Part shown: positions 1-64,000 of the stretch, piece by piece | How positions within the stretch are numbered: position 1 is the stretch's first letter | Layout: every line of letters starts with the position of its first letter | Assembly (NCBI GenBank): GCA_905178155.1 | Contig: CAJINV010000013.1 | Span: forward strand, 3,158,158-3,222,157 | DNA from: Amoebophrya sp. A120 | Lineage: Eukaryota; Protista; Dinoflagellata | Length of the DNA stretch: 64,000 nucleotides | Direction of reading: 5' to 3' | Position numbers and translations under genes: made by a program | Notes under the pieces: model-generated | What the model was told of the DNA's origin: nothing | The model's input: the letters and a program-made list of their open reading frames with translations, nothing else | Databases searched by the model: none

Positions 1-912
1 TGGGCGGCCCCCGACGGTCGATATCGATGTAAGTGAAAGAAGTGATGAATCATCAGCATTATCTTCAAAAAAATATTAATATTTTTTATATTTGTATAAT
101 CAGAAGGCTCACTTTTATACGCGGTTAAAAGTACTTGTGGGTAAGAAGGATGTTCTGCTTCTGGCACGAATGCAATTGCATGTATGATACACTAGTAGGT
201 ACAGCTCATTTTTGAAGTTCGAAAAAAAAAGACAACCCGCCAGTCAGTGTTGTCCCCGTGTGGGAACTGCAAACGTAATTGAAGCGTTGATCTACGCACG
301 TCGTGCATGTTCTAGTTCAGAGTCAGCTGTCGATTTTGGTCGTGGTTCACCTGGATCTTCTCGGTCAAATTGTCTCAGCATGGTAGAAAGAAAGTTTCAA
401 CTGCCTGGAACATTCGTCCGTACAACTCTTGAGGACACCTACCTGTCGTTTCGTTTTCGTCTATATCGTTCTTTCGCGCGCATTTTGCGTATTTTTCATA
501 TTGGATGTCGGCTTTTTCGTGTTGTTGAAGTCGGTTACGTTGTGTTGTGATGTTCTTTGTTGAGACAGAAAGCTCATATCCATCGTGTACCGTACTTGCT
601 TTGGTTGGTGCGATCAATGTCAATGTTTCTGCTTCGTCCAAGTTTTTGTCGTGTGTTTTCGTCGGCTTCACACTTTTGAATCATGAATCAATCTAGGCCG
701 TCGTTCTCCTCTGAGTCAAATTGACAACCCGTTATCCTTAGCTCTATGACAATAGAGTTTCAATTTGAAAGTCCAGTTTAGAATGTCGATGTAGTTCCAC
801 AAGCGGTAGGAGTTTATACATGCCCCCTTTCTTTTCTTGATTTGTTTCCCCCACGATGAAAAAAGCTTAAAGCTATATATAGTTTCACAGAAGAAAAAAA
901 TCTCTAAACACG

Positions 913-3467
913 ATGATGAGTATGAGGGCAAAGATACATGACCCGGGCACCACGACCAGAGCAAGGGGCTTCCGCTTCCACGCCTGCATAATTTCTAGTC
1001 TGGTCCCTTCCTTAGTGGGCGCGTTTTTGATCTCGGAAAATAAGCAAGAAAGTGGAAATAAAGCGAAAACCACCGAGGAAATAAGCGATCATGGCGTCGA
1101 CGAGTGGGTACAGCAAAAGGAGGCAGAGGGGGAAGGGTGGCGGAAGAACAACTGGGTGACCTTTAAGGACGAGGTTTGCAAGGGGCACGACGTGCTGACG
1201 ATCGAAGCAGCGGAATGCAAGTGCCCCTTCGGGACGGGTTACATCGGCGAGATTTCGTGGCCGGACTACTCCTTCACGCCGAACACACCTTGCGCTTTGG
1301 CGTCCACTCGCAAGGAGTGCGAAGAATTCGCGGCCGAGAAAGGAAGTAGTAGTACAAGTTTTGGGGCAGCAGCAGGAGCAGCACACCAGCACACAGCGAC
1401 CGGTGGCTCCTCTGTGGACTGGGAATGCGAGTGGGTTCCCTTTGCCTACAGCCAAGACGACGCACCGCTGAAGTACGGCGCCTGCGTGTCGCACGGACCC
1501 AACCACCCGAAAGACGAGATCGCCCCCGGCGTGATTCTACTGGGTTGGTGCTTTGTCTCCGGGTACGTCCTCCACGCCTCCGGGCCCTACTTGTGGCTGC
1601 GCTTGCTGTTTCGGCGGACCACACGGCATTTGTTGAATGCCGTTGGAGTTATCGGTGTGCTCGTGCCTCTATTGCTTTACCTGGTCAAGCCCAACGCCCA
1701 GGAGGAGCGCCCTGCGGCGGCCTGTGCGTCCTCGTATGGGATGCCGAGCGTGCATTCGTCGGTGGCGACGGCATTGATGACCCTGTACCTGCTGCAGCTC
1801 GCCTACGCCACGGACCGGGCGTCGGTCCGGATTCCCGGCGCCTTTGAGAACGGGGAAAGAAGGAACAAGCGTGCAGGAGGGGGTGACCTTGAGCGCGGTG
1901 GGGGCGATGAAGTTGACAATACGATGATCCTTCCGGAGCGACGCAGACACCTGGGCAACGAAACGTGTTTACTACAGTGCGCCCAGAACATCTATTTCCA
2001 AACGACGCAGTTGTGCAAATCTCTGCTGTCGTCTTTCGGCAAGTGCTGCTTTTACTCCGATGAGTACGAGTATTCCCACGGCGAGGCGGTCTTCTGGGCC
2101 GGGTTTCTGGTTTTGCTGTGGTTTCCGGTCGGGCCCTGTCGCGTGGTGTTGCGGGACCACAGTGTGTCGCAGACGCTGGTTGGGAGTTTCATCGGCTGCT
2201 TCTTCTCCATAGTGTGGTTCCAGGTCACCCGCGCGCTGGAAAGCTGGTTGCTGCCCTGGATCGGGAGAACCTATCTTTTCGTATCCAAAGGAAAAATCCC
2301 CCCTCCCCATATCGAAGAGTTATGTTTCCGAAAATTTGTGTTGCTGATTTGAGGTCACAAATCACATTTGTCCTGCAAGAAGACAAGGGCAGAACCTTCC
2401 GCCCCATTATGGAAGCGATTTGTCATGCTGTTGGGCCTAAAAGTGAGCCGTTTGTCGTGCTGAGCAACTAGACCCATACGCCCCTACCTAGCCGGGGGAT
2501 CTGGCCGTAATGCCTCTCTGCAATACAAACCTGATTTGTGTACGCAAATCCTAGATCGCTGCCACGCGGAGCCACCCCCGTATTTCACCCCCAGGGGGTT
2601 GCGGACCTGGCAAAGCCGATGAGTTCGGGCTGCTGACTGTTCCACCTTCCCTAAGTGTGATCACTGCCGCCTCACGCCTCACAAATCCAGCATCAGAAAT
2701 TCCGTTTTGATATGGGGAGGGGGGATTTTTCCTTTTGATATTTCGGGCTGTTTTCCCACGATTTGGCGCCGCCCTTCTACAAGTTCCGGTACGCGGTGAA
2801 AGCGGAACACGTGCCGGAATTCGAGCGGGTGAAGAAATTGAACCTGCCCGAGGGCCACGAAAAAAAGATTCGTTTGCAGCAGCTGCACCGTTTAGCAGCG
2901 GAAAGGATCATTCGGCAGCTAAATTTCTACCGAACCAACCGCGAACTGCAGCACGAGATGGCACTGAGCTCCGCGGGAAACGGGCGGATTGGTGGCGACG
3001 AGGAAGTCTTGAAGCGGCGTGCGAAGGTGCAGGAGGTCATTGATCTGCAGCAAGAAGTTGCGGACGTCGTTGGGTTGAATTTGAAGGACGTCCTGTTTCG
3101 CATTCAGAAGGGAACAACTGGTGCACAAGTCGGAAGTGCTGCTGCTATGTTGACGGGGGAAGGAGCAGGTACCAGAGGATCCACTGTACCAGCGGAGCAG
3201 CAGTACCGAGCGCGTCCGTCCGCGGCTGAAGCGGAGCAAGGGGGAGGTGCTGTGAACTCCGACGGTTTTCTCGTCACTGCTTTCGCCGGAGGGGAGAGTG
3301 GAGATGTCGAGGGCACGACCGGAGGGGGCAACGCAGTACAACAGCCCCTGTTGGCCAGTGCCAAGAGAAGCACAAACGCAGACGCCCGCATAACAACGGG
3401 CATTTATCCGGCAGGCGCTGGAAAAACCAAAACTTCCGTGGGAGGCGCAGGAAGTAGTGCGGCTTGA
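913..3467 (+). CDS. PAP2/dolichyldiphosphatase-like membrane lipid phosphatase, 2 exons (913-2281, 2746-3467)
   Basis: PAP2 motifs KPNAQEERP, YGMPSVH, CRVVLRDHSVSQT plus TM segments. Removing the element 2282-2740 and one TSD joins ...RTYLFG|LFSHDLAPPFYK in frame. Confidence 0.75.
2282..2740. mobile_element. Introner (MITE-like non-canonical intron), 459 bp
   Basis: TIRs tatccaaaggaaaaatcccccctccccatatc / gatatggggaggggggatttttccttttgata; TSD tttcg at 2277-2281 and 2741-2745. Confidence 0.9.
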
Positions 3468-5562
3468 GCATCTCCAGGGGCACAACTACAAAGTACAGAG
3501 GGCGAATCGTAGAAGGCCCGAAAATGGAAATCATCGACTATTCTGTTCTGAAGATGACGGCGTAGAAAATTACGTACGAGTACATTTAGAACGTAAGTAG
3601 CTTTTCGCAAAACTTGATTTAGTTCAAGTTCACTGCCTATGTTTTTATCGCAACCTTATACCCCCGTACACTAAACATTTCACGCCTAATATACCAGCTA
3701 GCACTAAATACACGAATAGGAACCTCGACTCTAGACAGATTGTAGGCAAGAGCGTTTTTCTATTTCTTTTTTCTCTTGTTTAGAAAGTTGAAGTAATCGA
3801 TCCTCGCCTTTTCGTCCGTTTCTTTTGGTCATGAAGGTCGTTCTGTACCCCAGAAGACTTTCAGCAGTAGAGCAAGCTTGACCGCGAAATTCAAATTTTG
3901 TGATGGACCGGCAAGCTGCAATAGTATCGAAAGAAGAAAAAAAAATTTCGCAGAGCACAAAACAAACTTCATTTGCAACTGTTTTTCCCCAGTACCATAC
4001 TAACGTGCCACGCGCAACCAACCAGGAGTCCCACTTTGACTTTACATCCTTGTCTGATAACCTCGTGTTCGCTTGTCGGGCCAGTTCCAGTTGATACACC
4101 TGCCGAACGAGCTGCTGTCTTGGTGTGGCATTGGATTGCTGACATTTCTTGACCATCTTTGGTCGTTCGTGGGTGCTGTAGTCAGTAGGAAGATCAAGAC
4201 CATCTTTTTCTTTGACGTAACAGTTGACACAAGACGGATTTACAACAGGGTCTAGGACTTGCCGGAGTCGTTGCAAAGCATCTCCTGCAGTCAGTGATGA
4301 ATAGTTCTTGTTGCTTGTTCTATTTTCACCCATTTTTGAGTCAGAAACAAACACAAAGGTCAAGAAGGCCAATATCATGGTTGTCTAGAGAGAGGTCCTG
4401 CCGCCGTCTGGTTTCGCTTTTGTGCTGCTCTTTGCATTTCGACGTGCTCTGACCTCGCTGTGGCGCTGTCTTTTTTCTGCTTGGAAGCCTGCGCCAACTT
4501 GCACGATTCAGGAGCCAGCAAAAAAGCAAGAATAAGAGCCCCATGTTGGCGCAAGAAGGCCACCAAGCCGGCGACCGCCCGACGGCCGCCACCGCCAGCC
4601 GACCTGTATCCAATCTTCAGAAGATTCCGTCATGTCAGGACAATCTGCCAAGCGCAGCGCCAGGGTCTCCTTGCGCGCTCGGACAAAAGAACCAAACTAC
4701 CACCATTACGCCCGGCAACATGACGACCAACAGTCGCGATAATGTTTCGAGCTCCGCCTGCAGTTCGACCTGTAGCTGTCGGCGCTGGGGCAGGAGGCCG
4801 GGGGAGAAACAAAGTTCCGAGCTAACAAAATCTGAAACCGACGACGAAGGCCCGGTAGTTTTTCCAGGCAGCCGGATGTACATCCCAGTGGGCAGCACGA
4901 CTGAGAGCGGGCCAGATCGGGAGGGACAGAGCAGAAGTGAGAAAGCTTTATCGAGATCGAGTCCGCATGATGAAAGAACCTACCGCTGCACCGGAGCGAG
5001 CCGGTCTGCGAGCTCTCCTGCAGTTTCGTCCGCTCTCTGTCTGCGAGGTGCATGTGAAGAAGAAATGCTAGCCCGGAAGAAAGTTTGTCCCGCGGCCGAT
5101 GAACAAGCATCTGAGGGGCCAGCGGTCGCAGTAGTGGCACCTGAAGGAGCACCGGGCGTGGTGGTGCATGCGCTTGCAATTACATCCTCACTGAACACCA
5201 GGCGGAGAACGACCGCGACAAGGGAGAGCTCCCGCAGAGAGCATAGCAGAAAAGCAAGTTTGTTTCGTATACAGGAGAAGGAGAACAAGACAACTACGAG
5301 GCAAAATACAAGCACCGAGCTGCTGTGCCAGAAATACAGGGCGATGGTACAAGACAGTGCCACGACACGAAAGGGACGCTGCAGGAAGTTGGAAATCGAA
5401 GCGGTCAACAGGAATGCCAGCCGAATATGCAAGACTGCAAAGATCGGGGGTGATCTTACTAGCCTACAGTCCCCAGAGAAGGCTAAGACCACGAGAATCT
5501 ACGGGGCCGCGCGCAAAAGTCAGGCTATTGCCTCATCAAAGTCGAAAACATCAATCTTCTCG

Positions 5563-8500
5563 ATGCTGAAGAGCCTTCCGCTTTTGTTTTTCAGCCTGTT
5601 CCTACACACAACCACTCCCGTGGTCTTTGCCGTGCCTTCACCAGAGTGGTATTTGCCCGGCGTCACGCCCGTGCAGTACCAGCAGGGGCAGCAAGTTCCG
5701 CTCTTTGTCAACAAGCTGACCAGCGTGAAAACACAGCTTCCCTACCGCTACTACACCCTGCCATACTGTATTTTTTTCGTCTTGGTCACTTTTCGTTTTT
5801 CGGTGACACTGACGTCAGCGTGACACAAGCTTTTTCTTCATATAACAACATGAACATCGTCCCGCAAGCCACAACTCCACCCCTCAACATATTTACACAA
5901 CAGGTTCCCCCGACAAGCTCCGCGAATCTCGCGGAAACCTGGGCGCCTCGTTGATGGGGGATGTGGTGGAAAATTCACCGTATGAGGTTCGCATGCTGGA
6001 GAATACCAACTGCAAGAACCTGTGCCAAAAACCGCTCACCTCGGAGGACAAAAAACTTTTCAAGTTAATGATCGACGAAGATTACCAAGTCAACTGGATT
6101 CTGGATAATCTACCAGGTACGAATGAAACTTTTGGTAAAATAGAGTAGAACATCTTCCTCGGATATAGCAGCTGGCTGAAGTTGTAGTACGCAGTCGAAA
6201 ATAATGCCAATGCATCTTGCCCCTTGTCCTTGCCTGGCTCAATATTAAGGTTGTTATCCTGGCGCAACTTTATGCTCATTCGGAAAAGGTACCACAAAGT
6301 ACGCGCGGAAAAATGCTGGAAAGGAAGACTACACCTACATGGTTGGATTTCCCGTCGGGCTTGAGCAGCGCGGACGCTATTTCCTGCACAATCACGCAAA
6401 GATCATCATTCAGTATTGCCGTTTTCGTTTTCCATAAACTGGCGCAAAATGTGTCAATGATGAGATTGTGATTCAGAATGAATCTATCGAAATAGTCCAC
6501 CACAAACTGCAGATACCACTCCTCTCCCACGGAGTTTGCGGGCTTCCGCATCGTCGGTTTCGAGATCGAGCCGCATTCGCTGACCAACCAGCAGACGGAC
6601 CAGTGCCACGAGGGCGAGACCTCCCCGGTTTTTGACCTCGACGCGCAGGACTCCGTCACTTTCACGTATGACGTTTTGTGGAAATTTTCGGAAGACGAGT
6701 GGTCGGGCCGTTGGGAGCGGTACATGAAGGGCGCGAAGGGAAAGATCCACTGGTTCAGTATTCTGAACAGCGTCATGATCGTGCTGTTCTTGAGCTCCAT
6801 GGTGGCCATGATTTTGTTGAGAACCTTGCACCGGGACATCTCGCGCTACAACGAAATTGCGACCAGCGAGGACAGTGCGGAGGAAACAGGTAGGAAAAGT
6901 CTTGCGAAATGAAATTTGTTATAGGCGGCCAATGAAGCGCTTCTTCTGAAATGCGTAGCAGGGCATTGTTCCAGCTCGTAGAAATTTGATCAACAATGAA
7001 TTGTGAAAGGACAAGAAACTCACAAAACAGGCTGGAAGCTGGTGCACGGCGACGTTTTCCGCAAGCCGGTGCACAGCAAGCTCCTCGCAGTTTCCGTCGG
7101 CAGCGGTGTGCAGATCCTCGGGATGAGCATGGTGATCCTCGTTTTCGCCTGTCTCGGCTTGCTCTCGCCCCAGTACCAGGGCTATCTGCTGCAGTCCATG
7201 CTGCTCCTCTTCGTCTTCATGGGATCTTTTGCAGGGTATAGAAATCGATTTAGAACTTCTACATAAAACAAAAACTGTCGCGGTCCTACAATGGATGCAT
7301 TCTCGAAGTATAATTTGTCTCCTTGTTGCGCACCACTGCGACGTGCGAGCAATAACATCTCAAAAACAAACTGCTCCTGATGCAGCTCGGACCATTCATT
7401 GTTGCAGGTACTACTCCGCCCGGCTTTACAAGATGTTCAACGGACAGGACTGGAAAGCCACGACATTGTTAACGGCCTTCTGGTTCCCGGGTGTGGCATT
7501 CACTGTGTTTTTCGTCATTAATCTCTTCATTTGGTATATGGAGAGAAAAAAGTTTGTCACAGTCACTAACTTGGAGGTTTTGCATTACATCACAGCTTTT
7601 CCTTGTATTGCAGAAACACTAGGGAAATCCCTCATGAAGTTTGGCTGTGATGCATTTTTACGCATGACAAACAATTTTGTATTGCAAGAATGCGCGATGA
7701 GTGATCGTGACGAACTTTTTTTCTTCGATATGGTACACGGGAAGCAGCCGCGCCGTGCCCTTTTCCAGCATGTTCAACCTGCTCCTGCTGTGGTTCGGTG
7801 TCAGTGTGCCGCTGGTATTGAATATCTTGACGCACCATGATGGGCGGCGAAATCGTTCTTCATACATTTTCGCTGTGGAGTTTTCACTTTTCAGAGATAG
7901 AAAGACATCAAACCATGATCTCTGCTTTCCCCGTCATGCGCAACCATACCACGACGGCTAATGAGTATGAGAAGTGACAACTTATTCTTCTTTGAAAATG
8001 TTTTTTCTACCTCGGCACCGCAGGTGTTCTTCGGTGCCTACATCGGATACCGGCGAGACACGATGGAACTCCCCGTCCGCACGAACGCAATCCCACGTCA
8101 CGTTCCCCCGCAACCCTGGTTCACAAAACCGCTGATCACATCAATGATCGGGGGCGTCTTGCCGTTCGGGGCGGTGTTTACGGAGCTGTTCTTCATTCTG
8201 TCGTATAAATTTTTCGAATTTTTCATTTTCGGTTTCTCGTTGTGCACATTCCACCAAAATCTATCAAACGCGACAAGGTTGGCACCTGGCATGGGGAATA
8301 CCAGTACTCGAAGATCAACAATAAAGTCACCGCTTTTAGTACAGAAAAATGAACACGACCACAGGTCCATCTGGCAGCACCAGTTCTACTACCTGTTTGG
8401 TTTTCTTTTCCTCGTCCTCATCATCCTCGTCATCACATGCGTGGAAATTTCCATCGCCCTGGTCTATTTTCAGCTCACCTCGGAAGATTACCACTGGTGG

Positions 8501-8725
8501 TGGCGGAGTTTTTTCAGCAGTGGCAGCAGCGGTTTCTACGTTTTTCTCTACGCACTGCTCTACAAGGCCACGCGTATGCAGATCGACGACTTTATCCCGT
8601 CGTTGGTCTACGTGGGCTACATGGGCTTGATGTCCTACGGGTTTTTCCTTCTCACCGGTGCTGTAGGACTCTTGGGGGCCTTCTCCTTCGTGAAAACTAT
8701 CTACGGAAGCATCAAGATCGACTGA
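5563..8725 (+). CDS. TM9SF: Transmembrane 9 superfamily (nonaspanin/EMP70) protein, 9 exons
   Basis: Signal peptide then YLPGVTP..Y, VNKLTS, IHWFSILNS, GWKLVHGDVFRKP, EDYHWWWRSF, C-terminal KID. Inferred introns 5768-5903, 6117-6288, 6413-6512, 6890-7030, 7236-7407, introner ~7534-7732, 7815-8023, 8203-8364. Confidence 0.95.
7537..7730. mobile_element. Introner, 194 bp
   Basis: Imperfect ~31-bp TIRs tatggagagaaaaaagtttgtcacagtcact / agtgatcgtgacgaactttttttcttcgata; TSD tggta (7532-7536, 7731-7735); removal restores IWYTGSSRAVPF. Confidence 0.88.
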
Positions 8726-9512
8726 ATGTTGTGTAGCTAGTACAAGCGAAAAATAACGCAATTTTTACGATTCCTCTACAACAACACCTAGTCGTGCACA
8801 GGAGTGGAGCTGCGGCAGTGGAGCTGTTTGTTGTGCCTTGCTTTCTTTCATCTTCTTGCGCAAAATAGCCAAGGATGATTCCTGCAGGAGGTTTCTACTT
8901 ATTTTCTTTTCTTTTCAAATCTTCATGTTGGATTATTGGGTTTATTGCAGTCGCCTCATTTATGTTCTTTTTTCCTGTTGAAGGTTTTGTCCAAAAAAAA
9001 AAAATGAACCAAACCATGATCGGAAGATGTTAGTGTTGATATCAGTTGAGTAGCTCCTCTTAATGTCGGCGTGCAAATGTACTTGTACTGTTTTCGTCCA
9101 CTTTGTTCATCGAGTCATAGTTGCGCGGCCTATTTACACCAACCCTCCGGTACCAGAGAGGCGGGCAAGTTGTGACCCGACCACGGAAAATCGCAACTAC
9201 AGCAAAATGACTTTCTTTCTGCGCATGATGTGGTGCCGAGAAGAAGGCGAAGAGGAATTCCAATGCGACTGTGCAGAAGAGCAACTGGAGAGCCAATGAC
9301 TTGATAGCGGTGTTGAGCAGTTGCACTTCCAATGAGTCAGCGTTGACCCGTCCGACGTCGAGAGTGAGAGACACAGAATGACGCGAGCTGTCCTGTTCTT
9401 CGGACAGGATTGGTGCGCATGATTTTTACGCTTTTTTCAGACACGATAAATCAAAATCTACCATCAAGTGAAAGCAAAATGACTTGAACAATACCACTCA
9501 GCTAAGTCTAAG

Positions 9513-12500
9513 ATGAGCATCGGCGGAAGTAAAAACACGACGACGTCGACGACCGGAGCTGCTGTTTCAGCTACGTCTAGAAAGAACAACTCGAACAACC
9601 GTCTTTCATCTTCCGTCAAGATGAACCGATCGCCGTACAACCTGACGACAGCCGACATCGAGAAGCTCATCAGCGGACGCAAGGAGGACGACCAGAAATT
9701 GTTGCAACAAAAGGGAGGCGTGAACGGCATTGCACAGCTCTTGAAAATCGATTTGAGTCGGGGACTGGATTCGGACACGGTTTTGGGTAGAAGGGAAATC
9801 TTTGGAAAAGAAGAGGAAGAAGAAGACACAAGAATAATTGCCACTACTTCCACCTCCTCGGCCACCGGAGGTCCCGCAGTTGCGACGAGCAGCAGCCACA
9901 TCAAGAATTTTTCCGCATCAGGACAACAAAATCTTCAAGGTGGAAGTAAATCTTCCCAAAATGGCAGCTCCTCCTCGTCCGGCACTTCTACAGGAGAGCA
10001 AACTTCGACACGTCTGCAGCTCTTCTTACAGCTGTTTCTCGCCTCCGCGCAAGATTTTATCCTCTGGATGCTGGGCGGCAGCTCCATTGTCGCCATCGTC
10101 CTGTGCGTCACGGTGGAGCAGTCCATGTACAATTGCTGGGTTGAGGGTTTTAGCGTGATCATCGGCGTTATCCTCTTTGTTTGCATATCCGCCGTCTTGG
10201 ACTTTGCGAAGTTCACGACCTTCGCGAATTACTTGGAATTACGCTGGAAACTACTGGTCGACAACTCAGAGTTCCTCGTCTTACGCGACGGAAAGGAACT
10301 GCAGGTCGTCGGGAGGGAGATCGTGATTGGCGACCTGGTGAAGGTGACGACGGGCGACATTGTGCGGTTCGACGGCCTGTTGGTGCACAGCAGTCCGGAT
10401 TTCTGCCTGTTAGTGGACGACGATATTACTGCTATTGTTCCCAGCGATAACGTTGCGCTTCAACAGCAGGTGGAGCAGGCTGGTGTAGAAGCTACCGATG
10501 TACAACTAGCAGCGGCGAAAAGCAACAAGAATGGGAGTAGAACACCCGGAGCCGCTGTGAGGCAGCAACTGCTGTCCACTACCGACGTGGATCTGGAATT
10601 CACCGACCCAGCGGTCGCATCGGACGAACAGCGAGACGAGACTAATGATCTTCCCGGGGCCGCAGTAGCGTCCGACGCAATTTCTCCGCGAGACTCCTGG
10701 ATAATTTCTGGCAGCAGCGTGCAGTCCGGACAGGGCGTTTACCTCGTGCTTGCCATCGGGGAGAAAACGCAATGGAACTTGGCAAAAGAGAAGATGATCG
10801 CCGCTGCGAACAAAAACCGAAGCGCGAAAAGCGCGGTTTCTTCCTCGGTGGCCGCGGCGAGGAGTTTGATGCTGAGCAAATCGCTCTCCCTCCCGTTCGG
10901 CAACTATTACACTGGTGGAGCGATGAACTCTGTTAGTCGGGAGGGCAGCACTGATGTTGAGAAAAGTAACGCGAACGACCTTCCCGTGCAGGAATTCTAC
11001 AAAAGAACGTCTATGGCGGGCAACGCAGAGCAGCAGATCCTGACGAAAAGATCAACTACTAACGACGGCGAGGACAGTGTGATTGATACGAGCTCGATGC
11101 TAGTACTACCCGCAACTTTGAAACAGGAACAGGAGAGCTTGCACGGCTCGGAGTACAGCTACCATAACCACCTACCGTACGGTGCACCTCCGGGTGGAAG
11201 CAGTAACGCAGCAGGCAGTAGCTCAGGCCGAGCAATACACGCTCAACAGCAAGCCGCTTCTGCTAGTACAACTTCTTCAACTGCGAATCGCCCGTTGACC
11301 GAGCAGGAGCTGAAGCAGTTGAGAAGACGGGAACGCGGGGGCGCGGAGATGGCTGCGGGCGGGATGCCGAGCTCTTTGACGGTGTCGGAAGTCGCCACGC
11401 CCGTTTCAGTGAATTTCATGGCGGCGGCCGGCGGGGCGAGTGGGGTTGCCGGACTGCGGATGCAGAATTTGCAGCACAATTTGCGGATGAGTACGAGTAC
11501 CGGTCAACACGCGCAGCAGCAGGAACAGTACGGCGGGTCTAGCTCCTCCACGGCACTTCTACAGCCGCAGTCAAACGACGTACTAGCGCAGCCGGAAAGG
11601 ATAGGAGTACCGTCCTCTCACCAAGTGCTCGAATCGAACAGCGGTTCTTTAGCTGCTCTTCGTGGCAGCGCCAGCGCGTCCTCCTCCTCCCACCACCGCA
11701 CATCTAATCCGGCTCAACTTTTCTCGCAGCACCACCGACCGGAGACCATTCAGGAGGAGAATTTGGACGACATCTCCAGCCAAGCGGCGACGACGACGGA
11801 CAACATGAGCCAGAACTACGTGCACCAGATGTTGCAAGACGACGAGGTGTTCACCTCTACCAGCTTAATCGTCCGGTTACAAGAAGCGGCCGCTCAGCTG
11901 GGCAAAGTTGGAACTGGTTGTGCGCTGCTCGCGTTTGGCGCGCTGGTGGTCCGGTGGCTGACGCGCAAGTGGATTTTGGAGGATTTGCCCGCGACGAGAG
12001 ACCAATTCGGCACGGAATTCGTGTCGTGGTTTTTGTGTACCATCAGCTTGATCGTTGTGGTTGTGCCCGAGAGCTTGCCGTTGATCGTCACCTTGGTTCT
12101 AATGCGGCAGATACAGCTGGACAGCGAGAACGGGTCGCTGTTAGGGTCAATGAGCTGCAGGAACGCCGGGGTAATGAACGTTGCGGGTGGAGAGCAGCAG
12201 TCGTCGAGCGGGAGTGCAGCTGGTGGTGGGGAAAGCGAAGAGAGCAAGAAGAAGGCGGAGTCTAGTGCAAATAATACGTCCACCGGCGCTTTGAGCAAAG
12301 CTGTCTCTACTACTGCTTCCACCTACCCGAGCTCCACACTGCTTATCAAGCACCTGGATTCCCTCGAGCGCATGGGATCCGTCACGTCCATTTGCACCCA
12401 GAAAACCGGGTTTCTCACCATCGAAGAGGAAACGAGGATTACGGGGTGCTACTGCGCGAACAACGCCTTCCTGGAGCAGAACAACAAAGCGCTGGGGTTC

Positions 12501-15500
12501 ATCACCGTTCTGAAACGGGAAATCTCCGGCACCATGCTCTGCGACCTGCTTTGCCGCGGGATCTGCATGAACAAAGGGGACCGAGCGGAGATAGAGGAGA
12601 TACCACGGTCACCCTCCTCCTCTGTTTCCCCAACCGGGAAACCCAAACCCCTCTCCAACTGGAAGCACCTCGGCCCCGACCACACCGACTGCGCGTTGCT
12701 GTCGTTTGCTTTTGAACTGGGCTACGACTACCGGAAATTCACTTCCAACGGCCCGCAGCAGCAGCAAAACGAAAAGAAGAAGAACCGTCCTGGTGTGGTG
12801 TCGAAAAAGAAAAAAACCACCCGGAATTCCTTCACCGTTCGACCTTTCACCAGTGAGAAGAAGCGCGCGACAGTGGTGGTAAGGGATTTGAACATGGGCG
12901 GGCACACGGTTTTTGTGAAGGGGTCCGTGGAAAAAATTCTGCCCTATTGCACGAAGAAACTGAATCTGGATGGGTCCGAATCGTCATTCCCAGCGACGGA
13001 AGAAGAAGACAAGTTGATCCGGAGCGGCATCTTCGGGCACAATTTACTGGATCGAAACTCCGAAAACAACAGCGTGCCCTTTCTGGTCGCGCTGGCTTGC
13101 AGAAGGTATAGTGCGGAAGATCATATGGCCGCCGCTGATGCGAACAACAATTATGGGCAGCAGTCGCAATCCGGGTCAAGTTCTAACTCGAAGGCAAACA
13201 GCGCTGTCTCTGGTGAAAATAACAACGATGAGAATGAAGACAGCTTTGAATGGACGCTGAAACCCGCGGTGAGCAGCAAGAACACAGTTTATTCGAGGCG
13301 GAATTTTTACAACAACGAAACGCGAGTATACCAAGAGCAGCAACTCGACGACGATGACCTTGACGAGCGTCACGGTGGTGTCGTTTTCTCGGAGGCGAAT
13401 AACGGGATAGATTTTTTCCCACCAATAAATTCGGACGATGAAGAGATTCTCACAGAGAATTCCACCATCAACGATTTGTACGACATCGAGACGAATCTGA
13501 CCCTGATCGCGGTTTTGGCAGTTTCCACGCCACTGCGACCCTCGGCGAGACCCGCGGTGGAGAAGTGCAGCAAAGCGGGCGTCGACGTCCGCTTGATAAC
13601 CGGTCTCTCCATGGAGTCCGCGATCATTTGCGCGCGGAACAGTGGGATTTTGAGAAGGGGGATTGACTACAACCCGTGGGACCCAAATATTGTCTCCGAT
13701 CGCGCGGTGTTAACCGCGGAAGAGTTTCGGAAACGAGTACTGGTTTCCACGGGCGGTGGGGGAACAGCAAACCAAGAACAGCACAATGCCGGCGAGGTTC
13801 TTATGGCACTCTCAACTGTTACATTCTCAGCTGTTACATGAATTTGTGATGCAAGAGCGGCAAAATTGAAAGGGGGAAGATTGCGCCTTTTGCATTACAA
13901 ATTCCGCACAGATTTAGGTGCTGTCTAGCCCTGCTTCGTAGATTTGTCATGCGAAGCAGCTTGACCACCTGGCGCCTTGAGGTAATTTTGCATGACAAAT
14001 CATGTAACAGTTGAGAATGTAACGTTTGGGAGCGCCATAGTTCTAGAGGAAACCGAGAAGGTTCTCAACCGCACCGAATTCGACCAGGTGTGGCCGTATT
14101 TGCGGGTCTTGTGCCAGGCGACTTCTTTGGACAAGTACTTGCTAGTGACCGGGATAAAAGACTCGACGTTGTATCAGGACGAGCAGGCGGTTTTGTCCCT
14201 CGGGATTTTCCCGGACAGGCAGGTGGTTGCGGTGACGGGAGAGAGCGTGACCGACGCGGAAATTCTAGAACAGTCCGACATCGGGTTCGTCATGGCAGAT
14301 TCGAACAACTTATCCACAGCTGTGGCGAAGGAGTCCGCGGACATTTTGATCACCACGTCGGAACGAAATCTGGTCCCTGCTGTCACAACTGGTCTGGCGA
14401 GACCTGACGGATCTTTAATAAGAGGAGAGCCGAACAAGACTTCGAACAGTAACAACAAGACAACCAAGCAGCCTGACGGCGGTTTTTCCAGTTTGATGCA
14501 AGCGACGAAGCTTGGGCGGAACGTTTACGAGTGCGTCTACAAATTTCTCCAATTCCATCTTACCACCACTCTAACCGCCTGCATCGTTTTCCTCGGCGGG
14601 GCGGTTACGTCCGGGGGAAGCCCGTTAACCGCGATGCAGCTCCTTTGGATCGCGGTTCTGATAGATGTGCTAGGAGCGGTGGCTTTGGCGTCGGAGCCGG
14701 CGACGGAGGATTTGCTAGAACGGCCGAGCCTGTTTCTCATCAACACCAGCTCCATCAATTCCACTACCAGTAACTTGACCAACGACTCGCAGCTTTTTTC
14801 CGCGCAAATGCTCTACCACATCATTTCCCAAACTCTCTACCAACTCGCAGTTCTCGCCACCATTCTGTTCGGCGCGGGCGACTCCGGACGCGGCGAAACC
14901 TGCGACATGCGGCACCCCTATTTCCCGGCGCGGAACTGCGACGGGTGCGGCGGCTGGTTGGACCTGCCGAGTGGGTTTGACCGGGAGCCCTACGTCGATT
15001 TTCCGACCCAGCACTACACGCTTCTGTTCAACACGTTTGTGTTTTTGCAGGTCTTTAATTTGATCAACTGTAGGAAGATTTACAACGATTGGAACGTGTT
15101 TGCGGCGATCACGAAGAATCAAACGCTGATGCTCATCGTTTCCATCATCGTCATTGTCCAAATCTTCATCGTCGAATCTGGAGCCCTTTTCAACGTGCTG
15201 CTGAATAACGACTTGACCACGGAGCAGGAGAGAACGAACCACCTGATCTGCAAGTCCGTGAACCACGCGTTTCGCACGGTGCACCTTCCGCTCTGGCAGT
15301 GGGGCGTGTCTCTCTCCCTCGCAGCTGGGTGCATTGTGTGGCGGATTTTTTTGGTGGCGCTCGCAAAGTCGAACTTTTTTACTTTGTTCTGGAAAGAGGA
15401 CATTTTTGTCAGCGGTTTTGGAACGATAAGCGGCATCCGCAGGTGGAAGAAGGGCGGATCCTCTACTGCGAGTGGAGGAGCCAATAAGGATGGGAGTGGG

Positions 15501-15746
15501 GGTGGAAATAACAGTGGGAACAACACGGACGGCGTCAGTCAAACCGGTACTGTGGGGAACAGTGAGAGGAACGGCGGCGCGGGGAAGCAGGGGTCAAAAC
15601 GCTTGGCGGAACGCATGAATCTGAACTTGGAAAATTACTTCTCGTTGTCTGGAAAGGGGCGGGAAAGAGAAAGAGCGGCGATACGGCACTTTTTGCTGAC
15701 CTCCTCGTCGAATGGCGGATCCGCTGCGGGGGGCGCTGGCGAGTGA
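9513..15746 (+). CDS. PMCA-like P2B ATPase paralog with degenerate catalytic motifs (probable pseudoenzyme), 2 exons
   Basis: P-type architecture (VVPESLPL, PFTSEKKR, VKGSVE, GRNVYECVYKFLQF, ALASEP, QHYTLLFNTFV). DKTGTLT appears as QKTGFLT, TGDN as TGLS, GDGTND as GESVTD. One introner at 13802-14039. Confidence 0.85.
13802..14039. mobile_element. Introner, 238 bp
   Basis: ~52-bp TIRs tatggcactctcaactgttacattctcagctgttacatg... / ...catgtaacagttgagaatgtaacgtttgggagcgccata; TSD gttct (13797-13801, 14040-14044). Confidence 0.9.
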
Positions 15747-16642
15747 AAATCGTTTATTGTGATCATCACTCACAGATACGCTTACGCATACGGATTTATT
15801 TCACATCGCAACTACTGTGCGAGTGCCGGAAATAAACGAGTTTGAATTGCTATTGCGCCATTTTTGTGTTGGCAGACAAAAATAAACGCATTTCCATTTC
15901 CCTACAGTTTCATGGAAGGAGGTTTCAAGTTTCTGCAGCCCGCTCCACGAGGACCGCATGGAGTGCGATATTGTTGGAGCAGCTGTTGGGCTTGAGTGAG
16001 TCGCGAAAGGAACTACACGCGAGGCTGCTGTAGATAAAGCTCCTCTCATGATATCATAGGAGCGAGCAAAAGAACACGCATCTTGACGTTAATGTAAGTA
16101 AGTGTTAGAGGGAGTTTCAAGTTGGTGGCGTGTTGCAGTTGACCATAGCGGAAGCTGCGACAACTGCAGCAAGGCCACGCAACCCCAGCTTGATCTTCGA
16201 CGTTGAGTAGAATGGCAACTACATGAGAGAAAGACATCGAGCGATTATTACTTTCAGCCGCCGTGTATTTTTCCTGAGCGCTGTAGTTCTTCAAGGTAGA
16301 GAGCACGCGCTGTGTCGAGAGCTAGCACAAAAAAGTTCCAAAAAGCAACAGGGCCCAGATCATACTCGGTCCTTCCTCACAAACCCAAACAACTCTCATT
16401 TTCATCCTCCTTTTCGTACTAAAAACCAAAACACAAATAGGCAGTAACTATTAAATGGCTTGTTGTGACCGCATAGATAAAGATCATGGCTTTACTTAGA
16501 CAAAAGCAAGGAGCACGGGGAATAGCTCCCCTTTATGATCTCTTTCACTAAGCACTTTGCATCGCACAAGCGATTTGCAATTGCGTAACGCGCAATTATT
16601 TTTCTTTTTTCATTTTAAGTAGACTTAGACGCTATTTACAAG

Positions 16643-19600
16643 ATGACAACGTACGGTACTACCGTGTCGCAGTTGCGACAGGTCTTTGAAGGTCGTGACA
16701 ATCCGCAGATGCTCAACGACCTTGGTAACGTAAACGGGATTCTGGAAAAGTTGAAAGTGAACCCAAAGGAGGGCGTCAAGCAGGCGGATGTCGCGGACCG
16801 GCAGCGGGTGTTCGGGGAAAACCGCATTCCCGAGAAGCCGGCACAAACCTACATGCAGATTCTCATCGGCGCGTTTCAGGATTTGACGATCATCATGCTG
16901 ATCTGCGCCGCCGTGGCGTCGTTAATCGTGTGTTTCGCGTTTGAAATACCCGAGCACCCATATTACAGTGAAAAATGCCCCCACCCCCGAACTTGAAAGC
17001 ATTTGTATTGCAAACCTTTCCAAATGAAACACTCGCCCTCTTGCATCTATCAGCATCGCAGGTTTTCAATCGTGAATAGCAAAGATTTGTATTGCAAAAT
17101 GCCCCAGCAAGAGTGGCGCTTGTCATGCAAGCGATGCGATACACGCCTACATTCTGCATCAAAAAGATTCATACTCCTTTCATGCATGACAAAAAGTTTT
17201 CATTTGGAAACTTCGCATCACAAATTTTTGCAATTTAGGGGTGGGGGGCACTTTTCACTGTAATAACCCAGACTCCCTCTGCTGGATCGAGGGGACGGCG
17301 ATCATTGGGACAGTTATTCTGGTATAAGACGCAGAGGCTCAGGCACTGACAGTGCAATGGGTGAAAAGTTTACTACATCGTGCATGTAAAAAGTAGTAGA
17401 GTGAAGGACTGTATTAATTTCTGTTTGCATGCAAAAAACAAGTCTTTTCTTTACCAAAGAGGACAGCGAAACATAAATTTTACGAGGTAACCAACGTGGC
17501 TGCGCTTCAAGATTACCAGAAAGAGCAGCAGTTCCGGAGACTCAACGCCGAGGTCGAGAACATCACCACCAACGTAGTTCGTGACGGCCAGAGAATCGCG
17601 GTGTCCCGATACGATTTGGTTGTCGGGGACATTGTCCGACTTTCCATCGGCGACATTCTGGAAGGCGACGGCGTCTTGGTCGAGGGGTTTGACGTCGAGG
17701 CGGATGAATCCGCGTTAACCGGGGAGCCAATTTTGATCAAGAAAAACCCCGACGCGCCCTTTTTGCTCAGTGGAAGCAGTATACAGAAGGGACAAGGAAC
17801 GTATGTCCTGATTGCGGTCGGGGTAAACAGCGAGAAAGGGAGAATTCAGGCGCTGGTAGAAGAGCGATTTCTTTACATAAAGAAGATGGAGGCCATTTGT
17901 TCGAATCATGTTGTTGCGTCACGTAATCCCGGTCGTTCCAAGCGCACTTTTTCTGTATCCCATCGAATACAAGGAAATAAAACATCATTGTTTCAAAAAC
18001 CTCAGGTCCGTGGGCACAATGTCGCGCTAGCAACCGTGGAAACGGATGACGGTGAGAAAAAAGAGGCGGAGGAAAAGAAAGAGGAGGAAGATATGCAGCT
18101 GGAAATCTGTTGTGAATGTCTTTCTAGTTGATCAAGATGCGGAAGCCGTGGCTACTACCACGGCTTCCGCATCTTGATCTTCGCGGAGTTGTTTTGCAAG
18201 CGTCTATTGTTGCACACGAGAAAGGAAATGCGTTTTCGACCTGTCTTTACCGTACGCTTGAAAAAGACAAGCATGATTTGCATTTGGCATCTCAACAAAA
18301 ATTTCGTTCCCACAACGGAAGAAGAGGAAGAGGAAAAGTCCCTGCTAACGAAGAAACTCGACGACACCGCCGAGCTAATTGGTGTGCTCGCAATGAGAAT
18401 CGCGGGGATTGCGCTCGTCGGAATGGCCTTGAATTGGGTCATCGACCAGGGAGAAGACAGCTTCTCCGACGGAAAGGCCTTGCGCGACGAGGCTATCCAG
18501 TGGGTACGTATGGAAATAAACCGTTCTCTTACTAGTGCTTGTTATGCAAGACGATGTTGCACTGCATTCCTAATCCAATTCCAATGTTGATGTTTTGGTC
18601 ACGCGTTTGAAAGATAAGATGGAAAATCATAAATGCCCACAAAACCACCAGATTATCATGGCCATCACGATCGTCGTGGTCGCCGTCCCTGAGGGTCTTC
18701 CGCTCGCCGTTACATTGGCCCTTTCCCTTTCCGTCGGCCGCATATGAATTGCAAAAATGTCTGGGTCTGGAAGATTGCAACTTGTCATGCTAAATCTGCA
18801 GCATGCAAAAATCTGTGTTGCATGATTACCAAAAGTCGTCCAGTTTTGACCAAGTCGGGAGGTAGTTTCTCATGCAGGATAGGCATTAGAAAGGTCTCGC
18901 AGAATCTGTCATGCTAGGTCCTGCATTCCAGACCTCATGGGTCATGGAAAAGCAGCATGACAAACCTGGCATTTTTCCAGACCCAGACATTTTTACATTT
19001 GATACCGCATGCAGGAGGACGAGTGTTTGGTCAAGCGGCTGGATGCCACCGAAACCATGGGCTCCGCCACCTGCATCTGCACAGACAAGACCGGGACACT
19101 TACGCAGAATCGCATGACGGTGGTGAAGTCGTTCTTCTTCGGCGCGAACGCGGCGGACAACACTGTTCTGACGACCGCGACGGAGACCTGCGGGGCTAAG
19201 TCAAAGCAAGCAATAGCCGCGGATAGCTTCAAGCAAAAGGTGTGCTACGGGATCTGCGCGAACAAGGCCGAGGCGGAGATCGAGTTTGACAAGGTGCTTG
19301 ACCGATGGACACAGATGGGGAACAAAACGGACTGCGCGTTACTTGCCTTCAGTCACGACATGGGATACGACTACAAGGTGTTGGACTTTTCCATGTCCAT
19401 GGCGAAAAAGATCTACCCGTTTTCCTCCATGCGGAAGCGGGCGGGCATCGTGATGCCGCACCCAAGCGGGTCGGGATTCCGGGTGTACGTGAAGGGTGCG
19501 TCAGAGATGATTCTGTCCCTGTGCAGCAAGAAGTGCGACTCGTCAAGCGACGCGGAACAAGAATTCACAGAACAGGAGAAGCGGGAAGTAATCACCAAAG

Positions 19601-22600
19601 TCGTCACACCCTTCGCGAAGCAGTCACTAAGGACAATCGGGCTCGCCTACAGGGACGTGTCCGCGGGCGAGAGTCCGGATTGGGACGCAGTTTTGAGTGC
19701 GGAAGACGCGTCCAGAATCACCGGACAAGCAGCGGAATGTCCGGTCTTTGAGACAGAGGTAAAGTCCCGGTAAATAACTTGTGTGTGCAGCGCATTTGTG
19801 CAAGTATGGTGATTTGCTGTGTCATGCGAAAAAAAAATGCAAACGCCACGAAATGAAAATACACATGATCAAGTAGATGTACAACATGGACAAACACGAG
19901 TCTGCATGTGTGTCCAGAACTTCTTTACAAATGACAAAACAGCTCACATTCCTTGGCCTGGTCGGTATCGAGGACCCACTTCGTCCCACCGTCGAGCCGG
20001 CGATCCGAAAGTGCAACTCCGCGGGCGTTGACGTCCGCATGGTAACGGGCGATAACATTGACACAGCGGTCGCGATCTCCAAGCAGTGCGGGATTCTGCG
20101 GCCGGGCATCGACATCGATGCCAGCTCCGGCGAAGTTTTGAACAACGCCGCGCTGTCCGGGCCGGAGTTTAGGAAGCGAGTGGTCGATAGCAACGGCAAG
20201 ATCAACCAGGAGGAGTTCGACAAAATCTGGCCGACCTTGAGGGTTCTCGCAAGGTCAAGTCCAACAGATAAATACTTGCTAGTGTCCGGTATCATCGAGT
20301 CTGATCTGTTCAAGAACCGGAAAATTTGCGAGGAGACAAAGATCTACCCGGACCGACAAGTGGTCGCCGTCACGGGCGATGGGACCAACGACGCGCCGGC
20401 ATTGAAGCGCGCGGACGTCGGGTTTGTGATGGGGTTAAGCGGGACGAGCGTCGCAAAAGACGCGGCGGACATTGTCATCACAAACGACGACTTTTCCTCC
20501 ATTGTCGAGGCGTGCAAATGGGGCCGGAACGTGTACGATTGCATCAGCAAATTCTTGCAATTCCAACTGACCGTGAACATCGTCGCGGTGACCCTGGCGT
20601 GCACGGGGTCGTTTGTGGACCGCGAATCACCCCTGCGAGCCGTGCAGATGTTGTGGGTGAACTTGATTATGGACTCGCTAGGGGCTTTGGCGTTGGCAAG
20701 TGAGCCACCAGTGCCAGAACTGCTGGAACGACCACCGTATGGGAGGAACAAACCGTTGCTCAGCTTTCAAATGAAGTACTTTGCTGATTTTTTGTGTGCT
20801 TTGCCTCCGTCATGCGATGCAGCAAGTACCAGAAAACGAAAACCTAAGGCTAGGCTATCTTTGTCATGCGGAAAGTGTATATAGTGAAAGTGAAGGTAGG
20901 AAAAGTGAAGCCATTGCTCGATGCCTGTGCGAAAATTTTGTCAGGTTCAACATGTTTGGGCAAGCCATTTACCAGCTCATTGTCCTCTTTGTACTTCTTT
21001 ACGCCGGTGCCGGAGCCGAGAAGGGCGACAAGAAGCCCGCGGAGGGACAAGCAAGGAGGTTTTTTATGCCATCTGAAGTCGACAACAGCGGAAGCGACTA
21101 CGACGTGTGGCACTGTGACGCCAGGGAATACAAGCAGGAGTACTACCAGAAGGCGTTTCCCACGCAGTCGGCGTCATCACCTCAAACAGACGCCCAAATC
21201 GACGCCGCCCTGGCACCCTATGGCGGGCTCTGCAGCAATTGCGGAGGCTTTCTCGACATTCCAAATGGTACTACATCAGGCTGCAGTTGTTGTAATTGAA
21301 GGTATGGTTTGTGTGATAAGGAGGCAACACGGGCCTAGCGAAGCGGCCCGGGTAGCCGACGCGGGAACACAAAGCGGATTTTTATAAGGAGATACTCCCT
21401 TCCCCACCGGTCGACGTTGTTACGGTCCCGGGAAGACCTAAAACTCGACCCAAAGTAATTCAAGTCAGCTCTCAAGTGAGTTTTTTTTTTTCAAGCGGCC
21501 TGCTGCCGCGCGTTTTTTCCAAAATGACAGTAAAAATGTATTCGCGAATGCGCCCTGCGGTGTGGTCTTCATCTCCTCCTCTCAAAAGTAGTTCCTCACG
21601 TCAAGTTTCAAGTGAAATTTTTTCAAGCGGCCTGCTGCCGCGCTTTTTTTTCAAAATCACAGTAAAAAATGTATTCGCGAATGCGCCCTGCGGCGTGGTC
21701 TTCATCTCCTCCTCTCAAAAGTAGGTCCTCACCTCCTTCAATTCGCCTGAGCGGTCAAAGCAAGTTTCAACTTGTCATACACTCAACATGCCCTGAGGCA
21801 CTGTAGTGGCCCGGCCACCTTTCCTTTCCTCTATTCCCTCTGAGAAAGCAAAGCTGTAGCGATCGCCTGTCTGACACGATCGCGCTTCTACTGAGCCTGC
21901 TGCTATTTCTTCACTTTGGCACCACGGTTGCACTCATCTACTAGTTTCAGATCTTCTTATCGCATGTGCGACAAGGGACAACGAAGAGCCCGAGCCCGAA
22001 AGGTGCCCCGTGGAGGGGCGGCCGTGGTAGGCCTCGCACAGGCCTATGTCCTGGCGCGGCCATCAATCAGGCTTCATTCCCAACATGACGGCGCGCTGAG
22101 CGTCAGTGCGACTGCAAGTACAAACAACCCAACGCACTCGCACCCCAGCGTGAGGAATTCGTCGGCCCGCCGCTGGGGTCAGTTCTTGGACCTGTGTTTT
22201 TTTTCCAACATTGTGTTGATGCTCCTGGGGGCGACGGAACAGAATAGGGCTGTCCTTACTCATGTGGTGTCCTCCCTGAATTTTGTAGACGATTTCACCT
22301 TAGCGGCACTGCAGCTCTCGGGCATAGCGACAGGGCCCGCGTCTACTCACCTGCAGCAAGTTGAAGCTGTTGGAAATAGTGACGGCGTTACTTCGTCCGG
22401 GGCTTCTGCCATGTGAATTTTTGCAAGGGGTTTGCTTTTTCTCCCGGCTCTACAAACTACAAGTTTTTCTAGGCCCGGCCTTCACAAAATATCAACTACT
22501 TACATTTGATAGCTTCAAGTGCACTGGCTTGGCTCTACGCCCGCCGTTGGCCGTCCTATGTCTAGGGTCCCTCACTCTGTGCTGCGGCATGAGTGAGCGT

Positions 22601-25600
22601 ATCAACATAGGGTGGGCGATTTTTCCGCTACACAACGCATATTAGTTCGGGCGCGCGTCGGGCCTGTGCCGGTGCCCGTCCAATAGTTGGCGCCACTATT
22701 TCAAGTGAGGACGAAGACACTGCGTCTATCGGTTGTGATGGGTGGCAGTATTAGTGTGTAGACCTTGTGGGACTGACGCCCAAGCTCTTAACCGTTGCAG
22801 TGTGCATCAGGCTGCAGTTGTTGTAATGACACATCTACCCTGGTAGAACCTTTTCGTGGAGTGACTGGAGGGAGTTTCCCCCCGTCCGTTTTTGTATATG
22901 GGCTGGCAGATCCCTAGAAGCTAATGCCTGGAGTTGTTGGTCTTCCACCCCTCTGAGTGGGGTCGGGGAAGGAGCCAACGCGGACGTAGTCCGCAGGTTT
23001 CGCTGGATAGTTTGCTTTGTGATGGATTCACATCGTTCTCGCGTTCTAATGAATGGTAGCTCATGTGCTCAGAGTGCACCGCAGTGCCATTCCGCCACTG
23101 AGGGCGCTTCCCAGCGGGGAAAGGTGATTTAGGAGGATTGCGTTCTAATGAATGGTAGCTCATGTGCTCAGAGTGCACCGCAGTGCCATTCCGCCACTGA
23201 AGGCGTTTCCCAGCGGGGAAGGGTGATTTAGGACGTTTTCGCTTTAATGGATGGTAGCTCATGTGCTCAGAGTGCACCGCAGTGCCATTCCGCCACTGAG
23301 GGCGCTTCCCAGCGGGGAAGATGGGTGTCAGGATGGTTTTGCGGTTTTTGCAACTAGTAAGTGGATCAGGAGGTGGATGTACTAAGATGCCTACTCATGG
23401 ATATTTCTGTTTTTCGAGCCCGTGGAGATATGGGTTGTTCTCTGTTTTCGCTCCTCATTAGGGCAGGATGTTTCATTCCGAGCTCTGGCCCTCAAGCTCG
23501 GGGTCCTAGATGGGCTGGCTGGAGTTTGTTTTTGTTCGCGCTTCTAGGGAATATGCGGCAGTGCTGGAGAGCATTATGGTGCTGCTCAGGGTGCAAGGCG
23601 GCTTTTGCTCGCCCTTCGATATGTGGCGGGTTTTTCAACTTACTTACTACCTACTACTCCGAGTAAGGGCAGGAGGCTCCGAAGCCTCGTTTGGGAAGCC
23701 CTGTCGGGGACAGATACCTCGCTGTGCTGGTTTTTAGCTTGAGAGCAGCTACTCCCCTGCCGGGTCGCGTCTCTACTCCTTTTTACACCAGAGCGGCTTC
23801 GCTTCGTCCTCGGTCTCAATGGGTCAGTAGTATAGTGCTGCGCGGGGTTGTCAGCGAGTGTACAAAACCTCCAGCCGGGAGCGCATGGGTCGAGTGCTAG
23901 AGGCTTTGCACTTAGGGATACGAGGTGGCGGGGCTCGCCGCAGTTCTATGGGCGATTGTTTTTGCTAGAGTTGGCCCTGTTGACGGCGGTGAGGATACTT
24001 ACTTTGTTTCGGATGCGCGTATAGCTTGCATCCCGTTCTTGGGGGCGCGGAGTCAGTGTCTATTCTATCCTGTCTGTTGGCCGTTTCGATAGATTTTAGG
24101 CTGGGGCCTGGGTCATTTTACACATTGGAAGTTTTCCGCTCAGGGGCCTGTAGTGCTACCCTCTGCTTCGCTTTGTTGATACTGCGGTCTAGTGCATGCC
24201 GTTTCGCGGTGGAGCTTCCCGGTCCTGGGGCACTTCTGTTTTCGGAAGGTTGGCTAGATGCCTCACAGCGCTGGCACTTATCTCGGCGGCTGCCTTTTTC
24301 TTTTACTTTTTCGGATTGGCCTTACAGTCTCATCTGCACCACACCAGGGGAGCTCCGCTCTGTCCTCGGTCTCGCCTTGCTTTGGGAACAGGGGTCGTTT
24401 GGCACTGGCGGTACCCAATCCGTTACCCTTGCGAACTTGTTCCCTGGCTGGGGCTGGTGGTTTGGTGTCTCCTTCGTTCGCCCTCTGTTTTTGTCCATTC
24501 TCCCGCCGCTTGCCGCAATTCCGGCCCGCGGTCTTCTGCTAGTTTGCGCATCGCCATCAGTTTTCTCCGCCCGTGCCGGCGGGCTTTCCCGGGACGGGAA
24601 GTGAGTGGCGTTTTTCTCTTGGCATTGAAGGACTTTCTTTTTCGCAGTTTGGGAGTGGCTTTTGGGCTTGTGTTGTATGTCTTGCCACCTCGCTTGGGCC
24701 GGGTGCTATCTGTTCCCCGGAGGTATCAATCCTTTCTACGTTTTGCGGCTCGCCACGAGGGGACGGCGGTTCGGCGCTTTCATTGCAGTGCTCCTCTTGC
24801 GGGTTTTTGGTCTTAGAGTGTATCGCGTTTTGTGTTTATCTTGGTATCGATGGGCTCCCCCTCAGTGGTTTTCCGTGTCGGCTAGGGGCCGTGTCCGACT
24901 TTTGTGCCTTGCGGGCAGTTGTCTCATCAGGTCCAGGGCGCAGAGCCTTTCGCGCGGGTTTTTGGAGTTTATCAAGAGGACGCTACGTGGGAGTTGGGTG
25001 GATCCCTTCTGGGGAATTGCCTGTTGCTTGCTGCTGGAATGTGGGGGGTTCGAGTGCTTGCTGTTCCCCGGTGGTATCCTTTCTACATTTTGCGGCTCGC
25101 CACGAGAGGGTGGTGGGCCGGCGCTTTTGATGCAGTATATCTTGTGCGGGATTTTGGCCTTAGAGTCCATCGTGGTGCGTGTCTATCTTGGTGTCTATGC
25201 GTTTTCCCTCAGGGGTTTTTCCGTGTCGGCTAGCGGCCGTGTCCGGGTTTCCTCGACATTCCAAATGGTACTACATCAGGCTGCAGTTGTTGTAATTACG
25301 GATGCACCTCGGTGCATCATTTTCGCGTAAGTGACGGAAAGGACGAGACTCCTATGGAAAGGGCTAGCAGATCCCTGGTAAGCTAATGCAAGGCGGCACG
25401 ACTGGACCCGCAATTGAGGCGGGGGTCGTGCCAAGGTTGGTTTTTCTTTCGATTGGCTGGACCCAGTCTAGGTTGACTGGGGGTCGATGTAGGTTTGCCA
25501 CGGCAATGGCCTGAGTTGGCGGCGCGACGACTGGACCTGGTCCTGGTGAGGTGACTGGGGGTCGGGATCGCTCAGATTCTTCGGTGAAAAGGCCAGGCGG

Positions 25601-28600
25601 CCTGTCAGCTTCGTGGAGCAGGGCACTAGGGCTCAAGGACTTGGCATGGCTTGGGCGCGCAGTGACGCCGGTATTGCTATTTATTACCTAGGGCACGGCT
25701 AGGATGGAGCCAGGAGTAGCGTGGTATGGCAGTGCCCGCGCGCACGATATGGCTAGGAGGCAAGGAAGCGCAGGGCTTTTTTACTCTCTACGTAGAGTTG
25801 TTTGTGTCTTACCTCTCCACCCTCACTAGGTCGGACTCGGAAGCACTGTTGGTGCTGGCTAGGATGGGCTTATAACTCTCCCTCCGTGCGGGCTTTGGGT
25901 GCACAGACGGGGAAAGCGAGGAGTTCGCAGGAAAGCGAGAAGTGGGCTTGGCCCATTCTCTCAGCAGCATAAGTGGCGGATGTTGACAGGGGTTACGAAC
26001 GTACTGAAAGGAATGGCTCTGATGACTTGGCTGGCGGAGCGTTTTATCTCTGGCGTGGTGTGACGCCACACGGATTGGCATCGGCATAGGACAGGGCTCG
26101 CAAGGCAACGTAGGAAAAGACGAGACTCGAATAGCTTCGCCCGCTCGGTTTGACATCGCAAACTTGCGCTAGAAGGAGCAATTTTCACAGAGTTCACAGT
26201 CTGGGGCGGGGAAGCAGCGCACGGGGCAGCGCGACGGTACTTGGCATCAACTGCAAACAGCAGCTGATCTGGAAGCGATTGACACCGCGACCCGAGCGCA
26301 CGACGCGCGGGGCGGTAAATCATGCCTGGCAGGGGACACACCTCGGGCAGATTCCGCGTGAACATGCATGCGCGCCGCCACCTGCACCCGCTAGGGGGAC
26401 GGCGCATACTTGCATCAGGCCGAGCCCTCTTTTGAAAGAAGATAGAAGTCGAACGCCTCAGCTCCATGCCCGATCGCTCTAGTTACTTAGCAGGCGCTTG
26501 GATCTCCGCCCTAGGCTTGAAATATTGACTTGATTACGTTCTTAAATTGGCTGCGCTAGTGGCCCGCACTTGAATCATCGAGCCGTGGATCGTTTTACGC
26601 CGTAGATTGCCGGAGAGCGGAAAACAGCCGCGGTAGGCGCGTAGGCCGCTCAACATGATAAAAGTCTCACACATCGCATGCCCTCGGCCATGCGCATCCT
26701 ATTTCCAAACAGCGACCACCTATTTCCGTCTCGCCCATGCAGACATCACTCAGAGCGTTGGTTTTCAGCGCGCCTCTGTTGTCATCTTCATCCATTAGTT
26801 TAGATCTATGATCGCCGCCAACGCTTTTACTTTTCAGCCGGGCGATGGCTCGCAAATTTGCCGCCTAAAAGGCTGCCGATTTTTTTCTAATATTGTGGGG
26901 CCCACATTGTTCCGGCTTGTGGCCCCCCTTGTTTCTTTTCGTCGTGGCCCCGTGAGTCTGGGGCCCCAAGGGTTCTAGAGGTAGTCCGGGCAAGGGTTTT
27001 TTCGCCCGTAGTTTTCGTAGGTTTTGGAAATTGGGGCGCTGGGGATTTTTTTTAATTTTTTTGGCGAAGATTTCCCGCCCCGGTGTCTGCAGGGCCCGTG
27101 GCGCATCGGGGCCCGGGGTTTCCAAGGTTTGCGCCCCTGCGATCTTAGTTTTTGCCCCAGAGGAAAAGCAGCGCGTGCGTTTTCCATTTGTCTCGGGCCG
27201 CATATCAATGGCCCCGGCCCGCCCGGCCGAGGTTCATGAGGGGCGCAGAAGTTGGATTGGGGGGGGTCTAATTTGGGCTCTAATTTCGCGTCTAATTTGT
27301 TTCTAATTCCAGCATAGGGAATGCGGAAGGGTTTGCAATGAAAAAAATTAGCCGTGATTTAGCCAGGAATTTAGGCGCGAAGTTAGTCGCCTGCCTTAGC
27401 ATCGATTTAGGCAAGGAATTAGCCGGGGGCAAGAGGCGCCCCGCCCGGTCTGCTTCCGGCCAGGCGGCTGTTGTTGATCATTTCGCCGGGTGGCTTCCCG
27501 GTTTTTTGTGTGGGCGAATTGCCGCCCCCCCTAATCTTGCACATCGCGCCGGGCCTCCCCTCGGGGTCGCCTCCCTTCTCGGCCATTTTCTCTCTGGATG
27601 GGAAGAGCCCCAGGGCGCTAGGTATTTGGCCGCGAAGTTCTTGGCCCCGTTCGTTTTTGTTGTCCCGCCCCCCCTGATTTTTGCCCGGTGGCCTTCGGGT
27701 TGGGTGTTGTCTTTGCTGGCATTGCCGCCACTTTCTTTTTTTGTTTTCCTTCGCGACATTAGAAAAAATATAGCAAGTTTTAAGCCTTGGAGAATGCCCG
27801 GGGCCGGCTGCCTGATACTTTTTTCCTCCAGTAAGCTGTCTTTTTTTCCTGCTGCGCTTTTATTTTCTAGTTTCTTGAAGACATTGAGATACTTAGCCGC
27901 CACGCACACGATGTCGAAGGAGGATCATGGTTCGGGCGAGCGCGGCCGATTTGCGCCAATTCGCCGGGATGTCATTTACCACCGGCGCACGGGTGCGCAG
28001 AAGGAGCACAGGGAGCCGAACGCTAGGGGAGTTGCGGCGGAGTACATTTGGGCCGGGGATTCGAAGGCCGCCAGTGGCCACNNNNNNNNNNNNNNNNNNN
28101 NNNNNNNNNNNNNNNNNNNNNNNNNNNNNNNNNNNNNNNNNNNNNNNNNNNNNNNNNNNNNNNNNNNNNNNNNNNNNNNNNNNNNNNNNNNNNNNNNNNN
28201 NNNNNNNNNNNNNNNNNNNNNNNNNNNNNNNNNNNNNNNNNNNNNNNNNNNNNNNNNNNNNNNNNNNNNNNNNNNNNNNNNNNNNNNNNNNNNNNNNNNN
28301 NNNNNNNNNNNNNNNNNNNNNNNNNNNNNNNNNNNNNNNNNNNNNNNNNNNNNNNNNNNNNNNNNNNNNNNNNNNNNNNNNNNNNNNNNNNNNNNNNNNN
28401 NNNNNNNNNNNNNNNNNNNNNNNNNNNNNNNNNNNNNNNNNNNNNNNNNNNNNNNNNNNNNNNNNNNNNNNNNNNNNNNNNNNNNNNNTACTTTTTTCCT
28501 CCAGTAAGCTGTCTTTTTTTCCTGCTGCGCTTTTATTTTCTAGTTTCTTGAAGACATTGAGATACTTAGCCGCCACGCACACGATGTCGAAGGAGGATCA

Positions 28601-31600
28601 TGGTTCGGGCGAGCGCGGCCGATTTGCGCCAATTCGCCGGGATGTCATTTACCACCGGCGCACGGGTGCGCAGAAGGAGCACAGGGAGCCGAACGCTAGG
28701 GGAGTTGCGGCGGAGTACATTTGGGCCGGGGATTCGAAGGCCGCCAGTGGCCACATTGTGTCGTGGTTTTTCACCTCGCAGGAGCCGAAGCGCCAGAAGG
28801 AAAGCGAGCGCCATCGTGTTCGCCTGGCGACTGGGGGCTGGTGGCTGATTTCGTGGCATCGGGCGAAATTTTTTCTGGACGAAGTCGTGGGCATCTCGGA
28901 AGACTATACGAACGCCATCGACGTCGCATTTTCTGCGGTGCGGCCAGATGTCGCGCTGCTTCCGACGTCATCACTGCACTGGTCATAGATCTTGGCAGCC
29001 TTAGGGTCGACGTGTCCGATTGGTTTTTTTTTTAGAAGTCCTGCCGACAGGTCTCTTTGTGAAATAGTCATAATGTATATGAATGATAGAAGATTGTGAG
29101 CGGCTTTTTACCGGAGTAGCTGCCGCCGTATTTGTTCCGGCCGATTTCGAAGATGTTCGCCATGGTTATAGCCTGATGGGCCCCAGCCTGCTCCCGCGTT
29201 TGCTTCCTTCCCTGCGCAGTCTTGTTGGTTTGCAGATATCTTGGCAACTTGAAGATCTAAGCCTATGACTTTTGATGTGAAGACTCACATGCGGGGGGCC
29301 CTTGCCCCCCCCCGCGCCCCCCCCCGCCCTTTCGATGTGATGACATTGCGCCTCAATCTGTATGCCTGATTTTTATTTTTGAGATGAAGACTGACATGCG
29401 GGGGGCCCTCGCCCCCCCCCGCGCCCCCCCCGCCCTTTCGATATGATGATATTGCGCCCCGATCTGTATGAGTAGTTTTTAATTCTAAGACTATAACTTC
29501 AAGATCTAAAGTTATGACCATGCGGGGGGCCCTCGCCCCCCCCCGCCCTTTCGATGTGATGATATTGCGCCTCAATCTGTATGAATGATTTTTATTTTTA
29601 AGAGTCTGCGCCCCGATCTGTATGAGTAATTTTTAAGTCTAAGACTGTAACTTCAAGATCTAAATTTATGGCCATGCGGGGGGCCCTCGCCCCCCCCCCC
29701 GCGCCCCCCCCGCCCTTTCGATGTGATGACATTGCGCCTCAATCTGTATGAATGATTTTTATTTTGAAGATGAAGACTTACATGCGGGGGGCCCTCGCCC
29801 CCCCCCCCGCGCCCCCCCCGCCCGGTCGATATGAGGATATTGCGCCCCGATCTGTATGGGTAGTTTCTAGATCTAAGATTATAACTTCAAGATCTAAATT
29901 TATGACTGATGAGATGAAGACTCACATCTTGATGAAGGCGCGCCGATTCAATTATGAAGATTGAGACTATGACTCTGAGAAGATTATGACTTTACTTCTA
30001 AGATAGGATAAGATGACGACTTTGATGATTCCAAGATGAGATAAGAAATTGTGACTTTTGAGATGATTCGATTATGATTTGAGATTAAGACTTGAGATTC
30101 GAATCTTTTGAATGTGAGACTATGTTATGAAGATATCTGAATTTAAATAGTGAATTGAGCTCAAGTTGTGAATTGAACTCAAATGGTGAACTGAACCCAA
30201 ATGGTGGACCGAACTCAAAAGATGCACTGAACTCTTGAACTCTTGAACATTTTGAATTTCTCGCAAGTCTTGCAAAGATCTTGTAGATATGACTATCAAT
30301 ATGACAAGCATGGCAGTGCTCTAGTTCATGGACATTCATCTCGTGGCATCGACCGAATGGCGGAGGAGTCGCCCTTTTTGGCAGGACGCTATTGGGGTAC
30401 GGCTGGGGGGCGGCACTGTGCCGCCAGAAATGGATAGATTGGGCCGAGGATTTGGTTGACATCAGTATGGCTGAGGCCGAGCCGGTAGGTTTTTAGGAAT
30501 CTAAGTCTGGGGCATGGGACCCGGGGCCCCAGACCGATTGCGAGGTTGGCGCTGATGGAGGTAGAGGCTGCGCCCTTGCTAGCAATGTATGGAGGAAGCA
30601 CAAGGGGGAATTCATGGGGGGCTACGGTCTGCATCTCCGGGCATGGTTTGTTTTCCTAGCTTCGGCCAACCTTGTGCAGCGGCGTTTTTCTCTTCCTCAG
30701 GACACTGCCCGGCACAGGTCTTTCGGGGAATTTCTTACTTACCTACCTGCCTCATTTGGGGCAGGGGATGTTGGTGCACTTTTCGCAGGCGCCAGCGCAT
30801 AGCTTGTTGGCCGGTTTCACACGCTGGCGGGGGTTTTTCCACTATAGGTTTCGGCTCGAGGCTGGCTTGAATTCACAATGATTGCGCCCTGCACTGCAGG
30901 TGGCTGAGGTTGGGCTCCGGGTCTGATCTAGAGGTGGTTACCGTCCACCCACCCCCTTTCTTCTCGAGAGTTGTGTCGGATGGACAGTGCAACGAGCGTG
31001 GGGGTGGCGCTGCTCGTTCCTTCGGGCTGTGCAATAGGGGTTTCCCTTCACTCATATTAGCTTCATTTCCGTGTTGGGCATTCGGGCCCAACGCAAGTCG
31101 AAGGGGTGGCTTCTACCCGGGAATTTCATTCTTTGTTCAGGTGTCTCACGTAGGCAGAAGGTAAGTAGGATCAGTCTGGGTTTGACAGCCAGCCGGCCGG
31201 ACTGTAGGCTTGGTGCTCGCTGGATCAGTGCATGGAGGGAAGCTTCCGAGCTCTCCCCCGGACTCGGCATGGGTGTCGATGCTCAACATTGCAGGGTGGG
31301 GCCCATTTCACTGCAGGCGCGGGGCAGCTGTCTCGCTCAGCGAGTTAGTGTTAATCTCCTTGCGGATAGGGTTTTTCGCTGCCTCACTCCTTTTTACGGG
31401 CTGTAGCTACATAGGAAATTGCTCTCTTCGAGAAGCTTGTACGTTTGGGGCCACACGCTGGCCCCAGGGTGTGCCGACTACCCCAGCTCGGGGTAGCGGG
31501 GGGGATGCAGTTTACTACGGGATGGTCGGTTCGGTGCTGCCTGCGGTGCTACGCAGTTTTTGGCAGGTTTTGCCATGAGATGGCTGTGCGCTGGGCGGTC

Positions 31601-32741
31601 TGGTAGTCCCTGCTTTCGGCGGCGGCACTAAAAATGTGGCTTGGGCAATGGTTTCGGATTCTGGCACTAAGCCCAGGGCGCTTGGGCGGCTTTTTGGTTG
31701 GGCGCTGCGCCTACTAGCTTTTTTTCTCGACATTCCAAATGGTACTACATCAGGCTGCAGTTGTTGTAATTGAACTACAAAAATTTTCGATGCTGCTCTC
31801 GCTTGTTAGCTTCCTCTGTGTACGTGTGGACATCAACATGTGTAAAAGAAAAGCTTACCTTAGTTTGAACCAACTTTCCCCCCCCCAGGTCGCGGCCTGG
31901 ACTTCAAGGGTCCCCCGTGCCAACACTACACGATTATTTTCAACGCGTTCGTGATGATGCAGCTTTTCAACTGGATCAACTGCCGGAAGATTTACCACGA
32001 GTTCAACGTTTTCAGCGGTATCCAGGACAACAAAACCTTCATCGGGATTTGGCTGATCTGCTTCACGATCCAGTGCCTCCTCGTGGAGGGCGGCGCCATC
32101 GGCAAGTCCGGCATCGACCTCGCCTGCGACGCCCACAACCGGGCGTTCTCCGCAACGCACCTCTCGGGGTCCCAGTGGGTGCTCTGCCTCGTCTGCGGGG
32201 TCTTCTCCCTGGCCTGGCAGTGGGTTTTGATCTTGATCGCGCGGAAGTTCTTCCCAGATATGGAAAAGATCGACGTGTACGTATCCTGAGTAAAAACGTC
32301 CCCACCCCATAGTCAAGATGGGAAATCTGCTACATAAATCGCTAAGCTATGGCTGTCGCGCATGACAAATTTGTTCGGCTCGCAATGTAGTTGTGTTTAG
32401 CTAGTGCAGCAGCATAACAGAGTCAGTCTGTCAAGCTGAGTCGAGCATGACAAATCTCAAACCACCACTAGAAAACGCCTCTCATGGGTCTCCGCATGGG
32501 AAACATTTCAAGCATGCAGATTTGCATGATAGTTCTGGGATGGGGACGTTTTTACACAGGATAGCACGCACTAGCCGGGCACTGGGAAGACGGGGAGGAG
32601 GAGAAGGAGGGGGACGAGAAAAACGACGAAAAGCTGTTTGAGTCCCAGCATAACAAAATCCCCGCGAACAACTCCGATGCGAAGTACACCAAAGGCGTGC
32701 ACCCCAACACGCTCGCGACCGAGATGGAGTCGCCGGTGTAA
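16643..32741 (+). CDS. PMCA: Plasma-membrane-type Ca2+-transporting P2B ATPase (PMCA), 11 exons, with a ~10.6-kb expanded intron 21268-31888
   Basis: [64 protein letters not shown]. Inferred introns: introner 16961-17265, 17322-17486, 17856-18005, ~18091-18321, 18504-18651, introner 18743-19004, 19759-19942, 20776-20944, 21268-31888, introner 32282-32563. Stop at 32739-32741. Confidence 0.92.
16961..17265. mobile_element. Introner, 305 bp
   Basis: TIRs tattacagtgaaaaatgcccccacccc / ggggtggggggcacttttcactgtaata; TSD accca (16956-16960, 17266-17270); removal gives [11 protein letters not shown]. Confidence 0.92.
18743..19004. mobile_element. Introner, 262-bp family, copy 1 (inverted relative to copies 2 and 3)
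   Basis: TIR core aaaatgtctgggtctggaa; TSD ccgca (18738-18742, 19005-19009); removal gives [13 protein letters not shown]. Confidence 0.95.
21473..21724. repeat. Two-copy tandem repeat (~135-bp period)
   Basis: caagtga..ttttcaagcggcctgctgccgcg...ctcaaaagtag at ~21473-21591 and ~21609-21724. Confidence 0.85.
23041..23320. repeat. 99-bp tandem repeat, ~2.8 copies
   Basis: Unit gcgttctaatgaatggtagctcatgtgctcagagtgcaccgcagtgccattccgccactg... at 23041, 23140 and ~23239. Confidence 0.92.
24710..25245. repeat. Diverged ~190-bp direct repeat pair
   Basis: ctgttccccgg..ggtatc..tttctac.ttttgcggctcgccacgag...ttttccgtgtcggctag.ggccgtgtccg at ~24710-24897 and ~25061-25245. Confidence 0.8.
28082..28489. 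other. Assembly gap (N run) with overlapping flanks
   Basis: 28490-28754 repeats 27817-28081, typical of unmerged overlapping contig ends. Confidence 0.9.
29286..29910. repeat. Compound minisatellite with G/C homopolymer runs, 5 cores
   Basis: Recurrent catgcggggggccctcgcccccccc(gcgccccccc)gccctttcgatgtgatga.attgcgcc.c.atctgtatg with two alternating AT-rich spacers; decays into gatga/atgact low complexity to ~30300. Confidence 0.88.
32282..32563. mobile_element. Introner, 282 bp
   Basis: TIRs tatcctgagtaaaaacgtccccacccca / tgggatggggacgtttttacacaggata; TSD gtacg (32277-32281) vs gcacg (32564-32568), one mismatch; removal opens the acidic C-terminal tail of PMCA. Confidence 0.88.
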
Positions 32742-33949
32742 TTAGAGTTTTTACATCTGAATGAGTGAATGATTTACCCAACTGACGGGGTTACTAGAGG
32801 GAGCTGCTGAGTTTTTATTTCGCTCCTGCGTCGACATCATCTATAAAAGATATACTTAAAAACACAAGATAGATTTAGAGCACGACCTTGGTGAAAATTA
32901 CTTTACTGTTACAACTCTATATGAATTTGGAGAGAGAGAACCACGACGAGCTTGGTGACAAAGTTGCAATATGGTTGCTACCAAGCATGAACCCGTATAA
33001 GCTAAGATTTGGCAAACAAGGTATAGAAAAAATAGACGTAAGAATAATAGCACCGTGTTTACCCTGAAAGAATAATTGGTACGAAGATTTTTGTGAAATA
33101 GAGATCTCCTAAACGTACTGTGAATAGGACTGCATGTAAAGAAGCTCATAATGACCCTCACGACCCTCCCATGTCTATCCCTATTCGTGTCTACCAACAC
33201 CAACTCTACTCATTTGCTCCTACTTAGTGCCCCGTTGTTTCTTTCGAAATTTTTTGGGCTGCCCAAGACAGGAACACTAACATATGTTGCATAGTATCTG
33301 AATCACGACAACTAATGTGCACTACGTACTAGCAGGTCGTGAAAGGTGCATCACCATCATGAGAAGGACGTGAACGGGGTGAGAGGACCCACACGGAACT
33401 AAAAGGAAGAAGTGATGTTTAGAGCTTGGAATAAGTACCTGTACCCCCCCTCGAAGAGGACATGGACACTGAGAAAGCCACCTTTTTGATGGACACTTCG
33501 TGTTCGACAATTGATGGAGACAACGCAGGGTCGAGAGGGGTGAAAACTTCATGTCTTTTGTTTTTTTCGTGAAGATGAACGTCGAAGTTGGTACAAATAG
33601 CTCGACGAGACCACTGCTCTGAACTCAAAAAATGATGAACGTACAACTATCGGATGAATTGCTTAGAACTCGACACATCGGAATTTCGGATCTGAAATCT
33701 CGAAATCGATCGGTGGCACAATGAACTCAAATCGATCGGCGGGGGGACAGATAGAGATGTTTTTTCGATGTACCAAAATTTATGTTCTATTTGATTTCCT
33801 CTATCAGCTTCCCCTAGCAGTCCTCCCCTATGCTAGCTAGATTGTGATGACATCTTTTTAAGTTCGCCCCTCAATAGTCTTTTGTGACAGTGTTAGTGTA
33901 AGTAAGAAGTGTTTAATATTTCTGATATCGAGCGTGCGACCAAAAGAAA

Positions 33950-35398
33950 ATGTTGCATCAGCCGGTAGGTCAGAAGCGATTGACGAACACCGCCATCGTA
34001 CGGTTGAAGACGCACGGGTGCAAATTCGAAATCGCCTGCTTTAAGAACAAAGTGGGGAATTGGCGGGATGGATTGGAGAAGGACATTGATGAAGTACTCA
34101 CTTCCACGCGAATCTTTTCGAACGTTTCGCAGGGCGTGCTTGCGAAGTCCGAAGACCTTCAGAAAGCCTTCGGATCCACCGCCTCGGAGCTGGACATCTG
34201 CAAGCGGATTCTGGAAAAGGGAGAATTCCAAGTAAGCGATAAGGAGCGCGCACAGGCGTTGGAAAGCTTGTACAAAGAGACCTACACGATTATCACGCGG
34301 CGATGCGTGAATCCCGACACGAAGCGGCCACTCACGATGGGGATGGCCGAGGCCGCCGTCAAGCAGGCGGGCTACGTGATGAAGCCGAACCTTGGCGCGA
34401 AACGTCAGGCCCTGAAGGCTATTGCGAAAATTTGCACGGAGCTGCCCAATCTGGTGGCGAAAGCACAAATGCGCATTTGCGCTCGGTGTCCAGCCGAAGC
34501 GGTGACGGAAACCCGTCGTCGCATCGACGAGATTTGCGGAGGAGAGGGGATTACGGTAGAAGAGGAGAAAGTCGTCGACGGTGGCGACTTTTGCGAGATC
34601 GTTTTTCAGTGTGACCCTTTTTTCTTCCGCGACCTCGACAAAGCGATGGAGGTTCGATTGTTGGACGCGACCGTGATCCGAGATAACGAAAGCAATCTAG
34701 ACGACTACGAGCAACAACTGCAAGGCGGCAAGCAGCTCTTGTACGGTGACTTGGATCATGACCTAGGCGACGACGAAGTCGAGCAGGTTGGACGCTTTCC
34801 TCCCTCTTCTGTCGCGACGTCTTGTGCTCCTCTCACGAAGGACAAGCTACAAGGCTATCGGCCCGGTCAAGTGTATGTGCCGAGCAAACTACCCGAGCAG
34901 GACCAGAGCAAAAACATGAAGCCCACGCAGCTGAAGACGGATTCGTACACCCCTTCATCATTACCATTCCGAGCGGCCGACCCTTTCGCGAGTCCACAAA
35001 GCAGCGATGGGGGTAGTTCGTACCACTTGTTGCAGGGCACAACTCCCAATAGCCACGCGGACTGGCTGCTAGTTCCAGATCCGGACGCGGCGACGGTACA
35101 GACCGAAGTGCGCGGCGGAGCTGCTCCTTCTGTTTTGGCACGGGGTCCCGTGGAGCAAAATCACACAGAGCCCTTGCAAACCTCCGCTTCCTGCACGACT
35201 TGTGGGCCCTACGAAGACGACAGCCTGCGGGCACACATGAAGAGCGCACTGCATCAAGAGAATGTGCGGCGGAGATGCAACGGACAACCGGTTCTGACTC
35301 AGCAAGAATACAAAGAGTATCTCCTGGACATGGAGTTTTTGAACCAGCGCACCACCGGAGGGCGAGAGAAAAAAGGAAAAAAGAACCGCAAGGATTAG
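33950..35398 (+). CDS. SBDS: Ribosome maturation factor SBDS/Sdo1 with C-terminal C2H2-type zinc finger
   Basis: QPVGQKRLTNTAIVRLK..GCKFEIACFKNKV, DIDEVL, ILEKGEFQVS, VNPDTKRP, AKRQAL; C-terminal CTTC...HMKSALH; single exon. Confidence 0.95.
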   Translation: MLHQPVGQKRLTNTAIVRLKTHGCKFEIACFKNKVGNWRDGLEKDIDEVLTSTRIFSNVSQGVLAKSEDLQKAFGSTASELDICKRILEKGEFQVSDKERAQALESLYKETYTIITRRCVNPDTKRPLTMGMAEAAVKQAGYVMKPNLGAKRQALKAIAKICTELPNLVAKAQMRICARCPAEAVTETRRRIDEICGGEGITVEEEKVVDGGDFCEIVFQCDPFFFRDLDKAMEVRLLDATVIRDNESNLDDYEQQLQGGKQLLYGDLDHDLGDDEVEQVGRFPPSSVATSCAPLTKDKLQGYRPGQVYVPSKLPEQDQSKNMKPTQLKTDSYTPSSLPFRAADPFASPQSSDGGSSYHLLQGTTPNSHADWLLVPDPDAATVQTEVRGGAAPSVLARGPVEQNHTEPLQTSASCTTCGPYEDDSLRAHMKSALHQENVRRRCNGQPVLTQQEYKEYLLDMEFLNQRTTGGREKKGKKNRKD

Positions 35399-36526
35399 AA
35401 CGACAAGTAATAAACGGGCCACATTTAGACCCATGATAGATCCTGTTAGTGGGAAGACGGAAGACCTCCGGTCGTCCCAGGCAGATCGAATAATATTTGT
35501 CAAAAATACAACCCGAACAGCCTCAGCCTAGATCTAGAACGCGCGACCCACTTCTAAGTGCATCGACAGTCCCGACTTCTGAAGTCTTAATTGTGTGTTA
35601 GTGTTTCCACTCTTCCACCAAAAAGAAGTAAAGCACCTACTCGTTAGTCCTCACGTCAACAGGCGGGGTGATGAATCCATACGAATTGTTCGGCTTTCGG
35701 GACCAACAGACTTGCCATAATCTCCGGAGTGGCTCCTGCCGCGAAGCGCTGAAAGAGGGTTTTTCGAATTTGGCTCGGTAATACTGATATCAGGCAACGG
35801 AGTATCTCCACTAAAGTTTCCAAACAGCCTTCTAAGTTGTACTTATGTGCTAGGGAGAGCTGCTGCATCTTCCCTCCTTCCAGAGCATGTTGAGATATCA
35901 TCGATGACGAGGTAGAATTAAAGAAAAGCAGTGGGAGGCGACATACTTCAGTCTCTCTCGGCTTGTTGTAGCTGCACAAATGAGGCTGTGTGAGAGAGGA
36001 GTTCTCTGTGTTTGGAGGTTTCTTTACAAGAAAGCTTGTGTCTTGGTGAGAGTGAAAATAGGTCCCTGAAAAGGGTTGGACTACTACAGCCAGAGAAATC
36101 AAAAATATGATCGGTGCAGCTCTACGAATCTAAATGCTACACATTAAGATACTTTGATGACTTCACGACCGGCGGCCTGACCTTGGTTTTTTATGGAGGC
36201 AGACACGGTCGGGCGTTTGCGTTTGATGCCGTCTGAAAACTCAAAAGGATAACCAATGGTCGGATGCCATAATGATTTTCGGTCGCATTCGAAAGAATCA
36301 ATGCACGAGCATCCTCCACCGCTGCAGACGTAATGAGCGCACAAGCAAATGAAGAAAGAAGTCTACTTCTGCCTATCATCTTCGCACAGGACCAAGTAAA
36401 AATTACCAATCGCAATCTTTCCAGAAAGAACCACTTCTGACGCCAACCCATTAAAGATCTCGAAGAGCAGAAAGAACAAACTGCTCCCAGTGCCATCTTC
36501 TTCTTCCCTCCAGCCCGAGTTGTACT

Positions 36527-38280
36527 ATGGGTTGCGCCGCCTCCCAGGATGGAGCGAACAGACGAAGACAGAACCAACAAAACCAGCAGAACCAGCAGAA
36601 TCAGGACCCGCAGAATCAGCAGCAGCTGCCGGGGGGAGCGGGCGCCGGGCCAGGAGGGCCTGGTGGTGGTGGGGGAGCTGGAGGACCCGACTCGCCCTCA
36701 TCACAGAGACAAAGGCAGCAGAGAGATGTACTTATACAAACATACTTGTTTAGTTGCGCTGCCCCCATGATCTGGTAGCGCAGTAGCAAGCTTTTTTACG
36801 CAAACAAGGGTGGGAAAACCTCCACCTCGCGCTTCAAAAAATTGAGCGGTGCGTGACCAATATGAAAGAGAATTTTCTTCCAATTTCAAAAACAATCCTA
36901 AACTACAGCGCTCCGTCCGTAAGGCTCCGATAGTGAAGGCCCTGGTCGCCTTGGAAAATGAACACATAAAGCTGGAGAAAAAAGGACAGGGGACGTATGA
37001 ACTTGGTTTGCAGCTGTCCGTGCTCCAGGGAATGCGCGGGTTCGAAGTCACGGCGACATTTAACGGTAATATTTGTATGCAAGTCAGCTATTCTTGTTGA
37101 AGAGATCTCGTCGTCTGTGATGCGTGTCTCATACGGCAGATGATGATCTCGATTGTGCGTTTTGCATGTCAAAGTTAAAATCCTTTCACAAAACAACAGC
37201 TTTCGTCGCAGATCCGCAGGAGCACAATGTGATACCCTCTGTCACCGCCCCGGACGTGTCTTCCGAGTTTAAGAAAACGGCATCTGGGCAAAACAAAGTA
37301 GCGTTTATGGGCATACCAAAAACGATGCTCTCCTCCATGCGCAGTCCCAAGGAGTCGGAGTTGCCCAACGAGATACCCTTGGTTATTCACATAAGGTCAC
37401 TGCAGGAAAACTACTCCTCCAAAAACGTCTATGGAAGTGTCAGAATCGAAATTGACAAAATCGAAAAATTTGTGATGCACAAAATCGATGCCAGTTGGAG
37501 CCTCAGTTTTCAACTGGCGCATGACAAATTTCGGGACCACCAAAATCCAGTCTGTCATGCTGTTTGGGCAAAGCAGACTGCTCCTGTCATGCTACTCTGG
37601 CAACACATTGTCTACCCCTAAACAGGCTTACAACCGGTCTCATTTGCCTGCTCCCCAATACAGGCCTCGCGTGCCCTACATTTTATGCATCACAAGTTTT
37701 TCGATTTTGTCAATTTCGATTCTGACGCTTCCATAACGTCAACGCGGTCTGGTGCTACTGCAATCTGCGCGAGACCGAGAACGAAAAATACGAGGTGCTG
37801 GTCATGAAGAAGATGGTCGCATGTACTACTTCATACTTTTCGACGTCGTGTTTTCTTTGGTTTTTTTCAGAACCGAATCGGATTGAGGACGTCAAATAAA
37901 AAGAAACTTTCAATTTGGTTGCGTTCCTTCGCCATGCTGCAGTTGTACCTTGAAATGCAACACTATGCAAATCAAAACAAGATGAAAATTCATCAACAGG
38001 CGAAGGGCGGTCATACCTGCTACAAAATCTGTTTGGTGGCACCGTAACGCTCCCGGGCGACACAGAGGGCGACGGTCAGGAGTGCGTCGTCTGCCTTTCC
38101 GCGCCAAGAGAGGTTGTGGTTCTGCACTGCAAGCACGTCTGTCTCTGCAAGGCCTGCGCGGGCGTCACCAGCTCCACGTGGAGCTATCAGTGCCCGATAT
38201 GTCGCGGCCGCGTCGCAGCCTTTGTCGCCGTCGACGACGCAGGGCTTGCGGGAGGTGGAACGTCGGGCGCAGTTACATGA
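36527..38280 (+). CDS. LOG2/LUL/MGRN1(RNF157)-like RING E3 ubiquitin ligase, 5 exons
   Basis: N-terminal MGCAAS (myristoylation-like); last exon from 38000 reads GRSYLLQNLFG...ECVVCLSAPREVVVLHCKHVCLCKACA...CPICR. Inferred introns ~36728-36848, 37066-37199, introner 37430-37735, 37823-37999. Confidence 0.82.
37430..37735. mobile_element. Introner, 306 bp
   Basis: ~56-bp TIRs tatggaagtgtcagaatcgaaattgacaaaatcgaaaaa... / ...tttttcgattttgtcaatttcgattctgacgcttccata; TSD acgtc (37425-37429, 37736-37740). Confidence 0.93.
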
Positions 38281-39346
38281 GCGGCCGTTCCGGATGCAGG
38301 AATTTTTCTACGGGGCTGTGAGATTTCTGCTAATATCCCACCCAACGAACAACAATAATCCTCACGTAGTTTTTGTTCTTCAAAAAGTTTATTCCCTCGA
38401 TGTAGAAGTACCCGTCTCACGCTCTCACCTCTGAAGTCTAGAAAGATAATGAATTTGAATTCTACCCTTATTTTCCCCATACAATTTCTCGACATTGAAT
38501 AGGTGAGCTAGTGGTAAAGCCATAGCTTAGTCACATTCCTGTGTCGTAGTTACAGTCACGAAAAACCAGTCGCTAACGCGCTAGCGGTGGTTTTTGTTTG
38601 TACTACATCAACATCTCCACCCCCGATACTACGTTGATCCGTGTCTTGCACTTCTGAAGAAAGAAAAAGAATACAGATCCCTGACCACATGATGACGTGA
38701 GATGCCGGTCTCCATTTCGTAACGCTAAAGAAGTCGTTCGTTGCACTACGTAGTAGAATCTGTTCGTCCCCCCGTGGGAAGACGTACCGTGAGACGAGAG
38801 AGAGTGCTATTCACGTAGTAGTACTACAGTCAGATATCTTTTTGTGATAAACATAAATAAGGTAAAACCTTTGTTATCTGACCTCCTCATCTGAACAAAA
38901 TGAGAACGCTTACTTAGCAATATTGTGGAGAGAGTGAGTTGTTAGAACTAGAAGCGATTCTTGAGCGATGACGTTGACGTTGCCCGACTCGTACATCTTA
39001 GTTTGTGCATTTGGATTTTTTCGTTGCACTACGTCATATTGTTGGGTCTGGCGCTAACGTTTTAGCCTCCTCCACAAGGAACATCAACCTGCGTATCTCG
39101 TGCTGCACAATGTACATTACAAAGTAGAAGTCGACGCACACTTCTCATTTACACGAACAAAAATTCATTATATATTCTGCAAATCATCGCCTTCAATTTG
39201 AAAATATTTCAGCTGGAAAAGGTGTTTTTTTTTCTGGGCTACAACATCGAGCTCCAGGGATAGCTACTCTCTTCGAGGGGACAAGAAGAGTTTGTAAGTA
39301 CTTCATATCAAAACACTTTGAAATCGACACGGGAATTTAAGCGAAG

Positions 39347-42313
39347 ATGAGTCGCGCCGTGCTCCAAGTTTTCGAGGAGTACCAGAAGGCTCGGGTGACC
39401 TTCGTCCAGACCGTCGCAGACCTGGCCACAAGACCACAAAACATCGACGCCTTGCAGAATGCAGGAGTATTGGATTGATTTTCCTCGTTTTCATGAATTT
39501 GAATCTATCGCTTATGGAGAGTCGTGCACCTTCATATTGATGATATTACGCGAAAAAAACAAGAAATTATCAACGCAAAAACTCAGGTTATGGCCTTGTT
39601 GCGACCTCTTCTGCTCGATAACGTCGCATCAATCCAGCAGTCCGCAGCGCTGGCATTGGGACGACTCGCCAACTACAGTGATGAGCTCGCAGAAAGCGTC
39701 GTTACACACGAGATTTTGCCGCAATTAGTGTACTTATGATTCCGTTTTTGTGCATAACAAGTCCAAGAGTGAGCAGTGTTAGACTCATTTTTCGCACTGG
39801 GGTGATTCTTGGTAGCAAAATGAATCGTACAAAATTTCTTGTCCTCCGAATGACAAAACGCAGGTTCTCATTGTCCCAGCAAAACCGATTTTACAAGAAG
39901 GCCGCGGCATTTGTTTTGCGAGCAGTGAGCAAGCACAGCCCACAGCTGGCACAGGCAGTCGTCGATAGCGGTGCTTTGGACGCACTCGTATTTGCTTTTG
40001 TTGTTTTTCGTTTTCCTAACATAAACATCACAGATGGACATGGAGATGCACCAGACTACCTCTAACTTCCTCTCATTTAGTTGCAACGCAAACAGAGGAA
40101 CCGGGTCCGGGCAAGACCGAAAGTAGAAGTCCTCGTTTCGCATTGCAACAAGTGCCTCTACTACCCATTTCTCAGGTGACCTGCCTGGAAGAGTTTGACC
40201 CAAGCGTAAAGGAAGCCGCCGCATGGGCGCTGGGCTACATCGCCCGACACACCAAGGAGCTCGCGCAGACGGTCGTGGATGCCGGTGCAGTGCCACTGTT
40301 AGTCCTCTGCTTCCAGGAGCCAGAAATCACTTTGAAGCGAATTGCGGCCAGCGCCATGAGCGATATCTGCAAACACTCTCCGGAATTAGCGCAGACGGTA
40401 GTTTTTGGTTGTTATTGATTGTTTTTACGATGATCGCGTACTAGTACCTGACTGCACGATGATGATTTTGAGTTGATCATGCTTTTCTTGTTGTAATGCC
40501 GATAGCTTGGTGTTGGTATGTGTAGAAAAGCTAGCGACAAAATCCAAATTTCAGGTCCAAGATGCGGGTGCCGTGCCATTAATTGCCAAGGATATCTCCC
40601 ATGTGGATGCCCCATTGAAGAGACAGGTGTGCTCCTGCCTCGCGCAAATCGCAAAACACTCCGTCGATTTGGCGGAAGTGGTACTGGATTACTTGCTCGT
40701 TTTTTTGTTTCATAATCTCCGATTAGGAAAATCGAAAATGTGGTGACTAGATTTGTGTTTTTCTCATTCAGATTCAGTTGTTGTTCTATCCTATCTTCTT
40801 CGAAACCGAAACCAGGTCGTCGAAGCAGAGATTTTCCCGCGCATCTTGCACTGCCTGAAGGACGTGGACGAGTACGTGAGAAAAAACGCCGCGACCTGCG
40901 TCCGCGAGATCGCCAGACACACCCCGGATCTCGCAAAGCTCATCGTCAACGCCGGCGGTGTCGCCGCCATGGTGGACTACATCACCGAGGCTAGGGGCAA
41001 CAACCGACTGCCCGGTATCATGACCCTCGGGTACGTGGCGGCCTTCAGCGAAACCCTGGCCTTGGCGGTGGTCGTTTCGAAGGGTATCTATACGTTCTTT
41101 CTTGCCTGACAATGCGTCTATTTTGCGGTTTTCACTTTCATTCCAGATCCAGATCCGATCCAGAATGCGACTTGAGTTTATTAGCATTAGCTTGTCCTCG
41201 TCCTGCGTGCGTGGTGTTGCTCCTGAAGCCGCATCACGTTTTGTGCTTTACAATCCACCACCTGGATGTCGATTTATTCTCTGCCCTAGGTATCCCACCA
41301 CTCAAGGATGCGTTGATCAACGAGCCAGAGGACCACTTGAAAGCCGCATCGGCCTGGAGTTTGGGGCAGATCGGCCGACACTCCCCAGATCACGCAAGAG
41401 CACTCGCAGAGGCCGACGTGCTGCGAAGATTATTGGCTGTGTACAAATTTCTACTTTTTGTTTTTCACGACCACAAAACTCCGCTTGTTGTCTTGTTGAC
41501 AAGCGTTCTTTTACTCATTTTGCGCCGAAAATGCGTGACAGACTCCGAGTCGGACTCCATGTTGGACGAGATGTGATGATAAAATGAAACAGGTACTTGC
41601 ACCAGGATTCTAGTGAGGATTTGAAGACCAAGGCAAAGCGCGCGTTGAAGTCTGTTATCCAGAAGTGCACGCACTTGACCGCTTTGGAGCCGCTGCTGCA
41701 GGAGTCCCCGCCAAATATCTTGAAGTGCGCGATATATAGATGTTTGTCATGGTGCACAAATAGAAATACTGAATGTAGAGAAGAGCCACATATATTTACA
41801 CTACGCTGGTGCAGTGACTCACTTGATAAAGTAAGCTATCTCTCGTCGTTGCGTCAGTAGACCCGCATTGTGTACCTGTCATGCCTGTGGCACACAACAA
41901 TTAGTTCACAAAAATCTTCCGTAGGTACGTTGTGCAGCAGTTCGCCAAGGTGTTACCGCACGACTTGCAAGCCAGGAGAAGCTTTGTCCAGTCTGGTTCC
42001 CTGCAAAAGATCCAGGAAGTCAACGCCGAGGTATCTATAAGTTTGTGATAGCTGCTAAGTACTAGGACTAGCACGTCTCTTTTGTGGTCAATTTTGTCAT
42101 GCGTGCTGGCTCGCTTGAATTTGGAACGAAATCGAAATTGGACTCTATGATGCCAAAACCACTACCCACCTCAACCAGGTTGGCTCCAAGCTCAAGGACT
42201 ACATTGACGAGATCAACAACCTGTACCCGCCAGAGATTGTCAACTACTACTCGCCGAACTATGCGGAAACCCTGATCAAGAAGATGGACGAGTACTCGGC
42301 GCAGGCGAACTAA
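39347..42313 (+). CDS. SPAG6: Axonemal central-pair armadillo-repeat protein PF16/SPAG6, 10 exons
   Basis: MSRAVLQVFEEYQKARVTFVQTVADLATRPQNI, ALGRLANYS, CLEEFDPSVKEAAAWALGYIARH, YPPEIVNYYSP. Inferred introns 39467-39586, 39730-39863, 39988-40175, 40398-40554, 40681-40815, 41084-41289, 41441-41592, 41725-41924, 42031-42178. Confidence 0.95.
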
Positions 42314-42399
42314 AAGCATCTTTCTACCGCGATGAACAACAACGGGTAAGAAAAAGAAAAAGAGAAAACAACTTCAGATGAATTTGGATTCAACACACA

Positions 42400-42960
42400 A
42401 CGAAAAATCAGAATCAGAACAACAGGTTAATAGAGCATCAAATCGTCAACGCAGAGCAGGTAATTTTCGCAAGAAATACAACAGACACAGGTTTCAAAGT
42501 TTCGCCAGAAAATATTAAAGTTTATAACGGTTATAGACCTGGATTATAAACTATGGCGTCAGACGGAAGTGATTTCCGATAATCAGACAAATTATGACAG
42601 ATCAGACACTTATAGCTAAGATTAATCAGACACTAACATCAGTTTTGGATGAATCAGACTGGATTCAGCAGGTAATATGTGTAAATTTCAAGCAAAAATA
42701 GCAGCAGACAGTAATAGCAATAATCAGACAAATTTTAGCTTGTTTAGTTCAGTGTTAAACAGTTTACAGAATCTTATCAGTATCAGGATTTACTATTTGC
42801 ACAGGTGGATCTACATCAGCAGATCTCCACTTTTGTCACAGTATCTGGAAAACGAGTAGTGTTTTCCTTTCAGACGAACTACTTACAATACACGCAGACA
42901 ATAGACAAGAATCAGACTGTATGTTGGGATAGCAAAGACCGACGCACGGAGAAAATGCCT
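42400..42960. repeat. Degenerate AT-rich cryptic repeat tract (aatcagac-like units)
   Basis: About a dozen irregularly spaced atcaga/tcagac words in the intergenic DNA after SPAG6. Confidence 0.5.
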
Positions 42961-43579
42961 TTTATAATATTCAACAAGAAATTCTAGTTTTCCTGATGTT
43001 TCATCATATCCTAGTATCTAACGCGCACGAGAACTCGCTACTCAAAGAACTTTCGTCACACCATTGTGCGTGATTTTTGAACTTGACACCTTCTTGAAAT
43101 GCACTACTTTTACGATGAAATTGTAAAAAGGAAAAGAAGACGCATCACGTCGCAAAGCTGCAGCCGCCGCGGAATGAAAAAACAGTAACAAGCAACATCG
43201 CCAGAGCGCGGCGCCGTTTCCATTTTTCGTTTTTCAAGCAGCTAGTGGCACTAGTCCACAACTTCGTGGAGCGACCATCTGTTTTTACAGCTGCATTCGT
43301 TCTTGAGAGGAGCGAGAAATCAAAACAGCTTTCGTTTTTTTTTTCGTTCGTTTTGCTACTTTCACGTGCTGTAGGATTTCCGACTCGAGCGATGTCGATA
43401 CAATGTAATGAAGGAATCAATTATTCAGACTCTTTCTCTTCATCTTCTCTCTTTCTCTTTGTGGCTGAGTACGCTAGTAACTAGGACTACCTAGGCCAAC
43501 GTGGTCTTTCTTGTTGGATCGCCTTTTTAGTCGTTTCCTGTCGACTGTTCCATTGCGTGGGATTTGTACCAATCACAAT

Positions 43580-45202
43580 ATGAAGGCCTCGTCAAGCGCT
43601 GCTTCACCTTCAACAGCTCCCGCTACGTCAAAGCCTACTATCCACCGCACGAGAACCGGGGCTCGGGGGTCTCATAGCCGCGTCTGCGTGGTGACGGGGA
43701 GCCCGATCGCGAAGGAGAATGGTAGGGATTTATCTTCACGGAAGATAAAAGCGAACTCCCTCAGTGGAGATGACGGGTTGCAAGACGACATAGAAGCTGC
43801 AACAAGCCAAACCACACTGAACACGGAAATTGTCCCCGCTGCCTACATTCTGAACGGAAAACCGCGAAAGAAAAAGAATGAGAACCGATTCGGGCTCGAC
43901 TTTGAGGAATCTGAAGCGGCTCTGAAGAACTCCCGGGAGCGGGCGAATGACTGGAAGAGTGAAAATGAAGACCAGGGAGAGTTGGATAGAAATGAACAAT
44001 CCTCGGACGCGGGCACACTCTCGTCCACCCGTGCTTCTTCGACGACCAACGATCGGCACACTGCAAATTGGCGAGGCGCGGCGGTCTGGATCAAGAAGGT
44101 TTTTCCGCCGAGCAAGGGAAAGGTCACGCTGCAGCAGCAAGACTTTTTGAGAAGTCTGTTGGGTGATGTTGATCAACAGGAGAAAGGCGGGGAAGTCGTT
44201 CTTGGTGGTGCTACTGGGTCTACGGCAAACGTGGGAAATCGAAAGTCTGTTTCGTACGACGAGGATGCGCCCACAGTCGTGTCCGGTTTCCAAAATCTTG
44301 TGCAAGTTTCAGAATCGTCCGAACAAGATATTCATGATCCACAGCAGGATCAGATGTCCCTGCAGATTCCAACGCCACTCACCAGCGAAACTGAGCGACT
44401 CATGTCAGAACCAGATGAAGCGCAACATCCTGTCGCACTCGCCCCTCCGGAGCCGCTCTCCCCGGTGAAATCGGCGACCCATTACTACTTAAGCGAAACC
44501 GATCGCCGGTCCCGAGAAAAGATCGAGCACGTGTTCCGGTCAAGCTTCGGGGGCGGAAGAAACAACAGCATCTACACTTCGGAAGACCCGGCGTTGGTTT
44601 GTCCGTACCTGTACATTGGCAGCATGGCAATCTGTACCAGCTCCATTTTGAAACGACACAAGATCGACTACTTGGTAAACGCCTGCGCCACCGTGACGAG
44701 CATGTCTAGCTGTAATAGCAATTGTTCCACCGGCGGAGCAGGAGGTCCAGGAGCATCGTCTTCACCACCGGCCGCTACACCGTCGCATCAAGCCTCTTCG
44801 TCCACCATAGCCGGTCCGCTCCGTCCAACCTTTTCCCTCGCCCTCGCGGACCACCCGAAGTACGCTTTAAACCGTGATACTATGGACGACTTAGTGCAGT
44901 TCATCGACGACGCCCGGGCCCGAAAGAAAACGGTGCTGATTTTCTGCGCCCGCGGCGTGTCCCGCTGCGCCACGGTGTGCTGCTGGTACTTGTTGTGCGC
45001 CAGGTTGGCGACTTCGGTCAATGGTGCTTTGGCGCTGGTGCAGAAGAACCGCCCCATTTGCGATCCGAACAAGGGATTTCGAAAGCAGCTGAAGGACTTA
45101 GAACTGGAGATCCGGGAGTTCACCGCCATCGGAGACGAATTCTTGAAAATTGACAGTTGGGAAAGGAAAAAAATGGTGGTGGACCAGCTCGTTGGGTCTT
45201 GA
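43580..45202 (+). CDS. Dual-specificity protein phosphatase with long disordered N-terminus
   Basis: PYLYIGS, LKRHKIDYLVNA, FIDDAR, active site IFCARGVSRC (CX5R), NRPICDPNKGFRKQL. Confidence 0.88.
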   Translation: MKASSSAASPSTAPATSKPTIHRTRTGARGSHSRVCVVTGSPIAKENGRDLSSRKIKANSLSGDDGLQDDIEAATSQTTLNTEIVPAAYILNGKPRKKKNENRFGLDFEESEAALKNSRERANDWKSENEDQGELDRNEQSSDAGTLSSTRASSTTNDRHTANWRGAAVWIKKVFPPSKGKVTLQQQDFLRSLLGDVDQQEKGGEVVLGGATGSTANVGNRKSVSYDEDAPTVVSGFQNLVQVSESSEQDIHDPQQDQMSLQIPTPLTSETERLMSEPDEAQHPVALAPPEPLSPVKSATHYYLSETDRRSREKIEHVFRSSFGGGRNNSIYTSEDPALVCPYLYIGSMAICTSSILKRHKIDYLVNACATVTSMSSCNSNCSTGGAGGPGASSSPPAATPSHQASSSTIAGPLRPTFSLALADHPKYALNRDTMDDLVQFIDDARARKKTVLIFCARGVSRCATVCCWYLLCARLATSVNGALALVQKNRPICDPNKGFRKQLKDLELEIREFTAIGDEFLKIDSWERKKMVVDQLVGS

Positions 45203-46082
45203 GAAAAAAAAAATTTCACCTCAAAGAAACCATAACGGTGATTTATGGTTTGTAGTTTTATAAACCTTTCGATTTCCTGCACCTGCTTGCTGTTTCGAAT
45301 TTGAATTATCGCATTCGGAGATGAACTAGATTTGCAAGGAGAAAAATGTAAAATTTCTTTACTAACAGCCGCTGCTCGTTACGTGAAACAAACAGACAGC
45401 AAAAACTCGTGACTTGCTGAGCTCGTTGTTTACGTTTATAACGAGGACCGTGAATGAGAAAGATGATATGAAAACGCACTGGCGTTCTTGGTGTCTCTGT
45501 CTGTGGAGCTTTACGGTGTGCCGTCGTTCGCTAGCGTGCAGGAGCTAACGTCGTTCGAGGACGCTCCTGCAGGAGCCCCCTTGCTACTTACTGTCGTCGT
45601 CTTCGTCCGTATTGAACTTCTTTTTCGTTTTCTATATCGAAAAAAATTCGAGTTTGGTCTTGCCCGTACCTACTGGTTTTGTTGTCGTTGGTGACAGACC
45701 AGGTCTTTGTCCTTGTCGTCCCAACCTCGTCATCCTGAACTCGTCTTTATTACAAACGGAAGTCGTCCACCTCAATCGCCAATCGGCCACGGGTCTTGTC
45801 ACTTTTGTGCGTTCGGGTGAATATGACCTCCCTTCCGAGTTCCAAGCAAACTAATTCCGAACTCAAAATACGACACGACAGTTCCTCAAATGTAAGTTGA
45901 TTTCTACTTCTTGTTCCCTTCACCAGGTGTATAGTAAGTTGTCTCGGCTTAATACCGACTAGAAAGATAAGTGTTTGTATCTGCCTTTGCAGAAGAACTA
46001 AATCCGTCTTTTGTTTGCTCGCCATTAATACAGACTTACGACTTACTCCCGTTCCTCCGAGATTTGTGTGGCACAGTAGCTG

Positions 46083-48540
46083 ATGAAGGCGAAAATGACA
46101 GTCCCAGCCAAGGGACATCAAGTTGCTGGTATCGGATTACTACTGGGTGTTGGTAGTACAACTGAGGTAGCATTTGATGTCCCGCAGCCCGTTCATGGCT
46201 TATCCCTGCACACGCTGCAGCACACTAAGAAGGAGCGCAGTGCAAGACGCAGCGCTGCAAAGTCGGGGACGGCGGCGCACCAGCGAACCTACAAGCAAGG
46301 CAGTTTGTTCAAGATGTTGACGACGAAGAAGTTCGAGAGGACGACAGAGAGGCGTCTAAGCATGCGGGGTCGTGGCGGACTGAAAGACGAAGACAAGATT
46401 TGTTGGGACCCGAAGTCGTTTAGGCAGGACGTGTTACCTGGTTCGGAGGATACTACATTGTTCGGAATGATTCTCTCCGACGCCGAGTGCCACTCAGAGC
46501 CGAGGTGCGACACGTTTTGGGATCTTTTTCCGGTATTCGATTACGCAGAGCGAGCTTTACCGAACTGCGACGACAATTGGCAACGGGTGGGAAATAACGA
46601 TTGGTATTTTAAGTTGTTTGGACACGACAGGGATGGAAACCGCAACGAGTACACTACTTGCATCCTGCGGCAGTCGCAAATGCCGGTCCAAAGGGACTGC
46701 AGTATTCAGGCTTGTGGGGACCAATATCTGGCCGACCCGGACGAGTCTCTTTTATCCAGTGAAATTTTGTATTTGTGCTGTGTTTTGGTCCCTCCGCCTC
46801 TCGTGAGGCCATGTAAAGAACAAAGAGCAAATCAATATAAGTGTATTGATCAAGTAGTTTCAGTTTGTGAGTCTTCCTCCGATGAACATGCAGGGCTGAG
46901 AAGGGAAAACAATATGCACGGCCGCTCCTGATCTTCCTTTTGCTGCAAATATATAGTAGATCATTATGGAAAATCAAACTGCAACCTGTTAGAGCCTACA
47001 CGTTCGCGTCTGTTCTTCTACGAGTGAGTTATTTATCCAAACAAGCAGGAGGTGTTTTGTATCTGTTCCAAGCGTCGTGAGCTGCGTGACTTCAAGGGTT
47101 GAGATCCATTAAAAATCTCCGTCGTCATGCTCATCCCCAACGAAGACCAAGAGATGACCACACCGCACAGAGATAATTTGCAAGGCATAGCAGCCCTACC
47201 GCAGTTTCAATTTGAGGCTGTTTCGGGACCAGGACCTGTCGTGCGTGTGCCAAACCTTGTGCGAGCGGGACGCTGGGCACAGTGAGACGAGCTCTGATTC
47301 CTATTCTCGCTGCTTCGCTTGGCGGGTTATTCAGCCGCAGCGAGACGGTGAAGGCAATCTGAACAAAGACTGGAAAGAGAAGAAGTATCTCCGCTGCGAC
47401 TTGTTCGATAGCGACGGGTACTACGATAGCTTACGGAGTATATCGGGTGGCAATCGCCACCTGTACAGTGCCGGGCGCTGCGTGACGGGGCGGACGCAGC
47501 AGCCCCAGCACTGCACAGCCGCGACCAGAGCGGCGCGGGCCCAGCAAAAACTGACGGAGGACTGCAGTGGAAACTCGTACGATGGCGCCTCCATCTGGAC
47601 CGGCGAGGCGGGCCAGACGCTTGTGTCAGGAAACTGCGCGGGGCCGCTACCCGGCAGCAGCGGGACCATGATCGAAGAAAGTTGGTGTGCTTCTGGGGGA
47701 GGGGGCCCGGAAAATTGCAGCTCCTCCCGCTGCTGTGCGGACCCGGCGCTGCGCTGCTACAAGAAAGACCAGCACTGGTCGGGCTGCATTCCGCCCGTGG
47801 GTTCTCCTGGCGCTTGCACACCGGGAGGAACCAGGCTGGAAGACGGGGCGGAGTGGTCGCACCAGCCCTGGGCCTGCGAGTACATTGACGTCAATCCGCT
47901 GCCTACCCCTAGTGCTACCCTAGCACCACTGGTGCCAGGTACGACAACGGCGCCAATCGTCCCTAGACAAGATCCAATCGTACCTACACAAGGCGATCTT
48001 TCGTCCCACAACAATCCGCTACCATCAACCACGGCTGCGCCACCGGTCACGAATCCTGCCACTCCAAGCACCGCGCTTAGTACCTCAACTGCTCCTTTAA
48101 GCACGACGAATTCTCCAAGCAACGGTGACACCGGAGAGTCGCCCATTTCCTTGCCAGCATCACAGGATGGCGATGCAAATGGAGAAGCGCAACAACAAGA
48201 AGCGAATCAGGCCCCGACGGAGGATGACCAGTCGGGAGCACAGCATGGCGAGGGTGCTGTCCCGGGGTCCGTTGCAGAGCAGACACCTTATTTGGCAAGA
48301 ACACCCAAGCCACGGAGTTTCGACTGCTGTGAAGAAGGTACCGCTAGAACCGTTCCGCAAGGTTACGAAGAAGCGGTGGGCGCGGATACTTCTACGCAGG
48401 CGGAGCATGGGTGGCTCCAGGCTGCAGAAGGCAGCAGTTCTACAACAACGCAGGAAGGTGCTACGTCGGCTGGTGACCTCGCTGGGTTAACCCCATCGTT
48501 TGCGCCAGTGCAAGACAGTGCCAGGATTCCACGAAGATAG
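46083..48540 (+). CDS. Putative secreted Cys-rich protein with PAN/apple-like and CBM1-like modules and a Thr/Pro-rich tail; exon structure across 46770-47210 unresolved
   Basis: Hydrophobic N-terminal stretch; CQTLCER..CFAW..CDLF; ENCSSSRCCADPALRCYKKDQHWSGC; ORFs 46083-46931 and 47212-48540 assumed to be one gene. Confidence 0.5.
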
Positions 48541-49502
48541 AACAAGATGACAGCACATCATGCGCACGATACTGGTTTTTGTTGAGTCAGCACGAGTTCG
48601 ATCCGAAGTGGCGCCAAGGCCGCACTACTTTTATAGTTACTTTTCCATTTTTTTGTCTTTCAAATCCCATTCACGATCGTGAAAACTCCTTCAGGAATAC
48701 GTGAGTACCAGTTCTAGTTCATCCTTAGCTTTAGTAGTTTCAGGTAGTTTATTACTCTCAATCTCAAATGCTTTTAGTGTTGTAACATTCATAACAAACT
48801 GCAGCGTGCCACACTAAAACGGTATTTTACAACGCTCCCTACCCAGCAACCTCACTGTAATATAGACCAAATCTCTACCATTGCACAAGATCAAGAAGTC
48901 GAATTTTAAGGGTGATAAAATTTCCAGAACATGATCTGCAACAATATTTCCCAGAACGTCTTCTCGTAAAGGTGAACATCGGTGCCTTCTATTTTCGCCA
49001 CTGTTCCTCAGAAGAAGAAAAAAAGTTTGAGTTTTCTTGTCTTGCTCGTGGTTTTGCTTTTGTTTATTTTCGTCCTTTTTCCACGTTCTTGTCGTTCGAA
49101 TTGTCGTCCATTCATGACACTCGTCTTCGTGATGGTCGTGCATGCATCGCAATTTGCCGTGCTTGATATCTGATTTTTTTCGTTTCGCTCGCACATTTCG
49201 ATTTATTAATTCGTACTTCGTCGGTGGATTGAAGCAGAAGCAACCCAAGTAGTTGAAACGCAGAATATCGGGCTCCGAATAAATTGATTTCCAGTTATCC
49301 TCGCCTCATCTTCAGAAGAAATGAAGTGTAAATCTCGGGCTATTAGTACGTAAGAACCTCCACTCCCCACGACTGCGTCGTGGGGCAAGGCTGAAGATTG
49401 GTAAACATCCATGTATCTTCATAGTTCTCCTTTTACGTAGTTGTCGTTCGCAGGCCTGCTCCCTGCTAGGCACAGGCAGGCAGCGAAGCCGAAGCGTAGA
49501 CC

Positions 49503-50459
49503 ATGACAGTCTCCGAGGCAACGCGATTGGTTTTGTTTCCCATGCTCCGCGCCAGACTGTTTTTCGAAGGAGCAACTACCCTACTGCAGCACGCCGACGG
49601 ATTTTCGATCTTGCTACAGCACACGCGAGCGAGGACTTCGTCCTCATCGACAGAAAAGGAAAAAGTGCACAGTAAGGTTTTAGAAATGGGTAGGACGGAG
49701 AATAGCAAAAGGCGCCTTGATGAAAATACGAGCACAAAAAAGCAGACCGCCGCCCGCGATAAAAGCGGATCATCTGCCGATAATAATTCGAGCCAACATT
49801 GCGCCGGCTCGCACGAAGATTGCAGCTCCTTGCGCTGCTGCGCGGACCCGGCGCTGCGCTGCTACAAGAAAGACCAGTACTGGTCGGGTTGCATTCCGCC
49901 TGTGGGTTTTCCTGGCGGGTGCACACCGGGGGGAACCCGGCTGGAAGACGGGGCGGAGTGGTCGCACATGCCCTGGGTTTGCGAGTACATTGACGTCAAT
50001 CCGCTGCCAACCACAACAGCACCGGTCACCACGACAACTACTACACCTGGCACCGGCGGTGCCAGCAGCACTTCTCCAAGCAATGCTGACAGTAGTACCG
50101 GCACCCCCTACCTCCCAGTCACCTGGCAAAATAACGAAACGAACCTGGCCCCAACGGGGGATCATGACCAGTCGGAAGTACAGGATGGCGAGGTTACTGC
50201 GATGTTAAGACCAAAGGGTCCCAGTTTGAATTGCTGCGAAGGGGGTTCCTTTACCGGTGATGTTCCGCAGGCTTTTGGAGACGAAGTGGGCGCTGCTACG
50301 GAGGCTCAGCATGCGCTCCACAAGGCTCAAGATGGCAGTAGTACGCATGCTGACGCTACGTCGGAATCGGAGGATGAGGGGCATCATCTTTCAGGGGCAG
50401 CTCAACCCCCACCGTCGCAGGCACCAGTGCAAGACAGTGTGGGGGTTTCTCAAAGATGA
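49503..50459 (+). CDS. Shorter paralog of the preceding Cys-rich CBM1-like protein
   Basis: EDCSSLRCCADPALRCYKKDQYWSGCIPPVG...W.CEYIDVNPLP nearly identical to 47710-47905; homologous tail ending APVQDS. Confidence 0.65.
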   Translation: MTVSEATRLVLFPMLRARLFFEGATTLLQHADGFSILLQHTRARTSSSSTEKEKVHSKVLEMGRTENSKRRLDENTSTKKQTAARDKSGSSADNNSSQHCAGSHEDCSSLRCCADPALRCYKKDQYWSGCIPPVGFPGGCTPGGTRLEDGAEWSHMPWVCEYIDVNPLPTTTAPVTTTTTTPGTGGASSTSPSNADSSTGTPYLPVTWQNNETNLAPTGDHDQSEVQDGEVTAMLRPKGPSLNCCEGGSFTGDVPQAFGDEVGAATEAQHALHKAQDGSSTHADATSESEDEGHHLSGAAQPPPSQAPVQDSVGVSQR

Positions 50460-50507
50460 AGATGATACATGCACGCGCATCAACGTCTGAACATTGGCCC
50501 CAAAGCA

Positions 50508-51466
50508 CCCTATAGGATTACTCTGCGGATAGAGGTGAAATAGTAGTGCAGAAATTTCCAGCCGGACGAAAGGGGTGGCCCGTTCCGCATGGGCCATCGC
50601 GTTTTCACAATGCACAGCACGGCGAGAAGTAATCGACTGGGCCCGTGGTCGCGGGCCATCGCGCGTTGGGGTTGCCTAGGGCGAGCGTGGGCCGACCGGA
50701 TCACCGGGCCCGGGTCAAGAGCCAGGCCCCCGGCCCCCAAACCGTTCGCGGGTGGCAAAAGAGAGGCTTCGCGGACAGCTGTGCGACAGCCGTGCAACAG
50801 CCCGGCCCCAACGCAGGCCGCGCTGCGCGGGACCTGCGGCACGGCTGCGAGACAGGTGTGAGGCCGGTTGGGGGCAGGCTCGCGACAAATTTTACACAGG
50901 TGTGAGAGAGTTGCGAAATAGGTGCGCAATAAGTGTGCAACAAGTGTGCAACAAGTGTGGATGGGTGTGAAGTAAGTCGTTTTCTAAAAGAAAACGAACT
51001 TATTTCACACCCATCCGCACTTCTTGCGCACTTGTTGCACACTTGTTGCGCACCTGATTCCGGCTGCTGCGCGGGCTGTTGCACAGCTGCCGCGCGGGTG
51101 CCTCACAGCTGCTGCCGGCCTGCCGCCGAGCGGCACCAGAGAAAAAAAATCCGCGGCGGCGGGGGCGAGATGAAACAAAATTTTCGCGCGCGCTGCGCGC
51201 GCGGAGAAGGTTGTCCTATTCGCTTCGCCCCCCGTGCTTTCAGAAAAAAAAGGGCCGGCGCCTCATGTTTTTAATTTTCGGCGCTGCAGCAAAATCTGCC
51301 ATGAGCGAATCCGCTAAAAAAAACCGAGCGCGGCACCCCGAGACCAAAGACGAGAAAAAAAGAGCGCCGAGGAGGCGGACCGCGGTGCCAAAACGCGGCC
51401 AGATCGATGCAGTTTTAGAAGTTTGCACATCTGTTTCACGTCTATCCGCAAGAGGTAGCAATAGGG
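50508..51466. mobile_element. Non-autonomous DNA transposon (CMC/CACTA-like termini), intergenic
   Basis: Imperfect ~50-bp TIRs ccctat...ctctgcggatagaggtgaaatag / ctgtttcacgtctatccgcaagag...ataggg; 3-bp TSD gca; central palindrome 50920-51055. Confidence 0.7.
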
Positions 51467-51919
51467 GCACTTCTGGTCCAATGAACACAATAAACATTCA
51501 AGTTGAAGAACGAAAGATCAACGAATGTATGTGGAAGTCGAGATGCTTATCCATGATACCGCTGCTTCACGTGGAACTTGACGCAGACTAACTATTCTTT
51601 GTCATTCAACAGGGGCGCTGTGAGCGATAGCGACCTGCTGTGACTTTGTGAACATGCAATGAATTTCCCTGTTCCACGTCGTACGGGCTCGAGCATAGTC
51701 GTCGAACAGCGCTGCAGCTTTCATAGGGCTGCCAGATCTTCTTCGAGAAAGTTAGTTGGATCGTGGTCCTCGGGAGTAGAGTGTAGTCATCGAGAGATGA
51801 GACGAGGAAGCACGACATTGATCGTATGTTGCGTATATTGCGTCGTGATGCTTCTATCTAATAGTGTGGTCTTCGTCATTCAGATTTATTGCGCGTGATA
51901 GCGATACCGCATAATATTT

Positions 51920-52942
51920 TTGCGTTCTCTCAGGAAAGAACCGAGAGGATCACACACTGTCACTGTGAAAGGAAAGAAAATTATGGGCTTCGCACGAGGA
52001 CTTCTCCACGAGCTTCTGCTGGATGAGGACTATTCTTCCCCCGCTGCCTCTTTTCGGTCCTCTTCGAGCGACGCCGCATGGCTCGCGCATGTGCAAGTGA
52101 AGCCGAGGTCGACGTGGTCGATTCATCAGGCAAGCACCACGAGCGTAAAGCCAAACAAGGCAGCTGCTGCACAAGAACTAGCTCATCACATTGCGAATCC
52201 AATCAGGAATATTTCGGCGTTTCTCGAGAGGGCGACGAGCTTTCTGCAGGATCAACTTGATTTACACCGGTTCGTGCAGGGGCCGGGGGCGAAAAAGAAA
52301 ACGCATTTTTCCGAGAGGCAGCAGGAGACTGGTATGGCCATGGAGGCTGTTTCCTTCGCCGGTCGAATCCGCACAACCAATCGCAGCGGAATTATAGGGC
52401 GAACCAGAGTTCTTTTGAAGGAGCAAGAATTCATGGCAACCTCGTCACCAGAAGCGACAGGAGTGGTTTACTTGGTCCAAAGGCCAGCACGGAGAGCAGG
52501 AACTAGAGGCTTACGGGCAGGAAAGAACCATTTTCCCACCCTTTTCCTGGCCCACCACCCGCAAAAAGCGAATCAGTCCATCAACGACCTCAACCCGGAT
52601 GTGCAGCAGGCCCAGGGGCCCCGGGACTCCCCCCTGGTGGACCCGATTCAGCAGAAGGAACCGGAGAAGTGCATGAAGAAGTGCAACCCGGGCCCGGGGG
52701 AAGTTTGTCACCGCTGCAACCCCGACGGCAGCATCGAAACGCCGGAGCAGAAGATGAAGCGGCTGGCGGAGGAAGCGGGCGAACGGGTGGGGATGGACCA
52801 CATGACGATTGAGCAATGGAAGGACTTGTCGTTGGAAGGAACCATGCCGGAGTGCGACGGAGGCAAGCTGCGCTCCGTGGAGCACTGTCGTCATCCGTTG
52901 CCTCTTGGGGAGGACGGGACCTCGGACATTGACATGTCATAA
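51920..52942 (+). CDS. Hypothetical protein with Cys-containing C-terminal part
   Basis: 340-codon ORF; the 3' half has GC3-rich codon usage like neighbouring genes; no recognised motif; start uncertain. Confidence 0.45.
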   Translation: MRSLRKEPRGSHTVTVKGKKIMGFARGLLHELLLDEDYSSPAASFRSSSSDAAWLAHVQVKPRSTWSIHQASTTSVKPNKAAAAQELAHHIANPIRNISAFLERATSFLQDQLDLHRFVQGPGAKKKTHFSERQQETGMAMEAVSFAGRIRTTNRSGIIGRTRVLLKEQEFMATSSPEATGVVYLVQRPARRAGTRGLRAGKNHFPTLFLAHHPQKANQSINDLNPDVQQAQGPRDSPLVDPIQQKEPEKCMKKCNPGPGEVCHRCNPDGSIETPEQKMKRLAEEAGERVGMDHMTIEQWKDLSLEGTMPECDGGKLRSVEHCRHPLPLGEDGTSDIDMS

Positions 52943-53343
52943 ACTGGGAGTCGCAACATACAAGCTAAGTACCTACCATGAATGAAGTTGTGCGTGTAGT
53001 ATGATTGAATATTGCACCTACTGTTATTGTTCGACTGATTGGCTTTGGCAGCACTGGCCAGCTCGAAGACGTCGGCTAGTAGCTCATCTCGCTCGTTGAT
53101 TTGACGTGACGCATACGTTTGTTTCCGGAAAAAGCGCAGCTGTTCGGCAGACCATCGCAATCTCGTCCTATTGCAGCTTGCGATGGTGTTTTTTATTTTT
53201 TCTACGTTCAAATTCAATCACAATCCCCGGCTCTTTCTCCATCTACGCTTGTCTTTTTTGAGAGATGTTTTTGAGGAAACGCAAACGAAACACACGGCAC
53301 CGCTTTCCATTCTCTCTACCGCGAAAGAAAGAAAAACAACACC

Positions 53344-55377
53344 ATGCGCAAAACTTTTTCTACTTGTTTGCAAAACGCGCCGCCAGCAGAGCCACTGTAC
53401 TGGCGAGTCTCGGTCCGACGTGCGGCCAAAGAGACAGGAATCGGTGGAACGGGTGATGATCCTCGATTGGTGCAAGCGCGACTCAGATTGCCAATCTTCG
53501 GAACGAGGCAGAGTGTGATAGCACAGCCCAGTTCTTCTACTACGTGGTGTGCAACGTCAGCAGCATCGCTACCGGGAAGTAGACATCGAGGCCCCCTCGA
53601 GCACCACGCAGCGTCGTTCTCCACAACAGCCAACAGCGGAGGTGGTCGTGCAAGTTCTTCTACCTCTAAGGATGATGAAGACAAACGAAAAACGTCTGAG
53701 GACCAAAACAATGCGAGTGACGGCAATACCGGGTCGGGCACCTTCCGCGGCCGCTTTTCTTCGGACCCGGATAATCCCAATCATGAGCAAAGCGGTGGAA
53801 GTACGTCTAGCTCCAGTTCCGCCGCTGCGAACAAGAAGTACTCTGGCGAAGTTCCGGATTCCTTGAAGCATTTCCCGAGCTTCTGGCACCACCGGCAGAT
53901 AAAGCAGTTGGAACAGGAGATTACGGTGGAAAAGAACAATCACTCCCCCTCGCCCACTTCCAGCGACCAAAACGTGCCCCACTACCCCGAAGAGAACCTG
54001 CCCGACGCCTACAAGCCGCCGCAAGCGCGGACCCCCGGACAGACGCTCTTTCCGGCGGAGAAAGAGGATATCGAAATCCTCTCCGCCTCGAACCGGCTCT
54101 ACGCCCACCCCCGGTGGTGCGAGAACGCGACGATCTTGCGGATTGTGCGGTTATCGGATCCGGTGACTTCGCCGGTGTACCGGACAAACAGGAACCTGAA
54201 CCCCGGGGCCCACGGGACGGCGAAGTACGACCGGTTTGGGTACGGGCTCTTCTTCGCCTGTTGGGCATTCAGCCTGGGGTTCTGGCAGCTAGAGCGGATG
54301 GAGTACAAGAAATACCTGGTGGAACTACGGGCGAAGCGCCTCGCGATGCCCCTGGTCAGGCTGGAAAAGTCGCCGTTTCCCTGGCGGGACGGGATCGAGG
54401 GTATAATGTAGAATATGTGGAACTTGTTTTCCTTGCGTACTTATTTCAGTCGCAATCACAACAAGTTGCATGCAACAATCATACGCAAACTTGTACCTGA
54501 TATCGGCTCTTCAACAAACGCAGGTTGGGAATACCGCGTAGTCCAGACCCGCGGAGTGTTTGAGCACAAGAAAGAAATGTGGGTGGGTCCCCGGGCGCAG
54601 GGCGATCCGGCGGGGAACAGCTGTGGCCAGGGGTATCTGGTGATTACGCCCTTGGTTCTGGAAGATGGATCAACGATTTTGGTGAACCGCGGCTTCCTCA
54701 CGACCCAGGTGCTGCGCAACAAGGACCACGAGGTGCCTGGCTTCGTGCAAGTCCGGGGGGTCTTGGAGGAGGGCGAGATTCCGAACCAGGAGACCAACCT
54801 GCTGTACTTGAAAAACGAACCAGGACAGAAAAAATTCACCTGGCTGATCGCCGAAGACCTGGCCTACCACAGCTCCGCGGTGAACTACGAGGAATGTTGC
54901 AAGGGGCTCATAACCGCCTACGATTGCTACTACGAAGACCGAAAGAAGCACGAGCTGAGGTTCGACATGCGGCGGAAGGAGGATTTTCTGTTGTTCAACT
55001 TCGATGAACACACGAATTTCCAGTACGCAATCCAGTGGTTCTCCATCGGCGTAGTGGTTCTCGGAACGTACATATCAACTGTAAAAATGTCTGGGTCTGG
55101 AAGAATGCAAGATTTGTGATGCAGGTTTTCCATGACGCATGAGGTCTGGAATGCGAGACCCAGCATGACAGATTCTTTGAGGGCTCTATCATGCCTTTCC
55201 TGCATGAGAAACTCCCTGTCAACTTGGTCAAAAGCGGACAGCTTTTGGCACTCATGCTACACAGATTTTTGCATCATTTAGATTTAGCATGACAAGTTCT
55301 AACCTTCCAGACCCAGACATTTTTACATTTGATAGTACATCTGCAGGTTGAGAAGCGACTTGCTGTGGAGGTTTTAG
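53344..55377 (+). CDS. SURF1: SURF1/Shy1 cytochrome c oxidase assembly factor, 3 exons
   Basis: FSLGFWQLERMEYKKYL, GYLVITPL, ILVNRGF, FQYAIQWF. Intron 54401-54523 and introner 55073-55334; stop 55375-55377; start uncertain. Confidence 0.88.
55073..55334. mobile_element. Introner, 262-bp family, copy 2
   Basis: TIRs tatcaactgtaaaaatgtctgggtctggaa / ttccagacccagacatttttacatttgata; TSD gtaca (55068-55072, 55335-55339). Confidence 0.95.
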
Positions 55378-56419
55378 GCAGCTCGCGCTGGTGATTTCCA
55401 CAAAAATGCGTAGCCGTAAGAAGTGTAGAAGTAGAAGATGAAGAGGACAAATTGAAATTGCATATGCCCTCGAGGTCATGGCAGTCGCATGATTCAGCCC
55501 CCGCTTGGAGAAGCTGCTGCTAGAAGTTGACGGGTGTGTTGCTGTGATGTTCCACGCTTTTTAAGCGCTTTGTCTTCGCACCGAGCGGCAAAACGAGGTG
55601 GATCTGATTCTCTGCTTTTTTTTCACGTTCCGGTACTCTTTATTTTTGCCCGATGATCTACCTAGTCCTAGCCCACCGAGGTTGGCGTTACCATCTGCTA
55701 GACCTACTATGTCACTGCTTTGTACAGTCACGAACTTTCGAGGATGAAGATCAACACACTTAATGAAATTTCTAGGCCGATGACCATGTAGTTGATTCTG
55801 GAAATGTCGCCATGCTGCAGTTGCTTCACCGGAAAATAGATACGAGGCGGAAGCAGAAGCGGGATGATCAAATCAGCATCAGATCTAGCTGCTGGCGCGT
55901 TTCCACCTTGATTTTTTGTAAATCATTTTCTGGTTTGTTTTTTGCACAGGCGACATTTTCACGACGGAACTACCTCTTGAAGGAATTTTTTAGAGTTTCC
56001 CCGACGTTGTGCCTGTGTAGAATAGGAAATATACGTAAACGAGAAGGAAACAATACCGACAGGAACCTAGTGTGGAGATAGTCCTATTAAGAAAATAAGC
56101 CGGGATGAAACAACAACAAGCGAAGTCTATCGGCACAGGCCGCGTGCGGGTATACGTGTAGCACTAAACGCTACGGCCAATTCCACCGGATGACTGCTGT
56201 CGCAGCTGCATAAGGGCCTTCGTTCATCCATAAACAAGAAATCTTGGCATAAGTGGCCTACTGGCCGTGACCTCGTGACGACGACCTCGGCTTTTGAGAA
56301 CTTTCCGAGCATTCAGTTCTTGCAGTTGTACTTCTAGGTAGAGCAATACCTTCGCTGGCACTGGTGTTGGCCTTGTCAGGAGCTTTTTTTCGCAGGTTGT
56401 CAGCAGCCGCAAGAAGCCG

Positions 56420-59078
56420 ATGGGTGCCGGCGACAGCAAAGACGAACAAGGAAATAACTTAAAATCATTCTCATCTGGTACTACTACAACTAGTAATACA
56501 ACTGGAAGTGCAAAGAGCAAACACAAGAACAGGAACAGCACGAGTACTAAAACCGAGAAAGCCAAAACGCAACAAAAAGAAGAGAACCCCAACAAGAATA
56601 AATCTGGATCCAAGAAGTCCTCCATCTCCCCATCTGCATCGTCTGCAGCGGCAAAGATGAACGAGGGACAGGCAGTGGGAGTCGCAGCCAAAGATGTTGC
56701 CGCTCCAGCTAGTGCTGCCACACCGCCTGCGGAAAAAGAAGAGCGACAGCAAGTAGGAGGCGAGCCAGAGCAAGACTCTAGTAGTACTGCGGGCAGTGCC
56801 GCTGCCTCCGCCACGACAAATGACATCAGTAACGAAAAGCTTCGCGGGAGCTACCTCACCCGCCTGGGCATTGGCGCTTCGGCGACGCAGCAGGGGGTGA
56901 CGCGCACCTCACGCAACAGCCCGGGGCCGAACAATGGCACGAACGGCATCAACGAGGCCGACAACAGCCCCCCGAGAAGCGGCGCGGCGGCGGAAGGGGG
57001 GAGAAAAGCAACGCAGCAAACCGTTGTGGATTCGGTGGAGAAGAAACACGCAAAGAGCCCAGAAACGACGAGCGGAAACGGGGCGGGAGATAATCTATTC
57101 AAACCGGCGGCAAGGTAGAGCTGGATAATAGATTTTTTCGAGGTTGTCGCTTTTTGCTCGCAGTACGTAGATCATATGAAAAAGACAGTGCTGCTGAATG
57201 ATTGAAACTGAATTTTGGTATATGCGAAGATAAGTTAGTAAATTGCAGACCGGATTTGCAACATTATCCACTGTAAACGATCGACAGAACTGGCAACTCC
57301 CCCGGCGCCGGTCTGTTCGACAGTATAAACGACGTCGACGCGGAAAAGGAAAAAGAGGAGGCAAAGCCCGCGGCCCCAACGAAGGACTGGCAGATGACGA
57401 TCATCGGGGAAAACGACACTGCCCGGCTGATTCCGAACGAAAGGCCCGACGCGTTCCGCCACAAGTTTCTGCAAAGATTGTCCTACGAAAGAATCTGGGT
57501 GCCGCAGAGGGAAAGGGCGCCCAAGCATCAGACAGGTAATGTGCTTTGTCTGAAAAGTGTGTCTTGTTGTATATGGTACGTATAGATACATAGGCTCCTT
57601 GTACTTCTACATGCAGGTAGAAGTGGTTCTTGAAATGAGCCTGATCATCGCAACATGAAACTCCAACCACAGTGATCATCTTCGACTGGGACGACACCCT
57701 CCTCTGCACGAGCTACCTCAACCTGCGTCTCCCCACCCCGGAAATCCCGGCGCACATCCAGAAGCAGCTGGTCTTACTCGAACGCGTAGGCTGTCAGCTG
57801 TTGGAGTTGGCCATGAAACTGGGCACGGTTTTCATCATCACCAACGCCATGAAGGGCTGGGTCGAGTACTCGGCAAGCAAATACATTCCGAGACTAATGT
57901 CGACGCTGCAAAAGTACATCTTGAACAGTTCTTGTGTTTTCATCGCGACATAAATTAGATACAGGCGACAGATATGCACAAATGAGTTCATGCTTGCATA
58001 AGGTGAATCTGCCACATTCTGCATGACAGAGCGTTTTTGTCGTCCTTGGGCTGCGTAGCAAATGTCCCAAAACCCATGACAAAACAGAATGACCATCATT
58101 TCCGCCCGCGGCAACTACGAGCATGCGTTTCCGGGAAATTACGGGCAGTGGAAGATCGAGGCGTTTTTGCAGGTGCAGAGAGAGCTGAACTCCTCCATCA
58201 TCACAAATCTCGTGTCGCTCGGCGACAGCAACATGGAGATGGAGGCGGTGCACGTGATGGGCAAGCAGTTCGACCAGGCACTGATCAAGACGATCAAGTT
58301 CCGCGAGTCCCCGACCCCGGAGGAGCTTGTGAAGCAGTTGGAGCTGGTCGCGCAGAAGTTCGAGAAGATCATTCTAAACGCGAGAAATTTGAAGATCGGC
58401 TTGGAAAGAAAGTGGTCCGGGAACCAGCAGGGTGGTGGAGGTGGTTCATCTCAGGGACACCACCAGCAGCAACAGCAGAAGAGCGGTTCGAGTAAGCCGT
58501 CAACGCCGGTTGCGGCGGCCAACGCTGGCGGAGCGTCCATTGCGCCAGCAGCAGCAGGAACAGGACCGCAGGCGACAACGTCCTCGGGCAGCACGCCGAA
58601 CACGTCGTCTTCGACACCAGTGAATGAAAACTCCGCGACTGGAGCGACGTCACTCCACGCACAGATGCTGCGAGACCAGCAGAACAAATCTTCAGCCCAA
58701 GGTGGAGCACCAGGAGCTGTTCCAGCAGGACCACCACCTTCATCACAACCCCAGAGCAGCGCCTCCACCACCGAAAACAGTGCTGATAAGACCCCGACGG
58801 GGGGTACCAGTCCGAAGGATAACTCCTTCGAGCAGGCCTCTGACGGCTCGTCGGTCTGCGACCAGCCGCCGAACGTAGCGGATGTCGCAGACGTGGACGG
58901 GATGACGTCGCCGCGGCGTGCTGTCATCACCGCGGAAGAAAAGAACGAGGCATTGCGTCGCGCGGGCTTCCATCCGAACGAAAAGTTCCATGACGTTTCT
59001 GTGGCGGACGGTTCCTCAACTGCAGGTGCTGAGAAGACTGTGGCAGGCGGTGTTGATGAAAGTAGTGCGAAGAATTAA
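56420..59078 (+). CDS. HAD-superfamily-like conserved protist protein with low-complexity flanks, 4 exons
   Basis: TVIIFDWDDTLLCT (DxD motif), IITNA..GWVEYS, IISAR, NLVSLGDS. Inferred introns 57115-57287, 57536-57672, 57914-58087. Confidence 0.8.
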
Positions 59079-60248
59079 CCAGAGTGAGAAGTGGCGATGC
59101 GAACATGCTGGAAACCACCATTTTCTGACGTAGGCGCGCGAGACTTCCAACCGAACCGAGCTCCGCGTTTACAGTTTTTCACTTGTCCGCGTCAATTTCC
59201 GTGCCTCTACAATTTCCGCCGCGATTGAATTTGGCCTTCGCGGCCTTCTTACACACAGCACAGGTCGACGTCGTAGAGGTACCCACCGACACTCTGGCGC
59301 TCCCCCGCCATCTCAGAGTGTGAGCCCCCGAGGTCGGATGGTCGTCGTCTTTATTTCGTTTTCTGCTGCCTTTTCGTCAAGAGCACCAGGTTCCTCCGGG
59401 TTCGGCCATTTCCAACATCAACAAGTTTTTAGGCAATGCGATAAATAGCAGAAGGATGCCGATCCCGATGCCGGTGAAAGAATGTATGGAGTTGCAACAT
59501 CCCCACCAGTGCACCACCAGCAGAACAAGAAGGACACTTGCCTGAGCATAATTAAACTTTTGAATAGAAGCGACCTCCCTCCCAACACGCTCGTCGATCT
59601 AAGAGGACGTGGCTAGAACGACAAGAGAAATTACCCGTCACAGTTTTTTCCTGAAAACGACAAATCAGAACCCAAACTTTTGAGAATCCTAACTGTAACT
59701 CACTAGGACTACTACCCGGGTTATGGTTGGATGAAAAATCGAAAGAGCAAGAAGAAGCGAGTTCGATGCTTGATTGCGACGGTTGTAACACTACACCGGT
59801 AAAAACCAAAAGTGTTCCCAATTTTCCTGCCAGCGATTTCTCTTGTTTTGATCTTTGGGAGCTGTACTGTGACTTTCAAAGAAAGACTTGATCTCGATTC
59901 CAATACTTCCATTTTCACTTTTTTCATTTTCCAACGCGAACTCCTACGCTTTTTTCCTTTGGCCGAGGGGTACCTCTATGTTTTACCGCCTGGGCTGTTC
60001 CTTTTACCAGAAGTAACAAACTCATTGACAAATACGCGCATTTAAAAGATAACAACATGTAGTCCTCAAGGCGTTGACATCAAGTACCCTGCACTTTTCC
60101 ACGGAAGAACGTGGCAAGAAAAGGCCGCTGATGCGGCGACGTCAGCTGTAGCAAGCCGGAAAAGCGCGGCGGCCAGCCTGAGGAGAGGAGAGAAGTTGTC
60201 GAGTTGCACGCCACAGAAGTGGCGTGGTTCCTGACGTCCTAGCGCAGT

Positions 60249-63200
60249 ATGATGTCCTCGCGGCTGGATGCACGGGAACTGCAGCGCAAGAGCGTGCACC
60301 GCATGCTCCACCTGGCGCTGACAGATGAGGACGTCATATGCATTGCAAATATGTCTGGGTCTGGAAGAGTGCGCGATTTGTCATGCAGCTTTTCCATGAC
60401 CCATGAGGTCTGGAATGCAGAACTTAGCATGACAGATTCTGCGCGATCTCTCTCATCCCTATCCTGCATGAGAACCTCCCTCCCGACTTGGTCAAAACTG
60501 GACGACTTTTGGTAATCATGCAACACAGATTTTTGCATGCTTCAGATTTAGCATGACAAGTTGCAGTCTTCCAGACCCAGACATTTTTACATTTGATACG
60601 TCAAGTCGTACGACAATAAGGCGCAATGGAAGGTATTGACACCTTTTTGTGATGGTTTGTCCGCATGATAGACGGACAACTCCTCTCCTCACTGCGTTGG
60701 AAATTACAAATAAACTAGCTCCTGCTGCGTGACCGATTCATCTCCAGTGAGAAATTGAAACACAAAACCAGGCTCTCGTCTACGACAAGCAAGGCCAGGA
60801 CATAATAGCCCCGCTATTCACAGTCGGATCGTTGCGATCCCTTTTCGGCGTCACCCTCCACCGGTCGATCACCAGTGAGAGGAGCGAGGTCCCGGACGTG
60901 CCTTGTATCTACTTTTTGGAGCCGACAGAAGCGAACATACAGAAGATGATCGACGACTGCAAACGGAAACTCTATCCAGAGTAAGTTCGATGTTTGAGAA
61001 AAGATCATCTTGTTGCACTTAGGATGCATGTTGTTCTTTTAGCTGTCTACCTTTACTCTTCGCATCTGTCGTGAGAATATAATAACTTCGCACAACTGCA
61101 TCAATTTCAATTCCCGCATAGTAAGTAGCTAGTGTTAAAATTATGCTCTTCCTAAAAATCAGGCTCTATGTGAATTTCACTTCTTCCGTTCCGCGCCCGT
61201 TGCTCGAGAAACTCGCATTTGGCCTGAACGAAATCCAGGAGGCTCGGAGAATAACGAGCGTGGTCGATAGATTTGTCAATTTCGTCGCCCTGGGCACCAG
61301 TTCGGTGAGTTTGAATTTGGAGAAGTCTTACCAGACACTCCGGTCCTCACTCGTCACGGACGACATTATTGAGAAACTGTTGGATTCCATCGCCACCGGA
61401 ATTCTCTCCTTGTTGGTCACCTTGAAAGTGGGGATTCCCATCATCCGCTGCCCGCCGAACGATGCCGCGCAGCTGGTCGCGCAGAAATTGCACGAGAAAA
61501 TCTACGACTTAACGTCGAACAGCGGGTCAGGTGGGTCCGCAAATAAAACCGGTGATTTATTCCAGGGTTCGTTCGCCCACGCGGGGGAGCCGAGACCGGT
61601 TTTGTGCCTGTTAGACCGGGATTTGGAATTGGGGACCATGCTCGCGCACACCTGGACCTACGAATCCATGTGTCAGGACGTTTTGGGGATGCGGTTAAAC
61701 AAGCTGAGTGTGATAGAAAACGAAGACGACCCCGTGAAAGCGCAGAAGAAGACCTATGACATAGACGTATCTATTGTGTTTTTTTTGATGTTGCTTCGAC
61801 GATCGTGTTCGTGCGCGCTATTCCTGCATGACCTGCTTGACGACAGCGACACAACATAGTGACATGTTGTACAAGCGTGATTCAGATATTAGCTTCAAAA
61901 TTCTGAAATACCATACGAAACAACACTATCAGCCCAACGACAAGTTTTGGTCGGAGTACCAGCATGTCATTATCCACGAGCAGTTTGAAGCTGTCGACCG
62001 GGAACTCCAGGAATTCAACAAAAAGCACAAGCACATGCAGTCCGGGGACTTGAACCAGGCAATAACGCAACTACCCGAGATGCAGGAAAGAAAACGATCG
62101 TTAGAGATGCACACCAACATAGCGCACTCAATATTGAAGCAGATCCAGAAGCGGGCGTTGGACAGGTAGGGTGCTTAATGATGCTTAATGTGCAGCAGAC
62201 GAAGAACTACATGTGCTTGTGCATGATGTGCATCTAGATCATTTACGTTGCGGTGGCCTAATCCCCAAGATTCAATATACCACTAGTGCTTCTACCATAT
62301 GCCTCTTTGCACCCAACCCAAAACCAACCCACAGGTTCTACGTCGTCGAAGACCAATATGCGCAGCAATCCGTGCCCAACGCCTACTCCGCACTGGAGGA
62401 GCTTCTCAAAGAGGTCCCGAACGCCACGCAGCAAGACAAAATGCGGGCGATACTGGTGCTGTTCTTGACAAAAAGCGCGGTGTATACCAGGAAGGCCGAA
62501 GGAGGTCCGGACAACAACAAACTGTCCGATTTGCTTTTCCAACTGGACAAGATCGGCGCGTCAAGAGCACCGCTGGCGTACTTGGAGCACATCGTGAAAA
62601 CAACCTGTCACAAGTATAGAGTAGGTCTTTTTGATTGTGGTGATGTTCCAGTATCAGTTTCCGTTGGTCATCGACATGATTGGCATTGTCCAGCGCCTAA
62701 CTATTGTTTCTAAAATGCACTACCAGGCCCCAACTTTCCTCCGGCGCGAACGACCTTCAAAACACCATCGCGAACCACGGCCAAGCCGCCCTAGGCCAGG
62801 TCATCGGTGGGCAGCACGCGCACGCGGTGGGGCGGATGTTCGGGGGGTTACTCAACCAGGCGGCGGAAGCCACGATGCGGAATCTGGAGAAAATCCTGCC
62901 CACGAAACGGGAGTTGCTCACGACAAAGATCGTAAAGACGCTGATGGAGAACAGACCGGATTCGCAGGCGGACAGCTCAGCCGCAAAAGTGGATAACTAC
63001 GTGTACTTGGATCCGAAACTACCGCCGAGCACCAGGGTATTTTAGCTGATTGGAAACAAATGTGCTCACTCTATACCACGAGACGTGTTATTTTATGCTA
63101 GAAGACGCTTGCTGTTACTGTCGTATCTGTATATATTCCTATTCCTCTTTCTTTTGAGAATAAAACTAAAAGTGAGCACCTCGTCCCTACAGGCTGCCGC

Positions 63201-63417
63201 GGCTGGGATGAACGCCTCAAGATACCGTGCGAGCTTCAAGAGAAGCATTGTCTGCATGGTCGGCGGCGGGAACTTCGTCGAAGCGCAACAGATGCAGGAA
63301 GCGGCGAAAGAAGTAGGAAAGGAGTGCATTTACGTCGCAACCAATTTCGCATCGCCGGAGCAATTCCTGGAAGAGATAACGACGCTCGGCGCGCAGGGAG
63401 AAGGATGTAGTAGTTGA
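60249..63417 (+). CDS. SLY1: Sec1/Munc18-family protein Sly1 (SCFD1), 8 exons
   Basis: QWKALVYDKQGQDIIAPL, GVTLH, VPDVPCIYFLEPTEANI, RPVLCLLDRDL, HTWTY, LEMHTNIA, MVGGGNFVE. Introner 60337-60598; introns 60633-60771, 60981-61162, 61767-61932, 62166-62334, 62614-62726, 63037-63192. Confidence 0.93.
60337..60598. mobile_element. Introner, 262-bp family, copy 3
   Basis: Same TIR core; TSD cgtca (60332-60336, 60599-60603); removal gives DEDVKSYDNKAQWK. Confidence 0.95.
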
Positions 63418-64000
63418 TGGGTGTCGACCTCTCTGCGATGAAAGATCAAGATGCTTTTAGTATCACCCCAGACTGGTGTACCCCACCGGATGAACGTGTA
63501 GTCCTCTTTTCTATCATGATTTCTTCGCAATCGCAGCTCGCTTTTCAAGATTATATATTCGCAGCTATTTACTTTGTTAAACTTCAAGCGACCGATTTAC
63601 TGACCGAGGTTGAAGTAATATCACCTGTCTTCGGTTTTGCCCGCTTCGCAGGGTGTCGCATTGATTTATTCGCACGGCGACCTTGGTGCGTTGCGCACGG
63701 GTAGCAGTGAAGATGTGGTGGAATATCAGTTGAGATCAACGCAACAACGAGATCTGCGGCTTCCATGAAGCGGAAGCAGGAACGAATCAAAGAAGACTCG
63801 GAAAATACTTCAGACGTGTCTGCTTCTGTTGCGCGCGTCTTTTTACTTATGTGGGTTTTTTTAGCAGTGTTCGTTTCTATATTGGATAGCGCAAGTCGTT
63901 CGTAGAAAAAGTGAGTACGCAGGTGACCTGGCTCATTGCCACTATTTCGCAGATTGCTGCCAGAAAGAAGCGGCCAGGAAGATGACGCGGCCCACAGAGA

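Follow-up and report, generated by a model that had tools for sequence, protein, structure and literature searches.

The octamer that recurs in the introners of Amoebophrya sp. A120 likely marks the DNA grip point of a putative protein that moves these introns. Our best explanation, which we hold to be somewhat more probable than otherwise, is that the octamer sites form a putative subterminal binding array on double-stranded DNA, most likely for the mobilising transposase. A fivefold enrichment of the same site in predicted ordinary introns, which lack TIR or TSD traces, is new. Two questions on introners are posed in print (Farhat et al. 2021, PMC7789003): what moves them, as no transposase was found in A120, and how their splicing proceeds with neither GT-AG ends nor a detected U1, the U1 snRNA having gone undetected in both A25 and A120. 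A 13.6-bit site of fixed geometry, common to nearly all families, offers a probe or bait for the mobilising protein and a filter for master elements. Because ordinary introns carry it in about fivefold excess, the conversion of introners to GT-AG introns can be tested directly against use of the site by the host. Either outcome bears on the origin of new spliceosomal introns.

Distribution of the octamer in the window

A sequence-only reading of the window (the whole 64-kb stretch of DNA analysed) had claimed 24 copies of the octamer. All coordinates proved exact, against an expectation of 2.19 ± 1.51 copies, and 0 of 100 shuffles reached 24; no 8-mer in the window is more strongly enriched. 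Nine TAT...ATA elements flanked by 5-bp TSDs emerged from a systematic scan, and all nine of these TIR introners contain the exact octamer in one to three copies (19 in total, 8 on the transcript strand and 11 on the opposite strand). The remaining five octamers fall in 5 of the 34 GT-AG introns of the window (0.34 expected, P 3e-5). The elements and introns are as follows, with the octamer strand in brackets.

2282..2740: TIR introner, TSD TTTCG, PAP2 gene; octamer 2421(+); absent among the RNA joints listed; profile sites at offsets 56/88 and 140/172, forming two 32-bp pairs
7537..7730: TIR introner, TSD TGGTA, EMP70/TM9SF gene; octamer 7662(-); an RNA contig skips 7532-7730; one 32-bp site pair at offsets 110/142
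13802..14039: TIR introner, TSD GTTCT, cation ATPase 1; octamers 13945(+), 13990(-); an RNA contig joins 13796 to 14040; inward-facing sites about 43 bp from each end
16961..17265: TIR introner, TSD ACCCA, cation ATPase 2; octamers 17121(+), 17184(-); TIR/TSD scan and RNA contig; site pairs at 33 and 31 bp
18090..18317, + strand: non-canonical intron whose TAT end is decayed and which lacks an exact octamer; RNA joint 18089-18318; a single weak profile site
18743..19004: TIR introner of the largest family, TSD CCGCA; octamers 18783(+), 18907(+), 18955(-); TIR/TSD scan and RNA contig; site pairs at 31 and 32 bp
19759..19942, + strand: GT-AG intron; octamer 19820(+); RNA joint GT..AG
20776..20944, + strand: predicted GT-AG intron; octamer 20862(+) plus one weaker site; reading frame
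32282..32563: TIR introner, TSD GTACG/GCACG; octamers 32360(-), 32445(-); TIR/TSD scan
37430..37735: TIR introner, TSD ACGTC; octamers 37519(-), 37553(+), 37585(+), the last two at 32-bp distance; TIR/TSD scan
41725..41924, + strand: predicted GT-AG intron of an armadillo-repeat gene, putatively PF16-like; octamer 41877(+); reading frame
42031..42178, + strand: predicted GT-AG intron of the same armadillo-repeat gene; octamer 42095(+); reading frame
55073..55334: TIR introner, TSD GTACA, SURF1 gene; octamers 55163(-), 55287(-); TIR/TSD scan; family of 18743..19004 in opposite orientation
57914..58087, + strand: predicted GT-AG intron; octamer 58021(-), followed at 32 bp by a weak site; reading frame
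60337..60598: TIR introner, TSD CGTCA, Sec1-family gene; octamers 60379(+), 60427(-), 60551(-); TIR/TSD scan; member of the family of 18743..19004

The splice joints come from contigs of a single run, taken as RNA by guess, and are at least those listed. Of the 5 elements covered, 4 were missing from such contigs together with one TSD. Only 19759..19942 has RNA support among the five octamer-bearing GT-AG introns, the other four being drawn from open reading frames. Three raw-read sets yielded 2-5 reads each on the window and carried no intron information. An Rfam scan of the window returned no match. The armadillo-repeat exon, queried for relatives with a view to dating intron positions, had one weak match (L131, 39%, E 2e-4), which carries no weight here.

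The earlier observation that exons lack the octamer was borne out, with 0 copies in the 29,989 coding bases of the window; since just 1.0 was expected, this count denotes absence and not depletion. The same count of 0 holds for the 15,175 intergenic bases and for the 10-kb PMCA intron of the window, so the equal intergenic or exonic frequency that had been named as a counter-argument was not seen. The claim that every introner carries the octamer needs narrowing: it holds for the nine TIR introners, but the RNA-supported non-canonical intron 18090..18317 and 71 of the 413 elements assembled below lack the exact word.

Site architecture across introner families

The introner set comprised 413 elements, 9 from the window and 404 from loci of a related assembly, in which relatives were found for all nine window elements. 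They fall into 63 subfamilies and 23 homology groups, with the exact octamer in 342 of the 413 elements and 20 of the 23 groups. When one random element was drawn per homology group, the octamer was present in 18.3 of 23 groups per draw, compared to 0.27 after shuffling; the motif is thus not limited to one family once homology is accounted for. All groups share introner ends of the form TAT(C/G)-N6-AAAAA and a 5-bp TSD, which is exact in 8 of the 9 window elements and has one mismatch in the other, while their interiors are unalignable between families. In a family-weighted end logo TAT is invariant and A occupies positions 11-15 at 71-84%. Because the ends and TSD are shared, the families likely belong to one transposon system; the description of a motif common across TIR families therefore stands, but that of the families as unrelated does not. 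The introner family pattern had 0 matches in viral contigs.

The octamer forms the core of a wider site, AYYTGTVWTGC, whose commonest form is TGTCATGC and which carries the 13.6 bits given above. Sites face inward and concentrate 33-34 or 41-45 bp from the element ends, the positional bias relative to the TIRs that had been put forward as a check. Counting inward sites 28-60 bp from an end, 335 of the 413 elements have one at one end or both, and 232 have one at both. The power spectrum of end distance showed no distinct 10.5-bp periodicity; power was similar across 7.5-11 bp, and we therefore limit the claim to the two end-distance peaks. The sites repeat every 31-33 bp, a distance of three helical turns, and an inverted copy is often set 15-16 bp inside. 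The family-weighted number of direct pairs spaced 30-33 bp was 53.4, compared to 11.5 ± 2.6 expected from 300 permutations (maximum 20.4), and 15 of the 23 groups have such pairs; for converging pairs, the distances peak at 15-16 and 47 bp. Tandem duplication was rejected as the source of this spacing, since the spacers resemble one another as little as unrelated positions do (similarity 0.28 vs 0.27).

The core is conserved beyond its surroundings. In 14 subfamilies, mismatch to the family consensus is 4.4% at core positions, compared to 9.3% for the terminal 16 bp and 18.8% for other positions, and private changes in the most diverged introner copies run at half rate in the core (0.032 vs 0.062). 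Retention does not differ by transcript strand (465/648 vs 401/573, odds ratio 1.10, p 0.50). RNA stem pairing of the end sites was rejected for want of covariation, as their variable bases match at 0.21 compared to 0.24 by chance. Given that its spacing follows the helix, that it is retained alike on either transcript strand and that pairing covariation is lacking, the site behaves as the double-stranded-DNA-binding site that the sequence-only reading had suggested. A literature search with the octamer letters gave, among the matches listed, none related by title. The octamer may resemble RBFOX, PUF, TALE-homeodomain or ApiAP2 motifs, a likeness on which no claim here is based.

We propose that a multimeric protein, most likely the mobilising transposase, reads the site on double-stranded DNA, as hAT transposases do with subterminal repeats. 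A rigid oligomer might hold several sites on one helix face while catalytic subunits grip the TAT tips, and every family using the enzyme would consequently retain the site and its spacing while the remainder drifts. No transposase or BED domain was found in 165 ORFs of at least 170 aa from the window and loci (Pfam scans of 116 and 49, with 75 shorter ORFs set aside), and ORF clustering and lone-end scans of the loci found no autonomous element. A 2.9-kb element (L058:11264-14203) was rejected as a master element, since it has no long ORF despite its perfect TIRs.

The site in ordinary introns and its possible readers

Most GT-AG introns considered here are gene-model predictions; in a held-out test, 32 of 34 were exact and 5 of 37 were false. 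The main set comprises the 209 without BLAST homology to introners, and a high-confidence set comprises 130; 35 further predicted GT-AG introns do have such homology. The site is present in 65 of the 209, and 144 are without a strong site. In the high-confidence set, 53 profile sites compare to 9.9 under local shuffles (5.35-fold), whereas such sites stand at 0.41-fold in intergenic DNA of the window (2 vs 4.9) and at 0.75-fold in coding DNA. The enrichment persists under local dinucleotide shuffles. The 11 RNA-supported GT-AG introns alone have 2 sites against 0.6 expected (p 0.115).

In a profile search, the 34 window GT-AG introns gave no significant match to the 63 introner family models (best E 0.007). 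Beyond the motif itself, 7 of the 65 site-bearing introns match introner profiles, compared to 0.3 in controls and 0 of the 144 site-free introns. The other 58 bear no trace of introner homology, a TSD or a TIR, and their length does not exceed that of site-free introns. At least 7 of the 65 are probably introner relics, and the rest may be a retained host intron mark. Copies in ordinary introns had been ascribed to decayed introners or to a general intron mark: each option has some evidence, the first in the seven relics and the second in the traceless remainder, but with the exact word in just 5 of 34 window introns a general mark is weak and diffuse at most. Under the transposase reading, the GT-AG copies would likely derive from introners that either inserted within ordinary introns or were themselves reshaped into such introns, which is shown for the minority only, and some may now be held by selection.

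The traceless majority raises the possibility, which we consider tenable though not probable, that a host protein or domesticated transposase binds a phased intron site on DNA and helps the spliceosome find intron ends during transcription; dense two-way arrays in introners would then follow from their being removable in either orientation. Consistent with this, the excess is seen in introns and not in coding DNA or in intergenic DNA of the window, site counts are near-Poisson and not bunched in a few relics, and pairs at 30-33 bp number 12 compared to 3.2 expected. The site excess is polarised inward (sense, 23.7 in the 5' half vs 9.4 in the 3' half; antisense, 4.5 vs 19.5). In phase and in their AG|G context the site-bearing introns are ordinary, and they lack an introner target footprint. 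The TG of TGC is invariant, as judged on 10 mismatched copies (background 12.8 in the 209 introns), its T and G staying unmutated unlike in simulated neutral decay; the slowed core change in diverged introners and the undetected U1 point the same way. However, the 144 site-free introns and the RNA-supported non-canonical intron without an exact copy indicate that the site is not required. The introns are mostly predicted, low-confidence introns supply half of the 12 spaced pairs, and the strong set has just 2 of 18 pairs. Bare-core polarity at the strict cut-off is not significant (p 0.12-0.13), and introns are themselves polar in composition. A failed positive control leaves the footprint test uninformative, the argument from TG was made post hoc, and families now extinct may be missing from the introner library.

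An RNA splicing enhancer, in which UGUCAUGC is bound on the pre-mRNA by an RNA-binding protein, appears improbable to us; here the two orientations in introners would reflect only insertion either way. The exact word is the top 8-mer in the 209 GT-AG introns, with 20 sense and 4 antisense copies, and intact introners are mildly biased (256 vs 211, p 0.04). That introner bias stems mostly from one family, inserted 22 vs 9 times in the orientation with more sense copies, and against an enhancer the profile is nearly unbiased in high-confidence introns (29 vs 24), within-family retention shows no strand difference, the rigid 31-32-bp spacing fits DNA geometry, and stem covariation is lacking. A reading without function, in which the word is shared because of a single ancestral repeat family, tandem duplication or base composition, might draw on the 3 of 9 window elements that belong to one family and on the shared end rule, which suggests common ancestry. 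It is largely refuted, and we regard it as extremely improbable: the octamer recurs across groups sampled by single elements, its core is four times better conserved than the surroundings, the spacers are unrelated, and enrichment survives dinucleotide shuffling.

The transposase reading remains our best explanation. Against it stand the lack of a transposase in the ORFs scanned and, according to Farhat et al., in A120, as well as the fact that just 232 of the 413 elements have the inward site at both ends. Counting against it as an account of relics, the 58 traceless introns, the near-Poisson spread, the lack of intergenic excess and the TG retention favour host retention. A combined scenario, which we think rather unlikely, is that a transposon-end array turned into a genome-wide DNA intron signal, with a transposase-derived or host protein binding inward-facing sites at 31-33-bp distance in introners and ordinary introns alike and marking ends for a U1-less spliceosome. 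If true, such a signal would explain the exact removal, in either orientation, of thousands of introns without GT-AG.

Comparison with known systems

The window elements match the published A120 introner elements in their TAT-start inverted repeats followed by seven looser bases and an A run, and further share direct repeats at the junctions, a length of about 240-260 nt, non-GT-AG removal and division into many families (PMC7789003; PMC12130899). The descriptions, as far as available to us, give direct repeats of 3-5 nt at exon junctions, whereas the repeat here is a constant 5-bp TSD. An internal common motif, 31-33-bp spacing and presence in GT-AG introns are not described in the accessible portions of these papers (PMC7789003; PMC12130899). 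Non-conventional introns of euglenids and Fritillaria are alike in being MITE-like, with non-canonical ends and paired termini; the sections of that review at hand place conserved bases at the ends and mention no internal phased array in ordinary introns (PMC11282704).

Compared by termini and TSD, IS3EU/GingerRoot fits in its TA..TA termini but not in its usual 6-bp TSD, which is 5 bp here (PMC10045372). According to the part of the source available, hAT families with a 5-bp TSD exist (hAT5; PMC12730594); among hAT the TSD here fits only these, and 5-bp TSDs are also made by other superfamilies. The likeness to hAT elements (Hermes, Tol2, Ac) lies in short two-way repeats inside the TIRs, near the tips, whose phasing is important; for Hermes, exact subterminal-repeat phasing is reported to be crucial (PMC10368747). 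The Hermes site, however, measures 4 bp (AAGT/C) and is bound by BED fingers, with an 8-bp TSD and irregular arrays, whereas the introners have a 10-11 bp site and a regular 31-33-bp repeat, and act as introns.

Distribution of the octamer in the window

The sequence-only reading had reported about 24 copies of one 8-letter word in introners and ordinary introns, and none in exons. A pattern search recovered exactly 24 copies, all where that reading had placed them, against 2.19 expected, and the octamer was the top-ranked 8-mer of the window under a third-order background. Nine TAT...ATA elements flanked by 5-bp repeats, identified in a systematic scan, hold 19 copies (0.26 expected), and five of the 34 GT-AG introns hold five copies (0.34 expected). 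As had been judged by eye, there were zero octamers across 29,989 coding bases; the word was also absent from 15,175 intergenic bases and 10,214 large-intron bases. The accompanying claim that every introner carries it held only in part, since all 19 introner copies lie inside the nine elements with terminal inverted repeats (TIRs) but the decayed intron at 18090-18317 has none.

The window contains nine spliced gene models, each translating stop-free, with Pfam backing for PAP2, EMP70, two cation ATPases, armadillo repeats, SURF1 and Sec1. Contigs from sequencing run X5 (presumed RNA), spanning 2150-20200, confirmed 11 GT-AG and five non-canonical introns among the joints listed, the latter being four TIR elements and the decayed intron. 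Each TIR element so supported is missing from these contigs together with one TSD copy. Further features of the window are as follows:

9483-15746: first cation ATPase gene, carrying an introner only
16643-32742: adjoining cation ATPase paralog, with six GT-AG introns, three introners and one decayed non-canonical intron
21268-31888: 10.6-kb GT-AG intron of the second cation ATPase gene, with no octamer and no Pfam match; a 52-nt unit covering the exon end and intron start occurs at 21249, 25249 and 31723, and partly at 22805, resembling repeated site-specific insertions with long target duplication
23201-24205: segment of the 10.6-kb intron with a 93% copy in L021, a locus of a related public assembly
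28082-28488: assembly gap of 407 N, flanked by an identical 266-nt stretch (27816-28081 and 28489-28754), likely an assembly overlap
50776-51100: intergenic set of nested inverted repeats whose arms measure 63 and 29 nt, with short repeats inside and no octamer; it may be a further palindromic transposon

Introner families and the anatomy of the site

One family-specific pattern retrieved 130 loci, amounting to 667 kb of unique sequence, from one public assembly; they contain the same families as the window. Because these loci were chosen for carrying the largest family, analyses were weighted by family. Window and loci together provided 413 intact elements, with 1 false match in 728 kb of shuffled DNA, and the exact word was present in 342 of them. 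Single linkage gave 23 groups, 20 of which have at least one exact copy, and tighter clustering gave 63 subfamilies. When a single element was drawn at random from each group, 18.3 of 23 carried the word compared to 0.27 after shuffling, and the motif is therefore not confined to one family. Among the loci, a C-5 cytosine DNA methylase gene (L007:2635-6090) is interrupted by an introner, and L058:11264-14203 is a TAT...ATA element of 2.9 kb whose 30-nt TIRs are perfect, with a 5-bp TSD, short internal repeats of a different kind and no long ORF.

The octamer is the core of a wider site, whose family-weighted profile reads A-Y-Y-T-G-T-(C/A/G)-(A/T)-T-G-C (13.6 bits). At a lenient cut-off this site occurs in 407 of 407 elements shorter than 500 bp, with a mean of 5.6 sites. 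Inward-pointing sites peak at 33-34 and 41-45 bp from the element ends, converging pairs at 15-16 and 47 bp, and same-strand pairs sharply at 31-33 bp (53.4 versus 11.5 +/- 2.6 in 300 permutations), the last in 15 of 23 groups. A 30-33-bp pair is present in eight of the nine window elements. The spacers are unrelated in sequence (identity 0.28 versus 0.27), with a faint inverted half-site at the midpoint. Across 14 subfamilies, the core diverged from consensus at 4.4% of positions, compared to 18.8% elsewhere.

The element ends, with TAT(C/G) first, then looser bases and then an A run, agree with the accessible description of Amoebophrya sp. A120 introners by Farhat et al., whose text and supplement text, figures aside, contain neither TGTCATG nor CATGACA. 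The accessible part of Gozashti et al. 2025 lists the superfamily of A120 TIR families mostly as unknown. No description of the motif was found in the accessible literature on Amoebophrya introners and non-canonical introns, introner transposases or dinoflagellate introner TIRs, and it is a real, seemingly unpublished feature of an already known intron class.

The site in ordinary GT-AG introns

A purpose-written gene finder whose training used only the loci predicted 32 of 34 window introns exactly (5 false among 37); in the loci it called 104 GT-AG introns as strong and 106 as weak. After exclusion of 8 strong and 27 weak introns with BLAST homology to introners, the retained introns and the 34 from the window formed a set of 209, mostly predicted. 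The octamer was the top 8-mer of this set, with 20 sense-strand copies versus 1.0 expected, and a strong profile site was present in 65 of 209. In the comparison of sequence classes, site enrichment over local shuffles was 5.35-fold in 130 high-confidence GT-AG introns versus 0.75 in window coding and 0.41 in window intergenic DNA, in line with the proposed intron association; intergenic DNA of the loci, which likely includes unannotated genes, gave 1.72. The 34 window introns alone held 12 sites versus 2.0, and 11 RNA-supported introns held 2 versus 0.6, which is not significant. The site grammar of introners shows through in GT-AG introns: sense sites lean 5' and antisense sites 3' (p 8e-6), an excess that survives local shuffling but does not reach significance when the bare core is scored at a strict cut-off, and 30-33-bp pairs number 12 versus 3.2, six of them from weak introns.

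GT-AG donors in window and loci are nearly all GTA, chiefly GTAT or GTAC, and the introner TAT end thus resembles a host donor. The 5' end of these introns is rich in T and the 3' end in A, and they have no pyrimidine tract; AGTAG/CTACT and TCCTCG (25 sense versus 7 antisense) are further enriched words.

Competing readings and known transposons

We lean slightly towards a transposase-binding array whose copies in GT-AG introns are partly relics. The sequence-only reading had offered decayed introners or a general intron mark, and each half finds some support. Seven of the 65 site-bearing introns match family profiles outside the motif (controls 0.3), the excluded introns include intermediates that combine GT-AG borders with one or both TIR ends (for example at loci L037 and L038), and 7 of 362 intact elements sit within predicted GT-AG introns. 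Maintenance of the site in introns by the host, as a DNA mark, is an unlikely but serious alternative. Site-bearing GT-AG introns show no excess of TSD, TIR or length, their phase and exon context are ordinary, site counts across introns are near-Poisson, and, in a post hoc comparison, the TG of TGC carries no mutations, although simulated neutral decay would produce mismatches there. Introner insertion sites prefer T at -13 and G at -11 from the TSD, as a rule on one side only: of 348 introners from window and loci, 175 show the preference, 171 on one side and 4 on both, and 173 on neither; the TSD itself has no consensus. This footprint occurs at the expected offset in 12% of site-bearing GT-AG introns versus 53%, but the 35 introner-homologous controls lack it too, so its absence speaks for neither reading. 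That the word is shared without any role is very improbable.

It is also rather improbable that the word is read on RNA as an enhancer. Copies of the exact word favour the sense strand in GT-AG introns (20:4) and, mildly, in intact elements (256:211, in 293 elements with assigned strand), but the bias falls to 29:24 when high-confidence GT-AG introns are scored with the profile. Within families, retention is equal on the transcript strand (465/648) and the other strand (401/573; p 0.50), as the suggested double-stranded-DNA site would have it. Between the two end sites, the variable bases match no better than chance (0.21 versus 0.24), and the sites are therefore not a maintained stem. Together with a spacing of three B-DNA turns, these sequence patterns point to a double-stranded-DNA site.

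Pfam scans of ORFs and a search for master elements found no transposase in window and loci, and we therefore do not claim hAT membership. The closest working model would be a subterminal array of putative binding sites, read as in hAT transposons, whose subterminal repeats are their feature closest to the introner site array. IS3EU elements share TA..TA ends with introners, whereas their TSDs, according to the accessible part of PMC10045372, are usually 6 bp.

Follow-up and report, generated by a model that had tools for sequence, protein, structure and literature searches.

Introners of Amoebophrya sp. A120 are removed precisely from mRNA, probably by a cut one base upstream of TAT, the position used by ordinary GTA-starting introns

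At which base are the introners of the marine parasite Amoebophrya A120 cut out of the transcript, and by which machinery? Introners of Amoebophrya sp. A120 that run from TAT to ATA are already published (Farhat et al. 2021, PMC7789003), although that paper does not fix where they begin and end; they are listed a second time in PMC12130899. The accessible text of the genome paper (PMC7789003) describes, for the same organism, TAT-starting inverted repeats, direct repeats of 3-5 nt and RNA-supported non-canonical introns of ~240 nt, as here. It gives the non-canonical share of A120 introns as ~65%, treats the border as unknown (Fig. 3 legend), proposes an alternative mechanism and leaves the mode of cutting open. 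We analysed a stretch of 64,000 nt (the window), in which all features described below lie on the + strand, together with larger sets of A120 elements.

A120 introners are excised precisely from mRNA along with one TSD copy. The window holds nine TAT…ATA elements, in 9/9 of which inverted repeats opening with TAT lie at both intron ends, with 19-23 of the 24 terminal bases complementary. The 5-nt direct repeat across the boundaries is perfect in eight. Removal is read directly from RNA-contig joints in two of the nine: 199 nt (element plus 5) are skipped at 7537-7730 in the TM9SF gene (TSD TGGTA; predicted intron 7536-7734, AT-GT), and 243 nt (again element plus 5) at 13802-14039 in the first P-type ATPase gene (GTTCT; 13801-14043, TT-TC). 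In four others it follows from annotated proteins. Protein P0001 is obtained when 310 nt go at 16961-17265 in PMCA-type gene 2 (ACCCA; 16960-17269, AT-CC) and 267 nt at 18743-19004 (CCGCA; 18742-19008, AT-GC), and across 32282-32563 (32281-32567, GT-AC) it shares the reading DVYALA with its A25 ortholog. Protein P0319 requires the loss of 267 nt at 60337-60598 in the Sec1/Sly1 gene (CGTCA; 60336-60602, AT-TC). Reading frame indicates removal of the last three: precise excision yields an open frame at 2282-2740 in a PAP2-like gene (TTTCG; 2281-2744, GT-TC), an element absent among the RNA-contig joints listed, and at 37430-37735 in the RING gene (ACGTC; 37429-37739, CT-GT), and frame alone indicates it at 55073-55334, close to where a SURF1-like gene ends (GTACA; 55072-55338, AT-AC). 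RNA contigs had no depth on the exons around 16961, 18091 and 18743, and the stretch compared with RNA did not extend to 32282, 37430, 55073 and 60337. All nine end pairs of the original prediction were reproduced from the sequence, and the single TSD mismatch it reported, at 32565 in the element at 32282 (GTACG/GCACG), is indeed the only one among the nine. Partial element matches appeared in two raw-read runs (75 and 3), which did not cover these genes. An intron of the form N-TAT…ATA-N that leaves three extra bases, which would give plain GT-AG ends for the element at 32282, was ruled out by the joints at element plus 5.

Precise removal occurs in both orientations, the introner at 18743 being of the same family as those at 55073 and 60337 and lying the other way round, and with any TSD sequence. 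In the larger sets, A120 introners form repeated families (orientation count 46:36), their lengths are distributed over all three frames and the composition of their TSDs equals the coding background. One set comprised 324 elements, from which 38 with more than two TSD mismatches were removed, leaving 286, of which 29 had no strand call; for elements in L001-L168, splicing was assumed from frame context alone. A separate set for sequence decay comprised 309 elements, 32 of them without strand call, and thus 277 oriented ones; four of these 277, which combined a triplet mismatch with a mismatch in the TSD, were later removed (decoys filled that class).

We placed 35 GT-AG introns in the window, seven by RNA-contig joints, 12 by annotated A120 proteins, nine by a PF16 homolog plus frame and seven by frame only. 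The TM9SF gene has seven, placed by RNA-contig joints (5768-5903, 6117-6288, 6413-6512, 6890-7030, 7236-7407, 7815-8023 and 8203-8364). Mapping of P0001 gave six in PMCA-type gene 2 (17322..31888), starting at 17322, 17856, 18504, 19759 and 20776, plus one of 10.6 kb at 21268-31888; mapping of P0319 gave six in the Sec1/Sly1 gene (60633..63192). Three in the RING gene (36728, 37066 and 37823; 36728..37999) and four at 54401, 57115, 57536 and 57914 (54401..58087) were placed by frame. All of these begin with GTA. Nine more lie in the PF16/SPAG6 gene (39467..42178), where the 96% identical homolog P0200 placed four by script and five by hand with an open-frame check; eight begin with GTA and one (41725-41924) with GTGC. 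Donors therefore start with GTA in 34/35 (15 GTAT, 10 GTAC, 5 GTAG, 4 GTAA), close to the earlier count of about 34 introns, 33 with GTA, 15 with GTAT and 9 with GTAC. Since GT is followed by A at just 20% inside these introns, this is not chance (p 3e-23). T or C stands at +4 in 25/34 GTA donors. The claims that only about six introns have G at +5 and that most downstream exons begin with G also hold (6/35 and 26/35). As placed, 35/35 keep GT and AG, which a fully relaxed spliceosome would leave unexplained.

The 5′ cut of an introner probably falls one base upstream of TAT, at the same position as in ordinary introns that start with GTA. We infer this register, with the last TSD base as +1 and TAT as +2 to +4, from four indirect tests, which support the original prediction and stop short of proof. 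For the introner at 32282, cuts after TSD bases 2-5 alone are compatible with protein P0001. A coding model applied to elements with mismatched TSDs (48/52 kept after a frame filter) gave sums of -6.0, -2.0, -4.6, 0.8, 6.2 and 5.5 for cuts after bases 0 to 5, and amino-acid-changing mismatches at TSD base 4 favoured the left copy in 5/5. When the profile of ordinary donors was applied to eight registers, N-TAT alone scored positive (+2.3 bits at positions +2 to +6, against 3.8 bits for the ordinary donors themselves), with the rest at -3.3 to -11.4, a test that is partly built in because TAT is fixed. Among the 277 oriented elements, T+2 was changed 0 times and its mirror base seven times (p 0.016), or 0:8 once one strand conflict was settled by hand. 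T+4 was changed to C or G eight times, the same letters that occur in ordinary donors, and A+3 was without asymmetry (3 changes vs 4 at the mirror). A looser rerun with one flank gave 2 vs 5 for T+2 (not significant); by eye, both T+2 exceptions in it look like wrong strand calls. Arm positions past the triplet had no convincing strand difference (26 positions, lowest p 0.04), and the direction of mutation in mismatched TSDs, judged by eye, was uninformative.

At this register the ends appear unconstrained. The +1 base is G93/A72/C58/T50 among 273 elements, which present 61 of the 64 possible end types; GT-AG or GC-AG ends occur in 0/9 window introners at the predicted register and in 21/273 in any register. 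Nor are the ends limited to AT-AC, as U12 introns would be, and minor snRNAs are reported absent from A120 in the accessible text of PMC7789003. These end types and the four indirect tests support the predicted relaxation at +1 and AG; that the spliceosome makes the cuts is the part we infer. Two further regularities found no support: a pyrimidine as the final base of the intron (7 C and 2 T among the nine window introners) did not recur in 205 perfect TSDs (A48 C58 G67 T32), and an A at -7, considered as an obligate branch point, was changed in 3/277 elements (four with the hand call) and is found in 18/35 ordinary introns.

With moderate confidence we attribute the precise removal of introners to the cell's ordinary spliceosome of the U2 type, which would recognise T+2, A+3 and a pyrimidine at +4 without requiring G+1 or AG. 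The cuts would then fall one base 5′ of TAT and four bases 3′ of ATA, the A120 spliceosome would no longer demand G+1 and AG, the same machinery would serve introners and ordinary introns, and the 3′ site would be set by a constant spacing from where the TIR hairpin ends, not by sequence. Since both TIR ends read TAT, a donor would be presented in either orientation, which would make almost every insertion into an exon silent. According to the available part of PMC7789003, A120 has U2, U4, U5, U6 and most spliceosomal proteins, and U1 and snRNP27 were undetected there; the window itself has no snRNA and no Rfam match. In yeasts, donors with U at +4 accompany the loss of SNRNP27K or METTL16, as the available excerpt of PMC10581693 has it. 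These species resemble A120, whose ordinary donors prefer T or C at +4, and keep GT-AG. A more elaborate model, which we advance tentatively, has a single U2-type spliceosome without U1 and snRNP27K, N-TA-Y donors, a 3′ site four bases past the hairpin, TAT transposons that act as universal introns, and aged copies of these making up roughly one in four of the ordinary GT-AG introns. The element motif GCATGAY is found in 10/34 ordinary introns (2.0 expected).

The same positions might instead be cut by a second system that is guided by the hairpin, such as has been proposed for the nonconventional introns of Euglena; the match with GTA(Y) would then be coincidence. The introner at 32282 folds into a long hairpin (z -5.55), positions +1, -2 and -1 are unconstrained, ordinary introns keep GT-AG, and no U1 was found in A120 in the accessible text of PMC7789003. 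Moreover, 5/7 mirror-base changes are A to G and keep a U-G pair (non-wobble count 0:2), so that a mechanism relying only on the hairpin also predicts part of the asymmetry. Euglena introns likewise have paired ends, direct repeats and fixed spacers from the paired motif to the cuts, and their authors suggest distinct factors (PMC12501133). However, T+4 tolerates changes that disrupt the third pair (7-8 cases) and T+2 was never changed, an intron at 18091 is annotated as spliced with at most a weak TIR, and the fixed letters coincide exactly with the ordinary donor consensus. The Euglena motif, CAG/CTG, bears no relation to the GT donors of that organism; its spacers are 3 and 5-6, and the exon begins with a purine. 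For A120, spacers of 1 and 4 would apply, and the motif agrees with the ordinary donor. The signature N3CDG…CHGN5-6|R was not matched, A120 introners having TAT/ATA ends and exons that start with any base. We regard a second system as rather unlikely. Against the U2-type reading, in turn, stands that an introner hairpin would conceal the donor.

The original prediction added that the acceptor is chosen by identity to the four bases ending the upstream exon. This identity is present by construction in fresh insertions, and when no more than one mismatch was allowed, TSD bases 4-5 mismatched less than bases 1-2 (10 vs 23, p 0.035). The gradient was lost when two mismatches were allowed (21 vs 31, p 0.21), TSD pairs mismatch at 2.9-4.9%, near a rough neutral estimate of 3.6%, and ordinary introns have 54 exon-end identities vs 54.5 after shuffling. 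The original prediction had also placed an intron at 18091-18321 (231 nt) within a perfect ggaaga repeat; the transcript-based annotation (P0001) instead gives a non-canonical intron of 228 nt at 18091-18318, which starts with ATAT, is AT…GG in the N-TAT register, matches at 1/4 bases and bypasses the perfect repeat 3 nt downstream. The acceptor rule is thus not supported, although the weak shortage of mismatches beside the junction persists in one of the two sets, and the full rule, N-TAT donor included, is improbable. Equally doubtful is a cut elsewhere or at variable positions within the TSD, most plausibly at the T of TAT: perfect TSDs conceal the register, cuts after bases 4 and 5 are not separated by the coding test (scores within 0.7) and the available text of Farhat et al. 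(PMC7789003) describes sites variable relative to the hairpin, but the profile of ordinary donors gives a cut at that T -11.2 bits, and the variability may arise from the aligner's choice within direct repeats.

A fixed register common with GTA donors is absent from the accessible text of the Farhat paper (PMC7789003). Class 12 introners of Polarella glacialis (Roy et al., bioRxiv 10.1101/2020.10.14.339549) likewise have a 5-nt TSD, and their donor can form from the last TSD base and the first element base, as proposed here for A120; there, however, the TSD must provide G and AG (NNAGG), whereas A120 TSDs have coding composition. Fritillaria borealis has TIR/TSD-derived introns and an altered U2 spliceosome, for which a U6 m6A change is invoked (PMC13326754; review PMC11282704), but it prefers AG-AC and AG-AT ends and has U1, whereas in A120 no base is preferred at +1, -2 or -1 and U1 was not found. 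A fixed register predicts exactly where each intron ends, what lariat mapping should show and which spliceosome contacts must have changed. A spliceosome blind to the first and last intron bases, if true, would be more relaxed than any case known and would account for the low-cost spread of transposons through exons.

The intron at 18091 is possibly a decayed introner (18092-18314). Its residual TIR is weak, the best of 16 ends tried being equalled by 3.7% of unrelated pairs, and one GCATGAT motif lies inside the intron.

Removal of the nine TAT…ATA introners in the window, each with a 5-nt TSD, is precise. Contigs from sequencing runs X1 and X3 skipped 199 nt at 7537 and 243 nt at 13802, in both cases the element plus five nucleotides, and the same contigs had all seven TM9SF GT-AG introns spliced (among 15 of 22 joints listed). 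The two runs represent one sample and were taken as RNA by guess, though their contigs are free of introns. The pieces of contig record 1 sum to its full 3575 letters, and therefore no sequence lies between them. The annotated protein of PMCA-type gene 2 (P0001) requires the element plus five to be removed at 16961, 18743 and 32282, and that of the Sec1/Sly1 gene (P0319) requires the same at 60337; PMCA exon 31891-32280 and Sec1 exon 61164-61763 match these Amoebophrya sp. A120 proteins (P0001 and P0319, respectively) at 100%. According to the accessible part of Farhat et al. 2021 (PMC7789003), A120 gene models were made from transcript alignments, so these proteins are indirect transcript evidence. 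The remaining three elements (2282, 37430 and 55073) gave open frames after precise removal. A form leaving three extra bases in the mRNA was rejected because the removed length is element plus five.

The elements themselves are already known. The same part of Farhat et al. 2021 (PMC7789003) describes the introners of A120 as bearing inverted repeats that begin with TAT, together with short direct repeats, puts the non-canonical share of A120 introns at 65% and marks the introner border position as unknown. No paper fixing the A120 cut register was found in the literature searched, which covered publications other than subscription papers.

The original prediction was that introners share a donor with the ordinary introns, the last TSD base serving as +1 and TAT as +2 to +4. 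Its nine end pairs and the TSD mismatch at 32565 were reproduced, and its intron counts (about 34, with 33 GTA, ~15 GTAT, 9 GTAC and ~6 with G at +5) nearly so. We placed 35 GT-AG introns, choosing the GT-AG position wherever several placements were equivalent; 34 start with GTA, far above chance, including 15 GTAT and 10 GTAC. G at +5 occurs in six, the next exon begins with G in 26, and a pyrimidine tract is absent, an A/C-rich stretch preceding CAG instead. The sole non-GTA donor (GTGC) belongs to the intron at 41725-41924, which carries the introner motif GCATGAY reversed.

A TIR motif search yielded 168 loci (494 kb) matching window element families, with elements known from DNA sequence alone. 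To call strands we used a coding model that had the window as its training data; of 400 test pieces it assigned 226 correctly and 4 wrongly and left 170 uncalled. Two calling methods agreed in 154 of 165 cases. In the resulting 273 oriented elements (266 from the loci, seven from the window), all four bases occur at +1, 61 of the 64 possible end types are present and GY-AG is available in any register in only 21. TSD composition equals the coding background, and the largest family is oriented 46:36. Introners can be packed very densely, as at one locus (L001:1-2128) with five element ends in 2.1 kb.

The donor rule is probably right, and we hold the N-TAT register itself to be likely. An ordinary-donor profile scored positively only for a cut after TSD base 4, and a coding model applied to 48 elements with mismatched TSDs peaked at cuts after bases 4 and 5. 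Among 277 elements, terminal-triplet changes numbered 0 at +2 T, 3 at +3 A and 8 at +4 T, against 3 at -7 A, 4 at -6 T and 7 at -5 A; decoy triplets had zero matches in the perfect-TSD class. A transposase would treat both ends equally, so a T that never varies at the 5' end of the sense strand speaks for selection acting on splicing. On the other hand, a wobble pair was preserved in five of seven changes at the mirror base (-5 A), and no asymmetry at +3 was seen among the 277 elements. Rerunning the count with one flank produced 2 changes versus 5, and the two exceptions resemble strand errors.

Two sites had been offered as fitting the register. At element 32282, P0001 reads DVYALA, the same as A25, and TSD base 2 is retained from the left copy; the mismatch thus fits the N-TAT cut, but it is compatible with four registers. 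The intron at 18091 had been drawn to 18321 (231 nt) within a ggaaga repeat, whereas the annotation demands that 228 nt be removed, for which the N-TAT register gives AT…GG. The annotated end leaves unused both an AG and a perfect repeat located three bases downstream. Of 16 inverted-repeat ends tried, the best-scoring one (18314) fits a length of 228 nt, at a score that 3.7% of unrelated pairs also reach. Because the region is a glutamate run, the annotated length could be wrong by one codon. A near-perfect 22-bp hairpin occupies 18128-18179 inside this intron.

The proposal that the acceptor is chosen by identity to the exon end is probably wrong. TSD pairs decay near the neutral rate, with a slight mismatch deficit close to the junction in one of two sets, and in ordinary introns the end of the exon matches the end of the intron no more often than expected. 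Elements do not keep A at -7 invariably, and ordinary introns show no strong preference for it. By elimination, the 3' site would lie at a constant spacing from where the hairpin ends.

Besides the donor, the motif GCATGAY links the two intron kinds. About 72% of elements contain it in either orientation (196 and 195 of 273). Of 34 ordinary introns 10 contain it, where the null mean is 2.0 and the highest of 1000 null values is 6; in intergenic and coding DNA it is 7-16 times less frequent. Aged introners may account for some GT-AG introns; alternatively, GCATGAY may be a protein-binding motif common to both intron kinds.

We favour the spliceosome as the machinery that removes introners. Known spliceosomes have G+1 paired with G-1 and U6 in contact with U+2 and A-2; losing the G+1 pairing while keeping U+2 would require changes around Prp8 and U6. 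In the published extracts consulted, U6 that lacks methylation forms a pair with +4 U, and +4 U donors accompany the loss of METTL16 or SNRNP27K (PMC10581693). In line with the latter, snRNP27 is listed as not detected in A120 in the accessible part of Farhat et al. 2021 (PMC7789003). U1 is listed there as not detected, too. The related strains AT5 and Kv are described, in sources seen as extracts, as having canonical introns, with U1 present in Kv.

The tandem PMCA-type Ca-ATPase genes (9513-15745 and 16643-32741) differ in intron number, the first having one, an introner, in 6 kb and the second ten. A 52-nt stretch comprising the donor of a PMCA intron and the end of the exon before it recurs at 21249-21300, 25249-25300 and 31723-31774, with a partial copy at 22805; exact copies flank a ~10.4-kb insert that holds more copies. 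In the annotation the first copy serves as the splice donor of a 10.6-kb intron, and the last would yield a normal short one. The repeat and insert are a site-specific element or an assembly artefact. An exact 266-nt repeat (27816-28081 and 28489-28754) flanking an N gap is probably an assembly overlap. The TM9SF transcript contig begins at or before 4258 (region 4258-5767), and the frame open from 4543 adds ~330 low-complexity codons before a signal-peptide-like stretch. Two other tandem genes have in common a 198-nt cysteine-rich segment (47710-47907 and 49815-50012; 91% identity), and the intergenic region 50776-51100 contains nested inverted repeats and short tandem units of a kind other than TAT…ATA.

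Follow-up and report, generated by a model that had tools for sequence, protein, structure and literature searches.

The question raised by this locus is how an intron of 146-147 nt in a cation ATPase gene came to hold three non-coding modules separated by copies of its own exon-intron boundary, and whether the arrangement represents a new DNA acquisition system or a known kind of insertion. The locus lies within a 64,000-nt stretch of the Amoebophrya sp. A120 genome (contig CAJINV010000013.1), the whole of which is referred to as the window. A repeat search of the window detected four target copies, starting at 21249, 22805, 25252 and 31723, that bracket three non-coding modules, named A, B and C from left to right. 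The features are listed below in window coordinates.

20402 to 21268, plus strand: exons preceding the intron in the host gene, which encodes a P-type cation ATPase (match to positions 2-46 of Pfam Cation_ATPase_C, E 5e-14)
21249 to 21296, plus strand: target copy 1 (t1-t48), joined to the native exon (repeat and genome searches, nesting logic)
21269 to 31888, plus strand: host intron, GT..AG, 10,620 nt in the assembly (from sequence)
21297 to 22804, minus strand: module A, probably the youngest insertion; precise end (TGAA)GGTATGGTTTGTGTG...; 23-nt duplication
22805 to 22827, plus strand: target copy 2 (t26-t48), the duplication to the right of module A (repeat and genome 23-mer searches)
22828 to 25251, minus strand: module B; precise end GACACATC and hairpin at 22834-22847; 45-nt duplication
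25252 to 25297, plus strand: target copy 3 (t4-t49), the duplication to the right of module B, holding a copy of the 5' splice site
25298 to 26112, minus strand: proximal part of module C, probably the oldest insertion; precise end (T)ACGGATGCACC...; hairpin at 25301-25318
26120 to 30299, no strand assigned: nested element X in module C, 99-100% identical to C1:6114885-6117403, where Y is absent
26835 to 27815, no strand assigned: nested element Y in X, a TIR element of 981 bp with the 7-bp duplication TACTTTT
30322 to 31722, minus strand: distal part of module C, ending ...CCTACTAGC(TTTT)
31723 to 31774, plus strand: target copy 4, the native site, running on into the original intron

The last upstream exon, as defined by its reading frame, ends with ...CCAAATG at 21268, and in the downstream exon the frame continues, with a match to positions 80-172 of Cation_ATPase_C (E 5.5e-14). 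The host gene is of the calcium-pump ATPase type and has an intact reading frame. The 5' splice site of the host intron recurs in target copies 3 and 4; the intron has been enlarged about 70-fold, from about 147 nt to some 10 kb, and its 5' splice site has been triplicated, with the frame left unbroken. No raw RNA-seq reads aligned to positions 21000-26900, exon included.

The segments 21249-21300 and 31723-31774 are identical (52/52), the segment 25249-25300 is 92% identical to the 52-nt target copy, and 22805-22827 is the 23-nt core of the target copies. The 23-mer CATCAGGCTGCAGTTGTTGTAAT occurs four times in the 115-Mb genome, each time in the array, and the reversed control has no occurrence. 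All target copies end on the right with ...GTTGTTGTAAT(T) and their left ends vary, so that the four copies with a common right end and variable left ends described in the initial annotation are borne out by the repeat search and the genome-wide 23-mer count alike. In the native copy 4 the nick is placed after 31770 (GTAAT^TGAACTAC). The TGAA at 21297-21300, the last 3-4 nt of the apparent copy 1, was assigned to module A and not to the target, because only the rightmost copy can keep native bases past the nick and because an A-type copy elsewhere in the genome (L022) also reads TTGAA ahead of its terminus. The duplications in the array measure 23 nt for A, 45 nt for B and 48-51 nt for C.

Genome searches identified modules A, B and C as dispersed repeats, not unique cargo. 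In module A, only the first ~260 nt recur elsewhere and the remainder is unique in the genome. Module B is a deleted and truncated version of a non-coding element 6,051 bp long: it matches the full copies at C1, C12 and C2 with 93-95% identity but lacks an internal segment of ~3.1 kb and the final ~560 bp. Module C is a composite with two nested insertions: the C-type element accounts for only about 2.2 kb and the rest is X including Y. With the copies at C18 and C4, the proximal part of the C-type element shares 78% identity (94-96% with others over the first 156-181 nt), and the distal part, which is collinear with it, shares 66-69% identity with the same two copies. The length of module C had to be corrected as well. 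A gap at 28082-28488 lies beside a perfect 266-nt duplicate found in the repeat search (27816-28081 = 28489-28754), and since the C1 copy of X carries the 266 nt once and uninterrupted, the gap plus the second 266-nt copy is an overlap artefact; 28082-28754 should be collapsed and the span becomes about 5.75 kb, not 6.4 kb. ORF scans of the B, C, A and X copies found no usable ORF, only low-complexity frames, in agreement with the view that the modules are non-coding and encode no enzyme. The modules are not "otherwise different" from one another as first described, since the B and C termini are homologous. The ten longest flanking ORFs belong to host genes (ABC transporter, GNAT-like, PPR) or had no match. 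The plus strand of the modules is T/G-rich, and therefore the minus strand is A/C-rich.

When the module ends were searched genome-wide, as the initial annotation had proposed, the two ends behaved differently: one is precise and the other varies. Position 1 is the starting point of about 22 matches of B type and about 20 of C type, the junction sequence at this end is identical in all copies compared, and the matches stop at different points with the far end truncated, as a minus-sense target-primed insertion would give; the earlier proposal of a minus-strand sense is consistent with this. Duplications anchored at the precise end were tabulated at six other loci (31, 41, about 45, about 55, 51 and 34 bp), so that B- and C-family copies elsewhere carry true target-site duplications at a fixed nick, next to the same element end, as had been supposed for the array. 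The target motif TAAWT is common to the three families: in the flanks of 27 copies, T is found at -5 in 25/27, A or T at -4 in 27/27 and T at -1 in 18/27. At one locus (L010) the target and the element end share the 7-nt microhomology GACACAT. Head-to-tail junctions were found at 5/22 C-type termini, at the C1 B-type copy and at three A-type loci, and one inverted pair was detected (L067/L068). A mir-1260b-like match falls on the centre of the L067 inverted repeat, with no tRNA at that spot.

In the terminal hairpin, B and C differ by two pair changes that are fully compensatory, and two variants that form an A.C mismatch on the plus strand form a G.U pair on the minus strand. Folding of the ~120-nt termini gave no thermodynamic excess on either strand (z -0.6 to +0.3), and only the terminal hairpin is robust. 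Rfam scans of both strands of the window region and the full-length copies revealed neither a hammerhead ribozyme nor any other ribozyme or RNA family, and the elements contain no poly(A). The far end is matched no less often than the precise end (41 against about 24 matches), families with differing interiors have both termini conserved, and short derivatives retaining both ends exist. Three full-length B copies (C1, C12, C2) lack a target duplication. Two of them, C12 and C2, are 99.98% identical over 6,051 bp; as these elements have no usable ORF, this shows recent mobility in trans.

Two ideas about the locus found no support in these comparisons. The first was a sequence-specific system with a long target: the 23-mer occurs at no other locus, other copies sit at unrelated sites and the 27 flanks share only TAAWT, not the long conserved target of site-specific R2/CRE/NeSL LINEs. 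The second was a polarised acquisition resembling CRISPR: the choice of the leftmost copy twice has a chance of about 1/6, and the cargo consists of ordinary dispersed repeats. The locus is a tidy record of a known insertion kind, not a new acquisition system.

We consider it probable that A, B and C are non-autonomous, minus-sense retroelements, inserted in the order C, B, A via target-primed reverse transcription of LINE- or Penelope-like type, with the enzyme supplied in trans to the non-coding modules. As read from the junctions, the plus strand would be nicked right after TAAWT (GTAAT^ at 21296, 22827, 25296/7 and 31770), and the free 3'-OH would prime reverse transcription, starting at the 3' end of the element RNA, where the hairpin lies. 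Copying would often halt early and leave the far end truncated, and the other strand may be cut 20-55 nt leftward, so that the duplication is long, varies in length and has one side fixed at the nick. Such a duplication would keep the motif and its upstream context beside the new element, and the same nick could be used again. C would have inserted first (48-51-nt duplication), B into the left copy (45 nt) and A into B's left copy (23 nt), followed by X into C and Y into X. The order, always into the leftmost copy, follows from the nesting of the duplications, which force the same order that the initial annotation gave. The A-first and C-A-B orders are ruled out, as the right-hand copy of B holds t4-t25, which would not be nick-adjacent in either. 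On this reading the locus illustrates how a long target duplication preserves the insertion site, so that elements pile up in order, and the lengths of the nested duplications record in which order they arrived. The locus also serves to define three related, previously unclassified non-autonomous families by the precise end, the hairpin, TAAWT and 20-55-bp duplications, in a genome whose published description leaves most repeats unclassified.

Several observations count against target priming. Beside the absence of poly(A) and ribozymes and the full-length B copies without duplication, a genome-wide comparison of the coordinates of RVT_1, Phage_integrase, Helitron_like_N and GIY-YIG matches with those of the termini found no pair within 5 kb. 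The genome itself contains at least 106 RVT_1 matches in a profile search, and three GIY-YIG matches with open frames of 1,259-1,535 aa, none of them near a terminus. The conservation of both ends and the far-end counts fit elements that require both ends at least as well as retroposons. With no reverse transcriptase, recombinase or Rep gene linked to the elements, mechanisms of the rolling-circle or tyrosine-recombinase kind also have to be weighed.

It is unlikely that the modules are rolling-circle (HUH/Rep) DNA transposons of Helitron or Replitron type in plus orientation. Replication or transfer would then start at the hairpin-bearing left end, 3' of a short target, the right end would be imprecise, and the duplications would be a non-canonical by-product. 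The precise left end with its subterminal hairpin, the orientation-specific insertion 3' of a short motif, the full-length copies with exact ends and no duplication, the common head-to-tail arrays and the conservation of both termini all accord with such elements, Rep/helicase genes of Helitron type are present in the genome, their open frames reaching 2,028 aa, and Replitron-1 and some Chlamydomonas Helitrons show variable-length target-including duplications and fuzzy right ends (PMC10288648). However, the usual error of this class is read-through into the flank and not random truncation, and no transduced flank was seen; duplications of 22-55 bp in 9/9 truncated copies would be unprecedented for it, no Rep gene lies near any terminus, and the wobble pairs favour folding of the minus strand. 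The termini, GACACATC.../...CGAAAA or the reverse complement, in TAAWT^ flanks and with truncated copies that bear long duplications, are unlike the canonical Helitron 5'-TC...CTRR-3' at A^T.

Three insertions at one nucleotide call for some local attraction, and this argues against the target-priming model as it stands, which accounts for such attraction only by the preservation of the motif. A speculative reading, to which we give a low probability, is that the machinery homes to the boundary of a resident element through the terminal hairpin in DNA or the preserved 50-bp upstream context, beyond TAAWT, and builds ordered arrays with the youngest element beside the intact target; the enzyme might then be other than a reverse transcriptase (HUH or recombinase-linked) and make 20-55-bp staggered breaks. 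If true, boundary homing would amount to a new mode of integration, one used by a large class of this genome's repeats that are still unclassified.

A derivation from tyrosine-recombinase retrotransposons (DIRS, PAT or Ngaro type) is improbable. The modules would be non-autonomous relatives whose complete A...B units move as circles without duplication, and the truncated, duplicated copies would be products of an aberrant side pathway. The C1 copy does have a split-direct-repeat layout, A1-body-B1A2-60 bp-B2, as in PAT, Ngaro and VIPER (PMC4157794), the B-end|A-start junctions are perfect, and the full-length copies lack a duplication; yet the C12 and C2 full copies have no A2/B2. One of the 12 tyrosine-recombinase matches in the genome has a B-type far end 7 kb away, in compatible orientation, a lone near-coincidence with about 8% chance expectation. 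Recombinase integration gives no target duplication and leaves the one-end-anchored truncated copies with 22-55-bp duplications unexplained, and for a plus-sense element, truncation of the cDNA would preserve the end opposite to the one preserved here.

Slightly less credible still is one complex event, in which template switching among three RNAs and the cleaved target took place in a single integration or break repair. Retroelement reverse transcriptases can jump templates, three families at exactly one nucleotide are very unlikely as independent random insertions, and the target copies are identical to one another. Against this, the nested duplication lengths are exactly those predicted by three sequential insertions, C had time to gain X and X to gain Y whereas B and A have no nested insertions, and the same DNA end would need to be copied again three times.

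Short-read contigs partially support the assembly of the array: a 1,432-nt independent contig covers 21426-22857, running from module A through copy 2 into the beginning of B, and a contig from a different study joins the module C end to a target copy. That alternative alleles or repeat copies were joined artificially at the common 52-mer is very improbable, even though the region holds the false gap with its overlap duplicate, the copy 1/A and B/copy 3/C junctions have no bridging among the short-read contigs listed, and an assembly method fitting this genome set Illumina scaffolds on a Nanopore backbone (PMC7789003), since the 1,432-nt contig has a single-copy depth like that of the flanking exon (38.8 vs 42.7), the C-end/target junction recurs in the other study, module A is unique in the genome and the copy lengths differ as nested duplications would, unlike joins at one repeat.

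Returning to stepwise target-primed insertion, we compared the modules with known systems. Penelope-like elements are often truncated at the 5' end, occur as partial tandems (pLTR) and as inverted copies, and have non-autonomous derivatives in head-to-tail arrays; the variable spacing of the two cleavages makes their duplications vary in length, and the hammerhead ribozyme, which canonical clades carry in the pLTR, is absent in some clades (Naiad and most Chlamys) (PMC8557442). Together with non-autonomous derivatives such as Chlamys/MRC1 of Chlamydomonas, they resemble the modules in truncation, variable duplications, tandems, inverted neighbours and lack of poly(A), and their non-autonomous families share 3'-end likeness as the module families do (PMC8557442); the head-to-tail junctions, inverted pair, truncation and variable duplications reported above are all features of Penelope-type arrangement. 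The modules differ in that no reverse transcriptase/GIY-YIG partner is tied to their termini, the target is TAAWT and not a microsatellite, and the families are wholly non-coding, reach 6 kb and have no identified 30-40-bp "tail".

Replitron-1 and non-canonical Chlamydomonas Helitrons share with the modules an exact end 3' of a short target, a fixed orientation, an imprecise other end, a terminal hairpin and variable-length duplications that include the target (PMC10288648), but in those elements the fuzzy end brings along additional parental sequence and is not truncated, and they have short direct terminal repeats and encode or need a Rep protein, none of which was seen here.

The non-LTR retrotransposons with a restriction-like endonuclease (R2, R9, NeSL-Utopia, CRE-SLACS) and Dualen also have a precise 3' and a variable 5' junction, stack at one site and need no poly(A). 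Their duplications range from 0 to tens or hundreds of bp, with 49 bp in SLACS. R9 makes duplications of 126 bp and Dualen longer ones (PMC9977147), and in Utopia, which can insert in tandem, the 3' boundary is precise, the 5' boundary varies and the duplications measure 0-20 bp (PMC4640811). Each of these families has a single long conserved target (in rDNA, snRNA or spliced-leader genes, or telomeres), in contrast to the modules, which are dispersed, use a 5-nt motif only and have no known partner ORF.

Finally, compared with L1, the modules have duplications 2-5 times longer, no A-tail and a far (5') terminus that is also conserved between families. They are like LINE/SINE partnerships, in which a structured 3' tail is shared, and L1/Alu re-insertion in their proposed mobilisation in trans via a conserved 3' end and in the preference for an A/T-rich target, and as in L1/Alu re-insertion, their clustering in the array would occur where an earlier insertion keeps or makes a good target.

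The host gene of the array is a P-type cation ATPase, with Cation_ATPase_C positions 2-46 in the upstream exon and positions 80-172 in the downstream exon. The ATPase frame passes from ...CCAAATG (21268) to GTCGCGGC... (31889) and thus places the host intron at 21269-31888, which is 146-147 nt long when the array is subtracted. A repeat search of the window recovered the exon-end/intron-start sequence in four copies (21249, 22805, 25249/52, and 31723) with a common right terminus, GTTGTTGTAAT(T), and unequal left termini. All four matches to their 23-nt core, CATCAGGCTGCAGTTGTTGTAAT, in the 115.5-Mb genome fall within the array locus, and the reversed control gave no match. Copies 3 and 4 (25272 and 31743) each carry 20 exon bases and a GT donor, so that the 10.6-kb intron would possess three identical 5' splice sites.

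With the native 52-mer numbered t1-t52, the array reads t1-48 / A / t26-48 / B / t4-49 / C / t1-52 plus the native intron, where A, B, and C are the three non-coding modules. A duplicating insertion leaves a block on either side, and the native downstream sequence follows the rightmost block only. The right-hand block of C is the native one, and C therefore preceded B; the right-hand block of B has t4-t25, which would be adjacent to the nick only if the left side was still uninserted, and B therefore preceded A. Orders other than C, B, A fail this nested-duplication logic, which upholds the insertion order described in the initial annotation; the four-copy array described there is confirmed. 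The same nesting assigns to module A the TGAA that follows t48 of copy 1, and another A-type copy has TTGAA ahead of its terminus. The duplication of C is 48-51 nt, its left edge being ambiguous because the far junction has four additional T, that of B is 45 nt with an additional C at its junction, and that of A is 23 nt; a single nick position, after GTAAT, could have served for all three. The chance of the leftmost copy being chosen twice is ~1/6, and polarity by itself is therefore no evidence for a directed mechanism.

Contigs independently assembled from public runs were compared with 21000-26900 as a check of the junctions. A 1,432-nt contig equals 21426-22857, i.e., module A, copy 2, and the initial 30 nt of B, at a depth of 38.8 where the exon contig has 42.7, and in a contig from a separate study the end of module C is fused to a target copy. 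The independent contigs stop at the 52-mer, and the copy 1/A and B/copy 3/C junctions are unbridged among the pieces listed; de Bruijn assemblies necessarily break at a repeat of this kind. Raw RNA-seq reads with the same species label aligned nowhere on 21000-26900, the ATPase exon included. The gap at 28082-28488 is bordered by a perfect 266-nt duplicate (27816-28081 = 28489-28754), and where the surrounding element recurs at 99-100% identity (C1:6114885-6117403) the 266 nt are present once and uninterrupted. The gap is therefore read as two overlapping scaffold ends, with 673 positions to collapse, and it raises no frame question since the region is non-coding.

No credible ORF was found in modules A, B, and C by an ORF scan, and judged by their genomic matches all three are members of dispersed repeat families. 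A 6,051-bp element present in full on contigs C1, C12, and C2 matches module B (22828-25251) at 93-95% identity; compared with it, module B has a ~3.1-kb internal deletion and is without the terminal ~560 bp. Over these 6,051 bp the copies on C12 and C2, in unrelated flanks, are 99.98% identical, so the B family has moved recently; the full element nevertheless has low-complexity open frames only. The family of module C is related to B; the first 815 nt of module C match copies on C18 and C4 at 78% identity, and its first 156-181 nt match other copies at 94-96%. The first ~150-260 nt of module A are common to about a dozen other loci, and the remainder is genome-unique. Three 99-bp tandem repeats are found in module B at 23041-23337 (also in every full copy), and a 133-bp tandem duplication in module A at 21486-21735.

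Module C is split at 26113-30321 by element X (26120-30299), which is 99-100% identical to its C1 copy. Inside X lies Y (26835-27815, 981 bp), whose terminal inverted repeats are short (CAGCCGG...CCGGCTG) and which is flanked by a 7-bp duplication, TACTTTT; Y has many copies genome-wide at 87-96% identity, and in the C1 copy of X the site of Y is empty. The nesting of X and Y fits C as the oldest module. X has exact termini, ACGAGACTCG...GACTATCAA, no visible duplication, a conserved ~131-aa ORF without Pfam match (28584-28985), and C-rich tandem repeats of 106-126 nt (29290-29910). At C9:1950215-1953420 a reverse-transcriptase ORF on the opposite strand has X-like repeats no more than 300 bp downstream of it, and X may therefore represent an autonomous retroelement's tail.

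The left, hairpin-bearing end of the elements is exact and starts independently of the flank, as GACACATCTACCCTGGTAGA... in B, (T)ACGGATGCACCTCGGTGCATC... in C, and G(G)TTATGG... in A; the element bounds are GACACATC.../...CGAAAA. Genomic matches running from position 1 (~22 B-type and ~20 C-type) have varied stops. Long duplications anchored at one end, which the initial annotation had noted in the array, recur at six further truncated copies (31-55 bp), and target duplication is absent at all three full-length B copies.

Exact-end-anchored duplications at truncated copies elsewhere in the genome
L010: 51 bp
L009: 34 bp
L044: 31 bp
L055: 41 bp
L045: ~45 bp, one or two mismatches
L043: ~55 bp, one or two mismatches

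In all three families the five bases to the left of the junction are constrained: the base at -5 is T in 25 of 27 copies, that at -4 is A or T in all 27, and that at -1 is T in 18 of 27, giving a target motif common to the three families of roughly TAAWT^. To the right of the nick, the four reconstructed empty sites, a small sample, look alike (TGAACT, TGAACT, TAACTC, TTAACT). At L010, 7 nt are common to the target and the element end. The target of the B copy at this locus (C4:1589950-1591200) also contains repeats of GCCATTTTGG, which resembles the dinoflagellate spliced leader core; the repeats may represent either relics of leader sequence or part of a leader gene region.

Head-to-tail junctions, in which the far terminus (...GGAACG..CGAAA) adjoins the exact end of the following copy, were found at 5/22 C-type termini, in the C1 B-type copy, and at three A-type loci. 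Since the duplication retains TAAWT and ~50 nt of upstream context beside the new element, the site remains usable, and the high genome-wide head-to-tail rate points to resident-copy boundaries as favoured sites in themselves, with the upstream context, the resident hairpin, or local chromatin as candidate attractants. One inverted pair (L067/L068, C15:358037-361699) has two far-end/exact-end junctions facing each other. At its centre no tRNA was found, and a sub-threshold mir-1260b match (L067 1772-1888; 40 bits, gathering score 81) is most likely simply the inverted-repeat hairpin. The terminal hairpin is conserved structurally: from B to C, both sides of two stem pairs have changed (G-C to C-G and C-G to T-A), and two variants form an A.C mismatch on the plus strand and a G.U pair on the minus strand. 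No thermodynamic excess was detected in the rest of the ~120-nt terminus, and the elements matched no Rfam family.

We consider, with moderate confidence, that A, B, and C are non-coding elements with a minus-sense RNA that were inserted by target-primed reverse transcription. This reading is drawn from the exact end, random far-end truncation, anchored variable duplications, internally deleted copies, and both microhomology and additional bases at junctions, a combination that is the classic signature of the process. The plus strand would be nicked after TAAWT, the freed 3'-OH would prime copying of the minus-sense RNA from the hairpin end, and the second strand would be cut 20-55 nt left of the nick; the minus-strand RNA would be expected to end at ...GAUGUGUC or ...CAUCCGU(A). 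The similar mechanism initially put forward largely stands as to exact end, truncation, and anchored duplications. A long sequence-specific target is not supported, the 23-mer being unique to the locus and copies elsewhere having only the short motif, and the CRISPR-like acquisition gives way to ordinary dispersed repeats.

Confidence is not higher because no enzyme is tied to the termini: at least 106 RVT_1, 12 tyrosine-recombinase, and 7 Helitron Rep matches and 3 long GIY-YIG ORFs occur in the genome, and no RVT_1, recombinase, Rep, or GIY-YIG match lies within 5 kb of a terminus located by pattern or BLAST. Examples of candidate partner ORFs are those for reverse transcriptase at C9:1950215, C5:5700009, and C1:4951502, for GIY-YIG at C2:452428, C25:26428, and C5:2277347, and for Helitron Rep at C10:259181 and C5:4566508. 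It is also tempered by the duplication-free full B copies, the conservation of both termini across families, the short derivatives with both ends, and the far-end matches (n=41), which are not rarer than exact-end matches (n=~24), all of which suit elements needing both ends. A non-autonomous tyrosine-recombinase retroelement would suit these four observations, and in addition the C1 copy (L015/L036, C1:5535192-5541700), in which a 405-bp derivative (215 nt from the start, 60 nt, and 130 nt from the end) is joined head-to-tail behind a full 6.1-kb B, is a perfect A1-B1A2-B2 split direct repeat, the layout of such retroelements (PMC4157794); but the random truncation together with 22-55-bp duplications at 9/9 truncated copies is left unexplained. 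A rolling-circle (HUH/Rep-type) element suits the same four observations, and Replitron-1 and some Chlamydomonas Helitrons have variable duplications including the target and one fuzzy end (PMC10288648), but this explanation fails on the same truncated copies and the termini mismatch the Helitron signature. One complex template-switching event producing the whole array is a minor alternative.

The mobile elements of the stack are ordinary though unclassified; they are non-autonomous and have a short target motif, and repeats in the published Amoebophrya A120 assembly are mostly unclassified (PMC7789003). Target-primed reverse transcription, the preferred reading, has parallels in known systems. 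Long duplications are found with R9 (126 bp) and Dualen (PMC9977147). In Penelope-like elements the duplication length varies with the spacing of two cleavages, and copies may be truncated at the 5' end, arranged as partial tandems, or inverted next to one another, with multicopy head-to-tail insertions of non-autonomous elements also described (PMC8557442); truncation and head-to-tail and inverted copies are likewise seen in these families. In Utopia the 3' boundary is precise and the 5' boundary variable, duplications measure 0-20 bp, and elements insert in tandem (PMC4640811); one precise boundary with tandem insertion is likewise found here.

Follow-up and report, generated by a model that had tools for sequence, protein, structure and literature searches.

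Non-coding repeats with a shared structured terminus, probably non-autonomous retroposons, are stacked in a PMCA intron of Amoebophrya sp. A120

Short non-autonomous retroposons are known in trypanosomatids, where ingi/RIME and L1Tc/NARTc have A-rich tails, target duplications of ~12 bp and a coding long form; the short forms are made up of both ends of the long one, and a conserved 5′ signature is common to subfamilies. The last two features return in the repeats described here from a 64,000-nt stretch of Amoebophrya sp. A120 DNA (the window, meaning the whole stretch that was analysed), with the difference that here the long forms are also non-coding. Penelope-like elements form partial tandems and show 5′ truncation, A/T-rich targets and variable, often long duplications, as do our repeats; unlike them, our repeats have no hammerhead ribozyme on their termini, and neither an RT (reverse transcriptase) nor a GIY-YIG ORF lies within the units or close by. 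The likeness to Helitrons and Helentrons lies in a hairpin just inside one end, conserved ends, variable non-coding cargo and tandems, and the difference in the presence of target duplications, the polarity of truncation, ends that are not TC...CTRR and the lack of a link to a Rep/helicase ORF. In R2-type target-primed reverse transcription (treated in PMC11194090 and PMC10499050), the RT recognises a structured 3′ UTR and not poly(A), untemplated bases occur where the 3′ end joins the target, jumps from the end of one template to another yield tandems, and complete insertions have little or no duplication. Our repeats are similar in these respects. R2, however, is rDNA-specific and encodes its own protein, whereas nothing beyond TAAN specifies the target here, and duplications of 14–59 nt flank the cut-short copies. 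Also close is the concept of stringent 3′ tails shared between LINEs and SINEs, which is set out in PMC5135761 and PMC3747384. Tails of the eel UnaL2/UnaSINE1 type have a conserved stem-loop at the very 3′ end, at the integration junction and free of poly(A), with one tail common to otherwise unrelated elements, and the same is seen here. In our case, however, the searches turned up no LINE with the same tail. The module, with three hairpins and an invariant 29-nt box over about 150 nt, is also longer, and the carriers reach up to 7 kb, have no tRNA, 5S or 7SL head with a Pol III promoter of the classical SINE kind, and are flanked by much longer duplications.

Here we describe how this terminus is built, in how many copies it occurs, which rules its junctions follow and what pattern its conservation takes. 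It is carried by two of three modules (B and C, but not A) stacked in one intron. From these we infer an RNA intermediate, its strand, recognition of the module by an RT and the steps of joining. With a probability of roughly 60%, B and C represent two subfamilies of one non-coding, non-autonomous retroposon superfamily, in which the terminus would act as the 3′ module of a minus-strand RNA during target-primed reverse transcription. The ~100-base terminus is most likely the 3′ tail at which the RT starts copying. The element family is new, its kind (the retroposon 3′ tail) is already known, and it is not a novel type of RNA device.

The stack lies in a PMCA (Ca-ATPase) gene on the plus strand. 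The exon end upstream (20781–21291) is an open frame in which 13 residues align to residues 316–328 of a paralogue, and bases 31891–32244 of the downstream exon align to residues 338–459 (E 3e-22), the two exons having been compared to the paralogue separately. Target copy 1 (21249–21296, plus strand) comprises 43 nt of exon end and the 5′ splice site GTAAT (21292–21296). It was behind this GTAAT, at intron position +5, that A, B and C all inserted. Module A (21297–22804, minus strand) consists of an extra TG, the anchored end of another repeat family (~21299–21560) and then 1.25 kb of genome-unique sequence; it has 12 other genomic matches, most of them beginning at query base 100 (window 21299). 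The 23-nt target copy 2 (22805–22827, plus strand) is the duplication from module A. Module B (22828–25253, minus strand) is a B-type element with its right end cut short, as other B-type copies extend past the point equivalent to 25253. Compared with full-length copies of 6,046 nt, module B also lacks about 3.1 kb internally; its query segments 129–1790 and 1766–2554 match about 3 kb apart at other loci. Its duplication, the 43-nt target copy 3 (25254–25296, plus strand), comes directly after a 5-nt microhomology, TTCCT (25249–25253). Module C (25297–31722, minus strand) is composite. Its C-type element covers 25297 to ~26112, another repeat at 26120–30300 is interrupted both by a nested 982-bp element (26834–27815) and by an assembly gap, and what follows, as far as 31722, is again element-like. 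The 48-nt target copy 4 (31723–31770, plus strand), the duplication from module C, is still joined to the native GT-AG intron of 123 nt (31766–31888, plus strand), with the next PMCA exon starting from 31889. A 20-nt stretch of the target occurs four times in the genome, all within the window.

A preliminary description of the window had drawn attention to the structured terminus that modules B and C share next to the duplicated target, and the parts that it named are confirmed at its coordinates. The B-type end module (22828–22978, minus strand, 85 bits with covariance model R1) contains hairpin H1 (tctacc-ct-ggtaga, 22834–22847), TTTTCG (22851–22856), AGTGAC (22860–22865), hairpin H2 (22867–22883), the 29-nt box (22900–22927) and hairpin H3 (22937–22978). 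In the C-type end module (25297–25432, minus strand, 106 bits with R1), the same parts are H1 (gatgcacc-tc-ggtgcatc, 25301–25318), TTTTCG (25320–25325), AGTGAC (25330–25335), H2 (25340–25353), the box (25361–25389) and H3 (25395–25432). The two boxes are identical at 26 of 29 positions with one gap and form the sole BLAST match between the modules, which were rightly said to be otherwise dissimilar, and R1 finds no match in module A, from which the terminus had been reported missing. The second hairpin needs qualification, being convincing in B-type copies and weak or absent in several of the C type. Overlooked in the earlier account was H3, a third and larger hairpin that comes after the block, counted from the terminus, in all subfamilies.

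Both H1 and H3 hold their position while their sequences differ between subfamilies. The covariation proposed as a check is present in H1, where two pairs are changed on both sides in 22 cells and 93% of cells are paired; none of 500 shuffles was as good, and sliding the pairing partners lowered the paired fraction to 39–54%. Since most of this signal comes from the B-versus-C split, it represents few independent events. At least five different sequences form the H3 stem at the same place, which we give by description and not as pair counts because MAFFT aligns subfamilies that have a longer inner stem out of register. Folding energy is weak evidence for structure, with a mean z-score of about –1 on either strand and a B copy that folds no better than its shuffles.

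The inference of a conserved recognition structure in the preliminary description supposed that the block would recur in the genome and that its copies would sit at insertion junctions, and the genome-wide collection found both. The 21–22-nt block core has at least 40 exact genome copies against 0 for the reversed control, R1 gives at least 60 matches at E ≤ 0.01 in the 115.5-Mb genome, and an 18-nt block pattern occurs twice in the window against 0.1 expected, so recurrence of the block is not due to chance. The shorter pattern TTTTCG-N3-4-AGWGAY occurs genome-wide at chance level and is therefore useless for finding diverged tails, and the block had 0 matches in a metagenome scan. By BLAST, 30 matches begin at base 1–5 of the terminus. 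The boundary of the copies is sharp, with first bases GACAC.. or TACGG.. and unrelated flanks, the upstream flank being different at each locus, and copies remain collinear for kilobases past the terminus. The opposite end varies: B-type matches start at query 125–132 and end anywhere from 295 to 1790, and a right-end motif follows within 12 kb for 22 of 60 termini (all within 7.4 kb) and is lacking for the other 38. Copies that keep the 3′ end and are truncated to different extents at the 5′ end are what a retroposon would leave.

All forms of the element are non-coding, whether short (340–408 nt) or long (6.0–7.0 kb), and have in common a module of ~130 nt at one end and of ~150–230 nt at the other. 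The young units that we call ‘group 3’ measure 6,961 nt. Young, near-identical units lie at C1:7290891–7298222, C5:3594600–3601931 and C4:224182–231142. Elements end in TTTCG... on one side and in ...GTGTC or CCGTA on the other, and the TTTTCG of one end recurs inverted just inside the other. A complete right end finishes with a short A run, ..CGAAA(A), with no poly(A) tail, and head-to-tail tandems are joined as ..CGAAA|TACGG.

In the four bases that precede the terminus, junctions show a nick-site consensus TAAN (T in 31/35, A in 30/35, A in 23/35, then any base), as expected of a retroposon 3′ junction. This consensus is found at the terminus junction only, and it belongs to the target, as the motif is also present in the downstream duplicate. 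Around cut-short copies, target duplications are anchored at the terminus, with 0–2 extra bases, and vary in length, again in the manner of retroposons. In the window they measure 23, 43 and 48 nt, and the far junction has microhomology (TTYCT for B, a T run for C). Outside it, eleven duplicate pairs were found at ten loci, one of which has three copies; the exact-match lengths at these ten loci are 14, 15, 17, 29, 30, 41, 41, 51, 56 and 59 nt, several of which grow if 1–2 mismatches are allowed. Stacks that repeat a flank also occur elsewhere, at L069 (a 30-nt flank in three copies) and L024. In stacks the terminus junction is reused exactly and the other edge of the duplication varies, which is what a priming nick is expected to leave. 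A clear duplication is absent in 6 of 7 copies with a complete right end, so a second joining pathway is needed.

The suggestion of an RT-recognised 3′ tail on a minus-strand retro-transcript fits the constant sharp end and the variable other end, the anchored variable duplications, the restriction of TAAN to the terminus junction and the positionally kept hairpins; what the searches did not bring to light is the RNA itself and an RT partner carrying the tail. Under this reading, an endonuclease/RT supplied in trans would nick the plus strand after TAAN, here at ...GTTGTAAT|, intron position +5. The conserved module would serve the RT to position the RNA 3′ end; going inward, it would present a hairpin at 4–6 nt, then CGAAAA and GTCACT, a second hairpin, which is variable, the invariant box and lastly a stem in two parts. 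Copying of the RNA would begin at the nick, in some cases once 0–2 untemplated bases had been added. Upon an early stop, the cDNA end would be joined to the upstream target by microhomology, giving a duplication of 14–59 nt with the nick as its fixed edge. Copying as far as the RNA 5′ end would give either an insertion with no clear duplication or, if the RT jumps to another RNA, a head-to-tail tandem. The stack of A, B and C could reflect three events at the same nick, or a single one with repeated re-initiation there. The terminus is not needed for insertion at this nick, since module A used it without one. It is possible, if unlikely, that after a premature stop the RT switches to the uncut bottom strand, copies up to the nick and restarts on another tailed RNA. 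The A-B-C stack and the three-copy array at L069 would then each have been written in a single event. The end module would in that case be more than a start site. In a variant of the same idea, a resident terminus at the nick would recruit the machinery, and elements would be drawn to the 3′ edge of insertions already in place.

Searches for a partner centred on the genome's RT and Helitron-like genes. The copies have no capacity to code for protein and do not resemble the RT or Helitron ORFs of the genome at the protein level; when ten such ORFs were compared by tblastn with the window and with every terminus locus, none matched. By position, none of 106 RT matches lies inside a copy when compared with 60 termini (the nearest are 10.7–24.8 kb away, on the wrong strand or side), and none falls within 15 kb of the about 100 right ends listed. 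Likewise, none of 7 Helitron-like and 6 GIY-YIG matches is in, or fittingly close to, a copy with any of the 60 termini. R1 had no match in 12 RT loci, which were taken short of the LINE 3′ ends. Judging from these position cross-checks, a recognisable partner looks unlikely. Three RNA runs had no reads on the stretch, and a fourth consisted of low-depth unstranded contigs, possibly DNA. Among 4,227 Rfam families, including the hammerhead, HDV-like, twister, pistol and hatchet ribozymes, none matched a terminus at E ≤ 5, which leaves the ribozyme option of the preliminary description with no support; its guide-RNA-like scaffold likewise finds no support in these results. ARAGORN found no tRNA at six loci with short forms, and Rfam returned only one snoRNA match, at chance level.

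There are other possible explanations for the terminus. It could be the 5′ leader (a promoter, protein-binding or processing site) of a plus-strand RNA of the same retroposons, with reverse transcription starting from 3′ ends that are internal or premature and vary in position, and reaching the 5′ end every time. We consider this doubtful. The short A run that closes a complete right end would suit this polarity, the extra bases at the left junction and the microhomology at the right one are compatible with it too, and several H3 variants form G-U pairs on the plus strand that are A-C mismatches on the minus strand. The plus strand also gives the more stable fold (on average –49 against –40 kcal/mol, and 215 against 94 G-U pairs), but after composition control the z-scores of the two strands are equal (–0.99 versus –1.02), and neither G-U counts nor folding tells the strand of the element. 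The only target consensus and the exact reuse in stacks are both at the terminus junction, the other edge being variable, and there is no poly(A) tail. Moreover, with 38 of 60 termini lacking a right end within 12 kb downstream, the conserved 3′ end of such an RNA would be unused in most insertions. Less probable still is a rolling-circle DNA transposon of the Helitron/Helentron type, with the terminus as its hairpin-bearing end and variable cargo between conserved ends. Tandem arrays, complete copies with no clear duplication, the inverted TTTTCG just inside the opposite end and the existence of Helitron-like Rep/helicase ORFs in the genome all recall such elements. However, rolling-circle insertion does not produce duplications such as the variable ones of 14–59 nt, with extra bases and microhomology, at eleven cut-short copies, and Helitron read-through varies the hairpin (3′) end, which is the constant end here. 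In addition, no terminus lies near a Helitron-like match, and none is present in the 10-kb locus L082.

Another reading would make the terminus an RNA that catalyses or guides, either as a self-cleaving ribozyme that makes a precise end or as the scaffold of a nuclease guide that reads into the flank and directs cutting to the same target again. The element end is indeed precise, a conserved structured module directly adjoins the target, the same nucleotide was reused at least three times here with similar stacks elsewhere, and later insertions all went into the target copy adjoining a resident terminus. We nevertheless regard this as very improbable: the Rfam search gave no match, module A used the same site with no end module, an ordinary endonuclease with target-primed reverse transcription explains TAAN and the variable duplications, and the checks of coding capacity and the tblastn comparison linked no copy to a nuclease gene. 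For a guide scaffold of the TnpB/Fanzor type in particular, the elements are non-coding and target duplications argue against such movement. A further candidate was a small cellular RNA gene, such as a spliced-leader or snRNA gene, or retrocopies of one joined to other sequences. It could draw on the U-rich AUUUUCG between the hairpins, which is loosely like an Sm site, and on the splice donor GTAAT that ends the upstream sequence in the window. That GTAAT is part of the PMCA intron, and there is no Rfam or tRNA match; the different upstream flank at each locus and the kilobase collinearity of copies beyond the terminus effectively refute this candidate.

Read as a retroposon 3′ tail, the apparent RNA device becomes a testable cis-element made up of H1, CGAAAA, GTCACT, the 29-nt box and H3, and the family may be useful for learning how, in dinoflagellates, an RT selects a template that lacks poly(A). 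Complete copies without duplication and cut-short copies with duplications of 14–59 nt within one family offer a handle on second-strand joining. The present analysis also classifies part of the ‘unclassified’ repeat fraction in Amoebophrya A120 (PMC7789003). At the PMCA gene itself, the intron has grown from 123 nt to 10.6 kb and acquired three extra copies of its 5′ splice site, with the coding sequence untouched.

Modules B (22828-25253) and C (25297-31722) of the stacked insertions, each lying after a copy of the target GTAAT, open with a structured terminus of ~130-150 nt: a first hairpin (H1), TTTTCG, AGTGAC, a second hairpin (H2), a 29-nt box and a third hairpin (H3). Every feature that the preliminary description listed for the two modules was found in place, and BLAST agrees that they share nothing else, the 29-nt block being their sole common stretch. 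Module A (21297-22804), described as lacking the terminus, likewise shows no BLAST similarity to B or C. H2 is present as claimed but is weak in many copies of the module C subfamily (C type), and H3, which follows the block at 22937-22978 in B and 25395-25432 in C, is added here.

The genome searched was the 115.5-Mb assembly in 401 contigs; repeats make up 23.8% of the A120 genome, the majority of them unclassified, and LTR as well as non-LTR retroelements are present (PMC7789003). The 104 nt following target copy 3 had 30 genomic matches in BLAST, mostly from query base 1-5 onward, and the block core occurs 40 times compared with 0 for a reversed control. A covariance model of the terminus (R1), built on 32 distinct copies, found at least 60 copies at E<=0.01, with 150 of 25,711 first-look candidates scored. 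In every copy the onset of similarity is abrupt, at GACAC.. in the module B subfamily (B type) or TACGG.. in the C type and its relatives, and the sequence ahead of it is unlike from locus to locus. The terminus marks one end of an interspersed repeat.

H1 stays 4-6 nt from this end while its sequence differs by type. In 22 cells both sides of two of its pairs have changed, and pairing holds in 93% of cells, compared with 39-54% when the partners were slid; the observed value was reached in 0 of 500 shuffles. One more compensated change occurs within the C type (GCACC/GGTGC to GCCCC/GGCGC). Since the changes mostly reflect a few subfamily splits, this covariation represents few independent events. 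H3 forms a stem in two parts, for which the subfamilies show at least five unrelated sequences. The box GGGCT-R-GCA-R-ATCCCT..AAGC is almost invariant, so that its conservation is uninformative on pairing. Folding z-scores are ~-2 for the C copy and +0.5 to +1 for B, with a mean of ~-1, and folding energy by itself is weak evidence. The termini match no Rfam family at E<=5, and no tRNA is present.

Two PMCA-type Ca-ATPase genes lie in tandem here, and the stack sits within the second. In alignments made one exon at a time, the upstream paralogue is matched at residues 316-328 by the exon ending at 21291 and at residues 338-459 by sequence from 31891 (E 3e-22); 21292-31888 is therefore a single intron. 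Natively this GT-AG intron spans only 123 nt, from GTAAT (31766) to AG (31888); it has since expanded to 10.6 kb. The target that recurs consists of the exon end and 5′ splice site, with three additional copies at 22805, 25254 and 31723, and only the first GTAAT copy is the exon-joined donor. A 20-nt core of this target occurs four times genome-wide, all four inside the window. An ~282-bp element (32282-32563) a little past the next PMCA exon bears terminal inverted repeats of 28 nt, 93% complementary, and recurs in dozens of genomic copies (82-89% identity); it appears to be an introner/MITE element of the sort reported from this genome.

The four bases preceding the terminus read T (31 of 35), A (30 of 35), A (23 of 35) and any base; this TAAN is found in both copies of the flanking repeat, and so belongs to the target and not to the element. 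B-type copies have a common start at the terminus and many different stop points, three of them reaching a shared far end ~6 kb away. In the window, B breaks off at 25253, a point past which other copies run on, and ~3.1 kb is missing inside it. At other loci, direct repeats of the upstream flank border eleven cut-short copies, with exact lengths of 14-59 nt (several are longer with 1-2 mismatches permitted), and each duplication abuts the terminus with 0-2 extra bases intervening. In contrast, of the seven copies whose far end is complete, six (among them L065:2850-8895, L066 on the reverse strand, L012:1501-1864, L016 and L024:1024-1431) show no detectable duplication, which points to two routes of joining the 5′ end within one family. 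Microhomology is seen at the far junctions of module B (TTYCT end, target TTTCT) and module C (end in a T run). Stacking like that of the window recurs at L069, where a 30-nt flank is present three times around two modules, and at L024. At L047:2500-2611, a B-type copy is inserted among repeated GCCATTTTGG motifs, found inside a 51-nt duplication and shortly ahead of it; these resemble the dinoflagellate spliced-leader core.

The plus strand is G+T-rich and folds more stably in absolute terms, though with an equal z-score on both strands, so folding does not decide the strand. The terminus junction is the only one with a target consensus and, in stacks, an exactly reused cut; the other edge of the duplication is variable in the window (23, 43 and 48 nt). 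Target-primed reverse transcription starts from a nick beside the RNA 3′ end, and it is this priming nick that is specific and reproducible. Taken with the truncation polarity, this suggests a minus-strand RNA whose 3′ end is the terminus. Among the roles first proposed, that of 3′ tail to a minus-strand retro-transcript is the best supported; the ribozyme idea gains no support, and the evidence gathered offers none for a guide RNA. The terminus is assigned to a hitherto unclassified superfamily whose members are probably non-autonomous retroposons. Three of its features are unusual: very long duplications confined to cut-short copies, the repeated use of one nick and the long non-coding forms.

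In the proposed mechanism, an endonuclease/RT acting in trans would nick the plus strand after TAAN, and the RT would engage the RNA 3′ module and copy from the nick. With an early stop, the cDNA would be joined to upstream target by microhomology, leaving a long duplication anchored at the nick; full copying would lead to a different join without clear duplication, or to a jump to a second RNA and hence a tandem. If C went in first, B second and A last, each time at the exon-proximal copy of the target, the window layout would be reproduced exactly, provided that TG at 21297-21298 represents two untemplated bases, as at L020 and L049; the same reasoning would apply to L069, given two nicks separated by 7 nt. 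One event that re-initiated at the nick would account equally well for this layout and, in addition, for the identity of all four target copies. Module A used the same nick without this terminus, so the tail is not required by the machinery at this site; its role may instead lie in template choice, restricted to this superfamily. No other genomic match was found for the inner 1.25 kb of module A (21561-22804), which may represent a diverged cellular-RNA retrocopy or sequence acquired by template switching.

Open frames in the 6-kb B element reach ~195 codons at most, by our own estimate about chance level for its composition, and its plus strand is only 13.6% A. Genome-wide we found 106 RT, 7 Helitron-like and 6 GIY-YIG matches, none within any copy or alongside one in a fitting position. 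Only four RT matches lie within 40 kb of termini (10.7-24.8 kb off, on the wrong strand or wrong side), and none within 15 kb of the listed right ends. Searching with tblastn, ten RT/Helitron ORFs of this genome matched neither the terminus loci nor the window, and R1 matched none of 12 RT loci or a 10-kb Helitron-like locus. Among the RT loci are one APE-type LINE and several that combine RT with RNase H; candidate machines are thus present in the genome, with none linked to this tail.

The far end keeps ...GGATA..AGGAACG-NNN-CGAAA across subfamilies (105 genomic occurrences compared with 67 for the control, chiefly a few recurrent variants). Pairing far ends with the 60 termini gave short complete elements of 340-408 nt and long ones of 6,045-6,961 nt, and 38 of the 60 termini have no far-end motif inside 12 kb downstream. 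Head-to-tail junctions, in which the next terminus directly adjoins a complete far end, are frequent. A young subfamily (G000:C1:7290891-7298222 and C5:3594600-3601931 on the minus strand, C4:224182-231142 and C16:62517-62902 on the plus strand) has nine termini with identical model scores, and in at least two loci its 371-nt short unit comes directly after a 6,961-nt unit; by genomic position, no RT match falls inside its units. The far end opens with TTTTCG on the minus strand (L065:8866-8895), and the terminus has CGAAAA ~25 nt from the other end (e.g. window 22851-22856). This 6-7-nt complementarity is kept in all subfamilies; a panhandle, or a protein-binding site in repeated form, could explain it.

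Three tandem 99-nt repeats lie at 23041-23337 in module B (83-95% identity to the first unit), along with a ~347-nt two-copy repeat at 24729-25219 (78% identity); both are also found in full-length copies. Within module C, a 982-bp element (26834-27815; at least 12 further genomic copies, 87-96% identity) is nested in another repeat (26120-26834 and 27816-30300) that is 99-100% identical to G000:C1:6114885-6117403. An N run at ~28082-28488 has flanks of 266 nt each (27816-28081 and 28489-28754) that are 100% identical, and looks like an assembly or scaffolding artefact.
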